Shown: positions 1 to 64,000, counted from the whole stretch's first letter. The stretch is DNA of 64,000 nt, filler included, from Rhizaria sp. SCN 62-66 (GCA_001724265.1; 5 parts of 5 records of this genome joined end to end with filler, not necessarily neighbours in it); one strand, 5' to 3'. Notes: generated by a model from the sequence alone, not told the origin. A program made the numbers and translations.

Positions 1-797
1 GGGGCGGCGGCGATTGGCAATGAATGGGAATTTCATGTTTGAGCCTCGGTATGCATATGCATATTTCATATGAACACTACTTTATATTCTCGACTTGAGT
101 ATATTGCCTCGACTACTGCCTCGATCGTTCCTATTGTTAAAATTGCGTTCTAAGTCTCCTGCAGTGCCTAGTTATGTTCATTCTCAAGAACCTTTTTGGT
201 TTTTACAACCAGCTTGTTCGTTATTTTTGAGTTATTTCAGGTGATTTGCTTGAAAAGTACTATTGCCGTTCGTGCCCAGACGCGCGGTGGCGATGCCTTT
301 TTTGTGCTTTGTGTTTGCGCCTTTGAAATATTTCTTTGTTTGTGTTTGTTTTTGTTAAACATTTATGTGTTTGTTTAACAACATGTGATGTCCTCAGTGT
401 GTGAAGACCTCGGGTACACGCGTGACTCTCTTTTCCTCTCGATCTACTACACAGTATTGTTATCCTTCCTTGTGCTCAAACACATGCAATACATCGTGTT
501 GGCTGTGTTTGTGAATGCGCCTAAGAAACGTGTAAAAAAGAGAAAAGACATCGGGTGTATATATGTGTTAATGTAAACATGTACGTGTGACGTTAAGGAA
601 AGTGGAAGGCATCATGCGACATCCAACAACGAGCAGCAAGGGAAGTATGATATCATGGGTGCATAGCCAAAATGGACTAAATACACCTAAACCACCAAGC
701 AACAGCTCCAATTGGCGTGAGTCAAAGCAGAGCACAAAGTACAAATCGATCTTCAAAAAACGAACAGGCGAACAGAAGAAAAAGAAGAAAAAAAACG

Positions 798-806
798 CAC
801 ACACAC

Positions 807-849
<43 letters not shown>

Positions 850-863
850 GCACGCACACACAC
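798..863. repeat. (CA)n microsatellite
   Basis: Direct CA dinucleotide run, pure from about 811 to 847, with degenerate flanks. Confidence 0.95.
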
Positions 864-1895
864 AAATGCTCTTCAGACACGAAAGAAAAAACAACATGGC
901 GACGCATGTGCTGAGAAGAACTACGACGTATAAAAGTTAAAAAGATTGATATGGAAATACAAATACAGCATAAAAATAACATCTTGTTGAGTCTTCTGCA
1001 ATGACAGACAGAAAATCAACATTGGGTCTTTCCTACACCGAATGAATATCACATTCGTGAGGTAAATGAGCAGCAAACATAAGCTCATATACATCAATTT
1101 ACCATCAGCTTAAGCTTATATATACAGGAACGGGTTAAAAATACACCAACCAACTTGAATCCAAACACCCACAATTCATTCCGACAAAAGTGTCTAATAT
1201 TCATAGAACTCGATAGATTATATGAAAACATTGCAACATGCCTCTGTCTTTGATATGAACTGTCAGTTGCGCTGTCATGCAGACGTAGTGCACAGACTAG
1301 CGTGACTGGTGTTAATCGCGTGGCCCGTAAAAGCGCATAAAAACGCACCGACTCACGCACCAGTCTGAATTTGCGGATACGAATGACGGTATTTTCGTAG
1401 TGCGATATCATACAATCTTGTTAATGATTTTAAAACGAGTGAAAACGAAAAAGAGTACGAATTTAAACAAACAAACAAACAAACAACAAAAAAAAACAAA
1501 AAAAAAACTGATCAACAAGACTTCAAATCACTTCAACACCCAAATTGGATCTTATAATCGAAATGAAAAATCATACAATAAAGCAACATACAAAATTTAA
1601 ATAAATAAAAAAACACTAAAACATCCTACAATACATCAAAATGAAAACTCATACACAATAGATCACATGTTCTTTCGACTCGTTCATTTAAAAAAAAAAT
1701 AGCGCAAAAAAAACGAGCGATCCCTAACTGAACTATAAACACACAAGCGGCAACTAGCACGGGGCCGCTGAATAAAAAGAGTAGTGCGATAAACTTTCAA
1801 ATAAAATTAAGAAGACATAAAACGGTGACTGCGATGGTCAGAATAGAGCAGTATGAGCACTTAATCTTTCAAACTGGCATTATTATCGGGAGCGA

Positions 1896-4800
1896 TTAGA
1901 TCTCCCACGGCGCCTTCTGAGGAAACCTCTTTTCATACATATCCTTGACGCCTCGGAGATATGCATCAGGCAAATCTCCATCTGAAGCATCATTGATGCA
2001 TGAAAACGGCCTCATTTCGCTCCCCGCCAACGTCTGAGACACTGCGCGAAGCAAACCGTTGACGTCGCGATGCATAGAGCTTGTGACGCCGAGATATGAC
2101 CACGTAGTGTCTGCATGCAAGTATCCGTGATACATCGGACGGAACGGCAGTTGTACATGTTCCAATACAGCGCGGCCCAGCGGCCAGTCGACGAGATCCG
2201 CTGGGGTCAAAACGACAGCACGGATGTCGACGTGATCCTTTGGCACCGAGCGAGCACTGTTTTCGGCACCAGCAGCGCTCGCACTCGACTCAAGCCACGG
2301 GGCCGCAGCAACCATGCGTGATAACGCGGCGTCGTTCGATCCGAGCGTGCTGAGTAGCCGCACAGTTGGGTTCGCCGGACCGCTCGTGCCAGAATGGTCG
2401 CGCACGGCAGCGGCTGCAGTCTGGGTGGTGGCAGCGGCAGAGCGCGGAATAGGGATCGCAGGCATGTACAACGTCGCAGCGCGCGCTACGCTCCAGTCGG
2501 ACGGCATCGGGGACTCGCGGGCGATGTCATCGCTGTCAGCGCTCGCAGCACTGTCATAAACTTGCGATGGAACGATACAAGTGAAATCCCAGTGTTCTCG
2601 CACCCCGCCAGCAGCGATGCGTCGCGCCACCGCAGCAGCAGCAGCAGCGTCACGTGCAGTGCGACAGAAGGGCCTCATAAGCGGTGCGGCAAAAGGCCAT
2701 TTGTGCGCGCGCTCACGCATCAACACTGTGACCAAGCGCGGATACATGTTGGGCACCGTAAAGATGTCGCGCAGCAGCGTTTTGACTTCATTGCCACGGA
2801 GCACGCCATCGCAGTCAGCATCGTGTGCGTTAAAGAGTGCATCGACGAGCGATGCCAGAGAGGGATGTTTAGCACCAGAAAGAAAGCCCGCGTTGGTGTA
2901 CGCCATCTGCATGTTGAGCGGAGCGCGGAAACGGGTTGACTCCATTTCAGCATATTCGTCTGCAGCAAGATACTGCAGCCGCGCATATACGTGCTTGTTT
3001 ATCGCAAACGGCACGTGTGGCGTCGTCACACCGACCGTGTTGACAGTAAGCTTCTGCAGTGTGACTTGAGAGCGCGTCAAGTACGTGTACCAGTCCGTCG
3101 CGGGTGGATCCGGCACAGGCTGCTTCGCAAACGTCCACCATACGCCTTGAATTGCCGGCGATGGTGCAGTGAGCCCGGTGGAGCGCTGAGCTGAGTCGAC
3201 GGGCCACTGTGCGGACGGGAAACGTGCAAATGATCGTACAGGCTCTGCGGCGACAATGGCAGACATAGTGTTCTTAAGCAATGTCCTCTTCTTGATGCCA
3301 TCTACATCCAAGTAGCCATGATTGTCACTGGGGTGACTGTCACCACGAATATTGCCTCCAGTCGCAGAAACCGATGCTAGGCCTGCACTAGAATTGTGTG
3401 TCGTCGTATGCGTGCCGTTCCGTGTTGTTGGCGTCGCGGCAATACTGTCTATCATCACTTCTTGAATGGTAGTAACTGCAGCTGCTGGTTGCTCTTGAGC
3501 CGCCTTAGTCAGCGCAATGACTGTCTTATTTGTTGCGCGTGCAAGCAATTTGCGCAACTTCAGCTCAGCCGCCCGCGCCGCCTCTTTCCCTGCACCGCGT
3601 GTCGTGGCCGTGAGCGTATCATAGTCATGCCGTACCCCGCTCTTGCGCACGTTGTAGGGCACTGCAAGCGTCATGCGCCGCAGTGAGTCTGTCACCATAG
3701 CAATCATCCGTGAGTTAAGCGAAAGCTCATCGGGCGGCTTAACTTCCGCAAGTCCCACGCGCGCAGGGTCAAACATCTCAACACGCGCAGCCAAAAACCC
3801 GTCAGCCTCAGAGGCTTCTGTGCGCGTGGAGAGTTTAGCAGTGGTATGCGTGTAGCCAAGTTCTTCAAAAAGAACGCCTAAAAGCGCGGAGATAGCGTTC
3901 TGCTTCGCGACAACTTTTTCAACACGCGCTTTGAGCATGAGCTGCAGCTGCCGTGCCGCTGCGCGTGCGTGTGCGCGCTGCCGGCGACGTTGGCGCTGCG
4001 TTGGTGAGATTTTCTTGTCTGTATCACGCTCATCATAACGGAGTGCGTCTTGCAGGATGCGCGCATGATCTGAGAAACTCAGCGCGCAGTCGCCACCGTC
4101 AAAGTCGCAGCTCGCCACGTCACAAGCCGCATCGCAGACACCGTCACGTGCCCAGGCGGAGGGGCAGCCAGGCGCGCAATATGCCGGCTCAGTCGTCATA
4201 AAAAACGGCGCAGCCTGACTGCGCGCGCGCCAGCCCTGGGCCACGTCTGCTTCTGCTAAAGTCTCAATTGCTGCAATCTCAGCTGCCGCTTTAGCATCAG
4301 CATCAGAAGACGTCTCAGCAGCAGCATCAGGAGCTACCGCAGAATTGGCATCAATACTGGTTGTGACAGATATTCCGTGCTCAGTCATATGATCAAACCG
4401 TGAATTAGGAGCATTGATGGTGGGATTATGTGCTCGGTTTCTGTTTCGGGCGCCCCTGACAAGGTCTAGATCCCGAATAACACTCGCAGCAATAACCTTG
4501 GCGTCTGTGCCGAAGCGAGATGCAAGCGCAGCAGCGCGAGCGATGAGTTCGGCGCGTGGGCGCGCCGTAGCCTCACTTAGCCCATGTGAGAGCATGCGGG
4601 CAAGCTCAACATCACGTGCTGCCTTGGCCGCAGCCGTCGCAACTGCAGTGTCCACAATCGCTGACGCACTGGCACTGTTTGTGGAGTCTGCAGTGAGAGT
4701 GCGCGAGGCGAAAAGGTGTCCGCCAACCATCGCAATGCGCGCGAGCACTGGGTGCGCACGCTGGCGTTGAGGCAGTTCGGCCACAGTCAGGTTCGCGGTA

Positions 4801-7800
4801 AATGGTGAGTAAAGCCCAGCCTCAAAGGCGGCTGCGCTGTAGAAAGGCGCTGCTTCACTTGCGTATACGACGAACTGAGGATCACCAAAACGATAACGAT
4901 GAGCGGCCGACACGCTAGAAGTCGGCGTCGTTGAAGCCGATGTCTTAGTGGCAGTCATGGTTGGACGTGTGTCCCGATTAGTTAAATACGCGGGCCTGTT
5001 CGCCGCTAGACGCGCTGCACGTAACTCTTGATCGGCGGAGTAGCGCTCCAAGCCTGTCACTGCACGCGCACGCTTCTGCTCGGCCGCAGTTACAGCTGCA
5101 AGCAGCTGCTCGTTCGTAAGAGGCCTGGCTGTCACTGGTTGTGCTGCTGCAGGAGTCGCGGGTACAGGCTTTGTTTCTCGCGTCGCAGCCCATGCCAGTT
5201 CGCGCGCGCTGAGTGGCGGTAGCGGAAGGCGCACGCGTGGTGAGGCCGAGGTCACCGTCGGCGCGCGAGACATCATCATAATCTGCGCCGAAGCCGGGTT
5301 TGAGGCAATGCTTTGAACTTGATACTTTAGTCGCGGTAGCAGCGCGAGTATATCGTCGTAAAGCTCCCAAGCCGCCGGCGCGCGGAGGTAGTTGCGTTCA
5401 CAGTCGCCAAGATCCCACTGGAAGAGGTCGTTCATGCAGCTCGGATCACATATGCCGTCGCCGATGCGCGCCATGTCGCAGCGGCCGACGACGGCGCGGG
5501 TGGGCGCCGTGGACACCTCAGCGACAAGGCCCTGCGCGGGCGACCAGAAACGGTGTTGTGGTACAGGCGCCGTCACAAATACGTCGTCATTCAAGTAGAG
5601 GAAGTTGTCAGAAAGACCAGGAATGCGATGCAAGACTGCCTCGATCGCATTACTCGAGAACGATGGGGCGCTAATCTGTGGGTTGGTAAATAACTCGTCA
5701 TGTCTTACGAGTGTGACCAATGGGTGGGACGTATTGAGCCAAGTTGGAGCTTCTCCAGAAGTCACCAAAAAAATGCGGCGCGTCCATGGCATATGTGTGC
5801 GCAAGGACCGCATTGCGAACTTTAGCTCGTTCACATCACGGAAACGCTCCGCGCCAGTAGTTTCTACCATTTTGCCCGTGGCCTCTTTCAGCTGCCGTTG
5901 GCGCTCACTCTCGCTGCGACGGGTTGATACAACATGATACGCTTCTGTTGCCGTCGTCACGGGCATATCGGACTCCAAATCAATATCACTAGTCGCGTCA
6001 GTGTTAGCTTCGTCGCCAAGCTAACCATTGGCAGTGGCAGTGTAAGCCGCATCGGCACGCTCCTGTGCCTCACCGTCCCGGGCCAGCGCGGCCTCCGCGG
6101 CGGCGGCAGCGGCGTCGGAGTTCGTCTGGCGCGCAAGCTCTTCAAGCGCGGCTACGCGCGCCGCGGCTACAGTTGGGTCCGAACCGTTGACCCACGTAAA
6201 GACGGCGTCCATTGGCTCAATGCAAGCGGAGATAGGAGCGCGGTAGCCGAGCTGCGACTTCCAGCCAGAGCGCAATGACATGGCTGATACGCGCTCACGT
6301 GCAACGTTGCCTGAGGGACTGCTCATTGCTAATGGCGTCGTTAGTATCGGTGTTGGCAAAGGATATGCTCGGCCGGCTAGTGTACCACTGTCATTGACGT
6401 TGTTGCGCAGAAGCCATGGAACATATTCGTGCAGACGCTGTGGGGCGAAACGCTGCTCCAGAGCGGCCGCTGAAAGCGCCGTGCGCCCACCAGCAACATT
6501 GTCGGTGGCACTGACAACAGGCGCAGTGAATGCGTTATATACCGCGGCATTGGGTCCAGCTAAAAGCGTAGCAGAAAGACCAGCAGGCTGTAAGCACGTG
6601 GGGTTCACTGCCTGAAGATCAAACCCGTTCGCTCCGTTGATGTTGCGGTGGTCGCTCTCGAGGGGCACGTGCGACATATCGCGGTCGCTGAGTGTGTAGT
6701 GTGTGGGTGCGTACAAACACTGTTTGCAAATCGCGGGGTTAATGCGGTAGCCGCCTTTAGTGCTGCGGGACAGCGTGGGAACGAATCTGAAATCGCTGCT
6801 ATCGTTGTCACCAGGCGAGCTCAAACCGACACGGGCACTAACGCCATGAGCAATGCTTGCGCTTGCGCCTGGAGTAAACGAGTTAGAGCTTGGGTTGGAG
6901 GTCGTGTTAGGAGAGGAAGCGAGGCGAATCCAAGAAGCAGGTCCGCGTGACACGCCGTTATGCGAGTGCCAGTGCATTGCACGCGATACGACACCAGGCG
7001 CATCAGCAGAACTTGCTCCGCCACGAATAGATCGTGCTAATGCATTGGCGCCTCCTGTAGTCGGAATTATATTGTCGTTGTCGCTGCCGATGCTTGTCAA
7101 GGGCTTCGTGATGGAAGGTGAAGCCGCACGAGTGGGCTCAGTGGCGAGAACAGGCTCCGGCAGCGGGCAAGAGCCAGGCATATACATCGGTCGAAACTTC
7201 CCAGGAGTCACTGTCGCTAGATCTGTCAGGGCGTCCGAGAGTCTGGGTCCGCTGGCGCATGTGGGGCAGGACGTGCGTGAAACCTCGCGCCACGCTGACG
7301 CCGAGACATTGGCTAGAACAGCAGCGTCCGCAGCGGCGTCGGCGAAGACCGACGGCATGCGACGCGGCACCGCGGATGCAAGCGAGAGCGGGCGCGGGGC
7401 GAGCGTCGCGGCCGTAAGCGGCGGCAGTGACAGCGCGGCGCGGGCGGCGGTGTCAGCCAGCACAGGGCGCTCGCCCGCGCGCGAAAAGACGGAGCACGGA
7501 AGATTCGTGTAGAACGGAGGCGCGAAACGCGGGAAGAGTTGTTTGAGCAGCAACGGGGGCGTATATACGGATGACGAATCTGTCACGGCGTCAACCTATT
7601 TCGTGAATTGCAGCGCTGAGTTTACGAACGAAGGATCTTGCAGGAGCTGCAACACGGCATCCGCTTCGATGTCGGTCTGGTTTGACTCGCCAGCTATATC
7701 ATCACCCGCACCGTCGGACATAAAGAGCGCAGACGTGGACGTCACCGAGTAGGCCGACACCAACGACGTTGTCGTCGCGCCGATGCCGCTGTTGAGGTAG

Positions 7801-8579
7801 TATCCCATGGCGACATCGACGCTCACAAAGTCGTCAGTGGCGTTGTAGTCAGCGTTTGTGTGTGTCGCAATCAGCGCAGCGTGCACAAGGCGCATCTCTG
7901 ACACGGCGCTGCGAGTACTACCGGCGGAGTTTATGGGCGCAGGCGCAGGCGCAGGTGCGGGCGCAGGTGCAAGCGCTAATGAAGGCCCGGGCGCAGACGC
8001 TGGCAATGGCGACGGTGTGATGGAGGGGACGAGCGATGGTGCAAGCGGAGGTAGAGGTGTAGGCGAAGGCACAGATTCGGGTAATAGCGCAACGAATGAT
8101 GCCTTTATCGATGTCGGCGGATTGGGGGAAGGTAATGGCGCAAGCGAAAGTGTGGCGACCGCGGAAGTTGATAACAGAAAGGAACTATACAGCGCAAACA
8201 TCATCACTACGCAGGCAAAGATAACAATCAGGAGCAGACGGCTGTTCGAGAGAAAAATCATCCTGGGGCATGGAATGCACCAAAGCACCGTGGTGAAGGA
8301 GGCCGAGCCGCTGTCATCGTCATGAGCGTCGTCCGCAGCAGAGGGAATGTAGGCGGAGTCGTGAGCAGCGTAGTTGAGTGCCATGACGCTTGTGTCCGCT
8401 CTATGAAGCAAGTCGCTCTCCTCAAGGCAGCTGTTGTCATCGTCATCAGCAGTGCCAGTCGGGTAGGATCGAGCATTAGATATGCTGATTAAGTCGCCAT
8501 CGGACGACTGTGCAAACAGGGGCTCGTTTGAGTGCGCCGCATCGAGGTCTGAATAGTCCTCCTCCGTGGTCCACGGCAT
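1896..8579 (-). CDS. GNPTAB: GlcNAc-1-phosphotransferase alpha/beta-like Stealth-family protein (~2227 aa, read through 2 in-frame TAG)
   Basis: Three same-frame ORFs (7596..8579, 6021..7586, 1896..5978) separated only by single TAGs. Domains in GNPTAB order: N-terminal TM (LLLIVIFACVVMMFALY), Stealth CR1 (MDAVFTWVNGSDP), CR2 (RFRDVNELKFAMRSL...PSFSSNAIE...FLYLNDDVF), two LNR/Notch repeats (IGDGICDPSC...DLGDC; RDGVCDAAC...DGGDC), CR3 (PHVPFAINK...RFR), EF-hand (DADCDGVLRGNE), CR4 (FSCIND...RFPQKAPWE). Ends in TAA. Confidence 0.88.
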
Positions 8580-9130
8580 TGGGAGGCGGTCAGAGGCGAT
8601 AGAGATCGCTTATGGAAGAATTTGAAGAAATATTCTATGAAACGCAATACGTATGTTTTGGATAAATTGTTAGCAAGATCAGAAATCACGTGTCTCACTC
8701 ACTGGGCGACTGGCAAGGAGTTGGAGGACGGGTGGACTAGCGCAATGACAGAAATGCATAGGATGGCATTAGGCGACAAAATGCAGCCCTCGCTGATTAC
8801 GGACAAATTATTGGATACAACACATTTATGTTACAGCGATCAAACGCTAGCGTAGTTGTAGACAGTCTTTTAAAGCTAAAATGTATCCTGGAAGGAGCAT
8901 CTCCAGTGAACCAACCGACCCCACTCAGCCACCACCAATCAGGAAAGTTGCCTGGGTAGAGTGAAAGCAAGGGACTTTATGCATGTAGCGGAGGTTCATC
9001 CGTCTTAAAGTGGGTGATATTTGCATGAAATTGCAAACCTTAGCTGTCATAAAAAAATTCATCACGCTGATGTGTACATGATGGTGTGTATGTACCCCAT
9101 TTCAAGCAGGGCAGCGCTGCGAAAGCCCGA

Positions 9131-9760
9131 TCAGGGAGTTGACCTTTGACCAGATGATGACATATGTGTTGTTGTTACACTAATTGTTGTTGTCTGCCCT
9201 GACAACCTGCCTGGATATACATCTTGCGTTGCTGATGTTGTTTGTTTTTGTCGGCACTGGGCCTGAGCCTTACTGAACCAAATGAAACGTGCGACCGTTA
9301 CTTCGGCGCGAAGCTCCAAAGAAATATTAGTAATACTAGTAATAGCAGATCTCTGTGCGGGGTAACAACTGTACAGTAACTTCTCATATACCAAACCCTC
9401 GCAATATGCTGTTGATTTTTGTCACCCTGGACATGGGTGGTACATTATGATACTTAAACCAACGATCGTTGGCAAGCGAACCCAAACGTTATTGTACATA
9501 TGACCATGTTTGAAAGCATTGACTGGGCTGTGTATACTCACATTACCATCAAAAGAAGTACTTAGTATCACATTGCGGTTGTTTACAGTCGTGTCCTTAT
9601 TGTTCCTCTCATCCAACAAAATGTCGCCTTCAACAAGGGCCACTTGCTCAACGTCGGCACCAGCGTCGGCCGAAGCCTGGGGCTACGACTACACTACAAC
9701 TGAGAGACCTTGTTGTAATGATATGTGAGCTCTTCGAATGTTGATGTTTTGTCCGGCGAG
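9131..9760 (-). pseudogene. Possible degraded coding remnant of unknown family
   Basis: ORFs 9422..9643 and 9131..9394 share a frame and are separated by one TGA. The same frame extends upstream through two TAGs (9683-9685, 9689-9691). No recognisable domain. Confidence 0.2.
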
Positions 9761-10402
9761 ATGTCAGCTTGTTCCACAATATTTGTTAGCTCTACTTTGT
9801 TTGATGAATTTCATTCCAGAACGTGCTGCGAAACACATCATCACATAATTTACAATATTTGAAATGCGATATTTCGTTACTTTGATTTTGATCGAAATAA
9901 AATGACTTTTCTGCATTAAGCGATACATTTAAAAGTGTAATTCATCTAAATATGACTAAGATACATCGATAATCCCCGGGTTTACATTTCGACTAACTCG
10001 TGACCGAATCGGATCACAAGCTTATTATCGTAGTCTACGGCAAGGTCTTCCCAAACATAAAACTTTTGAGCACTTTTGAGCTGCACAACAGGTGACCAGT
10101 ATGAAAATCGACACAGCATTTTGAATGTCTGTATCTACATACTTCGTCGCGTAATGTGTGTGTAGCAACTCCATTGGTACTAAAAAAGCAGCATCGATTT
10201 AGACTGTTGATAATACTACTTCTCTGTGTCAATTCATGTAACAATTCGCTCGCGAGCGTCACTCTACCTCTCTCACTACCACTCCCTCTTCTTCAAACTA
10301 CCACGCTAATTACGGACAGAGGAGAAAGGCAAAGTTCACATCAGCACGTTGCTAAGCAAGACTAAATGGCTGTTTAAACCTTAGTGATTCGTCTTTGGGG
10401 AA

Positions 10403-11917
10403 ATGTACCACTTTGGGGGGCGTGGGCGCTCAAGCTAGAGTGCCTACACGAACTTCCTCATATCTCGTCCACACTCTGCTAATCCCTTGAAATGGATGCG
10501 CATCCTCACAGCTTGCGTTCAAATCAGCATCGCCTTGCTTGTGATCGTATCTATTAGCTTTGTGTTTTATGGTGTTGATCTATCTCTCTTGCGCGTCAAC
10601 TACAGCGTCAACTCGTTCACTGCACGCCCCTTCCGAGCATTCGCAAACTTCACTGACTCGCTCCCCGAGCGCGCCGTGCGCATTGCGCCCTTGATGAGCA
10701 ACGACGCCGAACTTACCCCGAAGCAGCGGAACGCGTTAAAAGATGCCACGCGCACTCACACTACGGCGCCGTTTGCTGGACGCGCATTGGCTCTCGCTGA
10801 CCTTGATGTTCCGACCTGGGCTTCGGAGCTGTCGCCTTTTCATCCCGACGTTGTGTCCGCGCACAAGCATACGAAGGCGAGTGGTCCGACTGGGAAGATG
10901 CTCATTGTTGTTCCATTTCGTGAGCATTCGTTTAATGTAGTCCGTGAACGCTCTGAGCACGTCCTAATGCTTGTCGAAAAGCTCGACACGCACCTGCGGG
11001 CCGTAGGCAAAGTTCCCGGTCGCGACTACGCGACGTTGATCGTAGAGATGCACGATCAGGATGTAGCCTTTAATAAGGCATATTTGCTTAACGCTGGTGC
11101 ATACGTTGCCACTGCGTGGGGTTACGACTACGTTGTGTTTCACGATGCAGACTGCTATCCTGCAAGTCTGCAAAACACCTATGACATGTCTCTGGAAGAC
11201 GACTTGCCCGTGCACTACTCGCCCACAATCAACGGCAACTACCTCATTCGCGGTAGTCACTTTGGTGGCGTGTTTGCGGCGTACACGAAGACCTACGCAG
11301 AAGTAGGCGGCTTACCAAACAATCTATGGGGCTGGGGCTTTGAGGACAACATGATGATGTATCGCTTTCACCGTCACAAAGGCTTTCGCCGACTGAACAA
11401 AACGGCGGGCAGCTATGACATTGTTCTGCACGAACGACCGACGCGTGTCAATAGGCGCAAAGTGCCCAGTGCGAGGAACAATGCCAACATGCTCTACCAG
11501 GTGGTTGCGCGCGGCAAGTACCCCGCCATCGCGCGCGACGACTACAAGACGCTCAACGCCACCATGCTGCGCTACGCACCGATGCCCAATCTGGGTGCGT
11601 TCCACTGGGTGACTGTGAGCCTAGACTCGATGGCTTACAGGCCCGAAATCGAGGGCCTGGAGAGCGTGGAGCTCACGGAAGCGCGTCTCTCTGGAGCGTT
11701 GCCTTCACTCGAAGAACTCGGACTGTGGACCGACGGGACGCTGCCGATTGTACCACCACTGACTGCAAAGGAGGAGGCGCGTGTTCGCGCGTTCATCGGG
11801 CTTGTGAGGCCATTCCGCGAGCGGCAGGTGACGCGGGCTGGTAGGCTTGAGACGCTTAACGGAGAAAATCTTGATGAAATATATGCTGAGAGCAAACGTG
11901 AAGAGAATGTTGCGTGA
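10403..11917 (+). CDS. Glycosyltransferase family 7 (beta-1,4-galactosyltransferase-like) type II membrane protein, paralog 1
   Basis: Motifs IVVPFR, FNKAYLLNAG, VVFHDAD (DxD), FGGV, GGLPNNLWGWGFEDN and an N-terminal TM. Start placed at ATG 10403 by reading through in-frame TAG 10436-10438; the alternative start is ATG 10496. Ends in TGA. Confidence 0.88.
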
Positions 11918-12772
11918 ATGTTAAATAGCTGATACATTCTACATTAGATCTCAAAAACGCTTCTGAAGATTTTCAGCATGTTGTTGGAAGACCGCATAAT
12001 GATAAACTGCACATCAAACAGGAAGAAGCGTTTGCCATATTTATTGTACACAACTATGCTTTTTGGAGTTGTGCTATACATTTTTGTGAATATTCACAAC
12101 GATATCTAATTGTTCTTGAGTGGTTGTTGTGCTTTTTCAAATCGTCAGCATTCGTATCCTTTTATGATGCGTACTTACATATGTACCGAGGTATGTACGT
12201 ACAGTAGCATCAAAGTTCATCTTCCAAATGCTGTACTACATGTATGAATACATCTATGTCACATATTTCGAATAAACGGTTGATAAAATAAACCGGGTCA
12301 CAACATACTTAGCGAGTTCACGATTGACAGTGACAGCATGTGTGACTTCGTAAATGTGGGGGCATCGGCGAAGGATCTTCCTTCTTCAAACAAAGCAACA
12401 GATCATAATCAAACCAATGTGCGAAACGCACACAATGTCAAAAGTTGGCATCACAATAACTCAATTGTCTTCATTGTTTCCACCCTTGCGGCGCCTGACC
12501 GCAGCGCAATCGCAGGATTATGTCATGTCATGAAATCGTGAATTCGCTAAAATACATATACATATGTATTATGTATATTAGCAACCACTGTACGATCTGT
12601 ACACGATCCGACAATTTTGTTTGTTTGTGCAAAGTTAAACGTTAAGCTTAACTTAGTCAGCCTACTAGTAAGCTGTGAATTCCGACAATCAGCATAAAAC
12701 CGACGCATCACAGCATTTGACCGGGAAAAACACCACCCATGCATATCCATCCCCTGTGTTGCAAGGTGGTGT

Positions 12773-14660
12773 TGAAAAAGATGAAAGATACAAAGCAACA
12801 TATTATTCGAATAATATTACATAAAACACTACTTTACAAATGAAAACACCACTTTGTAACACAAAACACCACTTTGTAACACAGAAACACCACTTTGCAA
12901 CACAGCGGGCGATTTGTGGTTGGGAAGGCACAGTGGGTGAATTTATGCAGAAAGTCGGAAGGCACATAAGCATACTACATATATTTATAAGGTCAAAAAT
13001 TTGGCGTCAAAGAAACAATTCGAAGCGAGATAAATCTCGACATTACCGGTTAATATCAATAAATTACACATTTAATAGAAGCGTTGTAGATGAGATGTCC
13101 AGAGAAGCAGCAGGACGGCTGATGGCATAATCTTTATTCTGCTATGAGCCTTATACAGGAAAGCTTGTCCGGGATTATGCTCATTTTACTGAAACAAAAG
13201 TACTCGAGTAAAAACAGCGAGAATATCGCACCCACTACCAAGATTCTCACGGCCTTATCGCCCAAGTGTGCGTCACTCAGGCTGGACTGCCAGTGTTGAG
13301 ATACTAGTGGCCGACCTGGGCCAGTCAGCGTGCGATCCACTAGCCTGACTGTGAACGCGGGCACCCCGTCGCCGTCTCGCACAATGGCGAGCGCGTCAGA
13401 AAACGGCCTCATCGTGGAGCCGTCCTCAAACCGTCCTCGAACAGCTGCCCCAGCAAATTCAACGCATCCACATGCAGCATCGCCGGCAGACCTTGAAACG
13501 CGAGTGTGTGGCGCACTGTCGCGCACCACTGTGACCTGCGCGCCCGTGTTGGGGATGGCCACAGGCCCGAAACCAGGCTCAAGGCAGGCCAAAACAGCGG
13601 ACGACGCGCCCGAAAGCGGCAACAAACCGAGAGGAGAAGAGAAAAATACACCCGAGGGAGAAACGTTGGAATGGATTGATTTGGGTTAACTAGGAACACT
13701 AGCGCAGAATTCTCCGTCGGCCAGAACCTCGCACTATGAGAATGTCTGGAACAGTGACATTAGTTTCCTTTCTGCCTCATGTCGGTGATGTTGGCATTGT
13801 TGTTGGCGCTGGCCGTGGCGTTGACCGCGGCGGAGAGCGTCTTGAGACAGCTCCGGACCTCCTCGCCCAGGCTGCCCCGCTCCAGCTCGACGGTGAACTG
13901 GTGCAGGACGCACGGGGAATTGATGATCAACATACCACGCAGCATCGAGCCCAGGTCAGGCCGACCCGCCTTGACCGCTTCGAGCCCAAACTTCGCGGCG
14001 AGCTTGGCGCAGCTGGCGCCGCCACCGCCGCTATGGGGGCCGCAGCCGCCGCGGCGATAGAGGCGGCAGCCGCCACCCTCTTGGTGGTCAGCGCCTATGT
14101 CGCCAGGACCGCAAGCGCCGCGCACGCTCCGCCATAAACCGCTGCATAGCCAACCGCTCTGGATCCAGTTTGCGGTAGTCGACCAGCAAAGACCTAGAGG
14201 CCTGGAGGACGGTGTAGGCCGCAGCTTGAGCGCGAGCGGCAGCGTCATCGTGCTTGACGTATTTAGCGGCTTAGACTCGCAGAAGACACCACCCGGCTGA
14301 TATTGCGCGCAAACCAGCAGAGTATGAAGAGATCATTAGTCAGCGCGGGCTTGCTTAAAAAACTGTTGAAGCCGGGTTGAAAAGCGAACTGTAATTCGGC
14401 ATACACGTGCCAATCTGTTGACAATCTGCATAAAAATCATATCTCACCACAATTCCGACACCGAGAAGAGCGACAACGCGAGGCGTGCGGACAAACTCAC
14501 TGTATACAAAGGTGGTGTTTCCTATTTACACAGACAGTGCTTTTCACTACAAACGTAGTGTTCTGACAATATAATTCGAATTATATTTGTGTAAGACAGC
14601 TTTCAGATTCGAGGTGTCTTTGTACACCAGAAACACCACCTTTATATTCATGCCACAAAG
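12773..14660. mobile_element. Candidate degenerate non-autonomous DNA element with inverted subterminal motifs
   Basis: Left end: palindrome ATATTATTCGAATAATAT (12800-12817) followed by AACACTAC and AAACACCACTTTGT repeats. Right end: the reverse-complement arrangement (ACAAAGGTGGTGTTT...GTAGTGTT...palindrome AATATAATTCGAATTATATT at 14568-14587). Boundaries are approximate; no transposase or TSD recognised. Confidence 0.4.
12843..12903. repeat. Three tandem copies of a ~20-bp unit AAAACACCACTTTGTAACAC
   Basis: Directly visible; the third copy has minor differences. Confidence 0.9.
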
Positions 14661-14995
14661 GTGTTCGTTTGCCCCAGTGCTAAGCCTATGAAACTAGGTA
14701 TTTTATGCAGAATGACGCCTATACCACAATCCGAGATCAATTTGGTTACAACACAAATCTCGACCATTTCAATAACGTATCGCTTTATGATATGGCAATG
14801 AACCATATCGTTAAAAATATCATATTATCCGACTCAGCTGTCTCATTCAGTCCTCACGGCTCCTCATTATCCCACGTCTCGTACTTCGACAAATACCCGA
14901 CCACTGATGTCAATTTCACAACTTGTGTAGATAGTACTCGGGCGTAAGCGATATAAGTGACTCAGGTGTGTTTTGCCCGGTCATTAAAGAAACCC

Positions 14996-16546
14996 ATGGC
15001 GAGCCACACCCCAGAATCCGGCCGCCAACAGTCTTCCCTCGCCCTCAGCATGCTAAACTCAGAGAACCTGCAAAATCGCAAAGCTGTTCACCCATGGGTA
15101 TTTCTTTCAACGGTGGCTGTTTCTCTTGTATTCTTGATCTATATCTATGTTGCAGTGATTGGCATGAGTCCCTATATTGCTACGCAGAACCGGTCTCTCG
15201 CACGTATCGATGCCGTACCCTTCCGCGCCTTCGTTGCTTTGGATCCTAAAGCTGCGCTCCCCGAGCCCGCCGTGCGTCTGGCGCCGACGATGGTTTAGAA
15301 GACGCTTACAGACGAGCAACTTGCGCAACTGGATAAAGCAACGTGCGTGATTAAGATCACCCCGTGGGCGGGCCGTAACCTTACGCTGGACGACCTCTTG
15401 TTGCCCGACTGGGCGTCGTCGCTCTCGCCGCTACACCCCGACGTTGTGGCCGCGCACAAGAAGCAAAAGTCGCAGGGCCCCAGTGGCAAGATGCTCATTA
15501 TTGTTCCGTTTCGCGAGCACGCGTTTAACAAGCTTCATGAACGCTCGCAGCAATTGCTGCTCGTCGCGGCCACACTTGACAAACACTTGCGAGCTGTCGG
15601 CAAGGTTCCCGGTCGCGACTACGCGACGTTGATCATCGAGATGCACGATCAGGAGGTTGGCTTCAACAAGGGCTACTTGCTGAATGTCGGCGTTCGTGTG
15701 GCTGAGTTGTGGGGTTACGACTACGTCGTGTGCCACGACGCCGACATGCTTCCTGAGAGCCTCGAGAACACCTATGACATGGCTGCCGAGGACGACTTGC
15801 CTGTGCATTATTCACCTACGATCAATGGCAAATACTTACCTTACGGCAGCCACATTGGTGGCGTGTTTGCAGCGTATACAAAGTCGTTCTCCGAGTTTGG
15901 CGGCTTCCCTAACAACTTCTGGGGCTGGGGCTGGGAAGACAACTTCATCATGTACCGTATGATCCGCCACAAGGGCTTTCGGCGCCACAACAGCACGACG
16001 GGCACGTACCGCGTCCTCGATCACGAGCGCCCGCACGAGCACGTGCCCAAGGGGAAGAAGTGGACATCTAGGACGGTCCCCAGTGCAGAAAACAACAAAA
16101 ACGCCTTCTACGCCACCGTCGCACGCGGCGACCACCCGTTCATGCGCGACGACTACAACAGCCTCAACGCCACGCTATTACGGTATGCGCCGCTGCCGCA
16201 CCTCGGTGCGTTCCACTGGGTAACCGCGAGTCTGGACTCGATGCTGTACCGGCCCGACATCAGCGGCCTGGAGCCTGCCGCGCTGACCGAGGCGCGGCTC
16301 TTTGGCAAGCTGCCTTCTCTCGAACTGCTGGGGTTGCGGACGGACGGTACGCTCGCGATCGACCCCCCACTGACCGCGCGTGAGCAGGCCCGCATCAAGG
16401 CGTTCATGGCCCTGGCGAAGCCGCTGCGCGCCAACATGGTGACGCGCGCTGACCGGCTTGAGGAGCTCAATGGTGTCAATTTGGATCGCGCGTATGCGGC
16501 GTGGGCCAAATACGCAGCCTATGACGCCTTTACGACTGATTTGTAA
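14996..16546 (+). CDS. Glycosyltransferase family 7 (beta-1,4-galactosyltransferase-like) type II membrane protein, paralog 2 (516 aa, read through 1 TAG)
   Basis: ATG 14996 begins a TM-containing N-terminus that is in frame with the catalytic ORF 15347..16546 across TAG 15296-15298. Motifs IIVPFR, FNKGYLLNVG, HDAD, GFPNNFWGWGWEDN; colinear with paralog 1. Ends in TAA. Confidence 0.9.
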
Positions 16547-17393
16547 ATTATAGATTGAATTACAGCCGATCAACGTAGAACAACAACAAATATTATTATA
16601 ATGACTAATATAAACCACCCCAATCTCGATTCTCCGTATTTTCGTCGAGGTACTAAGATTGTTATTCGTCACTGGTGTCGCAATTTTGCAGCCACGGTTA
16701 GCTACTAAGCTAACTGCAGGAACGGAGGTGAGCTGGCCTACTCAAGCTTTGGCAAGAATAAATCCTTCTCTGCCGCTTAGTGAACACTTACCAGTCAGTC
16801 CCGCCTCAAATGGCAAATCCTGGGAGACCGCGCCCAAATCTGATATTTTGAGAACCCCAACGGAAGGGACGGGACAGGTGGTGTCGAAGAGTGCGCAACT
16901 ACAATGTGAGATTGCTAACCATTTGCGCACAAACACGACGGCGATTTTGTGTGATGATAGTGTTCGTTCTAACAAACATTCAGTTTGTTAGAACGAAGTG
17001 GTGGTAGATAGTGGGCAACTTGTGGACTAACTGACCTTCTTTAAATGTGCATTTACACAATTCTACGACTTGCTCTTCATGCAGAAACCTCGGACTTGCC
17101 CACAGGGGTTAAGTTTGTACTTTCCAAGATTGGGAGATTAGATGTAGACTTAGAATTTTAAGGAGATATATGATGTTGATAGGTAAGGAAGCTGTGACGC
17201 ACGACATTTTACATAAAAAAGCATGTGAGACGGTGAGGTGCCGTTTCTCTGTGGATTTCCTGTGAGAGAGTCCCTTTATGTAAAATCTCGCGCGTAACAG
17301 TAGGCCGTTGAAAAAGGATTTGTGGTCGGATAGACTTTGAAAAAAACTTTGTAAAAGTGATTTGTGGTCGGATCCATACCGTCCCATGTTCAT

Positions 17394-17476
17394 CCATGCC
17401 CGACCCTCCATGCCCGACCATGCCCGACCATACCCGACCATACCTGACCATGCTTGACCATGCTTGACCATGCTGA
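17394..17476. repeat. Degenerate 10-bp tandem repeat (CCATRCYYGA)n
   Basis: ccatgcccga/ccatacccga/ccatacctga/ccatgcttga units near the contig end. Confidence 0.85.
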
Positions 17477-17585
17477 TTCGCAGGCTAACGCGCACAGATA
17501 AAGAATTACTTTTACATATATGACATTCTCGATAGAATAAACCTTAATTGAATGATTCAAGAAGAAACAACGACGAAAGGTATCT

Positions 17586-17685
17586 NNNNNNNNNNNNNNN
17601 NNNNNNNNNNNNNNNNNNNNNNNNNNNNNTTAATTAATTAANNNNNNNNNNNNNNNNNNNNNNNNNNNNNNNNNNNNNNNNNNNN
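17586..17685. other. Artificial contig-joining spacer
   Basis: 100 nt of N surrounding TTAATTAATTAA (stops in all six frames). Confidence 0.97.
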
Positions 17686-20600
17686 CGGCCGAGGCGGCGG
17701 CAGGGGTGATGAGCCGCGACCGGGCAGCGGGCGCGGCGGCGGCGGCGGCGGCAGCGGCCACGGCCGCGGCGGTCGCGGCGGCGGTGTTGCGGTTGCGGGC
17801 CCGGGAACTTGCGGACGCAGAGCCAGAGCCAGAGCCTGGGCCGCCGCTGCTGCCGTGGCCGTGGCTGCCGCGGTGACTGCCCTGCGCCGCTGCAAGCGAC
17901 AGCGCACCGGCCCCGGCCGCGGCGACGGCGGGCGGCAGCATCGCGCGCAGCTGCTGTGCCTCTTTGCGCGACGCCGCGAGTTCGGCCGACAACGCTGCGT
18001 TGGCCTCGCGCAGGCCGGCGGCCTCGGCGTAGGCCTCCGCGACGAGCCCCTGGTAGTACTGCAGGAGCCGTTGGGCCTGCGAGTACTGCTCTTTGTACAG
18101 CGACTGCAGGTACTCGTACTGCTGCGACAGTGCTTCGAAGTGCGTCGACACCACTGTTAGGTCGTGCGACTTCGCGCTCAGTTGCGCCTGCACTTCGACC
18201 CGGTACGTTGAGATGAGCTCGATCTCGCGTTCGCGCGCCAGAGTGCTCTCGACGTAGCGCGCCTGTGTGTTTAGCACCTGGTTCTGGAGCTCTGCGATCT
18301 GCTGCATAAGCGTCGCCACGCGCTGCTTCTCGTCCTCGAACGCGCGCTGCACGGGCGCCGGCAGATCCTCCAGCACGGCCTCGAGCGGCGATGGCACCGC
18401 GAACGCGTCCTTCTCGACCTCGATCAGGTGCTCCATGACGTGGTCCATGCTGGGCCGGTCCTCTGGCGCGTCGGCCCAGCAGGCGCGGATGAGCTCCCCC
18501 AGCGCGACGGGGCAGTGATCCGGCACCTCGGGCCGCAGCCCGCGCACGATGGCCTGCTCGAAGGTGCGCGTGCTCGTCGCGTCCGCCTCGGCCTCGAACG
18601 GGTACTTGCCCGAGACGAGCTCGCACAGCACGACACCAAACGAGAACACGTCGGCCTTAATGCCGTAGCGTTCCTTGCGCAACACCTCGGGCGCCATGTA
18701 GCAGGGTGTGCCGCAGACGCCGTAGAAGCCGCCTTTCTGCTGCGGGCGCCGCTTGACGTGCGACAGCCCGAAGTCGGCAAGCTTGCCGCGGCCGGCGTGG
18801 TCGACGAGGATGTTGGCCGTCTTGAGGTCGCGGTGAATGATGCCTTTGTGGTGCAGCCAGTTGAGTCCGCGCGCAATATCCTTGGCCATCGCGGTCACGT
18901 ACTTAAGCGACGGACGCCGGTTCGCGCGCTGGAACTTCATCAGCACGTCCTCGAGCGAGCCATCGCGCATGAACTCAGTGATGATGCACGACTGCTCCTG
19001 TGTGATGCAGGCACCCAGGAACTCGACGATGTTGGGGTGCCGCAGCGTGCGCATAATTCGCACTTCCTTCTTCAGGTCCTTGACGTGGTCCGCGTCATCT
19101 TTGACGCGGAGCGTCTTAAGAGCGACTTCCTGCCCCCAGAGCGCGCCGCGGAAGACCTCGCCGAATGAGCCCTCGCCGATCTTCTCTTGGAATACGATGT
19201 CCGAGATCGAGATATCGTCGCCGCGCAGACGCCGGCGGCGCAGACGCGCTTCAGCGTGCACGTGCGCGGCCTGCGCCTGCGCCTTGGCGAATGCCACGCG
19301 CGCCGCCATTGTCGCGGGGTTGTCGGCGCCGATCACCAGCGGCGCCGGGCCCACCGAAGGCGCCACCGACGACGCCGCGCTCGTGCCGTCGCCGCCGGCG
19401 CCCATGACCGAGAGCCCGCTGCTGTCAGACGGCGCACCGTGCCCGTGCCCGTGTCCGTGGCCGTGCGCGTGTGTGTGCGTGTGGGTGAGCAGAGCGGGCG
19501 TGGCGGTGACAGCGGCGAGCGCTGCCGCGGCGGCGACGGCGGCGGCCGGGGGCGCGACGGCGCCTGCGACTGCGATGCCGGCCTCGGCCACGTTTGCAGC
19601 GGCTGCGGCGGCAGCTGCGGCTGCGGCGGCAGCTGCGGCGGCCGCGGCAGTCGCATGGACCGAGAGCGCTGCGCCGAGCTCGGTGTCCGCGCCCGCCGCG
19701 GCGGTCATCGCGGCAACCGCGGCGGCGGCGGCGGCCACGGCAGCCTCTGTGTTGCTGTTGCTGGGCAAAGAACCCAAAGCGCTAGTGCTTGTGCCGGAGC
19801 CGGTGCTTGCGACACTGCTGCCGCCGCCCACGCTGTGGCTAGAGTCCGGGTAGGGCGCAGAAGCGGAAGCGGACGCGGATGGGGCGATCGAGGGCACCGG
19901 GGGCGAGGCGGCGACTGCGGCGGTCGAGTCAACGCTCGTCATCTCGGTCAGCGCCGGGGAAGCCAGGAAACTGCTGAGGGCGGAGGGGTCAGTCACAGTG
20001 ACGGGGACGAGCGCAGTGCCGTTGCTGCTAACAGCGGAAGCCGACAGTAAGTCCGATGTTGCTGCGGTGGCGTTATCCGTCATTGCCGCAACTCCAGCTG
20101 CGTTACCATTGCTGTTGTTGCTGCTGTTGCTGTTGACTGGAGCGTCAGAGTCGGTCATCAACGCACCCACAGCGACCGCGGCGGCTGCGGCGGCTGCAGC
20201 TGCGGCGGCCGCACCAGACGCAGGCGAGCTTGTGGCCAGCGCAGACAGTGCGGCCGCGGCGGCGGCCGCGGACGGCGCGAGCAGCGGTGAGCGGTAATTA
20301 TGCTGTCTCAGGCCCGCGTTCGCTGCAGGCGCAGCAGCCGCGGCGGCAAGGGAGCCGGAGCCGGGCGCAGTCGCACCAGTCGCTGTGTTTGCACTGGCAT
20401 CATTGCCGTTGCTGTTGATGTCACGGAGCGGTCTGCCGCCTGTCTCGGCGTCAAGCGGGACGACTGCGAAGCTGCTTCCTTGCTGGGGGCGGCTCCCGTC
20501 GATTTCAATCACCGTCACACTCGGCGTCGTCGCTTTTGTTGCAGTGGCAGCGGTAGCGGTGTCGCCGGTGCTTTGAGCCTTGCCGCCCCTCTTGGGCACC

Positions 20601-23600
20601 GCCGCCGCGACATCGCCACCGCCGCTCTCAAGCAGGTCCGCGAACGGGGATGCCGCGGCCGACGACAGCGATGAATACGACGACGACCTCGACCTCGACC
20701 GCGATTGTGACGACGACCGCGACGAGCTGGGCGACGACGACGCCGAGGACGTGGCCCCCAGCGCCAGCGGCGGCGCGGCCGAGAGAAACGCCGGCGCCAT
20801 CGCGCGGGCTAGCAGATGCGGCGTCGCCGCGGCCAGTCCGGTGCGACGTACCATCGTAGTCACTGCGGCGGGTACGGTGCTCGCGGCCGCGGGCGGCACA
20901 GAAGCCGCGTCCGCCCCGGCAGTCGTCGCAGCGGCGGCCGTGGCGGCGGCGGCGGCGGCGGCAGGCGCGAGCGGGCCCAGATGCACCGCGCTGGCGCGGC
21001 CCTGCGCATCGAAACCGAGCACGACTTGCACCAGGTCGACAGAGGGCAGCGAGAGACCGTCGGCCGTGGAGCGCGCGGCAACGACAGTGCCCAGGTGCGC
21101 GCCCGTCTGCGGCTGCAACGCGTGGGCGTGTGTTCCGTGCCCGTGGCCGTGGCCGTGCATGTGACAGGTCAGCAGCTGCGCCGGCGACCGCTCGAGGGCG
21201 GATACGCCGCCCACGGTCGTGGCGCCCGCCGCAGACGCCACCACGGTGTTGGCTGAGTTAGCCATGTCAAGCATCGGGGAGCCGGAAGCGAGCATGGCCG
21301 ACGCCGCGGTCGCTGCGGACATGAGGGGAGTGCTGTGAACGACTGAGACACCGGCGGCAGCGGCGGCTGCGGCCAGCGTTGCGGCCGACAACACCGGCGT
21401 CTCAGCGGCCACATTCGCATTCACAGCCGCATTCGCAGCCGCATTGCCAGTCGCAGTGTCGGTATCTGCAGCGGCGTCACTGTTGTCGGACATTATGTGC
21501 GCGACTGCGGTCGTTTCGGACAGCGGAAGCGGCACGACACGGATCGCACGACCTCTCGCAGTGCCGTTGCCGTTGTTATTGCTATTGTTGTTGCTATTAC
21601 CGCTGCTACTGCTGTTGCTGCTGCTGCTGTTGCTGCAGTTGCTACTGCGGAGCCCGTAGCGGCGGCGCGCAGCCCCCGCAGACGCGTCGAGACTGCAGCT
21701 GCGGCTGCTATGCGCACTGCTGCTGCTGCCTTCGCTGCCGCTCTCGGATCCGGGCGTGACGGCCATGTGCAGCGCCCCGTTGCTAACAGCCTTGGCGTCG
21801 GCAGCCTCAGCCCCGCGCTCGCGCCCGCGTTCGCGGTGCCTGTCGCGGCCGCGGGAGCGTTCTGCGCGGGAGGCGGCGCGCGACGCGGTCGGGCTCGAAA
21901 CCGCCGAGGACGAGTCCGTCCCGGGGGTGGTTGACTGCGGCGTCAAGGCTCGAGAACCAACGACGATCGACACGGTTAGGCCCGCGTGGCTGCTGCTGGG
22001 CAGAGCGTGAGCGCGCGGGTGAGCAGCGGAAACGCTGGCGGCGCCGCTGGCGGCCGTGGCAGTGCTTGCGGTGCCGGCGTCAGTGTCACTCTGGGTGCTG
22101 GCGGGGGGTAGCTGCACTGAGAGCGCGCCGACTCCACTAGCGCTGCCGCCATTGGCGTTGATGTTGGCGGTGGTCGCGGTGAGAAGGTTGGCTGCGGCGG
22201 CGTTGGCGTTGGAGCGGAAGGTGCGCAAACGCGAGACAAACGGCAGGCGGGTGAAACCAGAGCCAGTGCCATTGCCGTTTCCGCCGCTGTTTGCGTGTGA
22301 CGCAGTGCCATGAGCGCCGTTGTCGTTCTCGTTGTCGTAGCTGCTCGGCGATTCGCTCGGCAGGACATTGATCGCGTTCAGGAATGATCCCGTGTTAGAG
22401 TCCATCGGCACACTGTTGTCATCACTCATACTAGCATTGCCATTCTCAACAACAACAACACGACCGGTGCTAGAGCTGTTAGCGCCGGTCTGCGGCAGCG
22501 GCAGCTCGACGATGGCGTCACTGGGTAGCGCACTGGACGACGCTGAACCGGTCACTGCGGCCGTCAGCGTCGCCGCGGGGCGGTGGCGCTTGGCCGTGCG
22601 CTCAGTGTCGGCGCGCTCAGTGTCGCCGCCGCCAGCCGCCTCAATAGCCGGGGCCTCGGCGACGCTGCTCCGCTCACAACTAACGCTGCCGTTGCGCTCA
22701 GCGTTGGCATTGCGCTCTGCTGTGGCGCGCTCTTCGCGGATCACGGAGAGCGGCATCGCAAGCGACAGACAAGGACCATCAGCAGTCACGCTCGAGCCAT
22801 CCGTCACAGCAGCATCAGCGCTAGTCGCAGCGACGCGGTTGCTGCTGCTGTTGAGGAGCGTCACACCGCCGCCCCCGCGCCCGTAGCCAGCCCCCGCGCC
22901 GAGAGCGCTGGCGGTCGCGATCGCGGTGCTGGCCTCACCAGCCACAGCGCCGGCGCCTAGACGCATGGGCGGGGCGGCGCTCAGGTCGTTCCCGTTACGA
23001 TCAGCACTGGCACTGGCACCAGAGGACTCGAGCGGCCGGCGGAGCCCGCGCGCGGCGAGAGTGGGCGTGACTGCCGCGCGGACAAGATGGCGGCCGCGGG
23101 GCCGCTGCGGCATCGGCGCCAGACCACCGCCAGTTAGAGCCCCAGCCGCAGTCGCAGTCGATGACGCGGTGGCGTTATCAGTGGTTGCACCGGCGCTGTT
23201 GGCCGCGTTGTGACCGTCGTCTGCGCTGTTGGCGGGCAAATGACGCACTGGCCGCGCCGGGGTCGGCTGCGCGAGCGGCTCCGTCGCGGCGTTGAACGAC
23301 AGTCCGGAGAGAAACGAAGCGGCGACGGGACCGGAGCCGCCGGAGCCGGAGGCCGAGGCCGCGTCGCCGGCGCCCGCGCGGCCGCTGCCGTCGCCGCCGC
23401 TGCCGGTGGCGCCGCTGGCGTCGGTGGGCAGGCCGGGCTGCTTGTGGGGGTTGTAGAAGAGACTGCAGCCGCTGCCTGTGTGGCCGCGATCATCGTTGCC
23501 CGCGCCGGCGCTGAGGTTAGAGTCGGCGGGGTGGCCGGCAATGGCGGCTCTGGCGGCGGCCGCCGCGGCGCTGCTGCTGCCGCCGCCGCTGTTGCCATGG

Positions 23601-26600
23601 TTCACGGTCGAGGTGATGATGTGATAGCTGCTGCGGCGGCCAAGGCCCTTGGCCCCAAACCGCACGTGCCCCAGGCCGTGCCCGAGGCCGTGGCCGTGAG
23701 CGTGGCCGTGCGCGTGCCCGTGCCGCACACTGGCGTCAACGGCGGCCGCCGCAGCCGCAGCCGCAGCGGCCGCGGCGGCCGGGGCCAGAGGGGCCGGGGT
23801 TAGCATGTCGGGGATCGTCGGCGGCTGCGGTAGCGCCATGATCGGGGCGAGACCCGTCGTCGTGGTCAAACCCAGCACGGTTGTGGTCACGGGGCCAGCG
23901 GCCGCGGCGGCCACGGCGGCGGCCGGGACCGTTACAGGCACTGGCACGGGGACTGTGATCGCGCTCCCGGCGACGGTGACGGGGACCGGGACCGACACAG
24001 TCGTCGCATTCGCAGTCGGAGCGGCAGTCGCAGTCGCCGTACTTTGGCCGTTGCTGATGTTGTTCGCAGAAGACGGATTATCAGCAGTGACGTCCCCGGC
24101 GTTAGCCGCCGCGTTGGCAGCGTTCGCTAGTGCGGCAATCAAAGCTGCGCCAGCGTCCGCAGCGACAGAGTCAGTGGCAGCATCACTGCCAGCGCCGGCG
24201 CCGGCGCCAGTGCCAGTGCCCGTGCCCGGGCTGCTGTTTTGACTGGACCCACCGCTGGCACTGGCACTGGACGAGCTACCACTGATACTCGAGCCGGCGC
24301 TGGTGCTGGAGCTGTTACTCATGCTCGCACTGACACTCATGGCATTATTCGCGCTATCAGATCCGTTTGAGATGGCGGTGGTGACGCTCCCGTCGGTCAT
24401 CTCGGCATTCGGACTGGCATTGACACTGACACTGTCGACGCTGATGGTGCTGCTGGAAGCGTTACTGCCGCTGTCTGCCGGGCTCGCGCGCGCTGACAGC
24501 GCACCCGGCAGACCCTTGGCAAGCGCAGCAGCGGCCGCAGCGGCGGCGACGACGAAGTGCATTTGCCCGCGTCCGTACCCAAGCCCGGTACCGATGACCC
24601 CCACGCTCTGGGGCTGGGTCGCGCTCTGCACGGCCGTGAGATCAGAGCCGGTGCCAGAGCCAGAGCCGGATCTTGAGATGAAACTCAAGTTCGAGCTAGC
24701 ATGCGACTGTGACTGTGTTTGTTGCTGCTGCTGTTGATTTTGGTTGACAGACCGCTTGCGGTGGCCGTGGGCCGCGGCGACAACGTGACCCTGGTTATGT
24801 GTATGGTTATTGTGTAGCGGCAGGTGATGCAAGTGCGACGCCGCACCGTTGCCGCCGGTCGTGGCGCCGAGCCCGTGTGAGGCGACAACAGCAGCGGCGG
24901 CGGCTGCAGCGGCGGCAGCGGCGGTGTTGAGCTCGCTGTTGAGGTTGTCCATGCCGAATGTCGCGCCGAACTTGGACCGGAACGCGGGCGCGAACGCCGA
25001 GGCCGTGGCGGGCGTGGCTTCGGAGGGCGGCGGCGGCAACACGGAGCCGCTCGACGTGGGAACCAGCAGCGGAGAAGTGATAGAGCCAGCGCTAGCGCCG
25101 CTAATACCTCCGTTCGTCCCGTGGCCGACGCCGGAGTTGGCGCTGGAGCTCGAGCTCGAGCTGTTTGAGTCGCGAGAGTTTGAGCCAGCGCTAGCGACAG
25201 TGCCAGCGTCAGTGCCAGGAACAGGATTGGCACCGGCCTCGGAGTCAGAGAGCGAGCTCGAGTTGGACCCCCCGTGACCGTGACCGTGGGTTGTATGACC
25301 GTGGGAGAGAAGGCCAGGCGCGGCGCCAGTGTAATGCGGCGCGGTCGGGGTCGGCGATGCCTCCGAGTCACTCATGCTGGGGAAGGTGGACGTGAAAGGA
25401 TTGCTCCCCCCGTAGCCGCCTGCGCCAGTACTAAAAGGATTACTCAGGCCAAGCCCGACGCTCACGCTCGGCGTCGCAACGTAAACGCTGCCAGGAGTAC
25501 TGGAACTCGTGGTGTAGCTGTTGGTGCTCGTGTTGCTGGGATGCACCGACAAATGCGACTGCGGCAGCGAAGCACTGACAGCGCTGAAACTCTCAGCACT
25601 CGCATGACTGTTAGCGTTAGTAGTAGCGGGAGAACCAGCGGTGTTATTCGCGCTGTTGCTAGAGCGATTCCGCGGGCTCTTACGAGACCCCGTTCCCTGT
25701 CCCGGTGGCTGCGGTTGCAATGGTGAGAAGGGAGCCAGCGCCACCGCGTCGCCGGCAGCGATCACAGTCTTGGCCGCCTCAGTCGCGCTCGCGTGTCCAG
25801 CGGTAGCAGGGCCACTAACGGCGGATAACGCACCGGTGTGCAGCGGCACCGGCGGCGGCACGCGCGCCTCCCTGCCCACTGTCGCCGAGCCCGTCGCCGC
25901 CGCCTTGACTGGGGACAGCCCCGCCGCCGCCGTGGCCGCGGCCGAGGACGCAGTGGCGACGAGCTTTGCGGGGGACAGACCGCGCTTGCCGCGAGGGGAC
26001 ACCACGGTCGGCGCGGCGGCGAGACCTCCGACGATGGATGCAGCGGGGGGCTGCAGCGTCGTTGCAGTGTGCGCTCCAGTGACAGAGACATCGCCAGTGG
26101 CCGAGGCTGGGATGCGGGCCGGCGAGCCGCGAGCAGCAGCGCGTTTCTTGACCGCCGCTTTGGCATTGTTGCTCTCGGCCTTGTTGCTGTCGGCGTTGTA
26201 GTCGTGGCCCGCGTCACTCGTAGCGGTTTGACCGGCAACCGCAGTCACCTTGTGGGTATTGGTATTGGTAGCGTTTTTGTTCTGCGAGACCGGGCTGTCA
26301 ACGTACACGCCGCGGTCCAAGGACCCCGCGGGCCTGTCCAAGTACCCCCCGGTGAAGGGCGGCGTGGAGCACGGCGACGACGAGTCGGCGCGGCCTAACG
26401 CCGGCAGCAGCAGCGCGCTGACGCCGTAGCTGTGGCTCAGGCCGAGGCTCTGCACGGTCGAGCCGCCGGCCAGGACGGAGCGGCTGCGAGCAGAGTGACC
26501 GTGAGCAGAGTGACAAGGGGCAGATGTTGCGTCCTCGGTGTCGACGTCAGAGTCAGTCATTGCCACAGGCCGCGTCTGTGACTGAAATTGCGGCTGCAGC

Positions 26601-28972
26601 TGCGGCTGCGGCAGTCCGTCATCGTCAGCAGTGTTGGTTTCGCTGGCCTTGGGATCATCGCTCATAGTCTCGGTTGCAGCAGTAGGCTTGTGAGCGCGGA
26701 GCGAGCCTCGGCGACTTTTGACGCTAGAGTCCGCGGTTGAGTTAGCGCCTGTGGAGGCTTCAGTACCCGTGCTGGTACCCGTGCTGTCGCTCGCACTGGG
26801 GCTCCGCCGCACGTCACCAACGGTGCTCACACTAGTCCGCGCACTGCTACTGGTGGCGCCCGTGTTCTGGCCACTGCCATTACCACCGGTGCTGTCGCCC
26901 GTGCTCCCGTCGCCAGAGTAAGGGGTTCCGCCAGCAGTGCCAGCGGTACTGCTGCCGGCAGAACTGTTGACTGAACTACCAGTGCTCACCGCCGCAGCCG
27001 TGTCGGCAGAGTTGGCGCCAGTAAGGCTGTTCGAGTCCAGAGCAGCGACTGTGGCAGCGGCGGCGTCGGCGTTCCGAGTACTGCGACGCAGGTTGCGAAC
27101 CGCGCCAGTGCTGTTGCTGCTGTTGTTGCTGTTGTTGCTGGCGACCGAGCTATTGCAGCTTGTACCGCCGCTGCTGTTGTTGGTGCTACTGTTGTTGTTG
27201 TTGTTGTTGTTGTTGCTGTTATTATTATTATTGCTGTTAACAGCAGAGACTCTGGCACTGTTGCGCTTGCTTCTAGCATTGGCATTCGCGCTGGTGTTCA
27301 CGGTGTCATTGTGATTATCAGGCATATGGACAGCAGACTGTGAGACGGCCTCAGCTGTAGACTGAGCCTGAGTTTGAATCTGGTTCTGAGTCGGAGCCTG
27401 TGACAGATCAGAGCCAGTATTGTTGCCGGCGCCAGCAACCGCTGATGCCACGGCGGCATATGCTGGGCCCACAGCCGCGCCAGCGCCAGCGCCAGCAGCT
27501 GCAATGCCACTCAGATTTCTGACCTGGCTGCCGTTGCTTGCGAGAGGGGCAGTGCTCGGCGGCGTCACACCGTCGCTGCCCCCGTCCTTTGCGGCAAGCG
27601 CACGACTGGCCGAGAGCGACAGCACGCCCCTGTGGCCCTGCTTGGCCTCGGTGCGGCGGGCTTCGAGGCAGCGTGGGCAGTCGCAGTCGCCAGAAGGCTC
27701 GTGGGGAGCTGCGGTGGCATCGTCGTCGTCGTCATCGTCATCGTCGTCGTACTCGTACAAATCGTCATCGTCGTCGTCGTCGTCATCGTCGTCATCGTCG
27801 TCGTCGTCACTGTTGTCGTCGTTGTTGTTGTTGTTACGTTGCTGTTGTTGTTGTTGTTGCTGCTGCACCACCTTAGGCAGTCCTTTGCTTTTGCGACTAA
27901 GCCCGATCGAGGCGGATGACCCATGCACGCCCGCCGCCTCAGCCTCAGCTCGCCTCGCCGCCGCCGTCGCCGCCGCGGCCACGGGGTCCACGGGGTCGCC
28001 GTCAGCCGCGGCCGCGGCGGGCACGTCGTCGACGGCGGCCGCGCCCAGCGCAACCGGCGCGAGAGCAAGAGCGGCGACAACGCCCGCCGCGGCCGAGTGC
28101 GCCGCAGCCGCGTTGCCGGTCAGGGCGCGGAGGCCGCCGCCGCCGCCGCCAGGAGAACCGAGTGCGCCGGGACTGCCGCCGCCGGCCAAACCGGGGCCGG
28201 GGCTAGAGGTGCCGTTGCTGTTGTTGCTGTTGCCGTTATTGGGCGGAGAGATAATGATGTGGCGGACCGACTGGCGGCTGTTCGGAGACGCGCCCGCAGT
28301 GGGCTTGCCCACAGAAAGCGGGATCGGCGGCGCCTGCAACGCGGACGCGGCAACAGTCGTCGTCGCCGCAGCCGCTGTGTGGGCGGTGACGGCATTGGCA
28401 TTATTGTTGGTCGCATTGGCGGGTTTAACGTGGTTGTTGTTGGCAGGCAAAGCTGAGTTAATCGGCAACGGTGCAATGCCAAGCGCACCAATCCCGCTGC
28501 CGCCGATGCCGCCGCCGGGGACGCCCTTGATGCCAATGCCGCCGAGGCCCAGCTCGAGCCCCAAGCCAGCGCGGCGGTTCACGACCGCGCGGTTGTGCAT
28601 GCCGAGCCCGCCGCCGCCGCCGCCGTACGCGGCCGCAAACCGCGCGCCCAGGGCCGTGGCAGTGGTGCCGTGCGCCGCGGTGGCGTTTACACCGAGGGGA
28701 TTGGTCGCGTTTGAATGGGCCGCCGATGTATGGCTGATGTGGTTAGGCATGTGGGCGGCGGGGACCGAGGGGACGGAGAGGCCAGGCAGCCCCCGCACAA
28801 GGCCTGAGAGCGCGGGCGGGGCGGGGCCGGCCGGGGGGCGCGATATAGCGGCAGGTGCAGCGGCCGCGGTCGCGGTTGCAGAGCTATCGTTGGCCGCGGA
28901 GGCAGCGGAAGGCAGCAGCGGACCGGCTGTGACAGCGGCTGCGGGGGCACCGGAGCCGAAAGGGGCGCTCAT
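17686..28972 (-). CDS. Giant TKL/Raf-like (MAP3K-type) protein kinase, 3' truncated at contig end (>3700 aa)
   Basis: Kinase domain at about 18420-19200: IGEGSFGEVFRG, VALK, HPNIV, IIHRDLKTANIL, LADFGLS, GTPCYMAPE, DVFSFGVVLCEL, CW...RPS. It is followed by a coiled-coil-like region and preceded by ~3200 aa of low-complexity sequence. Confidence 0.92.
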
Positions 28973-29764
28973 CGTCGCTGCACACGCTTATACAAAGCGC
29001 GAGAGGCTGCGGCGCTAGGCGGGCGTGCTGTCGGGGTTGGTGCGGGGTCGCGGCAGAGGGCGCGGGGCGCCTCGAGAAGGGCTGCGGCGGGGGGCAGACT
29101 ACGAGAGCGGGCAGAGCGCGCGGGAAACGCAGTGTATAGACACGCAAAGAATGCAGCGCGGTTGCTTTAAGATAGAAGCAAGCAAAAACAAGGTCGTTGT
29201 AAGCTGTTGTAACGCGCGCGGTGCTGCTGGGAAAGCCTGACTGGTGAGAGCCGGTTAGGAGGGCCATGACGAGAGCGGGTGTAATTGGCATAGCGCATAT
29301 GGCATCGGAAAAGAAGCCACAAGTGCGTTAAACGTATAAGAATAGCACATCCATATATAAACTCATATCCACAATGTTTTTTCGTCATTGACGAACTATG
29401 CAGCCTGTGAGCAAGACATTTCAAAGCCGATCACTGGCCTCCCCGCGAACAAGCCGGAGCTGGTCGCTTTGTGAGCAAGGTCAGCTGGTCATCTTGGCTT
29501 TCACCCACTGACAGCAGAGTCAGCTAACAAGAGCATAGAAAGGCCTAAAGCGAACAATACATCATTACAAAGATCCAATTATGACATGAAATATTGAATT
29601 TGTACTTGATTTATATTGTTTCTAGTGTTTACGTTTGTATTATTCAGAGACGATAGAGTCCAATGGCCATAAAGTCAAACAGCAGAGAACAATGGCGTTT
29701 TCAGCAACAGTTTTCTTTGTATCAGAGCAAAAAGAGAGAAGACAATGCGTTAGCAACGACCACT

Positions 29765-29912
29765 TCAGCACATCTTGCGGACGAGGTTGTTGATGTACGA
29801 CTTGCGGTCGCCGGCATCGCCGCCCTCGTTGAAGCCGGTCTTCTTGGAGACCCAGCCACCGGTGGGGGTGTTGAGCTTGAAGGGCCAGAGGAAGGAGTTG
29901 CACTGCTTGAAG
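29765..29912 (-). CDS. RPL7: 60S ribosomal protein L7 (uL30), C-terminal fragment
   Basis: Not in the ORF track. The minus strand reads FKQCNSFLWPFKLNTPTGGWVSKKTGFNEGGDAGDRKSYINNLVRKMC*, matching the conserved uL30 C-terminus (NFLWPFKL...GGDAGNR...IN.L.R.M). Ends in TGA; 5' part cut off by the spacer. Confidence 0.93.
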
Positions 29913-30012
29913 NNNNNNNNNNNNNNNNNNNNNNNNNNNNNNNNNNNNNNNNNNNNTTAATTAATTAANNNNNNNNNNNNNNNNNNNNNNNNNNNNNNNN
30001 NNNNNNNNNNNN
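29913..30012. other. Artificial contig-joining spacer
   Basis: 100 nt of N surrounding TTAATTAATTAA. Confidence 0.97.
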
Positions 30013-31089
30013 GTTGTGCACGAACTCAAACACAATTTTACGACATACCTATCAAGATTTCGTCAATAACAGCAAACGGCCCAATTCGCGACCCCCGTGT
30101 CACCGTGGTCATTCGCTTTGGCTGGCTGGGATGCAATCAATGGAACTTGCCTAAGGCCTTGGCGATAGCGCAGCACTAGAATTCGTTGGTTAGATCATTT
30201 GATAATCACATTTTCTCTCCAATAGAGTTCGCGGAGTGAAATAATTGTAATTTATGACCTGTTGGTAAACAAACAGCTTGCGGCTACTCTCAAAAATGGA
30301 GCTCCCTGTGATCACAGAGAGGTCCCCAAACCATGGTTGGCCTTGATTTCCATTTAAGTTTTTCTCCACGAGACGGACGCATTCCAGTTAGCTGTTAAGC
30401 TAATCACGCTGAACAGACACGGGTTTGCTAGTAACGTTCTTTTATGGCTGTATTTAGCGCTCATTGGGTTGTGTATTGTGGCTTAGCCTCTCCACAAGCC
30501 CCTCCTAGTTTTTGCCCCGAATCTCATTTTCAATCGCACATTCTACGAAAACTACATATTGAGAAGACAATTCGATTTCTTAGCTGTTATGTAAATATTG
30601 TATTCAGAAACATTTTGTCTTTTTTAATACGCTCTCTTTTTCAGCCGTAGTATCAATTTTCACTTCTCTTCCTATCTCAACTTGCTCTCCGTCTTGACTC
30701 GCAAGAGTCTCTAGTGGACTTTCTTTGCTCTCTAGCTGAGTATTAGGAGTGTTGACAAACAGAAATTGCGTTGTATTTCACGTACTTTGATTTGCCGCTA
30801 CACATCTCTGAGGTTGAGCTTTGTCTTATCTCGGTCAACTGTTCAACGTCCGCGCACACGCACCGCAGAAACACAAGCGCGACAAATCTTAAAGCGTGAC
30901 TTCGTGTAGTCGTACCATATTGCCTGCTTGCTCGTGAACAGCACATCACAGCGCAGCGCAATACAGTACGTGTCAATTTAACTGCGACTATTTTCAGCTC
31001 TCACAGCGCCTATTGTGGAAACAGAAAAACCTGAGTAAAGCGAGTACTCATTATCTCATCGCAGCAACAACGACTTCAACACCTGCAAT

Positions 31090-34000
31090 ATGAACAGAAA
31101 TACGAGAAGTCTCCCGCGCTTAGGACATCTCACTATTGTTCTATTGTTGCTTGTGGCACTCTCCACCGCCGTGCACACTTTCACGATTGGTAGCGGCCTC
31201 GGTGGCTCCACAGTGCCGTTCCGCGTCACTCTGAGCTCGCTCGCCGCGGGCGACACGACTCTCCAGCTTCTGCTCGTTGATACCACATCTGTCCGAGTCT
31301 TCCTCACTAAGTCAATCCGCAACTGTCGCGTAGAGACACCGAATCCGGCCGTGTCTATTGTCAGCGTGAACGCAGCGTTTGACAGCGAAGAGATCGTCGT
31401 ACGCGCTTCGTCGCCCGTGGTTAAAAGCGTTATTCTCTCATGCCAGGTCACCCTGTTCCCCTAGCTGACTTACACTGGCAGCACCCGCATTGCGTCGCTG
31501 CGCACGGTTGTTGAGGGCACCACACAGGGCACCGACATGGCCGCGTTTGCAGTTACAGGCTCGCACGTCTTGAACACGCCGTTGGGCGACAAGGCGTTTT
31601 ACGAGGACCAGTGGATTGGCGCCAGTAACCGCGTCGTCATCCCGCTCAGCTACTCCGGCGACCTGAAGCGCACTGCAGTCGCGCTGGGCGCCGTGAATCT
31701 TGTGCTGACGATACACGGTGCCACCTCAGTTCAGTTCACCTCCGCGAATACGCACTGCGAACTGGACTACCGCCCGCTGCTCCCAGCCGTGCTGTCGCTG
31801 CAAGCGCCAGTCATCCGTGACGATGGCACGATGGCGATGATGGAGATTCCCACGAACGCCATCCCCGTCGACATCCCCGACGCGTACGTGGGCACGCTGC
31901 GCTGCGCGGTCCCGTGGCGCTCGCTGACCGAGACGGGCCCGCAGGACAGCACCGAGTTCACGGTCGCGCTGGCGCTGCAGTTCGGCAGTGTCGTCGTCGC
32001 CGGCCCCGAGCTTGTCCTCGACACCGTTGCCACGGCCACCGGCGCCGACTGGGAGGTGGCGTTCACCACGGACTCTGTGCTCTGGGACGAGAACGCCGCC
32101 GGGCTCCACGGCAGCGGCTCCGGCTTCCTGCGACTGGGTCTCACGCGTGGCGGCGGCAGCACCGAGACGTACCGCGGCGCCCCGGGCACGTTCTGCACTG
32201 TCGCCGCACGGCCCGTCAGCGCCGCCGCGGTTGTCGACGGCGGCGCGGTGACCGTGTCCGTGGTGCCGCCCGTCGCGCCCTCGACGATCATGGCTACGGG
32301 CTACTGCCACATCCCGGTCACGAGTCTGCTCGTGCACGGCGCGGGCGAAGACGTCGCCCACGGGACTGTGCTTGTGGTGTCGATGTATTTTCCCTCGGCG
32401 CCGCCGGCATTGACTGCGAATAGCTCGCTTGGCTTTGTTGACGGGTGGATTTCGCGCTCGTTTTCGCTCGATTTGGTACGTTGCTTTATGTGGTGGGTCT
32501 TATCATGATCAAAACGCAACACGTTTAACCCCCTTTTTTTTTCAGCGTCATTATTCGTTATCAAACGTGTATTATTTCCCAATGACCTCGCATTTTCTTT
32601 TGCTTGTGTGTCTTATTCCCTTATTTTAGCCAGTCAACACGGCCGCGATAGATGCCCCCACCAAGACAGTTACGTCGATCTCTTCCTTCACGCCCCGCGG
32701 CTTCTACCAGCCGCACCGCGCGTCTAATCCGTTCATCACAGCGGTGCCGTTCACTAGTCCACTCCAGGACTGGTATTCGCTACCGCCGCAGCTGTCGCTG
32801 TCCGTCTCGTCCGCGCGCCCGGCCCCACGCCCGCGCCCGCGCTACCTGCAGGCCACTGCCTCGGGCGCCGCCGCTGGCCCCCAGCTCATTAACCTGTCCC
32901 CGTTGACGACGGGCCAGTACTCGTTCTTCTTTGGCGGCGTCGCGCTGCGCACTTACCCGTTCGCGTCCTCGACGCCGTAGAAACCGACGGCGGCGCCCGC
33001 GGTGCTGTCGGACCTGTGGATGGTCGACGCGCTGGCCAACACCACAACGCTGCTGTACGGCGACCCGGCGAAGCTCTCGCTGCCCGCTGGGCTCCCCGTC
33101 GTGGGATCGCTGACTGCGGGCGTGTACTCGCCAGTGCTGTATCCCGCGGCGCGGCACTCGGCCTCGCTGGCCTACGACGCTTACACGCGCACGCTCTGGC
33201 TTTTTGGCGGCGCGTATCACTCTATCACTGCCCAGAACAACGATAAACATGCGTTTTTTGAGGATATGTGGTCGTTCAGTCTTGACCGCAGGCAGTGGGC
33301 GTGGTGGCGTGGCAATACCGATGTGGTGTCGAGGCCTTCTACGCCGCAGACTGTTTTGGACACAGCCCCGCCCCCGCCCACGGCCGCGGCGGCCACGGCG
33401 GCATACAAAGGCCAAATCGTCATCTACGGCGGTACGTAGTCGCATTTCTCAAAGCAAAGACCCATTAGCGTTGACATTGCTGGTCTATATATATTTGAAA
33501 TTGCATGTATTTCCAAGAGGAGGAGGCTAAGGACGCTTTTTTTTTTTCTTCTTCAATCAGGCTACAAATTGTCATCCACCGCCAATCCGGCCGGTTACAG
33601 CCCCATTTACGAATCAGACTCTGTGTATGTTGCCACAAATGCCGACGCTTCGACTCTGACGTGGAGCCGCATTATAGGCTCGGAATACTCCACGGACAGT
33701 GTGATCCCGTCTCGCGGCGACTCCTGGATGCCGTCCGCGCGCGCCTACGCCGCACTGATGTGGGAGACGCACAACACAGGCACGGGCGGCACGCTCGCTA
33801 TGTACGGCGGCACGCTCTCCGCGCTGCAGCCCGACGCTCCCAGCTTCGCGGTGACCCCAGAAGAGACGCTGCAAACAGCACCGGGGCCGGAGAACGACTC
33901 CGGCGTGCTGGCGGGGCTCTGGCTGATTAAGATCAAGCTCGGCGCCCCCACTGTGTGGGTCCGCCTCGACGCGCCATCGCCGGCGCCGACTGCGGGCGAG

Positions 34001-37000
34001 CGCGGGCAGCCGCGGCTGATTCCGGTTACGGGCTCGGACCTCGCTCCGAGCCCCGGCGGCCGCGTGTTCCATGCGATCAACACCGCGGCCAACGGGGACA
34101 TCTTCCTCTACGGCGGCCGCGGACACGGCGTCGGCGCAGTCGTGCGCCCCGACAGCGCCAACACGCCCGAGGTCGCGCTCAGCGCGCTGCCGGCCGCCGC
34201 GCCGTTCACGCTGCCGCTCAGGGGCCGGTTCAACGCGCTGATGACTGCGAATAGCCTTCATGCGTTTCTATACACTGCGGACGAACTCTGGGCTGCGGGG
34301 CTGCCGACACGGTTAAACCTGCCTACATTGGATATTATGGTGAAGCTGAGTGAGAATGCGCGGCTTGCACAAACTGGTGTGTGGACTGGTACAGGCTATT
34401 TCCGTGTCCGTACGATGCTGGTTGCGACGTCACTCGCGGATTTCTCCACCTCAGATGCGACTTTGCTTGACAACATTGAGAGTACCTTACTCGCGCAGCC
34501 TGGTCTCAAAATTGACCCGTCTAAGTGGGCGCCTGGTACTTACATGTCTATCAACACCCCGTATCTGAAGGACACCACGCTTGATCCTCCAACACTTGCT
34601 GCGGCGCAATCACACGTAAATGCTCTCCTGTACCTTGCTATTGAGTATAGCCTTGAAGGAGATGAGACGACCTCAACGACAGCGCGCTTCGGGCTTGAAA
34701 TGCGTCATAGTACGTCTACACGCTCTATGTCCCTGATCAAAGATGCAATGCCAGCCTCCGGATCAGCAGCCCGCAACTTTGACACTTACACAGCTCGCCC
34801 AGTGCTTGTGTTCCGGTCCCCGCTGCCCAGCCACCCTCTGACGCAGCCCCCGGTGACGATTTCGCGCCTCGCCGCGCCACAGCTCGATGACCTGTGGCAG
34901 TTCCAGCGCGCTAGCGGCTCTTGGCGTCTGCTGCGCGGGTTTCACGCCCCGATCACGCGGACTGGCGGGGCCCAATCTCGCATCGCTGATCCCTCGAGCA
35001 CGGACATGTTCTGGCCCGGCGCGCGCCTCGGCGCCACGCTGTCGATCCCGACGTCGAGCACACTGCTGGCGAATGTGGACTTCGAAGCGTCGCTTTTTCT
35101 CCGCGGCGGCTGGACCGTCGGCTCGACCCACGCTGCGGAGCGCGCGTTTTACGCCGACCCGGCAGTGGAGCGCAGTCTTGAGGACTGTGAGCAGCTGACT
35201 GTGCACGATGACCTCTGGACAATTGATGTTGTTCACGCCACTGGCAATCACGTTTGTGTTGACAGCACAGCGTTCGACTCAAGCATTTGCCACGCCCCCA
35301 CAGAGAACAATATGACCGCGCTGCTTACGCCGTGGCTGCCACTGACGGACACTTTCTACGGCGAGCAGCCTCGTCTGTCATTGTCGCAGTCTCAAGGCAA
35401 CACGTGCCCCGCAGGCTTTGCCGCGGACTACTGCAGCCTCGGCAACGGCGAGTGCATCGCCGGCGGCGGCTCAGCATTTTGCCACTGCAACAGCTACACG
35501 CAGGGCGCGCGGTGCGATGCGAGCAACCTTGCGGAGGTCAAGGCCAAGCTGCAGCTCGGCCACGGCTCAGTGCTGCTGGCTGGCGACGCGGTCCAGGCCG
35601 TGCTGCCCTTCGCCGCCGTCGCGCATCGGCCGGGCACCGGTGAGGTCTACAGCTTTGGCGGCGCCGTGGTCGACTCACACACCGGCTCCGCTTTTGCCAG
35701 CGCGGCCTTCACGCGCGTTGACATGATCGCCAACACGGTGTTCCAGATCCCGCGCACTCCAGGGTACGCTGTGACGCACGAGTATTCACAGATGTTCATA
35801 CCAACGTTACAAGCTGGCGGTATGTATGTGGCACCTATGGCACCACCACCGAGCCTGGAGTCTCACGCCTGGTTTTCACCAGACGGGGCCAACATGTATC
35901 TGTACGCTGATAGCTTTGTGGCACCGCCCGGTCTGTGGGTCTACTCTGTTCAGAACAAGGTACGCATTGAGCACGCGTTTGATGATGTTCGACTGTAATC
36001 CAGAGTATTTTGTTTATTGAATTGATGAAGGCATGCTTTTTCTCTTAAAATGTACCTATATATCTTCGCTACACCTCATTTTCATGCCCCCCTTCCCTCT
36101 CCATAATCGTCCATATTTTTATCATGCAATTCAACATTCCAGTCGTGGACGACGGCAGGCTTTGACCACTTGAGCTCATCGTACCCGTGGGGCTCTACCC
36201 CTTACAGATTCAACGCCGGTGGCGACGGTGACCAAGGCGCTGACTACCACCCCGGCGCGCGCCAAGGCTTTGCCAAGGCGTCATACTCCCGGTCAACCTC
36301 GGCGGACAACGACTCGATGTTCTGCATCTACTCGGGGTCTCAGTCGTACCTCTCTGGAGCCTATGGCGACTCTTATAACACGGACCTATGGTGTTTGTAT
36401 ACCACGACAAACACCACGACAGGGGTTCATGACGCAAAGTACGTTTTTACGAGCCAACTTAACCTACTTATTGTTTTGCCCTTCCATGGATATTTTGTGA
36501 CTCATTGGCATCTGACATGCGCAACCGTCTTTTGTTTAATCTTGGTCCGTAGATGGGCGCGCATGTCTGGTCTCTCCAACCTTTTAGCGAGTGAGTTCGT
36601 CCAGTCGGCCTCCTCCTCAGGCACTTATGCTCATACCAACAACCCTGGCGCGCGCCTCGGTGCCAGCATGACATTCTCCCACGACGGCCGCTTCCTCTAC
36701 CTCTTCGGTGGCTCGCTGCACGTTGCCTCTGTGAACGGCAACATCAGGCTCCAGCGTCCGACCCTCTTGGCCGACCTGTGGGTGTTCTCTTTCTCCGAGA
36801 TGCAGTGGGCATACCTCTCCGGCCCACTCACCTGGGCCGTGCAGGGCAGTGCGCACGCGCGCAGCACCGTCGCCACCGTCGGCGCATTCTCGCGGCTCCA
36901 GGCGCCTGGCGCGCGCGCCTACGCCAGTATGACGGCCGACGCCGACGGGCTCGTGTACGTGGGCTACGGCATGCGGCTGGTGCTGGCCGCAGGCACGACG

Positions 37001-40000
37001 CTTGACGACGGCGCGAGCGCGGACGGCGACGATGAATCGTGCCTTGACGGGACCGTATTCGCCGTGTTTGCCGAGCAGCTGCACAACAACACATGGACGC
37101 CCCCGACAGCCAAGGCGCAGCTCCTCGCCCCGGCGTCGCACGGCGTCGGCAGCGAGGTTGCCGCGTGGGCGTGGCTCGCAAGCCCTACAGCTCCCTTTGC
37201 GTCGAACGACGACGCCCGCCTTGGTGCATCGTTCTTGATGCTCCCTAACACAGTCGGCGCTGCAAACGCGGCGTATACGAACCCGTCTGCGATCCTTCTG
37301 CGCACGGGCGGCTTAACTTATCCGACGGGTGCGGCGCGCGCCGGTGGGCTAACGACCGCGTACCCGTTTTTCATGCATACAGCGCTGCAGTCAGACGCGG
37401 ACCAGTCTGTTTTTGTGGCGCTGACGTCACCATGCACGCATAACCCTTGCGCAAACGGCGGCAATTGCAGTGTTTGCACTCTTGCGACGTGTCTTCCCAC
37501 ATCGCCGACGCACTTCGTAGGCATGAGTACCAAGAGTTACAAGTGCATCTGCCCCGCCGGTTTCTACGGCGAGCACTGCGAGGTCACTCGCGCCCAGTAC
37601 GCCCCCCCAACCGCGCCCGCAGTGCCGGCCCTGGTCTGCGCCGGCGCCGGCAGCACGACGGCTGCCGCGCTCAACGCGCCGTGCACGTGCGCGGCGGGCA
37701 CCACGGGCAGGCTCTGTTCCCCGGTCACGGCGCGCGCGCTGGTGAACGTTGCCGACGGCACGCCGCTGCCTGGCGCGGTGCCGCGGTTCTTCGCAGCCAG
37801 CGCGACGACGCACAGTCTGTCCGCGGTGGCCGCCCGCGCTCTCGGGCTGCGCGCCGGCGCGACCGTGACGTTTATTGCGGGCGGCACCAGCGGCGTTGAT
37901 ACGAACATTATGACTGCCGCGGTCACTGCGCACTCGCTGACTGCGCGCAACAGCGTTCCCATTGCCGAAGACCGTACTCATGACGCGACCAAGCCGGTGC
38001 TGGAAACAGATGCTACCAAAGACACCGTTGCGTACACAGGACAGCACATGGGTGCCTCGCTGGTGTATTACCCACAGGGCAACTGCCTGTTCTTGTTTGG
38101 GGGCATCGTGAGTAACGGTGGCGACGACGTACGTATTTGTCGACACTACATTCACAACGGTAGATACGTCTCATTTTATTCATTGACATTAATATTTTTC
38201 CCACGTATTCTCACACCTTTTGTTTTGGACTTCTCTTTCTCATTTTGATAGCGCGAGTACTTTGAGCGCCTTTGGCGGATTCCTGTTGCCGCAGCATCGC
38301 TGAGCTTCCCCCCTGAGCTCCTCTCCGGTCGCAACCTCGACGCTAAGTCGTGGCCTATCATCAAACCCTCCACCGACCTTGTCGACGTTGGCGTCGTTGG
38401 CCACCAGCGCCGCCGCTCCTCGGCCGCTTACCCGGACGGCAGCCCCGGTGCGCGCGCCTTCCACAGCTCTGTGCTCGTCACGCGCAGCAACGACGGCCAG
38501 CAGTGGGTCTACACTTACGGCGGGCTGATTTCCGACGCCGGCACCTCGAAGGTTACCTTCCGCGGCGACATGTGGCGCTACTGCGCCACGCTCACCGGCG
38601 ACGTTAACTGGCAGTACGTCGGCTGCGCCACGGGTCCGAACTTCGTCTCCGACGCCAGGCTATCGTACGGCGAGTCGGTCACGCTCGCGACCTTCTGCCC
38701 GTCTGCCCGCGCGCGCGCCTCGCTTGTGGCGGTCGGCGAGACGCTCGTTCTTAGCGGCGGTGTCGGCGTCAACGGCGCGCTCGACGACATCTGGCGCTTC
38801 GACCTCGTGTCCGAGATGTGGACTCTGCTTTCCGGTCAAAGCCAAAAAACTCAGCCTTTGGCTGCGGACGTTGCGATTCCCCCTGTCTTGACCGGTCCAG
38901 TCAGCGCCCGCACGATGGGCTCGCGCTACGACCACGGCTGCGACGCAGCGCCCGACAGCGTGATGGTGTACTGCTACGGCGGCATGACTGCACGCGGTGT
39001 GTACGCCGACATTTACCGCTCTGCGGCGCCGATTGCCCTGTCGCGCGCGGTGCATCTTGCGAAAGTCGCCGACCCGTCGGCGCTGTTTTACCCGTTCCGT
39101 GACGTGGCGAGCGACGGCGCGACCCCAGGCACGGTTGTGAGCTTCCTGCCGCGCACGTTGCTTACGCAGGCGGGGCTGCTATCGAAGATGACGCTGCGCG
39201 GCATCACATACTACCTCACGCGGCCAGTCGATGCGCGCGTGTCGGCTAGGGTGACAATTGGGGTTGAAAATGTACTCAATGTACCAAGTGGCAAGTTGCA
39301 CGAGTTTGTCATGAGCAGTATCACGACCAAAAACCTTACGTTCGCGGATTTTGGGACCACATCAACCGAGTTCACGATGCCTTTGGAGCTTCCAATAACT
39401 CTTTCGTCAAATAGCGTCGGAATTATTGTTGCTCTAGAGGTCATCGTGCTGAACATTGACGGATGGTCCGGGCTTGGCAGCGGTGGGCAAATTGAGGAAT
39501 CACTTGCTTACGGTAGCTTCGAGCCAAGCAACGCTGCCCCTGATGAGCTCACCGAATTCCTTGTCTCAAGGACCAAAAACACGCATTTCGTCACAAACAG
39601 CGGTCTCACGTATGAGTCTGCGCTTGTGCCCCAGATGCGCCTCCACGTTTCTCCTCGTGGCGGCGGTTTCACACAGGGCCACGCCTCGAGCTCGGATCTT
39701 TTTAGCATCGACGCGGTGACGGGCGTGGTTGCCGCGCTCTTCGCGCCCCCCACCGGCGCGGCCCCGTCCGCCGCGGTGCTGTCCAAGACGCTGTCCCTCA
39801 CCGGTGTGATTCGCGCTTACGCCAGCGACCCCGTGATCGAGGACGCCGAGCTGGGCTACGGCGCGGTGTGGGCGGACACGCTCGACCGCGACTCCGACCC
39901 ATCGGCGCCCGCGAGCTACGGCGTGCTCCCAGTCACCCTGCCAGGGCTTGCGTCTCACGCGTTTGCGCTGGTGATTGACCCGACTGCGCAGTACGCCATG

Positions 40001-42231
40001 CAGGGCATCCCCGCGTTCACGCTCTACGGCGGCCGGTGGGTGCAGGAGACACCGTATGAGACGACAATGACGTCGGCGGTGGACAGGATCTCCGGGTTCA
40101 CGACTTTTTGGGCCGAGACGAACGACGCTACTAAACCACCGTCGAGGTATGCTTAGATTATCTGATTAGGTCTCTTTTATTACATCATTCTATCGATAGG
40201 ATCTTTCTTAACATCACGACCCATGCTGCTATTACTCGTATAACTGTCTTGTGCTGTCTCACTCTTCTTTTTTATTTCTTCTTTGCACCCTTTGCTTTTT
40301 TTTCTTAGTCCATTCGCAATGATGAACGTCAAAGTCCTCCACGCCGGCACTACATTGCCCCCGTACACGCCCCTCGTCACCCCACTGAATCCCTACCCCG
40401 TTCCCAAGGTTCCGCGTTTTACGGCGGCGATGCACGAGGTGCGGCTTACATTTGATACCCCGACGCAGCAGCCGCGCAATACGACTTCGGCGTCAACGAT
40501 GAACTGTTACGTCGTGTTTGAGCAAGCTTCGTCGCCAGACACGTACGGCGATGCGCCTCGTTGTGCCTGGCTCTCACCCACTGGTACGTTGAAAGTGTAT
40601 CCCGCTAAATTTCGGTCGACGTCACTTACTCTATTGTATTCGTTTTTAACTCGCTCGCAACTCAATATGATCTTAAGCTTACATGAGAACTTTTAATCAC
40701 GTTACCCACACAGTTTTCAGCATGGCGCTCGGCGCTTCTTTTACCGCCCGCATCGGTACTGGCTTTATCGTCCGCGCTGGCGCCATTCGCCTTGGCAGTG
40801 CGATCATCGACGGCGAAGTTCCTCTGTACCTCCCACGCACTGCACTTACACTTGCAGCGTCGTTAGACAGTCCACTTGTTCCTGTGCCAGTCGTCACGAC
40901 GCAAACCACGGTGGGGCCTTGCGACAGCCTTACTCTGTCGACCGCGGCTAGTACAAACAACGGCGGGCTCGCCTTTGTCTATGAATGGTCTGTCACGGGC
41001 TCAGCAGCGCAGACCAAGGCGTTTAATGACTATTTGAATGAGACATTTGGTGACTACATTGCAAACGCGACGTTTAGCGCGACCAAGTCCCCGATGTTCG
41101 CGCCTCTTCTTTCGTTATCACCTACCATGCTTGCAAAGGTCATGGACAAAGGGCAGACTAGCACCTTCACACTGACTTTGACGACGTGGCACGGTACAAC
41201 GCAGCAAACAAGCGTTGCTGTGACGCGGTCAACTGATCCTCTGCCACAGATTGCCATTGCAGGCAGCAAAGATGTCACAACACTGCCAACTCGTAACCTG
41301 CTTGTGAACGCACTGATCTCGCGTGTCGGTGTTTGCGACGCAGCGTCAACGCGCTACAATATATCGTACGCGTGGAAACAAGTGCTTGTGCCTGCTGACT
41401 ACAACACTTCGGTCGATTTCACCGGAAATTTGGCGTCGCTCCGTGTCCGCGCATACGCAATGAAGGCGCGCAGCGAGCCGTATCAGTTCAATGTGTCGGT
41501 TGTTGACAACACGAACAACCATTCCTATCCGAATTCAGACACAGTGTTTGTGACCGTGAACGCGTCACCGCTGCGCGCGTTGCTGTCCGGTGGCAACCGT
41601 GTGCATTCCGCGCAGGTACCGCTTACCCTCTCCGCCGCGACCTCGCGTGATCCTGACATCAACCCCGCGTCCGGCTTACCAAGTGGTTTAGCTTTTGCGT
41701 GGCAGTGCGTTGATGATCTCTCGCCGGCTGAACCATGTTTTGGTCACGCTACCGCAGCTTTCCTTGCGGATTCTGCCTTTCCAACTGGTGTGCTTACACT
41801 GCCGGCTACCGTGTTGACGAACAATGTCACTGAAGGAATCACCACACTTCGGTTCACTGTGACCGTGAGCAAGGCCGGTCGCCCCTCTGTCACAGCAGTG
41901 ACTCTTGTTTTTCTCGTGCCCGTAACTCCAGAGTACGCGCTTACAGTCGCACCGCCTGACCGCGCACAGTTGTTGCAGCAGAATCCCGTTGTGCTGACCG
42001 CGAATGTGTCTCGTAAAGACGGTGCCGCCACCACTGCAGCCAATGAGACGCACAAGCCGATCGCATTATGGTCGTGCGACACGCGCAATGCGAACCTGGA
42101 CGAGCCCGGACTGGTGTTGCACCGCGGCGCGGCGCCCGCGAGCGACGGCTCGGGCCGCATGGTGCACACGCTTACCCTCGCCGGCGAGAAGCTCCTGCCC
42201 GGCGTAGTCTACACGATGCGTCTCTCGCTGT
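31090..42231 (+). CDS. Large secreted/surface protein with Kelch-like repeats, EGF-like domains and a PKD/REJ-like region; 8 exons, 3' truncated, 2 in-frame TAG
   Basis: Signal peptide (IVLLLLVALSTAVHT). Frame-consistent exons: 31090-32475, 32630-33431, 33561-35959, 36143-36438, 36553-38128, 38252-40146, 40309-40583, 40714-42231. Repeated PGAR...LFGG...DLW Kelch-like motifs; EGF motifs (CANGGNC...CICPAGFYGEHCE); REJ-like PLRALLSGGNR...TLSAATSRDPD...FAWQC. TAGs at 31462-31464 and 32978-32980. Confidence 0.85.
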
Positions 42232-42331
42232 NNNNNNNNNNNNNNNNNNNNNNNNNNNNNNNNNNNNNNNNNNNNTTAATTAATTAANNNNNNNNNNNNN
42301 NNNNNNNNNNNNNNNNNNNNNNNNNNNNNNN
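42232..42331. other. Artificial contig-joining spacer
   Basis: 100 nt of N surrounding TTAATTAATTAA. Confidence 0.97.
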
Positions 42332-42336
42332 GCACT

Positions 42337-42377
<41 letters not shown>

Positions 42378-43185
42378 TGCCCGCGCTCCCGTCGGCCGCG
42401 GCGACGATGGGGCCCGGGATGGGGGCGCGCAGCGTGGCCTGGCCGGCGCCGCGCCGCCGCAGGCCCGACACGGGGCCGGCCGCCGCCGCTGCGGGCTGCT
42501 GTTGCTGCTGTTGCTGCTGCTGCGCGAGGGGCTGGGGCTGGGACTGGAAGCTGAAGCTCTGCGGCTGCGGCTGCTGCAGCTGTTGTGGCTGCTGCTGTTG
42601 CTGAGCATACCCGGCGTCGTAGCCAGCGCCGCCGTAGCCGCCGTAGCCGCTGCCGTAGCCGTAGCCGTCGCCGTAGAGCGGCTGCGCGGGCGGTGCGGGC
42701 GAGGGCGAGGGCGCGGGCAGCCCCCAGGCAGGCGAGGGGGCGACCATGAGCGGCGGCGCGCTCAGCGCGGGGTCGTTGCCGCCGAAGGAGAAGGTCGAAA
42801 TGAGGTGATCCAGCTGCGCGTCGCCAGTCGCGAACGAGGGGGACCACGGCGCCGCGCCCGGGCCCGCGGCCGCGGCAGCGCCGTCGTAGCCGACGCCGCC
42901 GCCGTAGCCGCCGCCGAAGCTGGGGCTGTAGCTGGGGCCTGACAGGGAAGGCACGGAGAGCGAGGGCGGGGGGAAGTAAGGGCCAGTCGCCGTGGGCGGC
43001 GCGGGGCCGCCGGGGCCGGGCCGGGACGGACCGTATGCCGCTCCTGCTCCCGCCGCCGCTGCCGCAGACGCAGACGCAGAGGCGTGCGTGTGCGCCTGTC
43101 CAAGTTGTCCTGAGGCAGAGGTGGTGAGTGGCGGCGGAGGCATAGCGCCGCCGCCACCGGGCAGCTGCGGCCTGTGCGCCGACAT
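42332..43185 (-). CDS. Hypothetical protein, Pro/Gly/Tyr/Gln-rich N-terminus, 3' truncated
   Basis: ATG 43185 (MSAHRPQLPGG) starts a GC-rich open frame with the same codon style as the other genes; it runs into the gap. Confidence 0.7.
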
Positions 43186-43980
43186 CGCCGAGAGTGAGTG
43201 CGCGAGCAGACGGGTGGGCGCTGGAAGACGGAGGTGTGGCGACTGTGCTCTGAGTGAGCAAGGGGAGAGCCTGGGAGGAGAGGGATTGCCGAGGGCTGTG
43301 GGGCGCAGTAGTAGACGATGAAACAGAAAACAAAGAGATGAACGTAAGCGACAGATTATAGCAGTGCAAGGCGCATACTCCGCAAAAGTGAGAAGTGCGC
43401 AGGGCGCTTGCAAGGGTGCAGATACGAAAGGCAAACTGCAGTAAAGGAAAGTGCCAGTGACGAGCAAAGTTGCAAAGACGTGTGCAGGTTATACCATGCA
43501 TCAATAGAAAAGTGAAAGTAAAAATAAGAAAGTGCAAAATCGCTAAAATATAGTTCTAAAATACACCGACGAATAAGCTTCAGTGGAACGAGAAACGGCA
43601 TGTTTAAGTTGGCACGAGCTTCGTCTAACCGTGAGCGCACTGACTGTAGACCATCGCGATTGGTAATCTCGGCACGCAAAAACCGCGCGCCATAAACATT
43701 TTTAAAAAAGGAACGCAACATAAATATGCAGTTCTAGTACTGTCCTAGTTATAACACTGAACAAAACAGGATTACAGATACTATTACCGCCACAAAATTG
43801 GTTTGCGAAAAACCATACGCAGTCTTGAGCAAGTCACCATGGTGCCAGGGTGCCGCTTTGCCTGTGTCGCATCTGGGCATTCCTTCAACAAACGATATCT
43901 CTCGTAACTCTTTGTAATTTTTGCCGCCAGACTTTTGAGGCATGTTAAAACTTGTATCCGATTTTGAAAATAAGGTTTTA

Positions 43981-44035
43981 ATTGCGCCACAAAGACATTG
44001 CGCCACAAAGACATTAAATGCGCCACAAATACATG
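43981..44035. repeat. Short tandem repeat of ATTGCGCCACAAAGAC (about 3 copies, last degenerate)
   Basis: Directly visible. Confidence 0.75.
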
Positions 44036-45387
44036 GCACAACTTACTTCGTCGCAACGCTGTCAGAATCGCACAAACTCGCCATAATGTAAGTATTTGTC
44101 AGTAGATAAATATGTGTTAAATATTTTTTGCTGTACAATAATTAAATAATTGTAAATAAATATTTTTATTTAAATAAATTATATTTTATTCTTATGAATA
44201 ATATTATTAGTTGATATTAAGTAAAATAAATTTAAACACGCATCAAATACGTATTAATTTATTTTCAAGGGTTATATTTATTCTTTAAACAACATGAAGG
44301 CATTTCCTCAGAACGTGCTCAATTTACATTTAAAAATGAAACACTCAATTTATTACATACTAATAATGTAATATAGAGTTACAATATTTAATTATTTTTC
44401 CTGACACAGTTTTAACTGATAAAATTACTTATACTTTAAAAAAGTGTTTTATGTGTTTTTATGTTTTAAAAACACTCAAATAAATAAATTAAAATGTTTT
44501 CATACTTTAATTTATTTTAATTTTCTAATAAAACGTCAATTTACCCGATCATCTAGGTCCACCCCACTCACTATCTTCTTCCGAATGCACTTTCGAGGTA
44601 ACTGATCAAGTCCCCGGGCTCCACGACGCGTCCCTCACGCACATGCGCTTCGCCAACGCCGCCGGCACCGCGGGCGCGGCCGGCGCGAGCGTGGCGGCGG
44701 CGGCGCTGGCGGGCGCGCTGGCGGGCGGCCCCCACGAGCGGCGGGCGCTGGCTTTCGGGCTGCTGATGGACATATGACCGCTTTTATTTGACCGCTTCAA
44801 TTATTGTGCAATTTTTGTATTTATTGTTTGTTTTTATTTATTGTTTTTGCAAAAACAGAGCGCTTTGTGCCTGAATTAATAGTTGGAACTCACTAGTACT
44901 GTACTACTAGTACTACTACAGTAACACTTTGGCCCCATGACTGAATAGTACGCATGTGAGGAACATTTGTCATGATCATCTTTTTGTGATCAACCTTAAG
45001 ATTGGTCATCAGTGACCACCAAAGTATCGACCCAGGCTACGCGTGCTGCAACCCGAGACATTCTAACCGTGAGCCGCCGCTGGAAAGAGCGTAACAGCGG
45101 GTCGAGGAGCGCGGGAGCGCTCCCGCGCTTGGTAGCAAGGCCGCGTGGCCTTTCGTTTGACTGTATAATATACAGTACTAGTTAATGCCCATCTACATGA
45201 TGAATGAACTATGAATTTGCATTTTCACGATTGAATCTGCTCAAGATACTAGTACTAATACCGCCATCGAGTTATGTCTCGGGCGGCCTTGTCCTGTTGC
45301 TGTCCTGTGTGTTGGTCGTTAAAATATGTATGTTTTTGCGGAGTTAGGTAATCCATCGGCAAAATTGAGATTTCAGCAATTTATACC

Positions 45388-45459
45388 ACGATAGTTGTCC
45401 AATGGTTAAGATTCTCGCCTTCCAAGCGAGTGATCCGGGTTCGATTCCCGGCTATCGTA
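45388..45459 (+). tRNA. tRNA-Gly(TCC)
   Basis: Cloverleaf: acceptor ACGATAG/CTATCGT, D-loop with GG, anticodon arm CTCGC-CTTCCAA-GCGAG (TCC at 45421-45423), T arm CCGGG-TTCGATT-CCCGG. T6 Pol III terminator at 45462-45467. Confidence 0.95.
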
Positions 45460-47078
45460 TCTTTTTTATGCACGCGCGCACTCTCATGTCCACCTTGCGT
45501 CGTTCACTTCCACTAAGTTTGGGCACATTTGGTGCAGATCTTACCCCCCATTCACTCCAATCCGTTCCCGACCCCTCTCCAGCCACCCAGGCCGCGTCTG
45601 CGCGGCCCGGTTGGTGCGTCACGCCGAACCCCAAGATGTATCGTGTCTGCGTGTTGCATTTTTTTTGTTCCACACCTGCTGGTCCGCCACAAGCCCGCCA
45701 CAGATCCACCACCGGTCCGCACAGGTCCAGCACCAGTCTGCTACAGTCTGCCACAGGTCTGCCACATCATGAACATGTCTGCCACATATCTGTCGTATTG
45801 TCTGCCTGCGTACTGGACTATATGATGTGTTATACTAGTACAATATGTAATATTAATATTAAATACGAAGTGGCGCTCACAAAATGATTGTACATGTATA
45901 TTAATACTATACTTTGTACCACTTGTGGTTATGCTTTCACGTAAGAGACGACCAAGTGTCTTGTTACGTGCGGGTTCCTGCATAATTTTGGATGCGCGCC
46001 ATATATTTATATTAATACAGAGACAGTCTCATCAGTGATCAAGTTCTCGCCTATGTTGAGCTCGGCATCTCACTTGGGCAGTCAACAAGGCATAATTCCA
46101 GTGGGTGCACCTGTAATGCCGCAGCGTGTGCTGCGACCTGCGCCGCTACAGCATTCTCCACAACCCATTGCGCCCTACTAATACGCTGGCGCTAACACTG
46201 CACCGCTGCCATTTCGTCCTCGGTCACTCGCAGTCACCATTTCACCGCGTCCTCACACAGGCGCACAGCAGCAGCAGCAGCATGCACGCCTGACAAACGG
46301 TGTCTGAAAAAACAGTGGTGCAACGCACGAACGCTTACTTAATCACGATATTGCTCATAAGCTTATGTGATTATCATTTTACTACTGTCGTTTCGATCGA
46401 TGACATCTTTCGGTGCCTCTGAGTGCCGATGATAAAAATTTCAGTTATGTGGACCCTGGTATGTGCAACGTACGAAAATACAACGCGTGTAATGACAGGA
46501 TGTACAAAGAGGAACATTTCGATCTTTATAGATGCGTTAATGACTTAAAGACCTTTCTTCCTGAACACCTTTGAGTCAACAGTCTTGATTAACCTTGTAC
46601 GTATGAAAAGTACGCGAGAACTTCAAGTGGCAAAATCCTGTTGCGTAATCACGATCCAAACCTTTCGAAAGATGATCAACACCACATTGTGCTGTACATA
46701 TGCCCTGACTGTTCAACGTACACAAAAAGCTTTGGTCTAATGTGTGTGATTTCTCGTTTTGATTTTAATATATACTCTGAATGCAATTTGTTGTTTTAGT
46801 ATCAGACATGTGTTACCTCGATCGGACAAACAATCATCACGTTTTCGCCGCCACTTTGAATATGCGATGTATCCATATTCTTCTAATATATGTTTTTGAT
46901 TCAATATCATTTGTGTGATTAATTCTAATAAGCTCAAAATACTACTAGGTCGAAAAGCCAAAAAATTCAGAAAATGTGGCGATTTTGCAACACGTTGATT
47001 TTAAAAATACATTTAAATAACTAAAAAATCGATTTTTCCGGTATCTCTCGATCCAAAGAAGGTGAAATTATACTTCAC

Positions 47079-47149
47079 GCCGGTATAAGATAGTGGAATT
47101 CTGCGGCCCTCCTAAGGCTGAAACTCGGGTTCGATTCCCGGTGCTGGTG
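47079..47149 (+). tRNA. tRNA-Arg(CCT)
   Basis: Acceptor GCCGGTA/TGCTGGT, D arm AGAT-AGTGGAA-TTCT, anticodon arm CGGCC-CTCCTAA-GGCTG (CCT at 47111-47113), T arm TCGGG-TTCGATT-CCCGG. T9 terminator at 47154-47162. Confidence 0.92.
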
Positions 47150-47685
47150 TCTGTTTTTTTTTCGCCCCCGCCCCTCCCGAGGGCTTTAGTCGCCCAGTTG
47201 AGTTTTTTTTTGCTCCTGCTGTTACGCCCTAAGCTGTCCTAGCAGCTTGACAAACAGATGGACAACGTATGCTGCGAAATGTGTAACACTCGAACGACAT
47301 GCGTTGAGCCGAACAACGACCTGTAGTACACATGACGCAGACAAATTGCGACCTTCAATTCCTAAACCTACAAATAAACATAATCTTGTTGTATTGTTGA
47401 TATTGATATAATATTAATATGCTATAACAAAGAGGCGCGCTAGAGAGAGAGAGCGTTCATTTTAAGCTTAACTATGTACTGTGTACTGTTAGTGTTGTGT
47501 ACAAGCACGATTATATCCATCTAAGTGAAAGGTATGAGGCTAATATAGAACGTGGCAAAGAAACGATAAAGAAATGAGTGTGTGCAGGAGAGAAACAACG
47601 CCGACAACTATGACGACGGCGACAGCGACGGCGACGCCGGCGACGCCGACTAACGACTGACGTGGATTGACAAGGCCGCGGCGCC

Positions 47686-49128
47686 TTACTTCTGCGTGGT
47701 CGCGGACGCGAGCCCGGCCTTGGCCTTGGCGGCCACGGCGCTTAGGTCCCAGAGCTTGACGGTGTTGTCGTCAGAGCCCGTGGCGACGCGCACCTCGCCC
47801 TTGCCCGCGGGCGCGGCCAGCGCCATGGCGAGCACGGCGTTGTTGTGTCCGGTGAGCGCGGCGAGGCGCTGGCCGTCGCGGCCGTCCCAGGCGCGCACTA
47901 CGCCGTCGGCCGCGGCTGTGACGAGCACGGGCAGCGCGGGCACCCAGGCGGCTGCCGCGACGCCGCCCTCGTGCTGCAGCGTCTGCCGCAGCATCCAGTT
48001 GCGCGACGGATCCCACACCTTGGCCACGCAGTCGGCCGACGCCGAGGCCAGCAGCGGCTGCCCCGTCGTTCCGCCGAAGGTCAGCGCCTCGACCGAGTCG
48101 CGGTGCGCCTCCTTGAGGCGCGCCAGCACCGAGAGCTTGCCTGTGCTCGCGCCCGCGAGCGAGAGCACATGCACGGAGCCGTCCTGCGCGCCTGACACGG
48201 CCAGAGGCTGGGTGGGGTGTTGCGCCAGGCAGATGACGCCGCCCTGGTGCACGTCGTTGCCGCCCTTGAGGGTCGCCAGCGCCTTGCCCTTGTCGGAGTC
48301 CCAGAGCGTCACGGTGCCGTTCTCGGAGCCGGCGAGCAGCAGCGCCGCGCCGCCAGGGCCCGTGACGCCGCGCAGGAAGAGCAGCGAGCGCACCGGCTCG
48401 CGGCGCGGCGCCGAGAGCACCTTGCGCGCGTAACCTGCGGCGACGTCCCAGAGGTGGACCAGCCCCTCGGAGTTGGCCGTGGCCAGACAGGGCGGCTCGC
48501 TCGAGCCCGCCGCCTGCGGCTGCCAGAGCAGCGTCTCCAGGTCGCCGTCGGCCGAGAGCTCGTGCAGCACCTCGCGCGCGGCGACGTCGACGATGTGGAC
48601 CGTGCCGTCCATGACGCCCACGGCGAGCAGCGCGCCGTCGGGCGAGAAGGCGACGGCGTTGACCGAGTCGGTGAGCCCGGCCAGCTCGAGCAACACGGCC
48701 GGCGCGGCCGGGTCTGAAAGGTCCAGCAGGTGCGCGCTGTCGTCGCCCGCGCCAGAAGCCACCAGCGCCGGGTTCGCCGGGCTGACGGCGACGCAGTACA
48801 CGGCGTCCTTGTGCCCGCGGTGCGTGGCCACGGACTGGTCGGGCACCTCAGCGTCGGCGTCGAGCTGGCCCTGCTCTTCCTCGCCGTCCGCGGCGTCCGC
48901 GGCGTCGGCGTCGTCGCCCTCGAGGTCATCGTCGCCGTACTGGCCCTCGTTGAGAGCGGCAGCAAGCGCGTCCGCGTCGACGTCGTCGTCGTCGTCGTCG
49001 GCGAAGTCGGCCGGTTTGGACTTGTCCACGGCCACCATCTCGGCGCCCTCCTCGTTCTCGATGTTCACCGCCGCCGAGCCCGTGTGCTGCATCTCCGCCA
49101 GCTCCTCCACAGGAACCTTCTCAGACAT
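47686..49128 (-). CDS. WD40 protein, AAMP/Sqt1-like (uL16 chaperone family), 480 aa
   Basis: Probable start ATG 49128 (MSEKVPVEEL). Acidic N-terminus, then DQSVATHRGHKDAVYCVAVSP...VASGAGDD and multiple GH...WD repeats, ending ATGSDDNTVKLWD. Ends in TAA. Confidence 0.82.
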   Translation of the reverse strand: MSEKVPVEELAEMQHTGSAAVNIENEEGAEMVAVDKSKPADFADDDDDDVDADALAAALNEGQYGDDDLEGDDADAADAADGEEEQGQLDADAEVPDQSVATHRGHKDAVYCVAVSPANPALVASGAGDDSAHLLDLSDPAAPAVLLELAGLTDSVNAVAFSPDGALLAVGVMDGTVHIVDVAAREVLHELSADGDLETLLWQPQAAGSSEPPCLATANSEGLVHLWDVAAGYARKVLSAPRREPVRSLLFLRGVTGPGGAALLLAGSENGTVTLWDSDKGKALATLKGGNDVHQGGVICLAQHPTQPLAVSGAQDGSVHVLSLAGASTGKLSVLARLKEAHRDSVEALTFGGTTGQPLLASASADCVAKVWDPSRNWMLRQTLQHEGGVAAAAWVPALPVLVTAAADGVVRAWDGRDGQRLAALTGHNNAVLAMALAAPAGKGEVRVATGSDDNTVKLWDLSAVAAKAKAGLASATTQK

Positions 49129-49869
49129 TTCCCTAAAAGCGCAGGAAGGACAAGACACGCGACAGAGAGTGTCAACGGGCGGGCGACACAAGGAATCGCC
49201 GAGCAAAGAGTGAGACGCAGAGTGAGCGAAATGGGCAAGGCATGCAGAGGGTTGCAGAGAGATGTAGCAGAAATAAAAAATTAATACACGATTAAATAAC
49301 AAAATATCATATCTAAGAATCACACCCACACAACAGATTACGGATTCTACCCGCTTATATCGCTTACTTGCGGAGCCATTCCAGTCGCGTTCCTTTCTCC
49401 GTCCTTCGCACGTCTTGCTCGCCGCCAATTGTGGTCACCGATGCCTCTCGAGAAAGGATCGTGGTTCGTAGGCATGATGAGGCTCTGTGGACGCATTGTT
49501 TAAGTATAGTACACAAGTTTCATGTTGTTTCTAATTTCAGCGCTTATTTCATCTGATGGTATTGTATGATAAAACTTAGAGTCTATTGTACGTCAGCGTA
49601 GGCACAACACTTGGGTTACTGCTCCGCTTGTTGCATAAAGTAATTTTGGGTATAACTTTCCTGTTCATACCCAAACGTCATAAAACAGACACAGATATAG
49701 CTTGATTAATAAATAGATATACAAATTGCGTCATTGATATGAGAATTGAAACTTCGTTCCATGTTCCATTCGTCCGACAGAGACGACATGCTGTTCAACT
49801 GTGTTGCACGCAAGTGTCGATAGATCATACGTACGTACATTGTACTATAGTAGCACGTGCAATGCTCGA

Positions 49870-52800
49870 TCACTGCTTGCCCGCCTCGACCCAGACAAGG
49901 CGCGCACGCAGCCGGAGCCTGGCGTCGAGCAGCGCGGCGTGCGCGGCCTTATGCGGCGCGCGCCACCACGCGCGCGGCTGCGGCGCGGCGGGCGCGTCGT
50001 AGCGGCTCAGCGCGAGCAGCGCGCGCAGCCGCGCCGCGGGTACGTCCTCCTCGGCCGTCGCGCCCAGCGGCAGCACGGCGGCGGCCGCGCGTAACGCCGT
50101 GGCGTAGCTGGCGAGCAGGTGGCCCGGCACGCCGCGCGGGCCCATCACGGCCAGGTAGCGTTCCACCACGGCGCCCACGGCGGCCAACGAGCGCGCCACG
50201 GCCGCAGACTCGGCGCAGGGCAGTGCCAGCAGCGGCGGCGCCGTCGCCGCGGGGTCCAGCGCGTCCCACGAGACCGTGGGCGTGAGGCGGCGGGCCAGCG
50301 CGCCGCCCGCGGCCGCGGCGGCGGCGACGGGCAGCGAGTGCCGCGAGCCCTGGATGGGAAAGATGGCGTCGTCGTCCCGCTCCGCCAGCGACGCGCACAC
50401 CGACGACGACGGGGCAGTAGCTGAGGCAGCGCCAGCAGCAGCAGCAGCAGCGGCCGCGTGGTCGGGGAGGAGCGCGAGCGCGAGCGCGACGGCGTCGACG
50501 GCGGAGCGCAGCGCGCCCACCAGTGGCAGCACGTCGTCGCTGACGCTCGCCTCGTGCTCGCGGTTCATGTTGCTCGCGCCCTGCCGCGGCTGCGCCGACA
50601 GCGGCGCGGCGGCGAGCGCGGCGGCGGCGGGCGCGAGCGGCCGCAGGCCCAGCGAGGCCACCAGCGCCGGCGACAGCTGCAGCGCGGGCGCGAGCGGGTC
50701 GCTGCCGCTGCTGCCACCGACATCGCTGGCGCCGTCCGCGTCGTCGGGCGCGTCGGTCGCGCCGCCGTCGTGCCGCGCAGGACACAGCAGCGGCGCCGCC
50801 GTCGCCGTCGCCCACAGCGTCACGCCGCAGTCGCCGCCCGCTGCGGCGGCCTCGGCGGCCGCGGCGGAGGCCGCGAAGGGGCTGGGGAGGGCCACGACGA
50901 AGGGCTCCGCAACGCTACTGCTGGAGCTATTGTTGTTATCAGCCTTACCTCCAGACGCGGACGTCGTGGCCGCAAGTGCGGAGGGGTAGAGCGCGGGCAG
51001 TGCGAGCTTGTTCGCGGGCGCGACGGCGGGCAGCAGGAGCGCGGCCGTGGCCAGCTCGTCGGCGGCGACGGCCGCGGCAAAAGCCGAGTAGCCGCGCAGC
51101 AGCCCTGCCGCGGCGCCCACGGCGGCACCGCGCGCGACGGCGACCTGCACCAGCACCTGCAGATGGTCGAGCACCTCGCGCGCAGCCAGCTTCACCGCCA
51201 GCGGCCACGCGAAGTTGTACGGCGGCACGCGCCTGAGCCCGTTGGCGGCGCTCGTGTCGGGCGGCGGCGCGAAGGCGTCCAGCGCGAGCGCGGCGCAGTG
51301 CAGCGCGCAGTGCGCGCGGTCCACGGCCAGCGGCAGCACGGCGCGCAGCAGCAGCGTCGCGCCCGCCTCGCCCGCCAGCGCCGCGCCGGGGCCGCCGGGG
51401 CCGCCGGGGGCGCCTGGGCCGGCCGCAGCGCCGGCGCCGAGCCCGCGGACGCAGTCGGCCGTGGTGTCGACCGAGTCCGCGGCGATGGGCTCCGAGAACT
51501 GCGGCGCGAGCGCGGCGGCCGTTGCGAGCCGCGCCCAGGCGCAGACCTCCTCCGGCGTGTCGGCCGAGAGCAGCTGCGCGGTCAGCACGTCCACCAGCGC
51601 CTCGCGCGTCAGCACGGGCGCACCCAGCGCCGTCTGCGCGCGCGCGAGGTCCGCCGCCGACAGCGAGGGCACCGCGCCCGCGCCGGACGCGGCTGCGGGC
51701 GCGAACAGGCTCACCGGGCCCGGCAGCGCCGCCGCGGCGCTGGCGCTATCCTCGCCCTCAGCAGTCGCCGCAGCAGCGCTACTCTTGCTCTTGCTGTTCT
51801 TGCCGATGCTGCTGTTGCTGCTACTGCTGCTGCTGCTGCTGGGCGCGATGGAGAGAAAGTGCGTGGCGGCGGCGGGGACGGCGCGCGCGGCGGGCGAGAG
51901 GCGCGCGCGCGTGCCGGCGGGCGGGAGCAGGAACTGCGTCCAGGGCAGCAGCGCGGGCGCCACGCGCGCGGCGGCGAGCGCGGCCGAGAGGTCCGCCCAG
52001 TCCTCCGCGGCCTGCGCGCGCGCCGCTGGGTCGCCCAGCACGGCGCGCGCCGTCTCGAACGCGGCCTGCAGCGGGACCCCGGCGAGCCCGCCCGCCAGCC
52101 CTGCGCTGAGCCCCGCGCCGCCGCCGTGGGCTGCGGCAGGCAGCGGGTCATCGTCGCCGCGCGCGGGCCGGTGCCGCGGGTCACTGAAGCCGCTCGCGGC
52201 GATGTTGTTGTTGCGCGGACGGTGGTCGTCCTCGTGGTCGATAGTGCAGTTGTTGTTCTTGTTGAAGTTGTTGTTGCGGCGGGCCTCGAAGGCGCCCAGC
52301 GCGCCGTAGGCGCCGGCCGAGTCGCGGCCGCGGCGGGGCAGCGCGAGCGCGCCGCGGGACAGTTGCGCGCGCCCGTTGCCGCGCGCCATGGCCGTGGGCG
52401 GGGCCGTGAGCGCGCCCAACCCCAGCTCGGGCGCCAGCCCCGCGCCCGCCAGCGCGCCCGTCACGGCGGCCAGCGCGGCGGCGGGCGGCGCGGCCGCGCG
52501 GAGCGACCAGCCCGAGAGCGCGAGCGGTGCCAGCAGCGCGGGCGGCAGCAGTGCGAGCAGCTCGCCCAGCCCCAGCGCGGGCGGCGCGTTGGGCGCGACC
52601 AGGGCCCAGCAGGCATCGCGCACCCAGGCGCGCGCGGCGACGGCCTGCGCGTAGCGCGAGATGGCGCCACGCGAGGGCCGCGCGACGAGCATGTCGGCCT
52701 GCGCGGCGGCCGAGGCCAGCAGGCGCCGCCGGTTCATCGTCAGCAGCGTCTCGGGCTTCGGCGCCGCGGCCGTCGAGGGCAGCGCGGGCAGCACGTGCTG

Positions 52801-54327
52801 CGTCAGCAGCGCCACAGCCGCCGCGGGCACCAGCGTCGGCTCGCGCGCCGCCGCCAGCGCGTTGTACGACAGCGCGCTGGCATTCGTGTTGCCGGCGTTG
52901 GTGTAGGCCGAGAGGGGCGAGTAGGGCGAACCCAGCGCGGCGAGGCGCGCCCAGGCGGCGAGCGCGCGGACCGCGGGCGGCGCGGCTGGAACGACCGCGG
53001 CGACGGCCCACGCCAGCGGCGACTCGGGCAGCGGCGCCGCGGCGGCCGCGCCCGCGCTCTGCTGCTGGTCCGAGGGCGTGGCGGCGAGCCCCAGCCCCGC
53101 GACCGAGGCGGGCGTCAGGCGCCACGGCAGCACGGGCACGGCCACGGCGGCCACGGCCAGCGCGGGCGCGGACCCGCCCGTCGCGAGCGCGGGCGGCGGC
53201 GCGGCCACCGTGGGTGCCGCGGCCGACACGTGCAGCAGCAGGTTCGCCTGCAGCAGCGGCAGCACCGCGCGCGTCACCGCGGGCGCGGGCACCAGGCCGC
53301 TCACGTCCATGTGCGCACTGGCGGAGCTCGCAGGCGCACTCGCGGGCGCGGGCGTGTTGCTGCTCGTGGCGGAGGCTGCGGCGGAGAGGGCGATCCAGTG
53401 GCGCAACACAGCCGCGGGCGGCACAGTACTCGCACTCGGACCGGCCCCCGCGCCAGCGGTGGCAGCCGCAGCGTTCTCGCTGCTGCTGTTGTTGCTGGTG
53501 CGCGCGTGGGCTGCGAACTGGCGCCAGAGCGCGGCGACGGTGGCGACGGCGGCGGCGCGCGCGGCGGCAACGTCCGCAGCGTCGGAGACGGCCACGGCGG
53601 GCCCGCGCGGAGCGGCCACGGCCGTCGTGTGCGGCCGCGCGGGCAGCGACAGCGACGGCACGGACGACACGAGCAGGCGCCGCAGCTGCGGCTCCACCAC
53701 GGGCGCGCCACTGCCGTCGTCGCCGGCGGCGCCACTGCGCGCGGCGCCGGCGCCCGCGGCAAGCGCGGCCGCGCGCACGCCGTCGGCGTTGTTGCGTGCG
53801 GTGAGCGCGGCGCGCGCCGCGGGCTGGAGCGGCGGCGCGACGCCGGGGCCCGCGGCGAGCGCTGCGAGGGAAGCCACGGCGAGCCGCAGCAGCAGGTCCG
53901 CGGCGTCGCCCCAGGCCGTCTCGTCCGCGAAGCACTGCGGACCGAAGACCGCGGCCTTGCTGCCGTGCCCGGAGCCGGCGGCGGCGGCGGCGGCCGCGAG
54001 GGCGGCGGTGCGCGCATGCGAGACGCGCGCCAGGTGCGCGAGCGCGGCGGCGGCGGCGGAGGCCCACTGCGCCGCGGGAACCGCCGCCAGCGCCTCCAGC
54101 TGCTGCTGCAGCTGCTGCTGCTGCAGCGTCGCGTGGGCGGCGGGCGCGAGCAGCGCGGCCAGGTCGGCCGCGGCTGCGGGGCCCCAGGCGCGCAGCTGCG
54201 GCTGCGAGAGCAGCTTGCCCCCCGGCAGCCCAGCGCCCGCGCCGGTCGCGCCGCGGCCCGCGCCCGCGGCCGAGGCCGAGGCGACTGGCGCGAGCGCGGC
54301 GGGGCTGAGCGCGGCGCGCGCGGCGGG
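49870..54327 (-). CDS. Hypothetical Ala/Leu-rich protein, 5' truncated at contig end
   Basis: Open frame of >1335 aa with the same codon style and low-complexity N/S linkers as neighbouring genes. Ends in TGA at the GC-to-AT transition. No domain recognised. Confidence 0.75.
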   Translation of the reverse strand, partial: PAARAALSPAALAPVASASAAGAGRGATGAGAGLPGGKLLSQPQLRAWGPAAAADLAALLAPAAHATLQQQQLQQQLEALAAVPAAQWASAAAAALAHLARVSHARTAALAAAAAAAGSGHGSKAAVFGPQCFADETAWGDAADLLLRLAVASLAALAAGPGVAPPLQPAARAALTARNNADGVRAAALAAGAGAARSGAAGDDGSGAPVVEPQLRRLLVSSVPSLSLPARPHTTAVAAPRGPAVAVSDAADVAAARAAAVATVAALWRQFAAHARTSNNSSSENAAAATAGAGAGPSASTVPPAAVLRHWIALSAAASATSSNTPAPASAPASSASAHMDVSGLVPAPAVTRAVLPLLQANLLLHVSAAAPTVAAPPPALATGGSAPALAVAAVAVPVLPWRLTPASVAGLGLAATPSDQQQSAGAAAAAPLPESPLAWAVAAVVPAAPPAVRALAAWARLAALGSPYSPLSAYTNAGNTNASALSYNALAAAREPTLVPAAAVALLTQHVLPALPSTAAAPKPETLLTMNRRRLLASAAAQADMLVARPSRGAISRYAQAVAARAWVRDACWALVAPNAPPALGLGELLALLPPALLAPLALSGWSLRAAAPPAAALAAVTGALAGAGLAPELGLGALTAPPTAMARGNGRAQLSRGALALPRRGRDSAGAYGALGAFEARRNNNFNKNNNCTIDHEDDHRPRNNNIAASGFSDPRHRPARGDDDPLPAAAHGGGAGLSAGLAGGLAGVPLQAAFETARAVLGDPAARAQAAEDWADLSAALAAARVAPALLPWTQFLLPPAGTRARLSPAARAVPAAATHFLSIAPSSSSSSSSNSSIGKNSKSKSSAAAATAEGEDSASAAAALPGPVSLFAPAAASGAGAVPSLSAADLARAQTALGAPVLTREALVDVLTAQLLSADTPEEVCAWARLATAAALAPQFSEPIAADSVDTTADCVRGLGAGAAAGPGAPGGPGGPGAALAGEAGATLLLRAVLPLAVDRAHCALHCAALALDAFAPPPDTSAANGLRRVPPYNFAWPLAVKLAAREVLDHLQVLVQVAVARGAAVGAAAGLLRGYSAFAAAVAADELATAALLLPAVAPANKLALPALYPSALAATTSASGGKADNNNSSSSSVAEPFVVALPSPFAASAAAAEAAAAGGDCGVTLWATATAAPLLCPARHDGGATDAPDDADGASDVGGSSGSDPLAPALQLSPALVASLGLRPLAPAAAALAAAPLSAQPRQGASNMNREHEASVSDDVLPLVGALRSAVDAVALALALLPDHAAAAAAAAGAASATAPSSSVCASLAERDDDAIFPIQGSRHSLPVAAAAAAGGALARRLTPTVSWDALDPAATAPPLLALPCAESAAVARSLAAVGAVVERYLAVMGPRGVPGHLLASYATALRAAAAVLPLGATAEEDVPAARLRALLALSRYDAPAAPQPRAWWRAPHKAAHAALLDARLRLRARLVWVEAGKQ

Positions 54328-54427
54328 NNNNNNNNNNNNNNNNNNNNNNNNNNNNNNNNNNNNNNNNNNNNTTAATTAATTAANNNNNNNNNNNNNNNNN
54401 NNNNNNNNNNNNNNNNNNNNNNNNNNN
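54328..54427. other. Artificial contig-joining spacer
   Basis: 100 nt of N surrounding TTAATTAATTAA. Confidence 0.97.
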
Positions 54428-56603
54428 CCGCCGCCGCGGCCGCAGCGCCCCCGGCGCCGCGCCCAGTCAGCGCTGTTGCCATGGCGGCGGCGGTGGCGGC
54501 GCCGGCGGCGGCCAGCGGCGGCAAGGGCACCGCGCCAGCGGCCCGGGCGGCGGCGGAGGCGGCGTTGCTGGCCGCGGCGGCCGCGGCGTCGGCAATGCTC
54601 CCACCGTGCGCGGCGACGGCGGCCGCGGTCGAGGTGGCGGCCGCGACGGCGGCGGCCGCGGCGTCCGCGGCGGCCTGACCCACCACAGCAAGTCCGTCGG
54701 CTGCGGTATCGGCGGCGGCGGGCGCGGCGCAGGCCGCGGCGGCATCGGCGGCGGCCTGCGCGGCACTCGGCAGCAGGTAACCGACACCGCCGTTGCTGAC
54801 GCCGCCGCCACCGCCGGTGACGCCGGTGAGTCCGCTGGCGGCGGCCGCGCCGCCGGCGAGCGCGCTAGCGGCGCCGGCGGTGTTGGTCGACGTGTGGGGC
54901 GTAGTGCTGAGCAGTTGCGAAACAAACACCGGCATCACCACGCCCGCGCGGCCGACGCCGGCTGCGCCAGCCTTACTCTTCGACCGGGACGCGTTGTTCG
55001 CAGCACTCACACGCGAGCTAGAGTCGGTTGCGGCTGTCGGTGGGAGGAAGGCGTTGCTGTTGGCGACCGCTAGCAGCGCCCTTGCGTCGCCGACCGCGGT
55101 GCGCCTGGACAGCACATGCTTCACCGCCTTGGGTCGTCCGCGCCGCCGCACGCCCGCGTCTGCCCCCGCTCCCGCCGCCCCGGCCGAGGCCTCGCCCCCC
55201 CCGTCGAGACCGGCGGCGTCGGCGACGGCGGCCGAGGCCTCGAGTCGCGCCGCCGCGGCCGCCGCGGAGGCCGGAACAGCCGCGGGCGAGGCCAGCGGAA
55301 TCGGCTCCGGCGGCGGCAGCCCCTCGGACGCGGCGATCGCAGCGTTGATTGCGTTGGCGCGCGCCTTGTACTCCTGCGTCGAGGTGCGCCCGCGGCGCCA
55401 GCGGATCGCCGCCAGCGCCGGCCGCAGCGGCTTCCCGGCGGCCGCGGCGGCCTCGGCGGCTGCGGCGACGGTCGGGTTCACGTAGCTCACGAGCCGACAC
55501 GCGGGGCCGTTGCGGTCAGTGCTCGCGAAGATGGCCGCTTCGAACCCGCCGGGGGGGCGCACGGCCGTGCGTTCGTCGTACGGCACAAACTCGGCATCGC
55601 CCTCAGCAGCGGCGGCGGCGGCGGCGGCGGCGCTGGCGTGGACGGCGGTTGGTGCCGCCGAGGGGATGTCGTCGTCGGCGTCTGACTCGGCAGCGGCGGC
55701 AAAGCCGGGCGTATACTCGCCAAACACCGCAGCGCTCTAGTTGTCGTCGCGCTTGGCGCCCCAGCCCTTGGCCCTGGCGCTGGCGATGCTCTCGTTGACG
55801 GCGTGCACTGTGGTGAGGTTCGCAGCCAGCGCGGCGGCCGCGGCGACGGGCGACGACGACGGCGGCGCTGCCGCGACGTCCGTGGCCGTCTTATCCGCAG
55901 CCAGCGCCAGCGTGTTGAGCTCGCTGAGCGACGTGAGCACGGCCGGGTAGCGCCGGCGGGTCTCGGCCATGGCCGCGTCGATGCCGTAGAGCTCCGACAC
56001 ATCGCTGGTCAGTGCGTTGGGCGGCAGCGCGATGCGGCGCAGCGGCGGCGGGATCGTGGCCACCACGGCCGGGGTGGCGCCGATGAGCTCGAACAGGCTC
56101 AGCTGCGATAATAAGTGGGCGGGGGCGTGCGTGCTGACGCGCAGGTACGCGGGAGTGGTCGCGTCTGCAGTGTGTGCAGCGTTTGCCGCAGGCGCCGCGG
56201 CGGCGTCGGTGGAGTCTGCGGAAGGGTTACTGTACAGAGTGACGAGAGCGTTGTCGCCAGCAGCAGTGAGCAGATACACAGTCTGGTGCTCAGCCTGTGT
56301 CAGAGAACTACCGTAAGTTTCAGACCGCGACTGCGGCTGGCCATGGCCAGTGCGAGCTGCGCTCTGACTCCCCGTCGGGAGGATTGCACTCACACCTCCT
56401 TGTTGCTGCTTGACCTTGACCGCGCCCGGTGCAGGGATCTTATCGTCCAGAACGCACTGGATATACGCATCGATCCCGCCCATCGCGGCGATATCGCGCT
56501 CCACCGCCGCTGCCGCAGCCTCTTCGCGTGACGGCAGCGTGCGCACAGTGACCCCACCCACTCGCGCCACAACTGCGCTGACACGGGCCTTGCTGTCAAC
56601 GGT

Positions 56604-56641
<38 letters not shown>

Positions 56642-58951
56642 CAGCAGCAGCGTCGTTAGATGCTGAGTCAACGCTCTTGCTGGCGATGTGCGGCTCCGTC
56701 TTTGTCATGACTGCGGTGTCGGCACCAGCCTTCGCTTTCGCCCTCGCACTCGCGGCACCACTGGCATTAGCCCGGGAGCTCGAGCCAGTGCTATCCGAGT
56801 CTGCTGCATCGGCGTCCGAGGCGTGCTTGTTCATATTGTCGCTGTGAGTGTCCACCGTGACGAAAACGCGCCCGTGCTCCGTGGCCAGCGCGAGCAGGCT
56901 CTCGCGACTGGCCGCGTCAGCGAGCACGGCACCGTTGCTTTCACTCACGAAGTCGCCGTTGACTGCGTTGTACGCGCCAGAGCTCGACACCGAGCAGCTG
57001 CTGTCCCCGTCCGTCATGAGCTCCTGCTTGACCGCCGCGTCGGGCGGCAGCCGCTGCAACGGCCGCTGCTGCCGCTGCTGCACCGCGCGCGCGAGCTTCG
57101 CCCCGTACGCGGCGTGGAAGTACTGCGCCTGGGCGAGCGCGTTGGCCTCCTTGACGGCCACGATGGCGTACTGAGCGAGGACGAGGCGCTGCAGCCGCTC
57201 GCGCTTCTCGGCGACGGCGATGCGTTTGGAGACGATCGCCCACTCGAGCGCCTCGCGGGAGAGCATGTGGGCGGGTAGACCGACCCAATACAGGTCGTTC
57301 TTCTCGCTCTTGTCCCCCTTAACCCCCGCGCTTGCATTCGCACTCGTAGAACCAGAGCCAGAGCCAACGCCAGAGCCAGCGCTGACTGTGACGTTGTCGA
57401 CAGAGCTCAAGTTCACGCCGGCGCTAGCGTTGAGCCCCGATGACGAGTCGGCGCCGGCAGCGCTAGCGCCTGCGTTGGAGCCCGCGCCTGACACAGCTGC
57501 GTGGGCGTGTGAGGCCGGGGGCGCGCGGCTAATGATGCCCATGGCTTCCAGCACGTTGATGGCGTCGTAAATGCGGCGACGGATGTTGCGCTCCTCGAAG
57601 TGGAAGTTGCCAGACTCCTGCATCAGAAGCGAGTATTGCATCAGCAAGCGCACGTCGTTCACCGTCAACGGACGCTGCTGTTGCTGCGGCTGTTGCTGGT
57701 CGGCGTCTGCGTCAGCGTCTGCGTCGGCATCAGCGTCAGCGTCGGCTTCGGCCGCCGCCTTTCTGGCGTTTGCCGCGTTGCCTGCGCTGGTCGCCTTGGC
57801 CGCCTTGCTGGTGCGGCCGCGCCTCTTGGCGACGGTGACCGTGGAGACTATGGTTTCGTACAGAGCAGGGGCAGAGTCGAGCAGCGCCGCGCGGGCGGCA
57901 CTTGCATCAACGGTATTTACATTCGCGATCGCGGCACCTTCATCTTCCCCGTCAGCCATACTTACCCCCGCCCCAGCAGCACTACCACTAACTTCAGCGT
58001 CCTCGGCGTCAGCGTCAGCTACACCAGCATCACTGCTTTTGCTGTTGACGCTGCTACTCTTGTTATGGCTGTGTGGCGCGGCGGCGGCGACGGCGGCCGA
58101 GACCCCGTCGACGAGCGACTTGAGCACTGCCGCATCGAGCGCGCTGACATCGATGCCAGCGTCCTTGGCAACGGTGCGGCGCGCGTTGTCGATGAGCTCG
58201 GCGCAGATCTTGTTGTAGCCCGTCGCGAGACACATCGACATGATGCGGCAGACGGCCGTGGCGAAGGAGCGCAGCGAGAAGGTGTCACGGCGAATCGTCA
58301 TTGGCTGCTGCTGCTGCGGCGGCGGCGGCACACTTGCACTAGCATTCGCAGCGGCAGCAGCAGCAGCAGCAGCGGCGGCAGCGGCAGCGTTGGTGGTAGT
58401 CGTCGCGGTTGCCGCGTCATTGCTGCCGCGAGGGTTGACGGTGAAATCGCCACTGCACAGCGGGTTGAGGTGGTTCGCCTGCGTCATCACAAGGTTCGAC
58501 CCCACAGACACACTGACCAATGGGTTCGGGTTCGCCCCCGCCGCAGCCACAGCAGCCGCGGCGGCAGCCACGGACACGGTCGACGCCGGCGCGGCGGCGG
58601 CGGCGGTGGCGGCGGCGGAGACGGCGGCGGCGGCCGCGCGTGCGGCGGCCGCGGCGGCAGCGACGGGACCCGGGAGGGGCACACCGTCACCGGGCACGCC
58701 GGCAGCGGCGGCGGCGGCGACGGCGAGGTTGTTGCCGGCGGTGGCCGCGAGAAGGGTCTTGCGGGGCAGCAAGGCGCTCTGCTGCTGTTGCTGTTGTTGT
58801 TGCTGCAGTTGAAGCTGCTGCTGCTGGATTTGCTGCTGCAGCAGCATGTGCTTGTTCGGGTTGCTGGCGATATCTGTCGCAGACGCGGCGGCGGCAGCAG
58901 CAGCGGCAGCAGCAGCAGCAGCGGCGGCGGCATAGGCGACCTTGCTGTTGT

Positions 58952-58989
<38 letters not shown>

Positions 58990-59579
58990 ATGCCACCAGC
59001 GGTGCTGCGCAAGCCGTGCGAACGTGCGCTGCTGCTGACTCTTGCGCTCACACTACTACTACTACTACTACTGCTGCTGCTTGTGCTGCTGGTACTGATG
59101 TTGTATAGTGGGTTGAGCATGCTAGGCTTCGGCGCAGAAGCAGCAGCAGCGGTGGCAGGGGCTGTGGCCGTGGATTTGACCGGTGACGACGACAGCGCAT
59201 TGCCGGCGGAGGCGCGCATCACGGTGCCCGGGACAACGTACGGCGACTTGCTGCTCACGGTCACTGCCGGCCCCACGCCACTGGCACTGACACCGCTGCC
59301 GTGGCCGTGGCTGTAGGACTGGGCGAACGATATAGAGTGCGTGAGCGAGTGCGCGTTTGGAGTCGTGCCCGTGGGGCCGGCGCTGGCGGCGGCGGCGCTC
59401 GTTGGGCTGAACACGGGGATCGTCGGCGTTGTCAGCGTTGACGCAGGCTGAGAAAGCAGGGTGGCGCTGACGCTAGCAGCGGTGGCATTGGGAGTCGAGG
59501 TCGCGTTGCCGTTGCCGTTGCTGCTGTTGCTGCTGTTGACGTAGCCGTTGCTGGCGGCAGAGGGAGGGGCGCCACTCAT
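54428..59579 (-). CDS. E2F/DP-family transcription factor (DP-like), 3' truncated, read through 1 TAG
   Basis: DP winged-helix motifs SLRSFATAVC...TGYNKICAELI and EERNIRRRIYDAINVLEAMGIISR...LYWVGLP, followed by a coiled coil (RIAVAEKRERLQRL). The frame continues past TAG 55737-55739 for >430 codons. Confidence 0.83.
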
Positions 59580-60828
59580 CGGGTTAGTCGCACTGGGGCG
59601 CAGGCACGGGCTGTGTGCAACGCTGTTAGATCAGCCGAGCGTGCGCCACACGAGAGGAGCGCGCTGCGTTTGTGTGGTTACACGAGGTACGTCTGCGCCG
59701 CAGTGCTTTGCAAGAGCAGAGCGCGCGTGCAAGGACTGCAAACAGCAGGGCACGCAAGAACGCGTTGCGGAAAGCTGGGCTGGGCAGCGGTGGCTGTGCG
59801 TGAGCTGGTTAGCGGCAGCGTCAGACACGGGGCGGCGTGCAGTGTTACGAAGAGGCGTCGATGGAGTGCGCCTAAGGAGTGCAGACTCGACTGTGGTGAC
59901 GGGAAAAGAGGGCGCGTAAAGGAGAAACTAAAAGGTAAGTTAGGGTTGTAGTGCATCCATGTGATGCCGCTGGTATATGCGTGTTTCACAACAGTGGCAG
60001 GCGTCGCAGCCAGGGCGAAGAATATATCTGAGCATGTAGGAGGTGCAAAGCGAACTTTCTTTCATAAACCACACACGTGAATTGCACTAAACTAGATGAA
60101 GAGCGCAACCAAGCGCTATTAAACAACCGCATTAAAATAGCTGCCATGTAGTTATCTCGTAAATGTGCGTATATAAATCATGCTGGGAGGATCGATGCAG
60201 GGTGCTGAGGCGCCAAGAGGGCGGGAGACTACACAAGCTGGGTCCGACCCATGCCGGTACATAGCTGCATGCTGCACGAAAATAAACGTATTCACAAGAC
60301 AATATAGCCATGGGTTCCCACAAGAATACTCCAAATTTCCCTTTGGTAGGCTATCTAGACCAGCATCGACGCGCCTTTTTTCCCGCAGATGGCGGGCGCG
60401 CCAAGCCCCTGACTGACGAGCGGCAAGAAAACAAGAGTCCACAGGCACTATATCACCAAGTCAACTCGATGGCGGTGAATAATATTAGAGCTAAAACAGC
60501 CATTAGTCCACAAAAACGTTGCAATATATAGTAAAAACTCGTAGTTTATTTGAACAGGTGCAATTAGTTAGCGGATATCATTCTTTAAGTGATTGTTACG
60601 CACCATCACCGTTTGGCTTTGATTCATTGCAGATTCATAATGAATGGTTAGTTGCATTTTACGCAACCACTATCAACTGAAAAGTTCAAGTTATACGTAT
60701 GTACAAAGTCCACGAGTTGCTCCCTGACAAGCACAACGTCAACACCGGCCATTCTGCTAATCTCAGTCCGACTGTTGAATAGTTACGCGTATCTGCGTAC
60801 ATGATCCGTTAGCCAGCACATTTGCGCT

Positions 60829-62594
60829 TCACTGCCCCTTGGCGCCCAGCTGGACCCTGCGCTGCGTGGCCGACATGCCCGCATAGATGAACCGGTCGAC
60901 CATCCCGGCCACCGTGAAGACACCGCCGATGATCGCGCACAGCTGCGTGATGAAGTGCAAGAACGGCGGCCGTGTGCGCGTAGCCTTGATGCGGATCGGC
61001 GACAGCTCGTAGAAGATAAACACACCGGGACCCGTCTTCTGCGTCGTCGCGTCCGGGCGCACCTGCAGGGCCTTGGTGTGCTCGGTCACCGAGAACTGGT
61101 TCGTCTCGATCAGCTGGCCTGAGTTATCGGTATACTCAGTCGGGATCACCTTTGCGTAGTACATGAACATCCCGCGGGTCGTCGTGCCGCTGGCAGCGTT
61201 TGTCGTTGACTGCGGGGGGTCGGTTTTGCCGACGCCGTCTAAGGGGTTCGCAATGCCGTCGTACTTACGTCCGAACGCAAGCGAGTTGATCTTGTGGTGG
61301 AAGTTAAGCCGCGAGGCGTCGATGCTTGCCGCGCTCACTGCGGCCGCGGCGTCGGCGTGACGGCCAGGAAGCAAGTAGAGGTTTCCGGCGACTTTGTTGA
61401 CGCTGATGCGGCCCGAGATGCGGCAGCCGTCGCCGCGAGCGAGCTCCGACGCGAGCGTCTTAGACCGCTCAACGATGCACTATATTAGCACAAAGCAGCG
61501 AATAAACGACGCACATTATAGATCAAATTGAGAAGAAAACAATGCAATCAAGAGTATATTATCACATGAGTTGATTCGAATTCGTATTTGGTTTCAGGTT
61601 GAATGCGTTTCGTCGAGTTCACAATCGTCAACGTACTGGTGTCCAGAGGTGCTCCTGCACCTTGCGATTACTCTTGTTCGCCCGGTCAATGAGCTCTTTG
61701 CACGTGTTGCAGCACTCGCCGGCGGTCGACTCAAGGCCGTAGCAGCTGCCGCAGGGGGACACGCCGCCGTCGCGCATCGAGTGCTCGGCGGAAGAGCCGA
61801 ACAGCACGATGTCTTGGCCAAGAGCTAGAAATGACCAATATAAAACAAGAAGACAAACAAAATGAGCGAACATGATTCAAAATTAAGGCACTCGTTGGCA
61901 ATGCAAACAGAAAAGAAAGCAAGGCATGTCGCATAAACACAATAAGTGTGAGTGATGGTTGAGTTTGACGCACCATACTCATGCCCCTGATCGAGCGGCC
62001 TCCCGCTGCGGTCAAGCGGCGTCTTCCTGAACGAGTGCGTCAGCGTCTCTTGGTTGCTGCCCGCCACGTCCATGGCCTGCAGCGAGAGCAGCTGGCAGGG
62101 CAGGCTGTGGAACGTGACGTCGACGAAGATAGGCAGCTTCTCGCCGCGACTGGTGTCGACTTGGAGGCGGTCTACGCGGTCCGGAGTGAGGTAAATCAAC
62201 AGCTCGGAGATGAAGAGGCCGAGGATGCAGACGGCGGCAATAATCGACACGGCAGCGCCGGAGAAAGTCTTGACGCGGACATCATCTGCGAGCTTGGGGT
62301 CTGTTGTCGTTCAACCGTCGGATAGCAAAACAGTCATGAGGGAGAGCAGTGAGTGCACAAGTGCAAAAGTGAGCCGTGTGAGCGCATATGATTGGGTTAC
62401 ATAGTCTTGTTCGCAATATATTAAGAATACATGTTTGGTCATACAGGTGCCATGCGATGTTGCAATTAAACACGATTGCAAAGAGATATGGCTTGTTTGG
62501 TAGAACTGAACAGAGATTCGTCGAGTTGCGTCGAGTTGGAGATCATGGGTGAGAAAGACGTACATAAATCGATGGACTTGAACCGGTTAAGCAT
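60829..62594 (-). CDS. ERGIC3: ER-Golgi intermediate compartment protein 3-like (Erv46 family), 4 exons
   Basis: Exons 62594-62564, 62300-61974, 61824-61637, 61479-60829 give MLNRFKSIDLYPK...KTFSGA, LQVDTSRGEKL, CGSCYG...CCNTC, GCRISGRISVNKVAGN, HKINSLAFG, PGVFIFYELSPI, FITQLCAIIGGVFTVAG. Ends in TGA. Confidence 0.92.
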
Positions 62595-63890
62595 GATAAG
62601 CGGTCAGCCCACAGGTATTCCTGCGGAATAAAACGGGGTGCGGTGGCGAGTCGAGACGTAAACGTGACGAGGCAGCACAGTGGCTACAGTTGTGTGTCAG
62701 TGACCCCGGGGAGGTTGGTGACCTGCGAAAAGAAATACGAGAAGGAGACGTGATAACAACGCCAAAAGAGGAATAAGGCAGCCGGCTTGAATATTCTGAG
62801 TATCATATAACGACGGCCCTGTGTTCCAGAGGAAACAACAATTGATTTGGTCGAACTGGGAGGAGTGATGATGTGGCAACCGCGTCTGGACCATTGCGGT
62901 GTGTCAGCACATGGCGATCAGGACTATCGAATCAGTCACGATACCCGCTAAGCGTGCTTCACTGTGCAATGCCTAATTGTGATCATGCTTTAACGAGGCG
63001 ACTCTCTATCATGTCTTTGTTGCAGAGCGTTTGACGTTCAGATGGATTACATATTGACAGTTCTTTGATCGGCTAGATCGACCGCCACCATCACTCGTCG
63101 CTCGACTCAGCAGCCGCTCTCATGCAGTCTCTAGAGCCTTGTTGTCTTGGCCTCTCGCTTTCGCGCTCGAGTATGCTACGATTCAATGTTTTACATGTCG
63201 TGTTCACTGTGGAAATTAGTCTAAATGCTTTTCTAGTATGATCTAATCGATTGCGGCCGTTGTCTGACCCGTTACTGCCGAGCCACTCTATTTAAGTAAG
63301 GTCTCAGATGTGTATGATAGAGCATAACAGCTTTACGACGTCTATTACTATGTTCAGCATTAATATGCTGATCAAATGATGAACATTATGTTCCTGCCGA
63401 GTGTTATACTACATGTCTGTGACCTCAAACTTGCTCGGAGCTGACCGAGGCTAATCTCGCAACGAGCTTAGAACCGGGATCAGGCGGTCTTAATAAACAG
63501 TTATACACACAATTCCGATATATGTCATGCGTTGTTATATGTAGCGTCATGAGCCAAGACTTATTTATGTTGAGGTTTAATCTATGTTCTGATTCCGCGT
63601 AAATTGCCGAGTTCAGTGACTGTGGGTGCGGCCTAACTTCCGTGAGACTGGTGGCGTCAATCAGAACATTTGCAAGAGCTCGCACACGTCATAGTATCCG
63701 CGAATGAACACCTAGAGAATGTATGAAATATTTACAGTAGTCATCTCTTTAGTGTGCTTTTAGTACCCTCCAGCTCGTCGTTTTATGCCTCGAACAAAGC
63801 CCGCGCGTTTCAGCACCTCTCACTCACTGTCCACTGGCCATCCCGTTTGTTCTTACTGTTTCTGTCCTGCCTTACAACAGACCCTAGCGC

Positions 63891-63989
63891 ATGTCTATCC
63901 TGGCTAAGATTGCGAACCGCTTCCCCGGCTTCACCCGCACCGAGGCCCGTGTCGCTAAGCCCGACATGTCCATCGAGGAGCTCCGTCGC
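63891..63989 (+). CDS. Probable exon of an unidentified gene running off the window end
   Basis: MSILAKIANRFPGFTRTEARVAKPDMSIEELRR with strong C/G third-position bias, ending exactly at a GTACGT donor (63990). Confidence 0.6.
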
Positions 63990-64000
63990 GTACGTCCCCC

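Follow-up and report, generated by a model that had tools for sequence, protein, structure and literature searches.

Nuclear genetic codes in which UAG and UAA differ in meaning are described from a handful of lineages (PMC5304391, PMC11687900), and such split codes bear on how stop codons become reassigned. Does the eukaryote represented in the 64,000-nucleotide stretch of DNA analyzed here (the window) use one of them, translating UAG while still terminating at UAA and UGA? The window comprises five contigs, with N/TTAATTAATTAA linkers between them, from one GC-rich, intron-poor eukaryote whose source setting is bioreactor and wastewater metagenomes. GC content within it ranges from 39 to 80%, and its introns are ordinary spliceosomal ones. 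A first-pass annotation had proposed an uncoupled code on the strength of seven TAGs, which we examined along with the gene ends, the available homologues, and other assemblies.

In-frame TAGs interrupt otherwise open coding sequence

The sequence contains every TAG that the first-pass annotation named. Six of the seven are in frame within coding exons – 7598(-), 6023(-), 15296(+), 31462(+), 32978(+), and 55739(-) – and the seventh, at 10436, falls in the 5' leader of a GT7 gene, of which it had been called a probable codon. With 10436 dropped, the claimed five genes on three contigs become four genes on three contigs. The relevant features are as follows.

1896..8609, minus strand: Stealth/GNPTAB-like gene; a 2237-codon frame, open save for two TAGs, with CR1-CR4 and LNR (Pfam)
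7596..7598, minus strand: TAG at codon 338 of this gene, past the N-terminal membrane anchor and ahead of Stealth CR1
6021..6023, minus strand: TAG at codon 863 of this gene, in the linker from Stealth CR1 (aa 798-821) to CR2 (aa 922-1026)
10436..10438, plus strand: TAG upstream of GT7 paralogue 1; 5' leader, not coding evidence
14996..16546, plus strand: GT7 (beta-1,4-galactosyltransferase-like) paralogue 2, with Pfam Glyco_transf_7N and 7C, ending at TAA 16544-16546
15296..15298, plus strand: TAG at codon 114 of GT7 paralogue 2, between membrane anchor and catalytic domain
31090..42231, plus strand: Kelch/REJ gene, multi-exon, running off the contig
31462..31464, plus strand: TAG at codon 125 of the Kelch/REJ gene, after the signal peptide and within a beta-rich domain
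32978..32980, plus strand: TAG in exon 2 of the Kelch/REJ gene, with stop-free flanks of 116 and 152 codons
54428..59630, minus strand: E2F/DP-like ORF, with an E2F_TDP domain at aa 665-702 (Pfam), running off the contig
55737..55739, minus strand: TAG at codon 1298 of the E2F/DP-like ORF, with stop-free flanks of 1297 and 436 codons

The 100 codons upstream of the TAG at 10436 score as non-coding in all frames, and 20 codons past it, at 10496, come the likely start methionine of GT7 paralogue 1 and its membrane anchor.

We trained a codon-usage score on genes that lack TAG; by this score, frame 0 is best over the 100 codons on either side of all six coding TAGs, in line with the earlier remark that the frame continues with normal codon style. 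The frame-0 score is also positive between each TAG and the next ATG, a distance of 13-267 codons (6/6 sites). The 13,557 coding codons scored – a count that excludes Kelch exon 3 (about 33560-35957), small exons, and the N-terminal exons of the ERGIC gene – hold six TAGs, no TAA, no TGA, and no frameshift, and so uphold the statement that these genes lack exonic TAA, TGA, or frameshifts. The off-frames of the same stretches contain 147 TAA, 131 TAG, and 475 TGA. No further in-frame TAG was found in the ORF at 32414-35998 that contains Kelch exon 3, and no TAG was found in a 3767-codon kinase ORF. At 0.44 per 1000 codons, TAG is rarer than every ordinary sense codon (6 occurrences vs 22 for AGA).

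Kelch/REJ introns are rich in AT (GC 0.35-0.44); their donors are mostly GTACGT or GTACGC and their acceptors YAG. The flanks of the TAGs, by comparison, have a GC content of 0.52-0.68, and at none of the six sites does an AT-rich in-frame intron candidate span the TAG. The remaining in-frame TAGs of these ORFs (32627, 33437, 38249, 40154, 61482, and 61827) lie at splice sites or within introns. Isolated stops flanked by 100 codons or more were also counted in all frames (17 TAG, 15 TGA, and 7 TAA), but this count was set aside, as it reflects mostly chance ORFs in GC-rich off-frames.

Functional domains follow the TAGs in three genes

In three of the genes the TAG comes after a targeting signal (a membrane anchor or a signal peptide) and ahead of the functional domains. 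The Stealth/GNPTAB-like ORF, which terminates at TAA 1896-1898, aligns from CR1 to a common C-terminus ('...APWE') with the full-length protein P0135 (1787 aa), an orthologue in a relative that was called without any stop and carries CR1-CR4 within one polypeptide. The linker that holds the TAG at 6023 is about 75 aa longer than that of P0135 and represents a lineage-specific insertion, with an ATG 18 codons after the TAG.

Homologues reach across two other sites. BLASTP aligned the two GT7 paralogues at 60% identity over 467 aa, crossing the TAG at 15296; the sole gap nearby is a single residue, three columns past it, and the residues opposite the TAG are N (paralogue 1), S (P0004), and A (P0005). 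Four homologues align without gaps over the TAG at 31462, immediately past the block SCQ(V/I)TL.P, with T, L, A, and S in its column. An AlphaFold model (mean pLDDT 73.9) puts this TAG in a predicted loop that connects strands 114-122 and 132-141.

Coding potential speaks for the sites at 32978 and 55739. Frame 0 scores best on both sides of the TAG at 32978, where local GC is 0.67 and no homologue or Pfam match reaches the position. From the TAG at 55739 to the next in-frame ATG, 267 codons on, the frame-0 log-odds is +93, vs -202 and -182 for the two alternative frames; this E2F/DP-like region is about 75% GC and has long chance ORFs in other frames too. A UAG-only code should show in-frame UAG in intact genes with homology to either side; of the six sites here, two are alignable and a third is bracketed by Pfam domains. 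As judged from sequence, these data support the view that the TAG-bearing genes are otherwise functional and that readthrough would be needed to produce their domain-bearing parts.

The first-pass annotation had suggested conserved columns as a guide to the meaning of TAG. Two sites do align, but both columns are variable and indicate no single amino acid. Because TAG is rare and occurs at variable positions only, the amino acid is not inferable. Internal repeats in the N-terminal part of the Kelch/REJ protein were tried as another guide to the amino acid and rejected (score 40 vs 30 +/- 5 for shuffles, maximum 52). A tRNA search of the 64-kb window recovered tRNA-Gly(TCC) and tRNA-Arg(CCT) only, and no CUA anticodon. 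The window does not carry eRF1.

TAA and TGA at the supported gene ends

Seven gene ends had been assigned to TAA or TGA. Six are supported, three of each (TAA 1896, 16544, and 47686; TGA 11915, 49870, and 60829), and the TGA at 29765 could not be tied to a supported gene. The ends that have not been introduced above are as follows.

11915..11917, plus strand: TGA ending GT7 paralogue 1 (ORF and paralogue alignment)
47686..47688, minus strand: TAA ending a WD40 gene (ORF and Pfam)
49870..49872, minus strand: TGA ending a 1485-codon GC-rich ORF (ORF)
60829..60831, minus strand: TGA ending an ERGIC/ERV gene (Pfam COPIIcoated_ERV matched to the last profile position)

The absence of TAG from these ends (0/6) is not significant: were stop usage ordinary, it would have a P of about 0.15, by a rough estimate. 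If nonsense mutations arose at random with this codon usage, 59-61% of them would create TAG, and six TAGs out of six has P = 0.04-0.05; the TAG-only pattern is therefore weak taken alone.

Recurrence of the TAGs in other assemblies

Two of the TAGs could be followed into other assemblies. Logan contigs of runs X2 and X3 show no differences from the window around the TAG at 7598 (7130-7958), which is also present in metagenome contig L001 (7312-11455, 100% identity), and the X2/X3 Logan contig covering 4645-7044 shows no differences around the TAG at 6023. Both TAGs sit within unbranched contigs. Assembly error had been named as a finding that would undo the uncoupled code; at 6023 and 7598 the TAGs instead recur unchanged. 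X2, X3, and L001 may share samples with the window.

Read depth is low in the runs compared with the window, about 4-8x. Among the contig pieces listed for all of these runs, none covers the TAG at 15296, and several assemblies break on either side of it, at 15232 and 15342, which may reflect low coverage or a second haplotype. Short contigs from the polyA RNA run X6 fall on contig 1, with none over a TAG site among the pieces listed. Differences listed between the independent run X4 and the window are all non-synonymous in the GNPTAB-like ORF (4/4, at 4567-4894) and all synonymous in the TAG-free GT7 paralogue 1 (2/2), both tiny counts; the former are compatible with relaxed constraint on that ORF.

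The metagenome contig search returned three short contigs of the organism, all within window contig 1, and scans of genome_contigs and viral_contigs found no additional DNA from it. A search with the WD40 protein gave generic WD40 matches and one 59% relative. Taxonomic leads conflict, with the ERGIC protein pointing to diatoms and the kinase to plants, and do not place the organism.

Weighing the explanations for in-frame TAG

Taken together, we consider the best reading to be that UAG is probably translated as an amino acid, with UAA and UGA still acting as terminators. Several observations count against it: the case comprises six codons in 64 kb, the kinase ORF is free of TAG, no TAG falls at a conserved column, the window lacks a tRNA-CUA, and the orthologue P0135 was called with no stop at all. 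That TAGs arose from assembly or sequencing error, or fall in unrecognized in-frame introns or gene boundaries, is extremely improbable. Coverage is low, and the TAG at 6023 lies in a lineage-specific insertion with an ATG shortly downstream, but contigs from other assemblers are identical in sequence, errors should yield TAA, TGA, and indels too, and the AT-rich introns of this genome, with their strong GTACGT donors, offer none that fits a TAG site; at 15296 and 31462, the alignments with the paralogue and the homologues do not admit an intron. Recent inactivation – null alleles carrying nonsense mutations under the standard code – would account for the non-synonymous differences in the GNPTAB-like ORF and is in keeping with the TAG share expected of random nonsense changes, and the contig breaks around 15296 could mark a second haplotype. 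We nonetheless regard it as quite unlikely. It needs four of about ten genes to be mutated, two of them twice; the TAGs at 6023 and 7598 lie within unbranched contigs; and the window's true GT7 relic, at about 9593-9716, looks quite different from the TAG-bearing genes in that it carries a frameshift. Non-coding strain differences comprise 9 gaps to 25 substitutions. Neutral decay with six nonsense changes implies about 266 substitutions and at least nine frameshifting indels, and the probability of finding no frameshift is at most 1.4e-4. The lack of frameshifts thus makes decay unlikely, and decay and error alike are disfavored because the coding frame continues past the TAGs, no other stops or frameshifts occur, and independent assemblies agree at 6023 and 7598.

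Two further explanations were weighed. Fusarium graminearum, a filamentous ascomycete, has about 14,000 genes. Restorative A-to-I editing of premature UAG to UGG (Trp) is described from filamentous ascomycetes at particular life stages (PMC4817773, PMC10776026), and the mechanism is further documented in PMC11156358. The genomic TAGs there are in frame, as in the window, a full-length protein still results, as it would here, and TAG is affected far above other stops; such mRNA repair would account for TAG being the sole stop seen. We consider it very unlikely here: the edited set described is a small fraction of genes (71 in F. graminearum, <1% on the above gene count; PMC10776026), and always restores Trp, whereas here about 4/10 genes are affected and Trp is absent from the residues at the two alignable sites. 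That editing also prefers a hairpin-loop context; here the picture is mixed, the A of TAG being looped in 4/6 and paired in 2/6 minimum-free-energy folds, and no TAG fold departs from shuffles. Somewhat less remote, though still unlikely, is that UAG remains a leaky stop, read by near-cognate or low-level suppressor decoding to give mostly truncated and some full-length protein – an ambiguous code. The extreme rarity of TAG and its confinement to unconstrained positions fit such leakiness, as do the lack of a dedicated tRNA in the window and the weak constraint that the 4/4 non-synonymous differences in one TAG-bearing gene would suit. Against it, TAG ends none of the six supported genes, the TAGs share neither a common +4 base (G, C, A, C, A, and A) nor a common fold nearby (z-scores -0.8 to +0.9), and inefficient readthrough would cost three genes all of their catalytic or extracellular domains.

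Relation to known UAG-only codes

If UAG is indeed a sense codon, ribosomes would decode it as an amino acid, presumably via a tRNA with anticodon CUA, and UAA and UGA would keep terminating; UAG would make up about 0.4 of every 1000 codons, very rare and tolerated where positions are unconstrained. Translation of the TAGs, the decoding agent, and validity across the genome are what we infer from the DNA.

UAG-only nuclear codes are described in Rhizaria sp. exLh (UAG = Leu) and Iotanema spirale (UAG = Gln), with 384 in-frame UAGs in 71 genes reported for exLh, UAG at conserved Leu or Gln columns in such lineages, and a predicted decoder tRNA with anticodon CUA that does not read UAA (PMC5304391). 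The window shares with these systems nuclear in-frame UAG and, in a small sample of six, supported gene ends at UAA or UGA only. It differs in that their UAGs are abundant and at hyperconserved columns, whereas the window has 6 in about 13,500 codons and none at a conserved column; their evidence is transcript-based, whereas the present case is known from DNA alone, and its host is GC-rich. The uncoupled code proposed at first is supported insofar as TAGs interrupt intact genes and TAA and TGA end genes, but parts from the published UAG-only cases in abundance and in conserved columns. NCBI translation table 15 has TAG as Gln and TAA and TGA as stops, and would match the proposal formally if the amino acid is Gln. 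Ciliate genomes are generally AT-rich. Among phyllopharyngean ciliates, UAG = Leu and UAG = Gln codes that keep UAA as a stop are described, partly from metagenome-derived genomes, with suppressor tRNA genes found in two genomes (PMC11687900). There too UAG alone is affected and UAA remains a stop; however, these ciliates use sense UAG widely, whereas the window is 39-80% GC and its tRNA search spans 64 kb.

A more specific possibility, which we put forward tentatively and think doubtful on present evidence, is early UAG-only codon capture in a free-living, GC-rich, non-ciliate eukaryote. UAG would then have ceased to be a stop, with a tRNA-CUA present and no gene ending in TAG, and would have come back into coding sequence only at about 0.4 per 1000 codons and at unconstrained sites. 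Such a state would form a natural bridge from the standard code to those of exLh, Iotanema, and phyllopharyngean ciliates, where UAG = Leu/Gln is heavily used.

A literature search, with supplements outside its scope, found no report of a eukaryote with sense UAG from wastewater. Sense UAG, if true here, would add a further independent UAG-only case in a non-ciliate, abundant wastewater organism, and, with UAG still very rare, would make codon-capture and ambiguous-intermediate routes testable against each other. It also has a practical side: standard-code gene callers truncate the organism's proteins at TAG in public sets, as seen in P0215 (124 aa), P0002 (399 aa), and P0134 (1356 aa).

In-frame TAG codons in the window

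The window comprises five contigs (1-17585, 17686-29912, 30013-42231, 42332-54327 and 54428-64000, joined by linkers of the form N44-TTAATTAATTAA-N44), and its GC content ranges from 0.39 to 0.80. The same DNA turns up in metagenome runs from bioreactors, wastewater, activated sludge and fuel cells, five studies in all, and proteins of this organism are found on contigs as long as 36 kb in public assemblies. The gene set is eukaryotic:

1896-8609 (-), contig 1: Stealth/GNPTAB-like protein with an LNR domain
two paralogues, GT7-1 and GT7-2: GT7 galactosyltransferase-like genes
17687-28987 (-): kinase ORF, a single uninterrupted frame that spans 3767 codons or more and extends past the contig end
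Kelch/REJ gene, multi-exon
WD40 protein gene
E2F/DP-like ORF
ERGIC/ERV gene

Introns are few and readily recognised; in the style seen on contigs 3 and 5 they measure 126-261 nt at a GC of 0.35-0.44, with donors that are mainly GTACGT or GTACGC and YAG acceptors preceded by a pyrimidine run. The kinase ORF is largely low-complexity (Ala, Ser, Asn and Gly runs), has a TKL-type kinase domain at residues 3265-3521 and contains no in-frame TAG.

The first-pass annotation had listed seven TAGs as coding, and all seven are present in the sequence at the positions claimed. Six of them – 7598(-), 6023(-), 15296(+), 31462(+), 32978(+) and 55739(-) – are in-frame exonic codons, and they occupy four genes on three contigs, one gene fewer than had been proposed. 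The seventh, at 10436, had been called a probable coding TAG of GT7-1. It is a leader-region TAG, because the sequence upstream is non-coding and the GT7-1 methionine and membrane anchor lie 20 codons downstream. Six other in-frame TAGs of these ORFs (32627, 33437, 38249, 40154, 61482 and 61827) are splice-site or intronic.

Using a codon log-odds score trained on TAG-free window genes, we found that frame 0 scores highest across the 100 codons on either side of each of the six TAGs. The frame-0 score is also positive from every TAG to the next in-frame ATG, 13 to 267 codons off, so coding is not restarted at a later methionine. Across 13,557 selected coding codons – a tally that leaves aside exon 3 of the Kelch gene, small exons and the N-terminal exons of ERGIC – frame 0 holds 6 TAG, 0 TAA and 0 TGA, with no frameshift. 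In these stretches, frames 1 and 2 contain 147 TAA, 131 TAG and 475 TGA. No additional in-frame TAG occurs in ORF 32414-35998, within which Kelch exon 3 lies.

Six gene ends are backed by domain or homologue termini (TAA at 1896, 16544 and 47686; TGA at 11915, 49870 and 60829); a seventh proposed end, the TGA at 29765, has no supported gene linked to it. No coding segment in the window terminates at TAG, and the count of zero among six supported ends is not significant alone.

Homology through the TAG sites

Homology supports translation at three of the six sites. At 15296, the GT7 paralogues align through the TAG of GT7-2 with 60% identity over 467 residues; the membrane anchor precedes the TAG and the catalytic domains follow it. 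At 31462, Kelch/REJ exon 1 searched against 1.84 billion representatives returned 11 matches, four of which run ungapped through the TAG, immediately after the conserved block SCQ(V/I)TL.P. In an AlphaFold model built on a 7-row alignment (mean pLDDT 73.9), this TAG falls in an inter-strand loop of a beta-rich domain that follows a signal peptide. The residues aligned to the TAG are variable (N/S/A at 15296, T/L/A/S at 31462) and indicate no single amino acid.

At 6023, Pfam assigns Stealth CR1 (residues 798-821) before the TAG and CR2 (residues 922-1026) after it, and a relative's orthologue (P0135, 1787 residues, on a 113-kb contig) carries CR1 through the shared C-terminus in a single chain. 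The CR1-CR2 linker is about 24 residues in P0135 against about 100 in the window protein, which places TAG 6023 within a lineage-specific insertion. The three remaining sites, 7598, 32978 and 55739, are backed by coding statistics and ORF length. GC around 55739 is about 75%, a composition in which long chance ORFs arise; even there, frame 0 scores +93 across the 267 codons that follow the TAG, versus -202 and -182 for the two others.

Proteins homologous to the N-terminal domain of Kelch/REJ (window 31090-32499) come from contigs 16-147 kb long but were called as short pieces. P0226 terminates flush within a conserved block and P0225, which has the same longest contig (31 kb), restarts 13 homologous residues on; P0214 terminates right before the conserved PGTFCTV, and the P0214 and P0222 pieces, on a 147-kb contig, end flush inside conserved blocks. 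Flush ends of this kind are as expected from single in-frame stops, and the pieces fit such stops in additional genes, whether of this organism or of a close relative.

Interpretation of the in-frame TAGs

The likeliest reading, which we favour with moderate confidence, is that this organism translates UAG and ends its genes with UAA and UGA. The first-pass annotation had reached the same interpretation, which draws on six in-frame exonic codons. By analogy with the case in PMC5304391, which argues for a tRNA with anticodon CUA as the UAG decoder, the decoding agent would be such a tRNA. The 64-kb window contains no tRNA with a CUA anticodon, only tRNA-Gly(TCC) and tRNA-Arg(CCT).

An assembly artefact is highly improbable: contigs assembled from sequencing runs X2 and X3 (Logan contigs) cover 4645-7044 and 7130-7958 with zero differences, and metagenome contig L001 is identical to window 7312-11455, these sequences having come from other assemblers than the window's, albeit from samples that may be common with its source. 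Removal of the TAGs by splicing fares poorly too, as no AT-rich, in-frame intron spans any of the six, whose flanks have a GC of 0.52-0.68. We consider it improbable that the TAGs mark fresh null alleles. With the window's codon usage, 59-61% of random nonsense changes would be TAG, so that six of six, at P = 0.04-0.05, speaks only weakly against decay. However, stop-creating changes are only 2.3% of substitutions, such that six would accompany about 266 of them; with as few as one indel for every 20 substitutions, about nine frameshifts are expected, and none was seen (P at most 1.4e-4). In non-coding DNA, the window and run X4 are set apart by 9 gaps to 25 substitutions. A genuine pseudogene in this genome is exemplified by a third, short GT7 copy at about 9593-9716 (+), a frameshifted relic spread over two frames with 50% identity to GT7-1 residues 180-220. 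Differences from X4 do speak against a sense UAG in that all four in the GNPTAB-like ORF are non-synonymous (4567 T>K, 4595 M>V, 4728 M>I, 4894 Y>C), though the numbers are very small and this stretch is a spacer of low conservation; both differences in the TAG-free GT7-1 are synonymous.

Other explanations retain UAG as a stop or alter the transcript. Leaky termination at UAG is unlikely, and restorative editing of UAG to UGG, of the kind found in filamentous ascomycetes, is very unlikely. The six TAGs share no common following base or local structure, which argues against signal-dependent recoding.

Comparison with known UAG-only codes

According to PMC5304391, UAG alone is reassigned to Leu in Rhizaria sp. 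exLh and to Gln in Iotanema spirale, and PMC11687900 adds three phyllopharyngean ciliate lineages. In these organisms UAG is common and occurs at conserved Leu or Gln positions, whereas TAG in the window is the rarest of the codons and stays clear of conserved columns. A literature search, supplements aside, listed no UAG-only code for a GC-rich wastewater eukaryote. If confirmed, sense UAG here would add a further lineage to a known type of code change, one in which UAG is used unusually little.

Additional features of the window

The two tRNA genes, tRNA-Gly(TCC) at 45388-45459 (+) and tRNA-Arg(CCT) at 47078-47151 (+), lie in AT-rich intergenic DNA of contig 4. Non-coding DNA of contig 1 diverges by about 0.8% between X4 and the window, with frequent small indels, and an X4 contig links 12668 to 12967, such that a 298-bp stretch is missing in the X4 strain.

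The X2 and X3 Logan contigs and the metagenome contig L003 all end at 15232, and the next listed X2/X3 piece begins at 15342. This gap, 15233-15341, brackets TAG 15296, which no listed contig piece of the other runs spans; the break may reflect low coverage or a second haplotype or bubble.

Summed depth at 7632-8218, a GC-rich, low-complexity, Ala/Pro-coding part of the GNPTAB-like ORF, reaches 1256 in X4 and 417 in the polyA RNA run X6, presumably through cross-matches from repeats of other organisms. At the end of contig 1 (16437-17585), summed contig depth is 118-377 in DNA runs versus about 4-8 elsewhere, with numerous variants and joints; this is probably a multi-copy repeat where the assembly ends.
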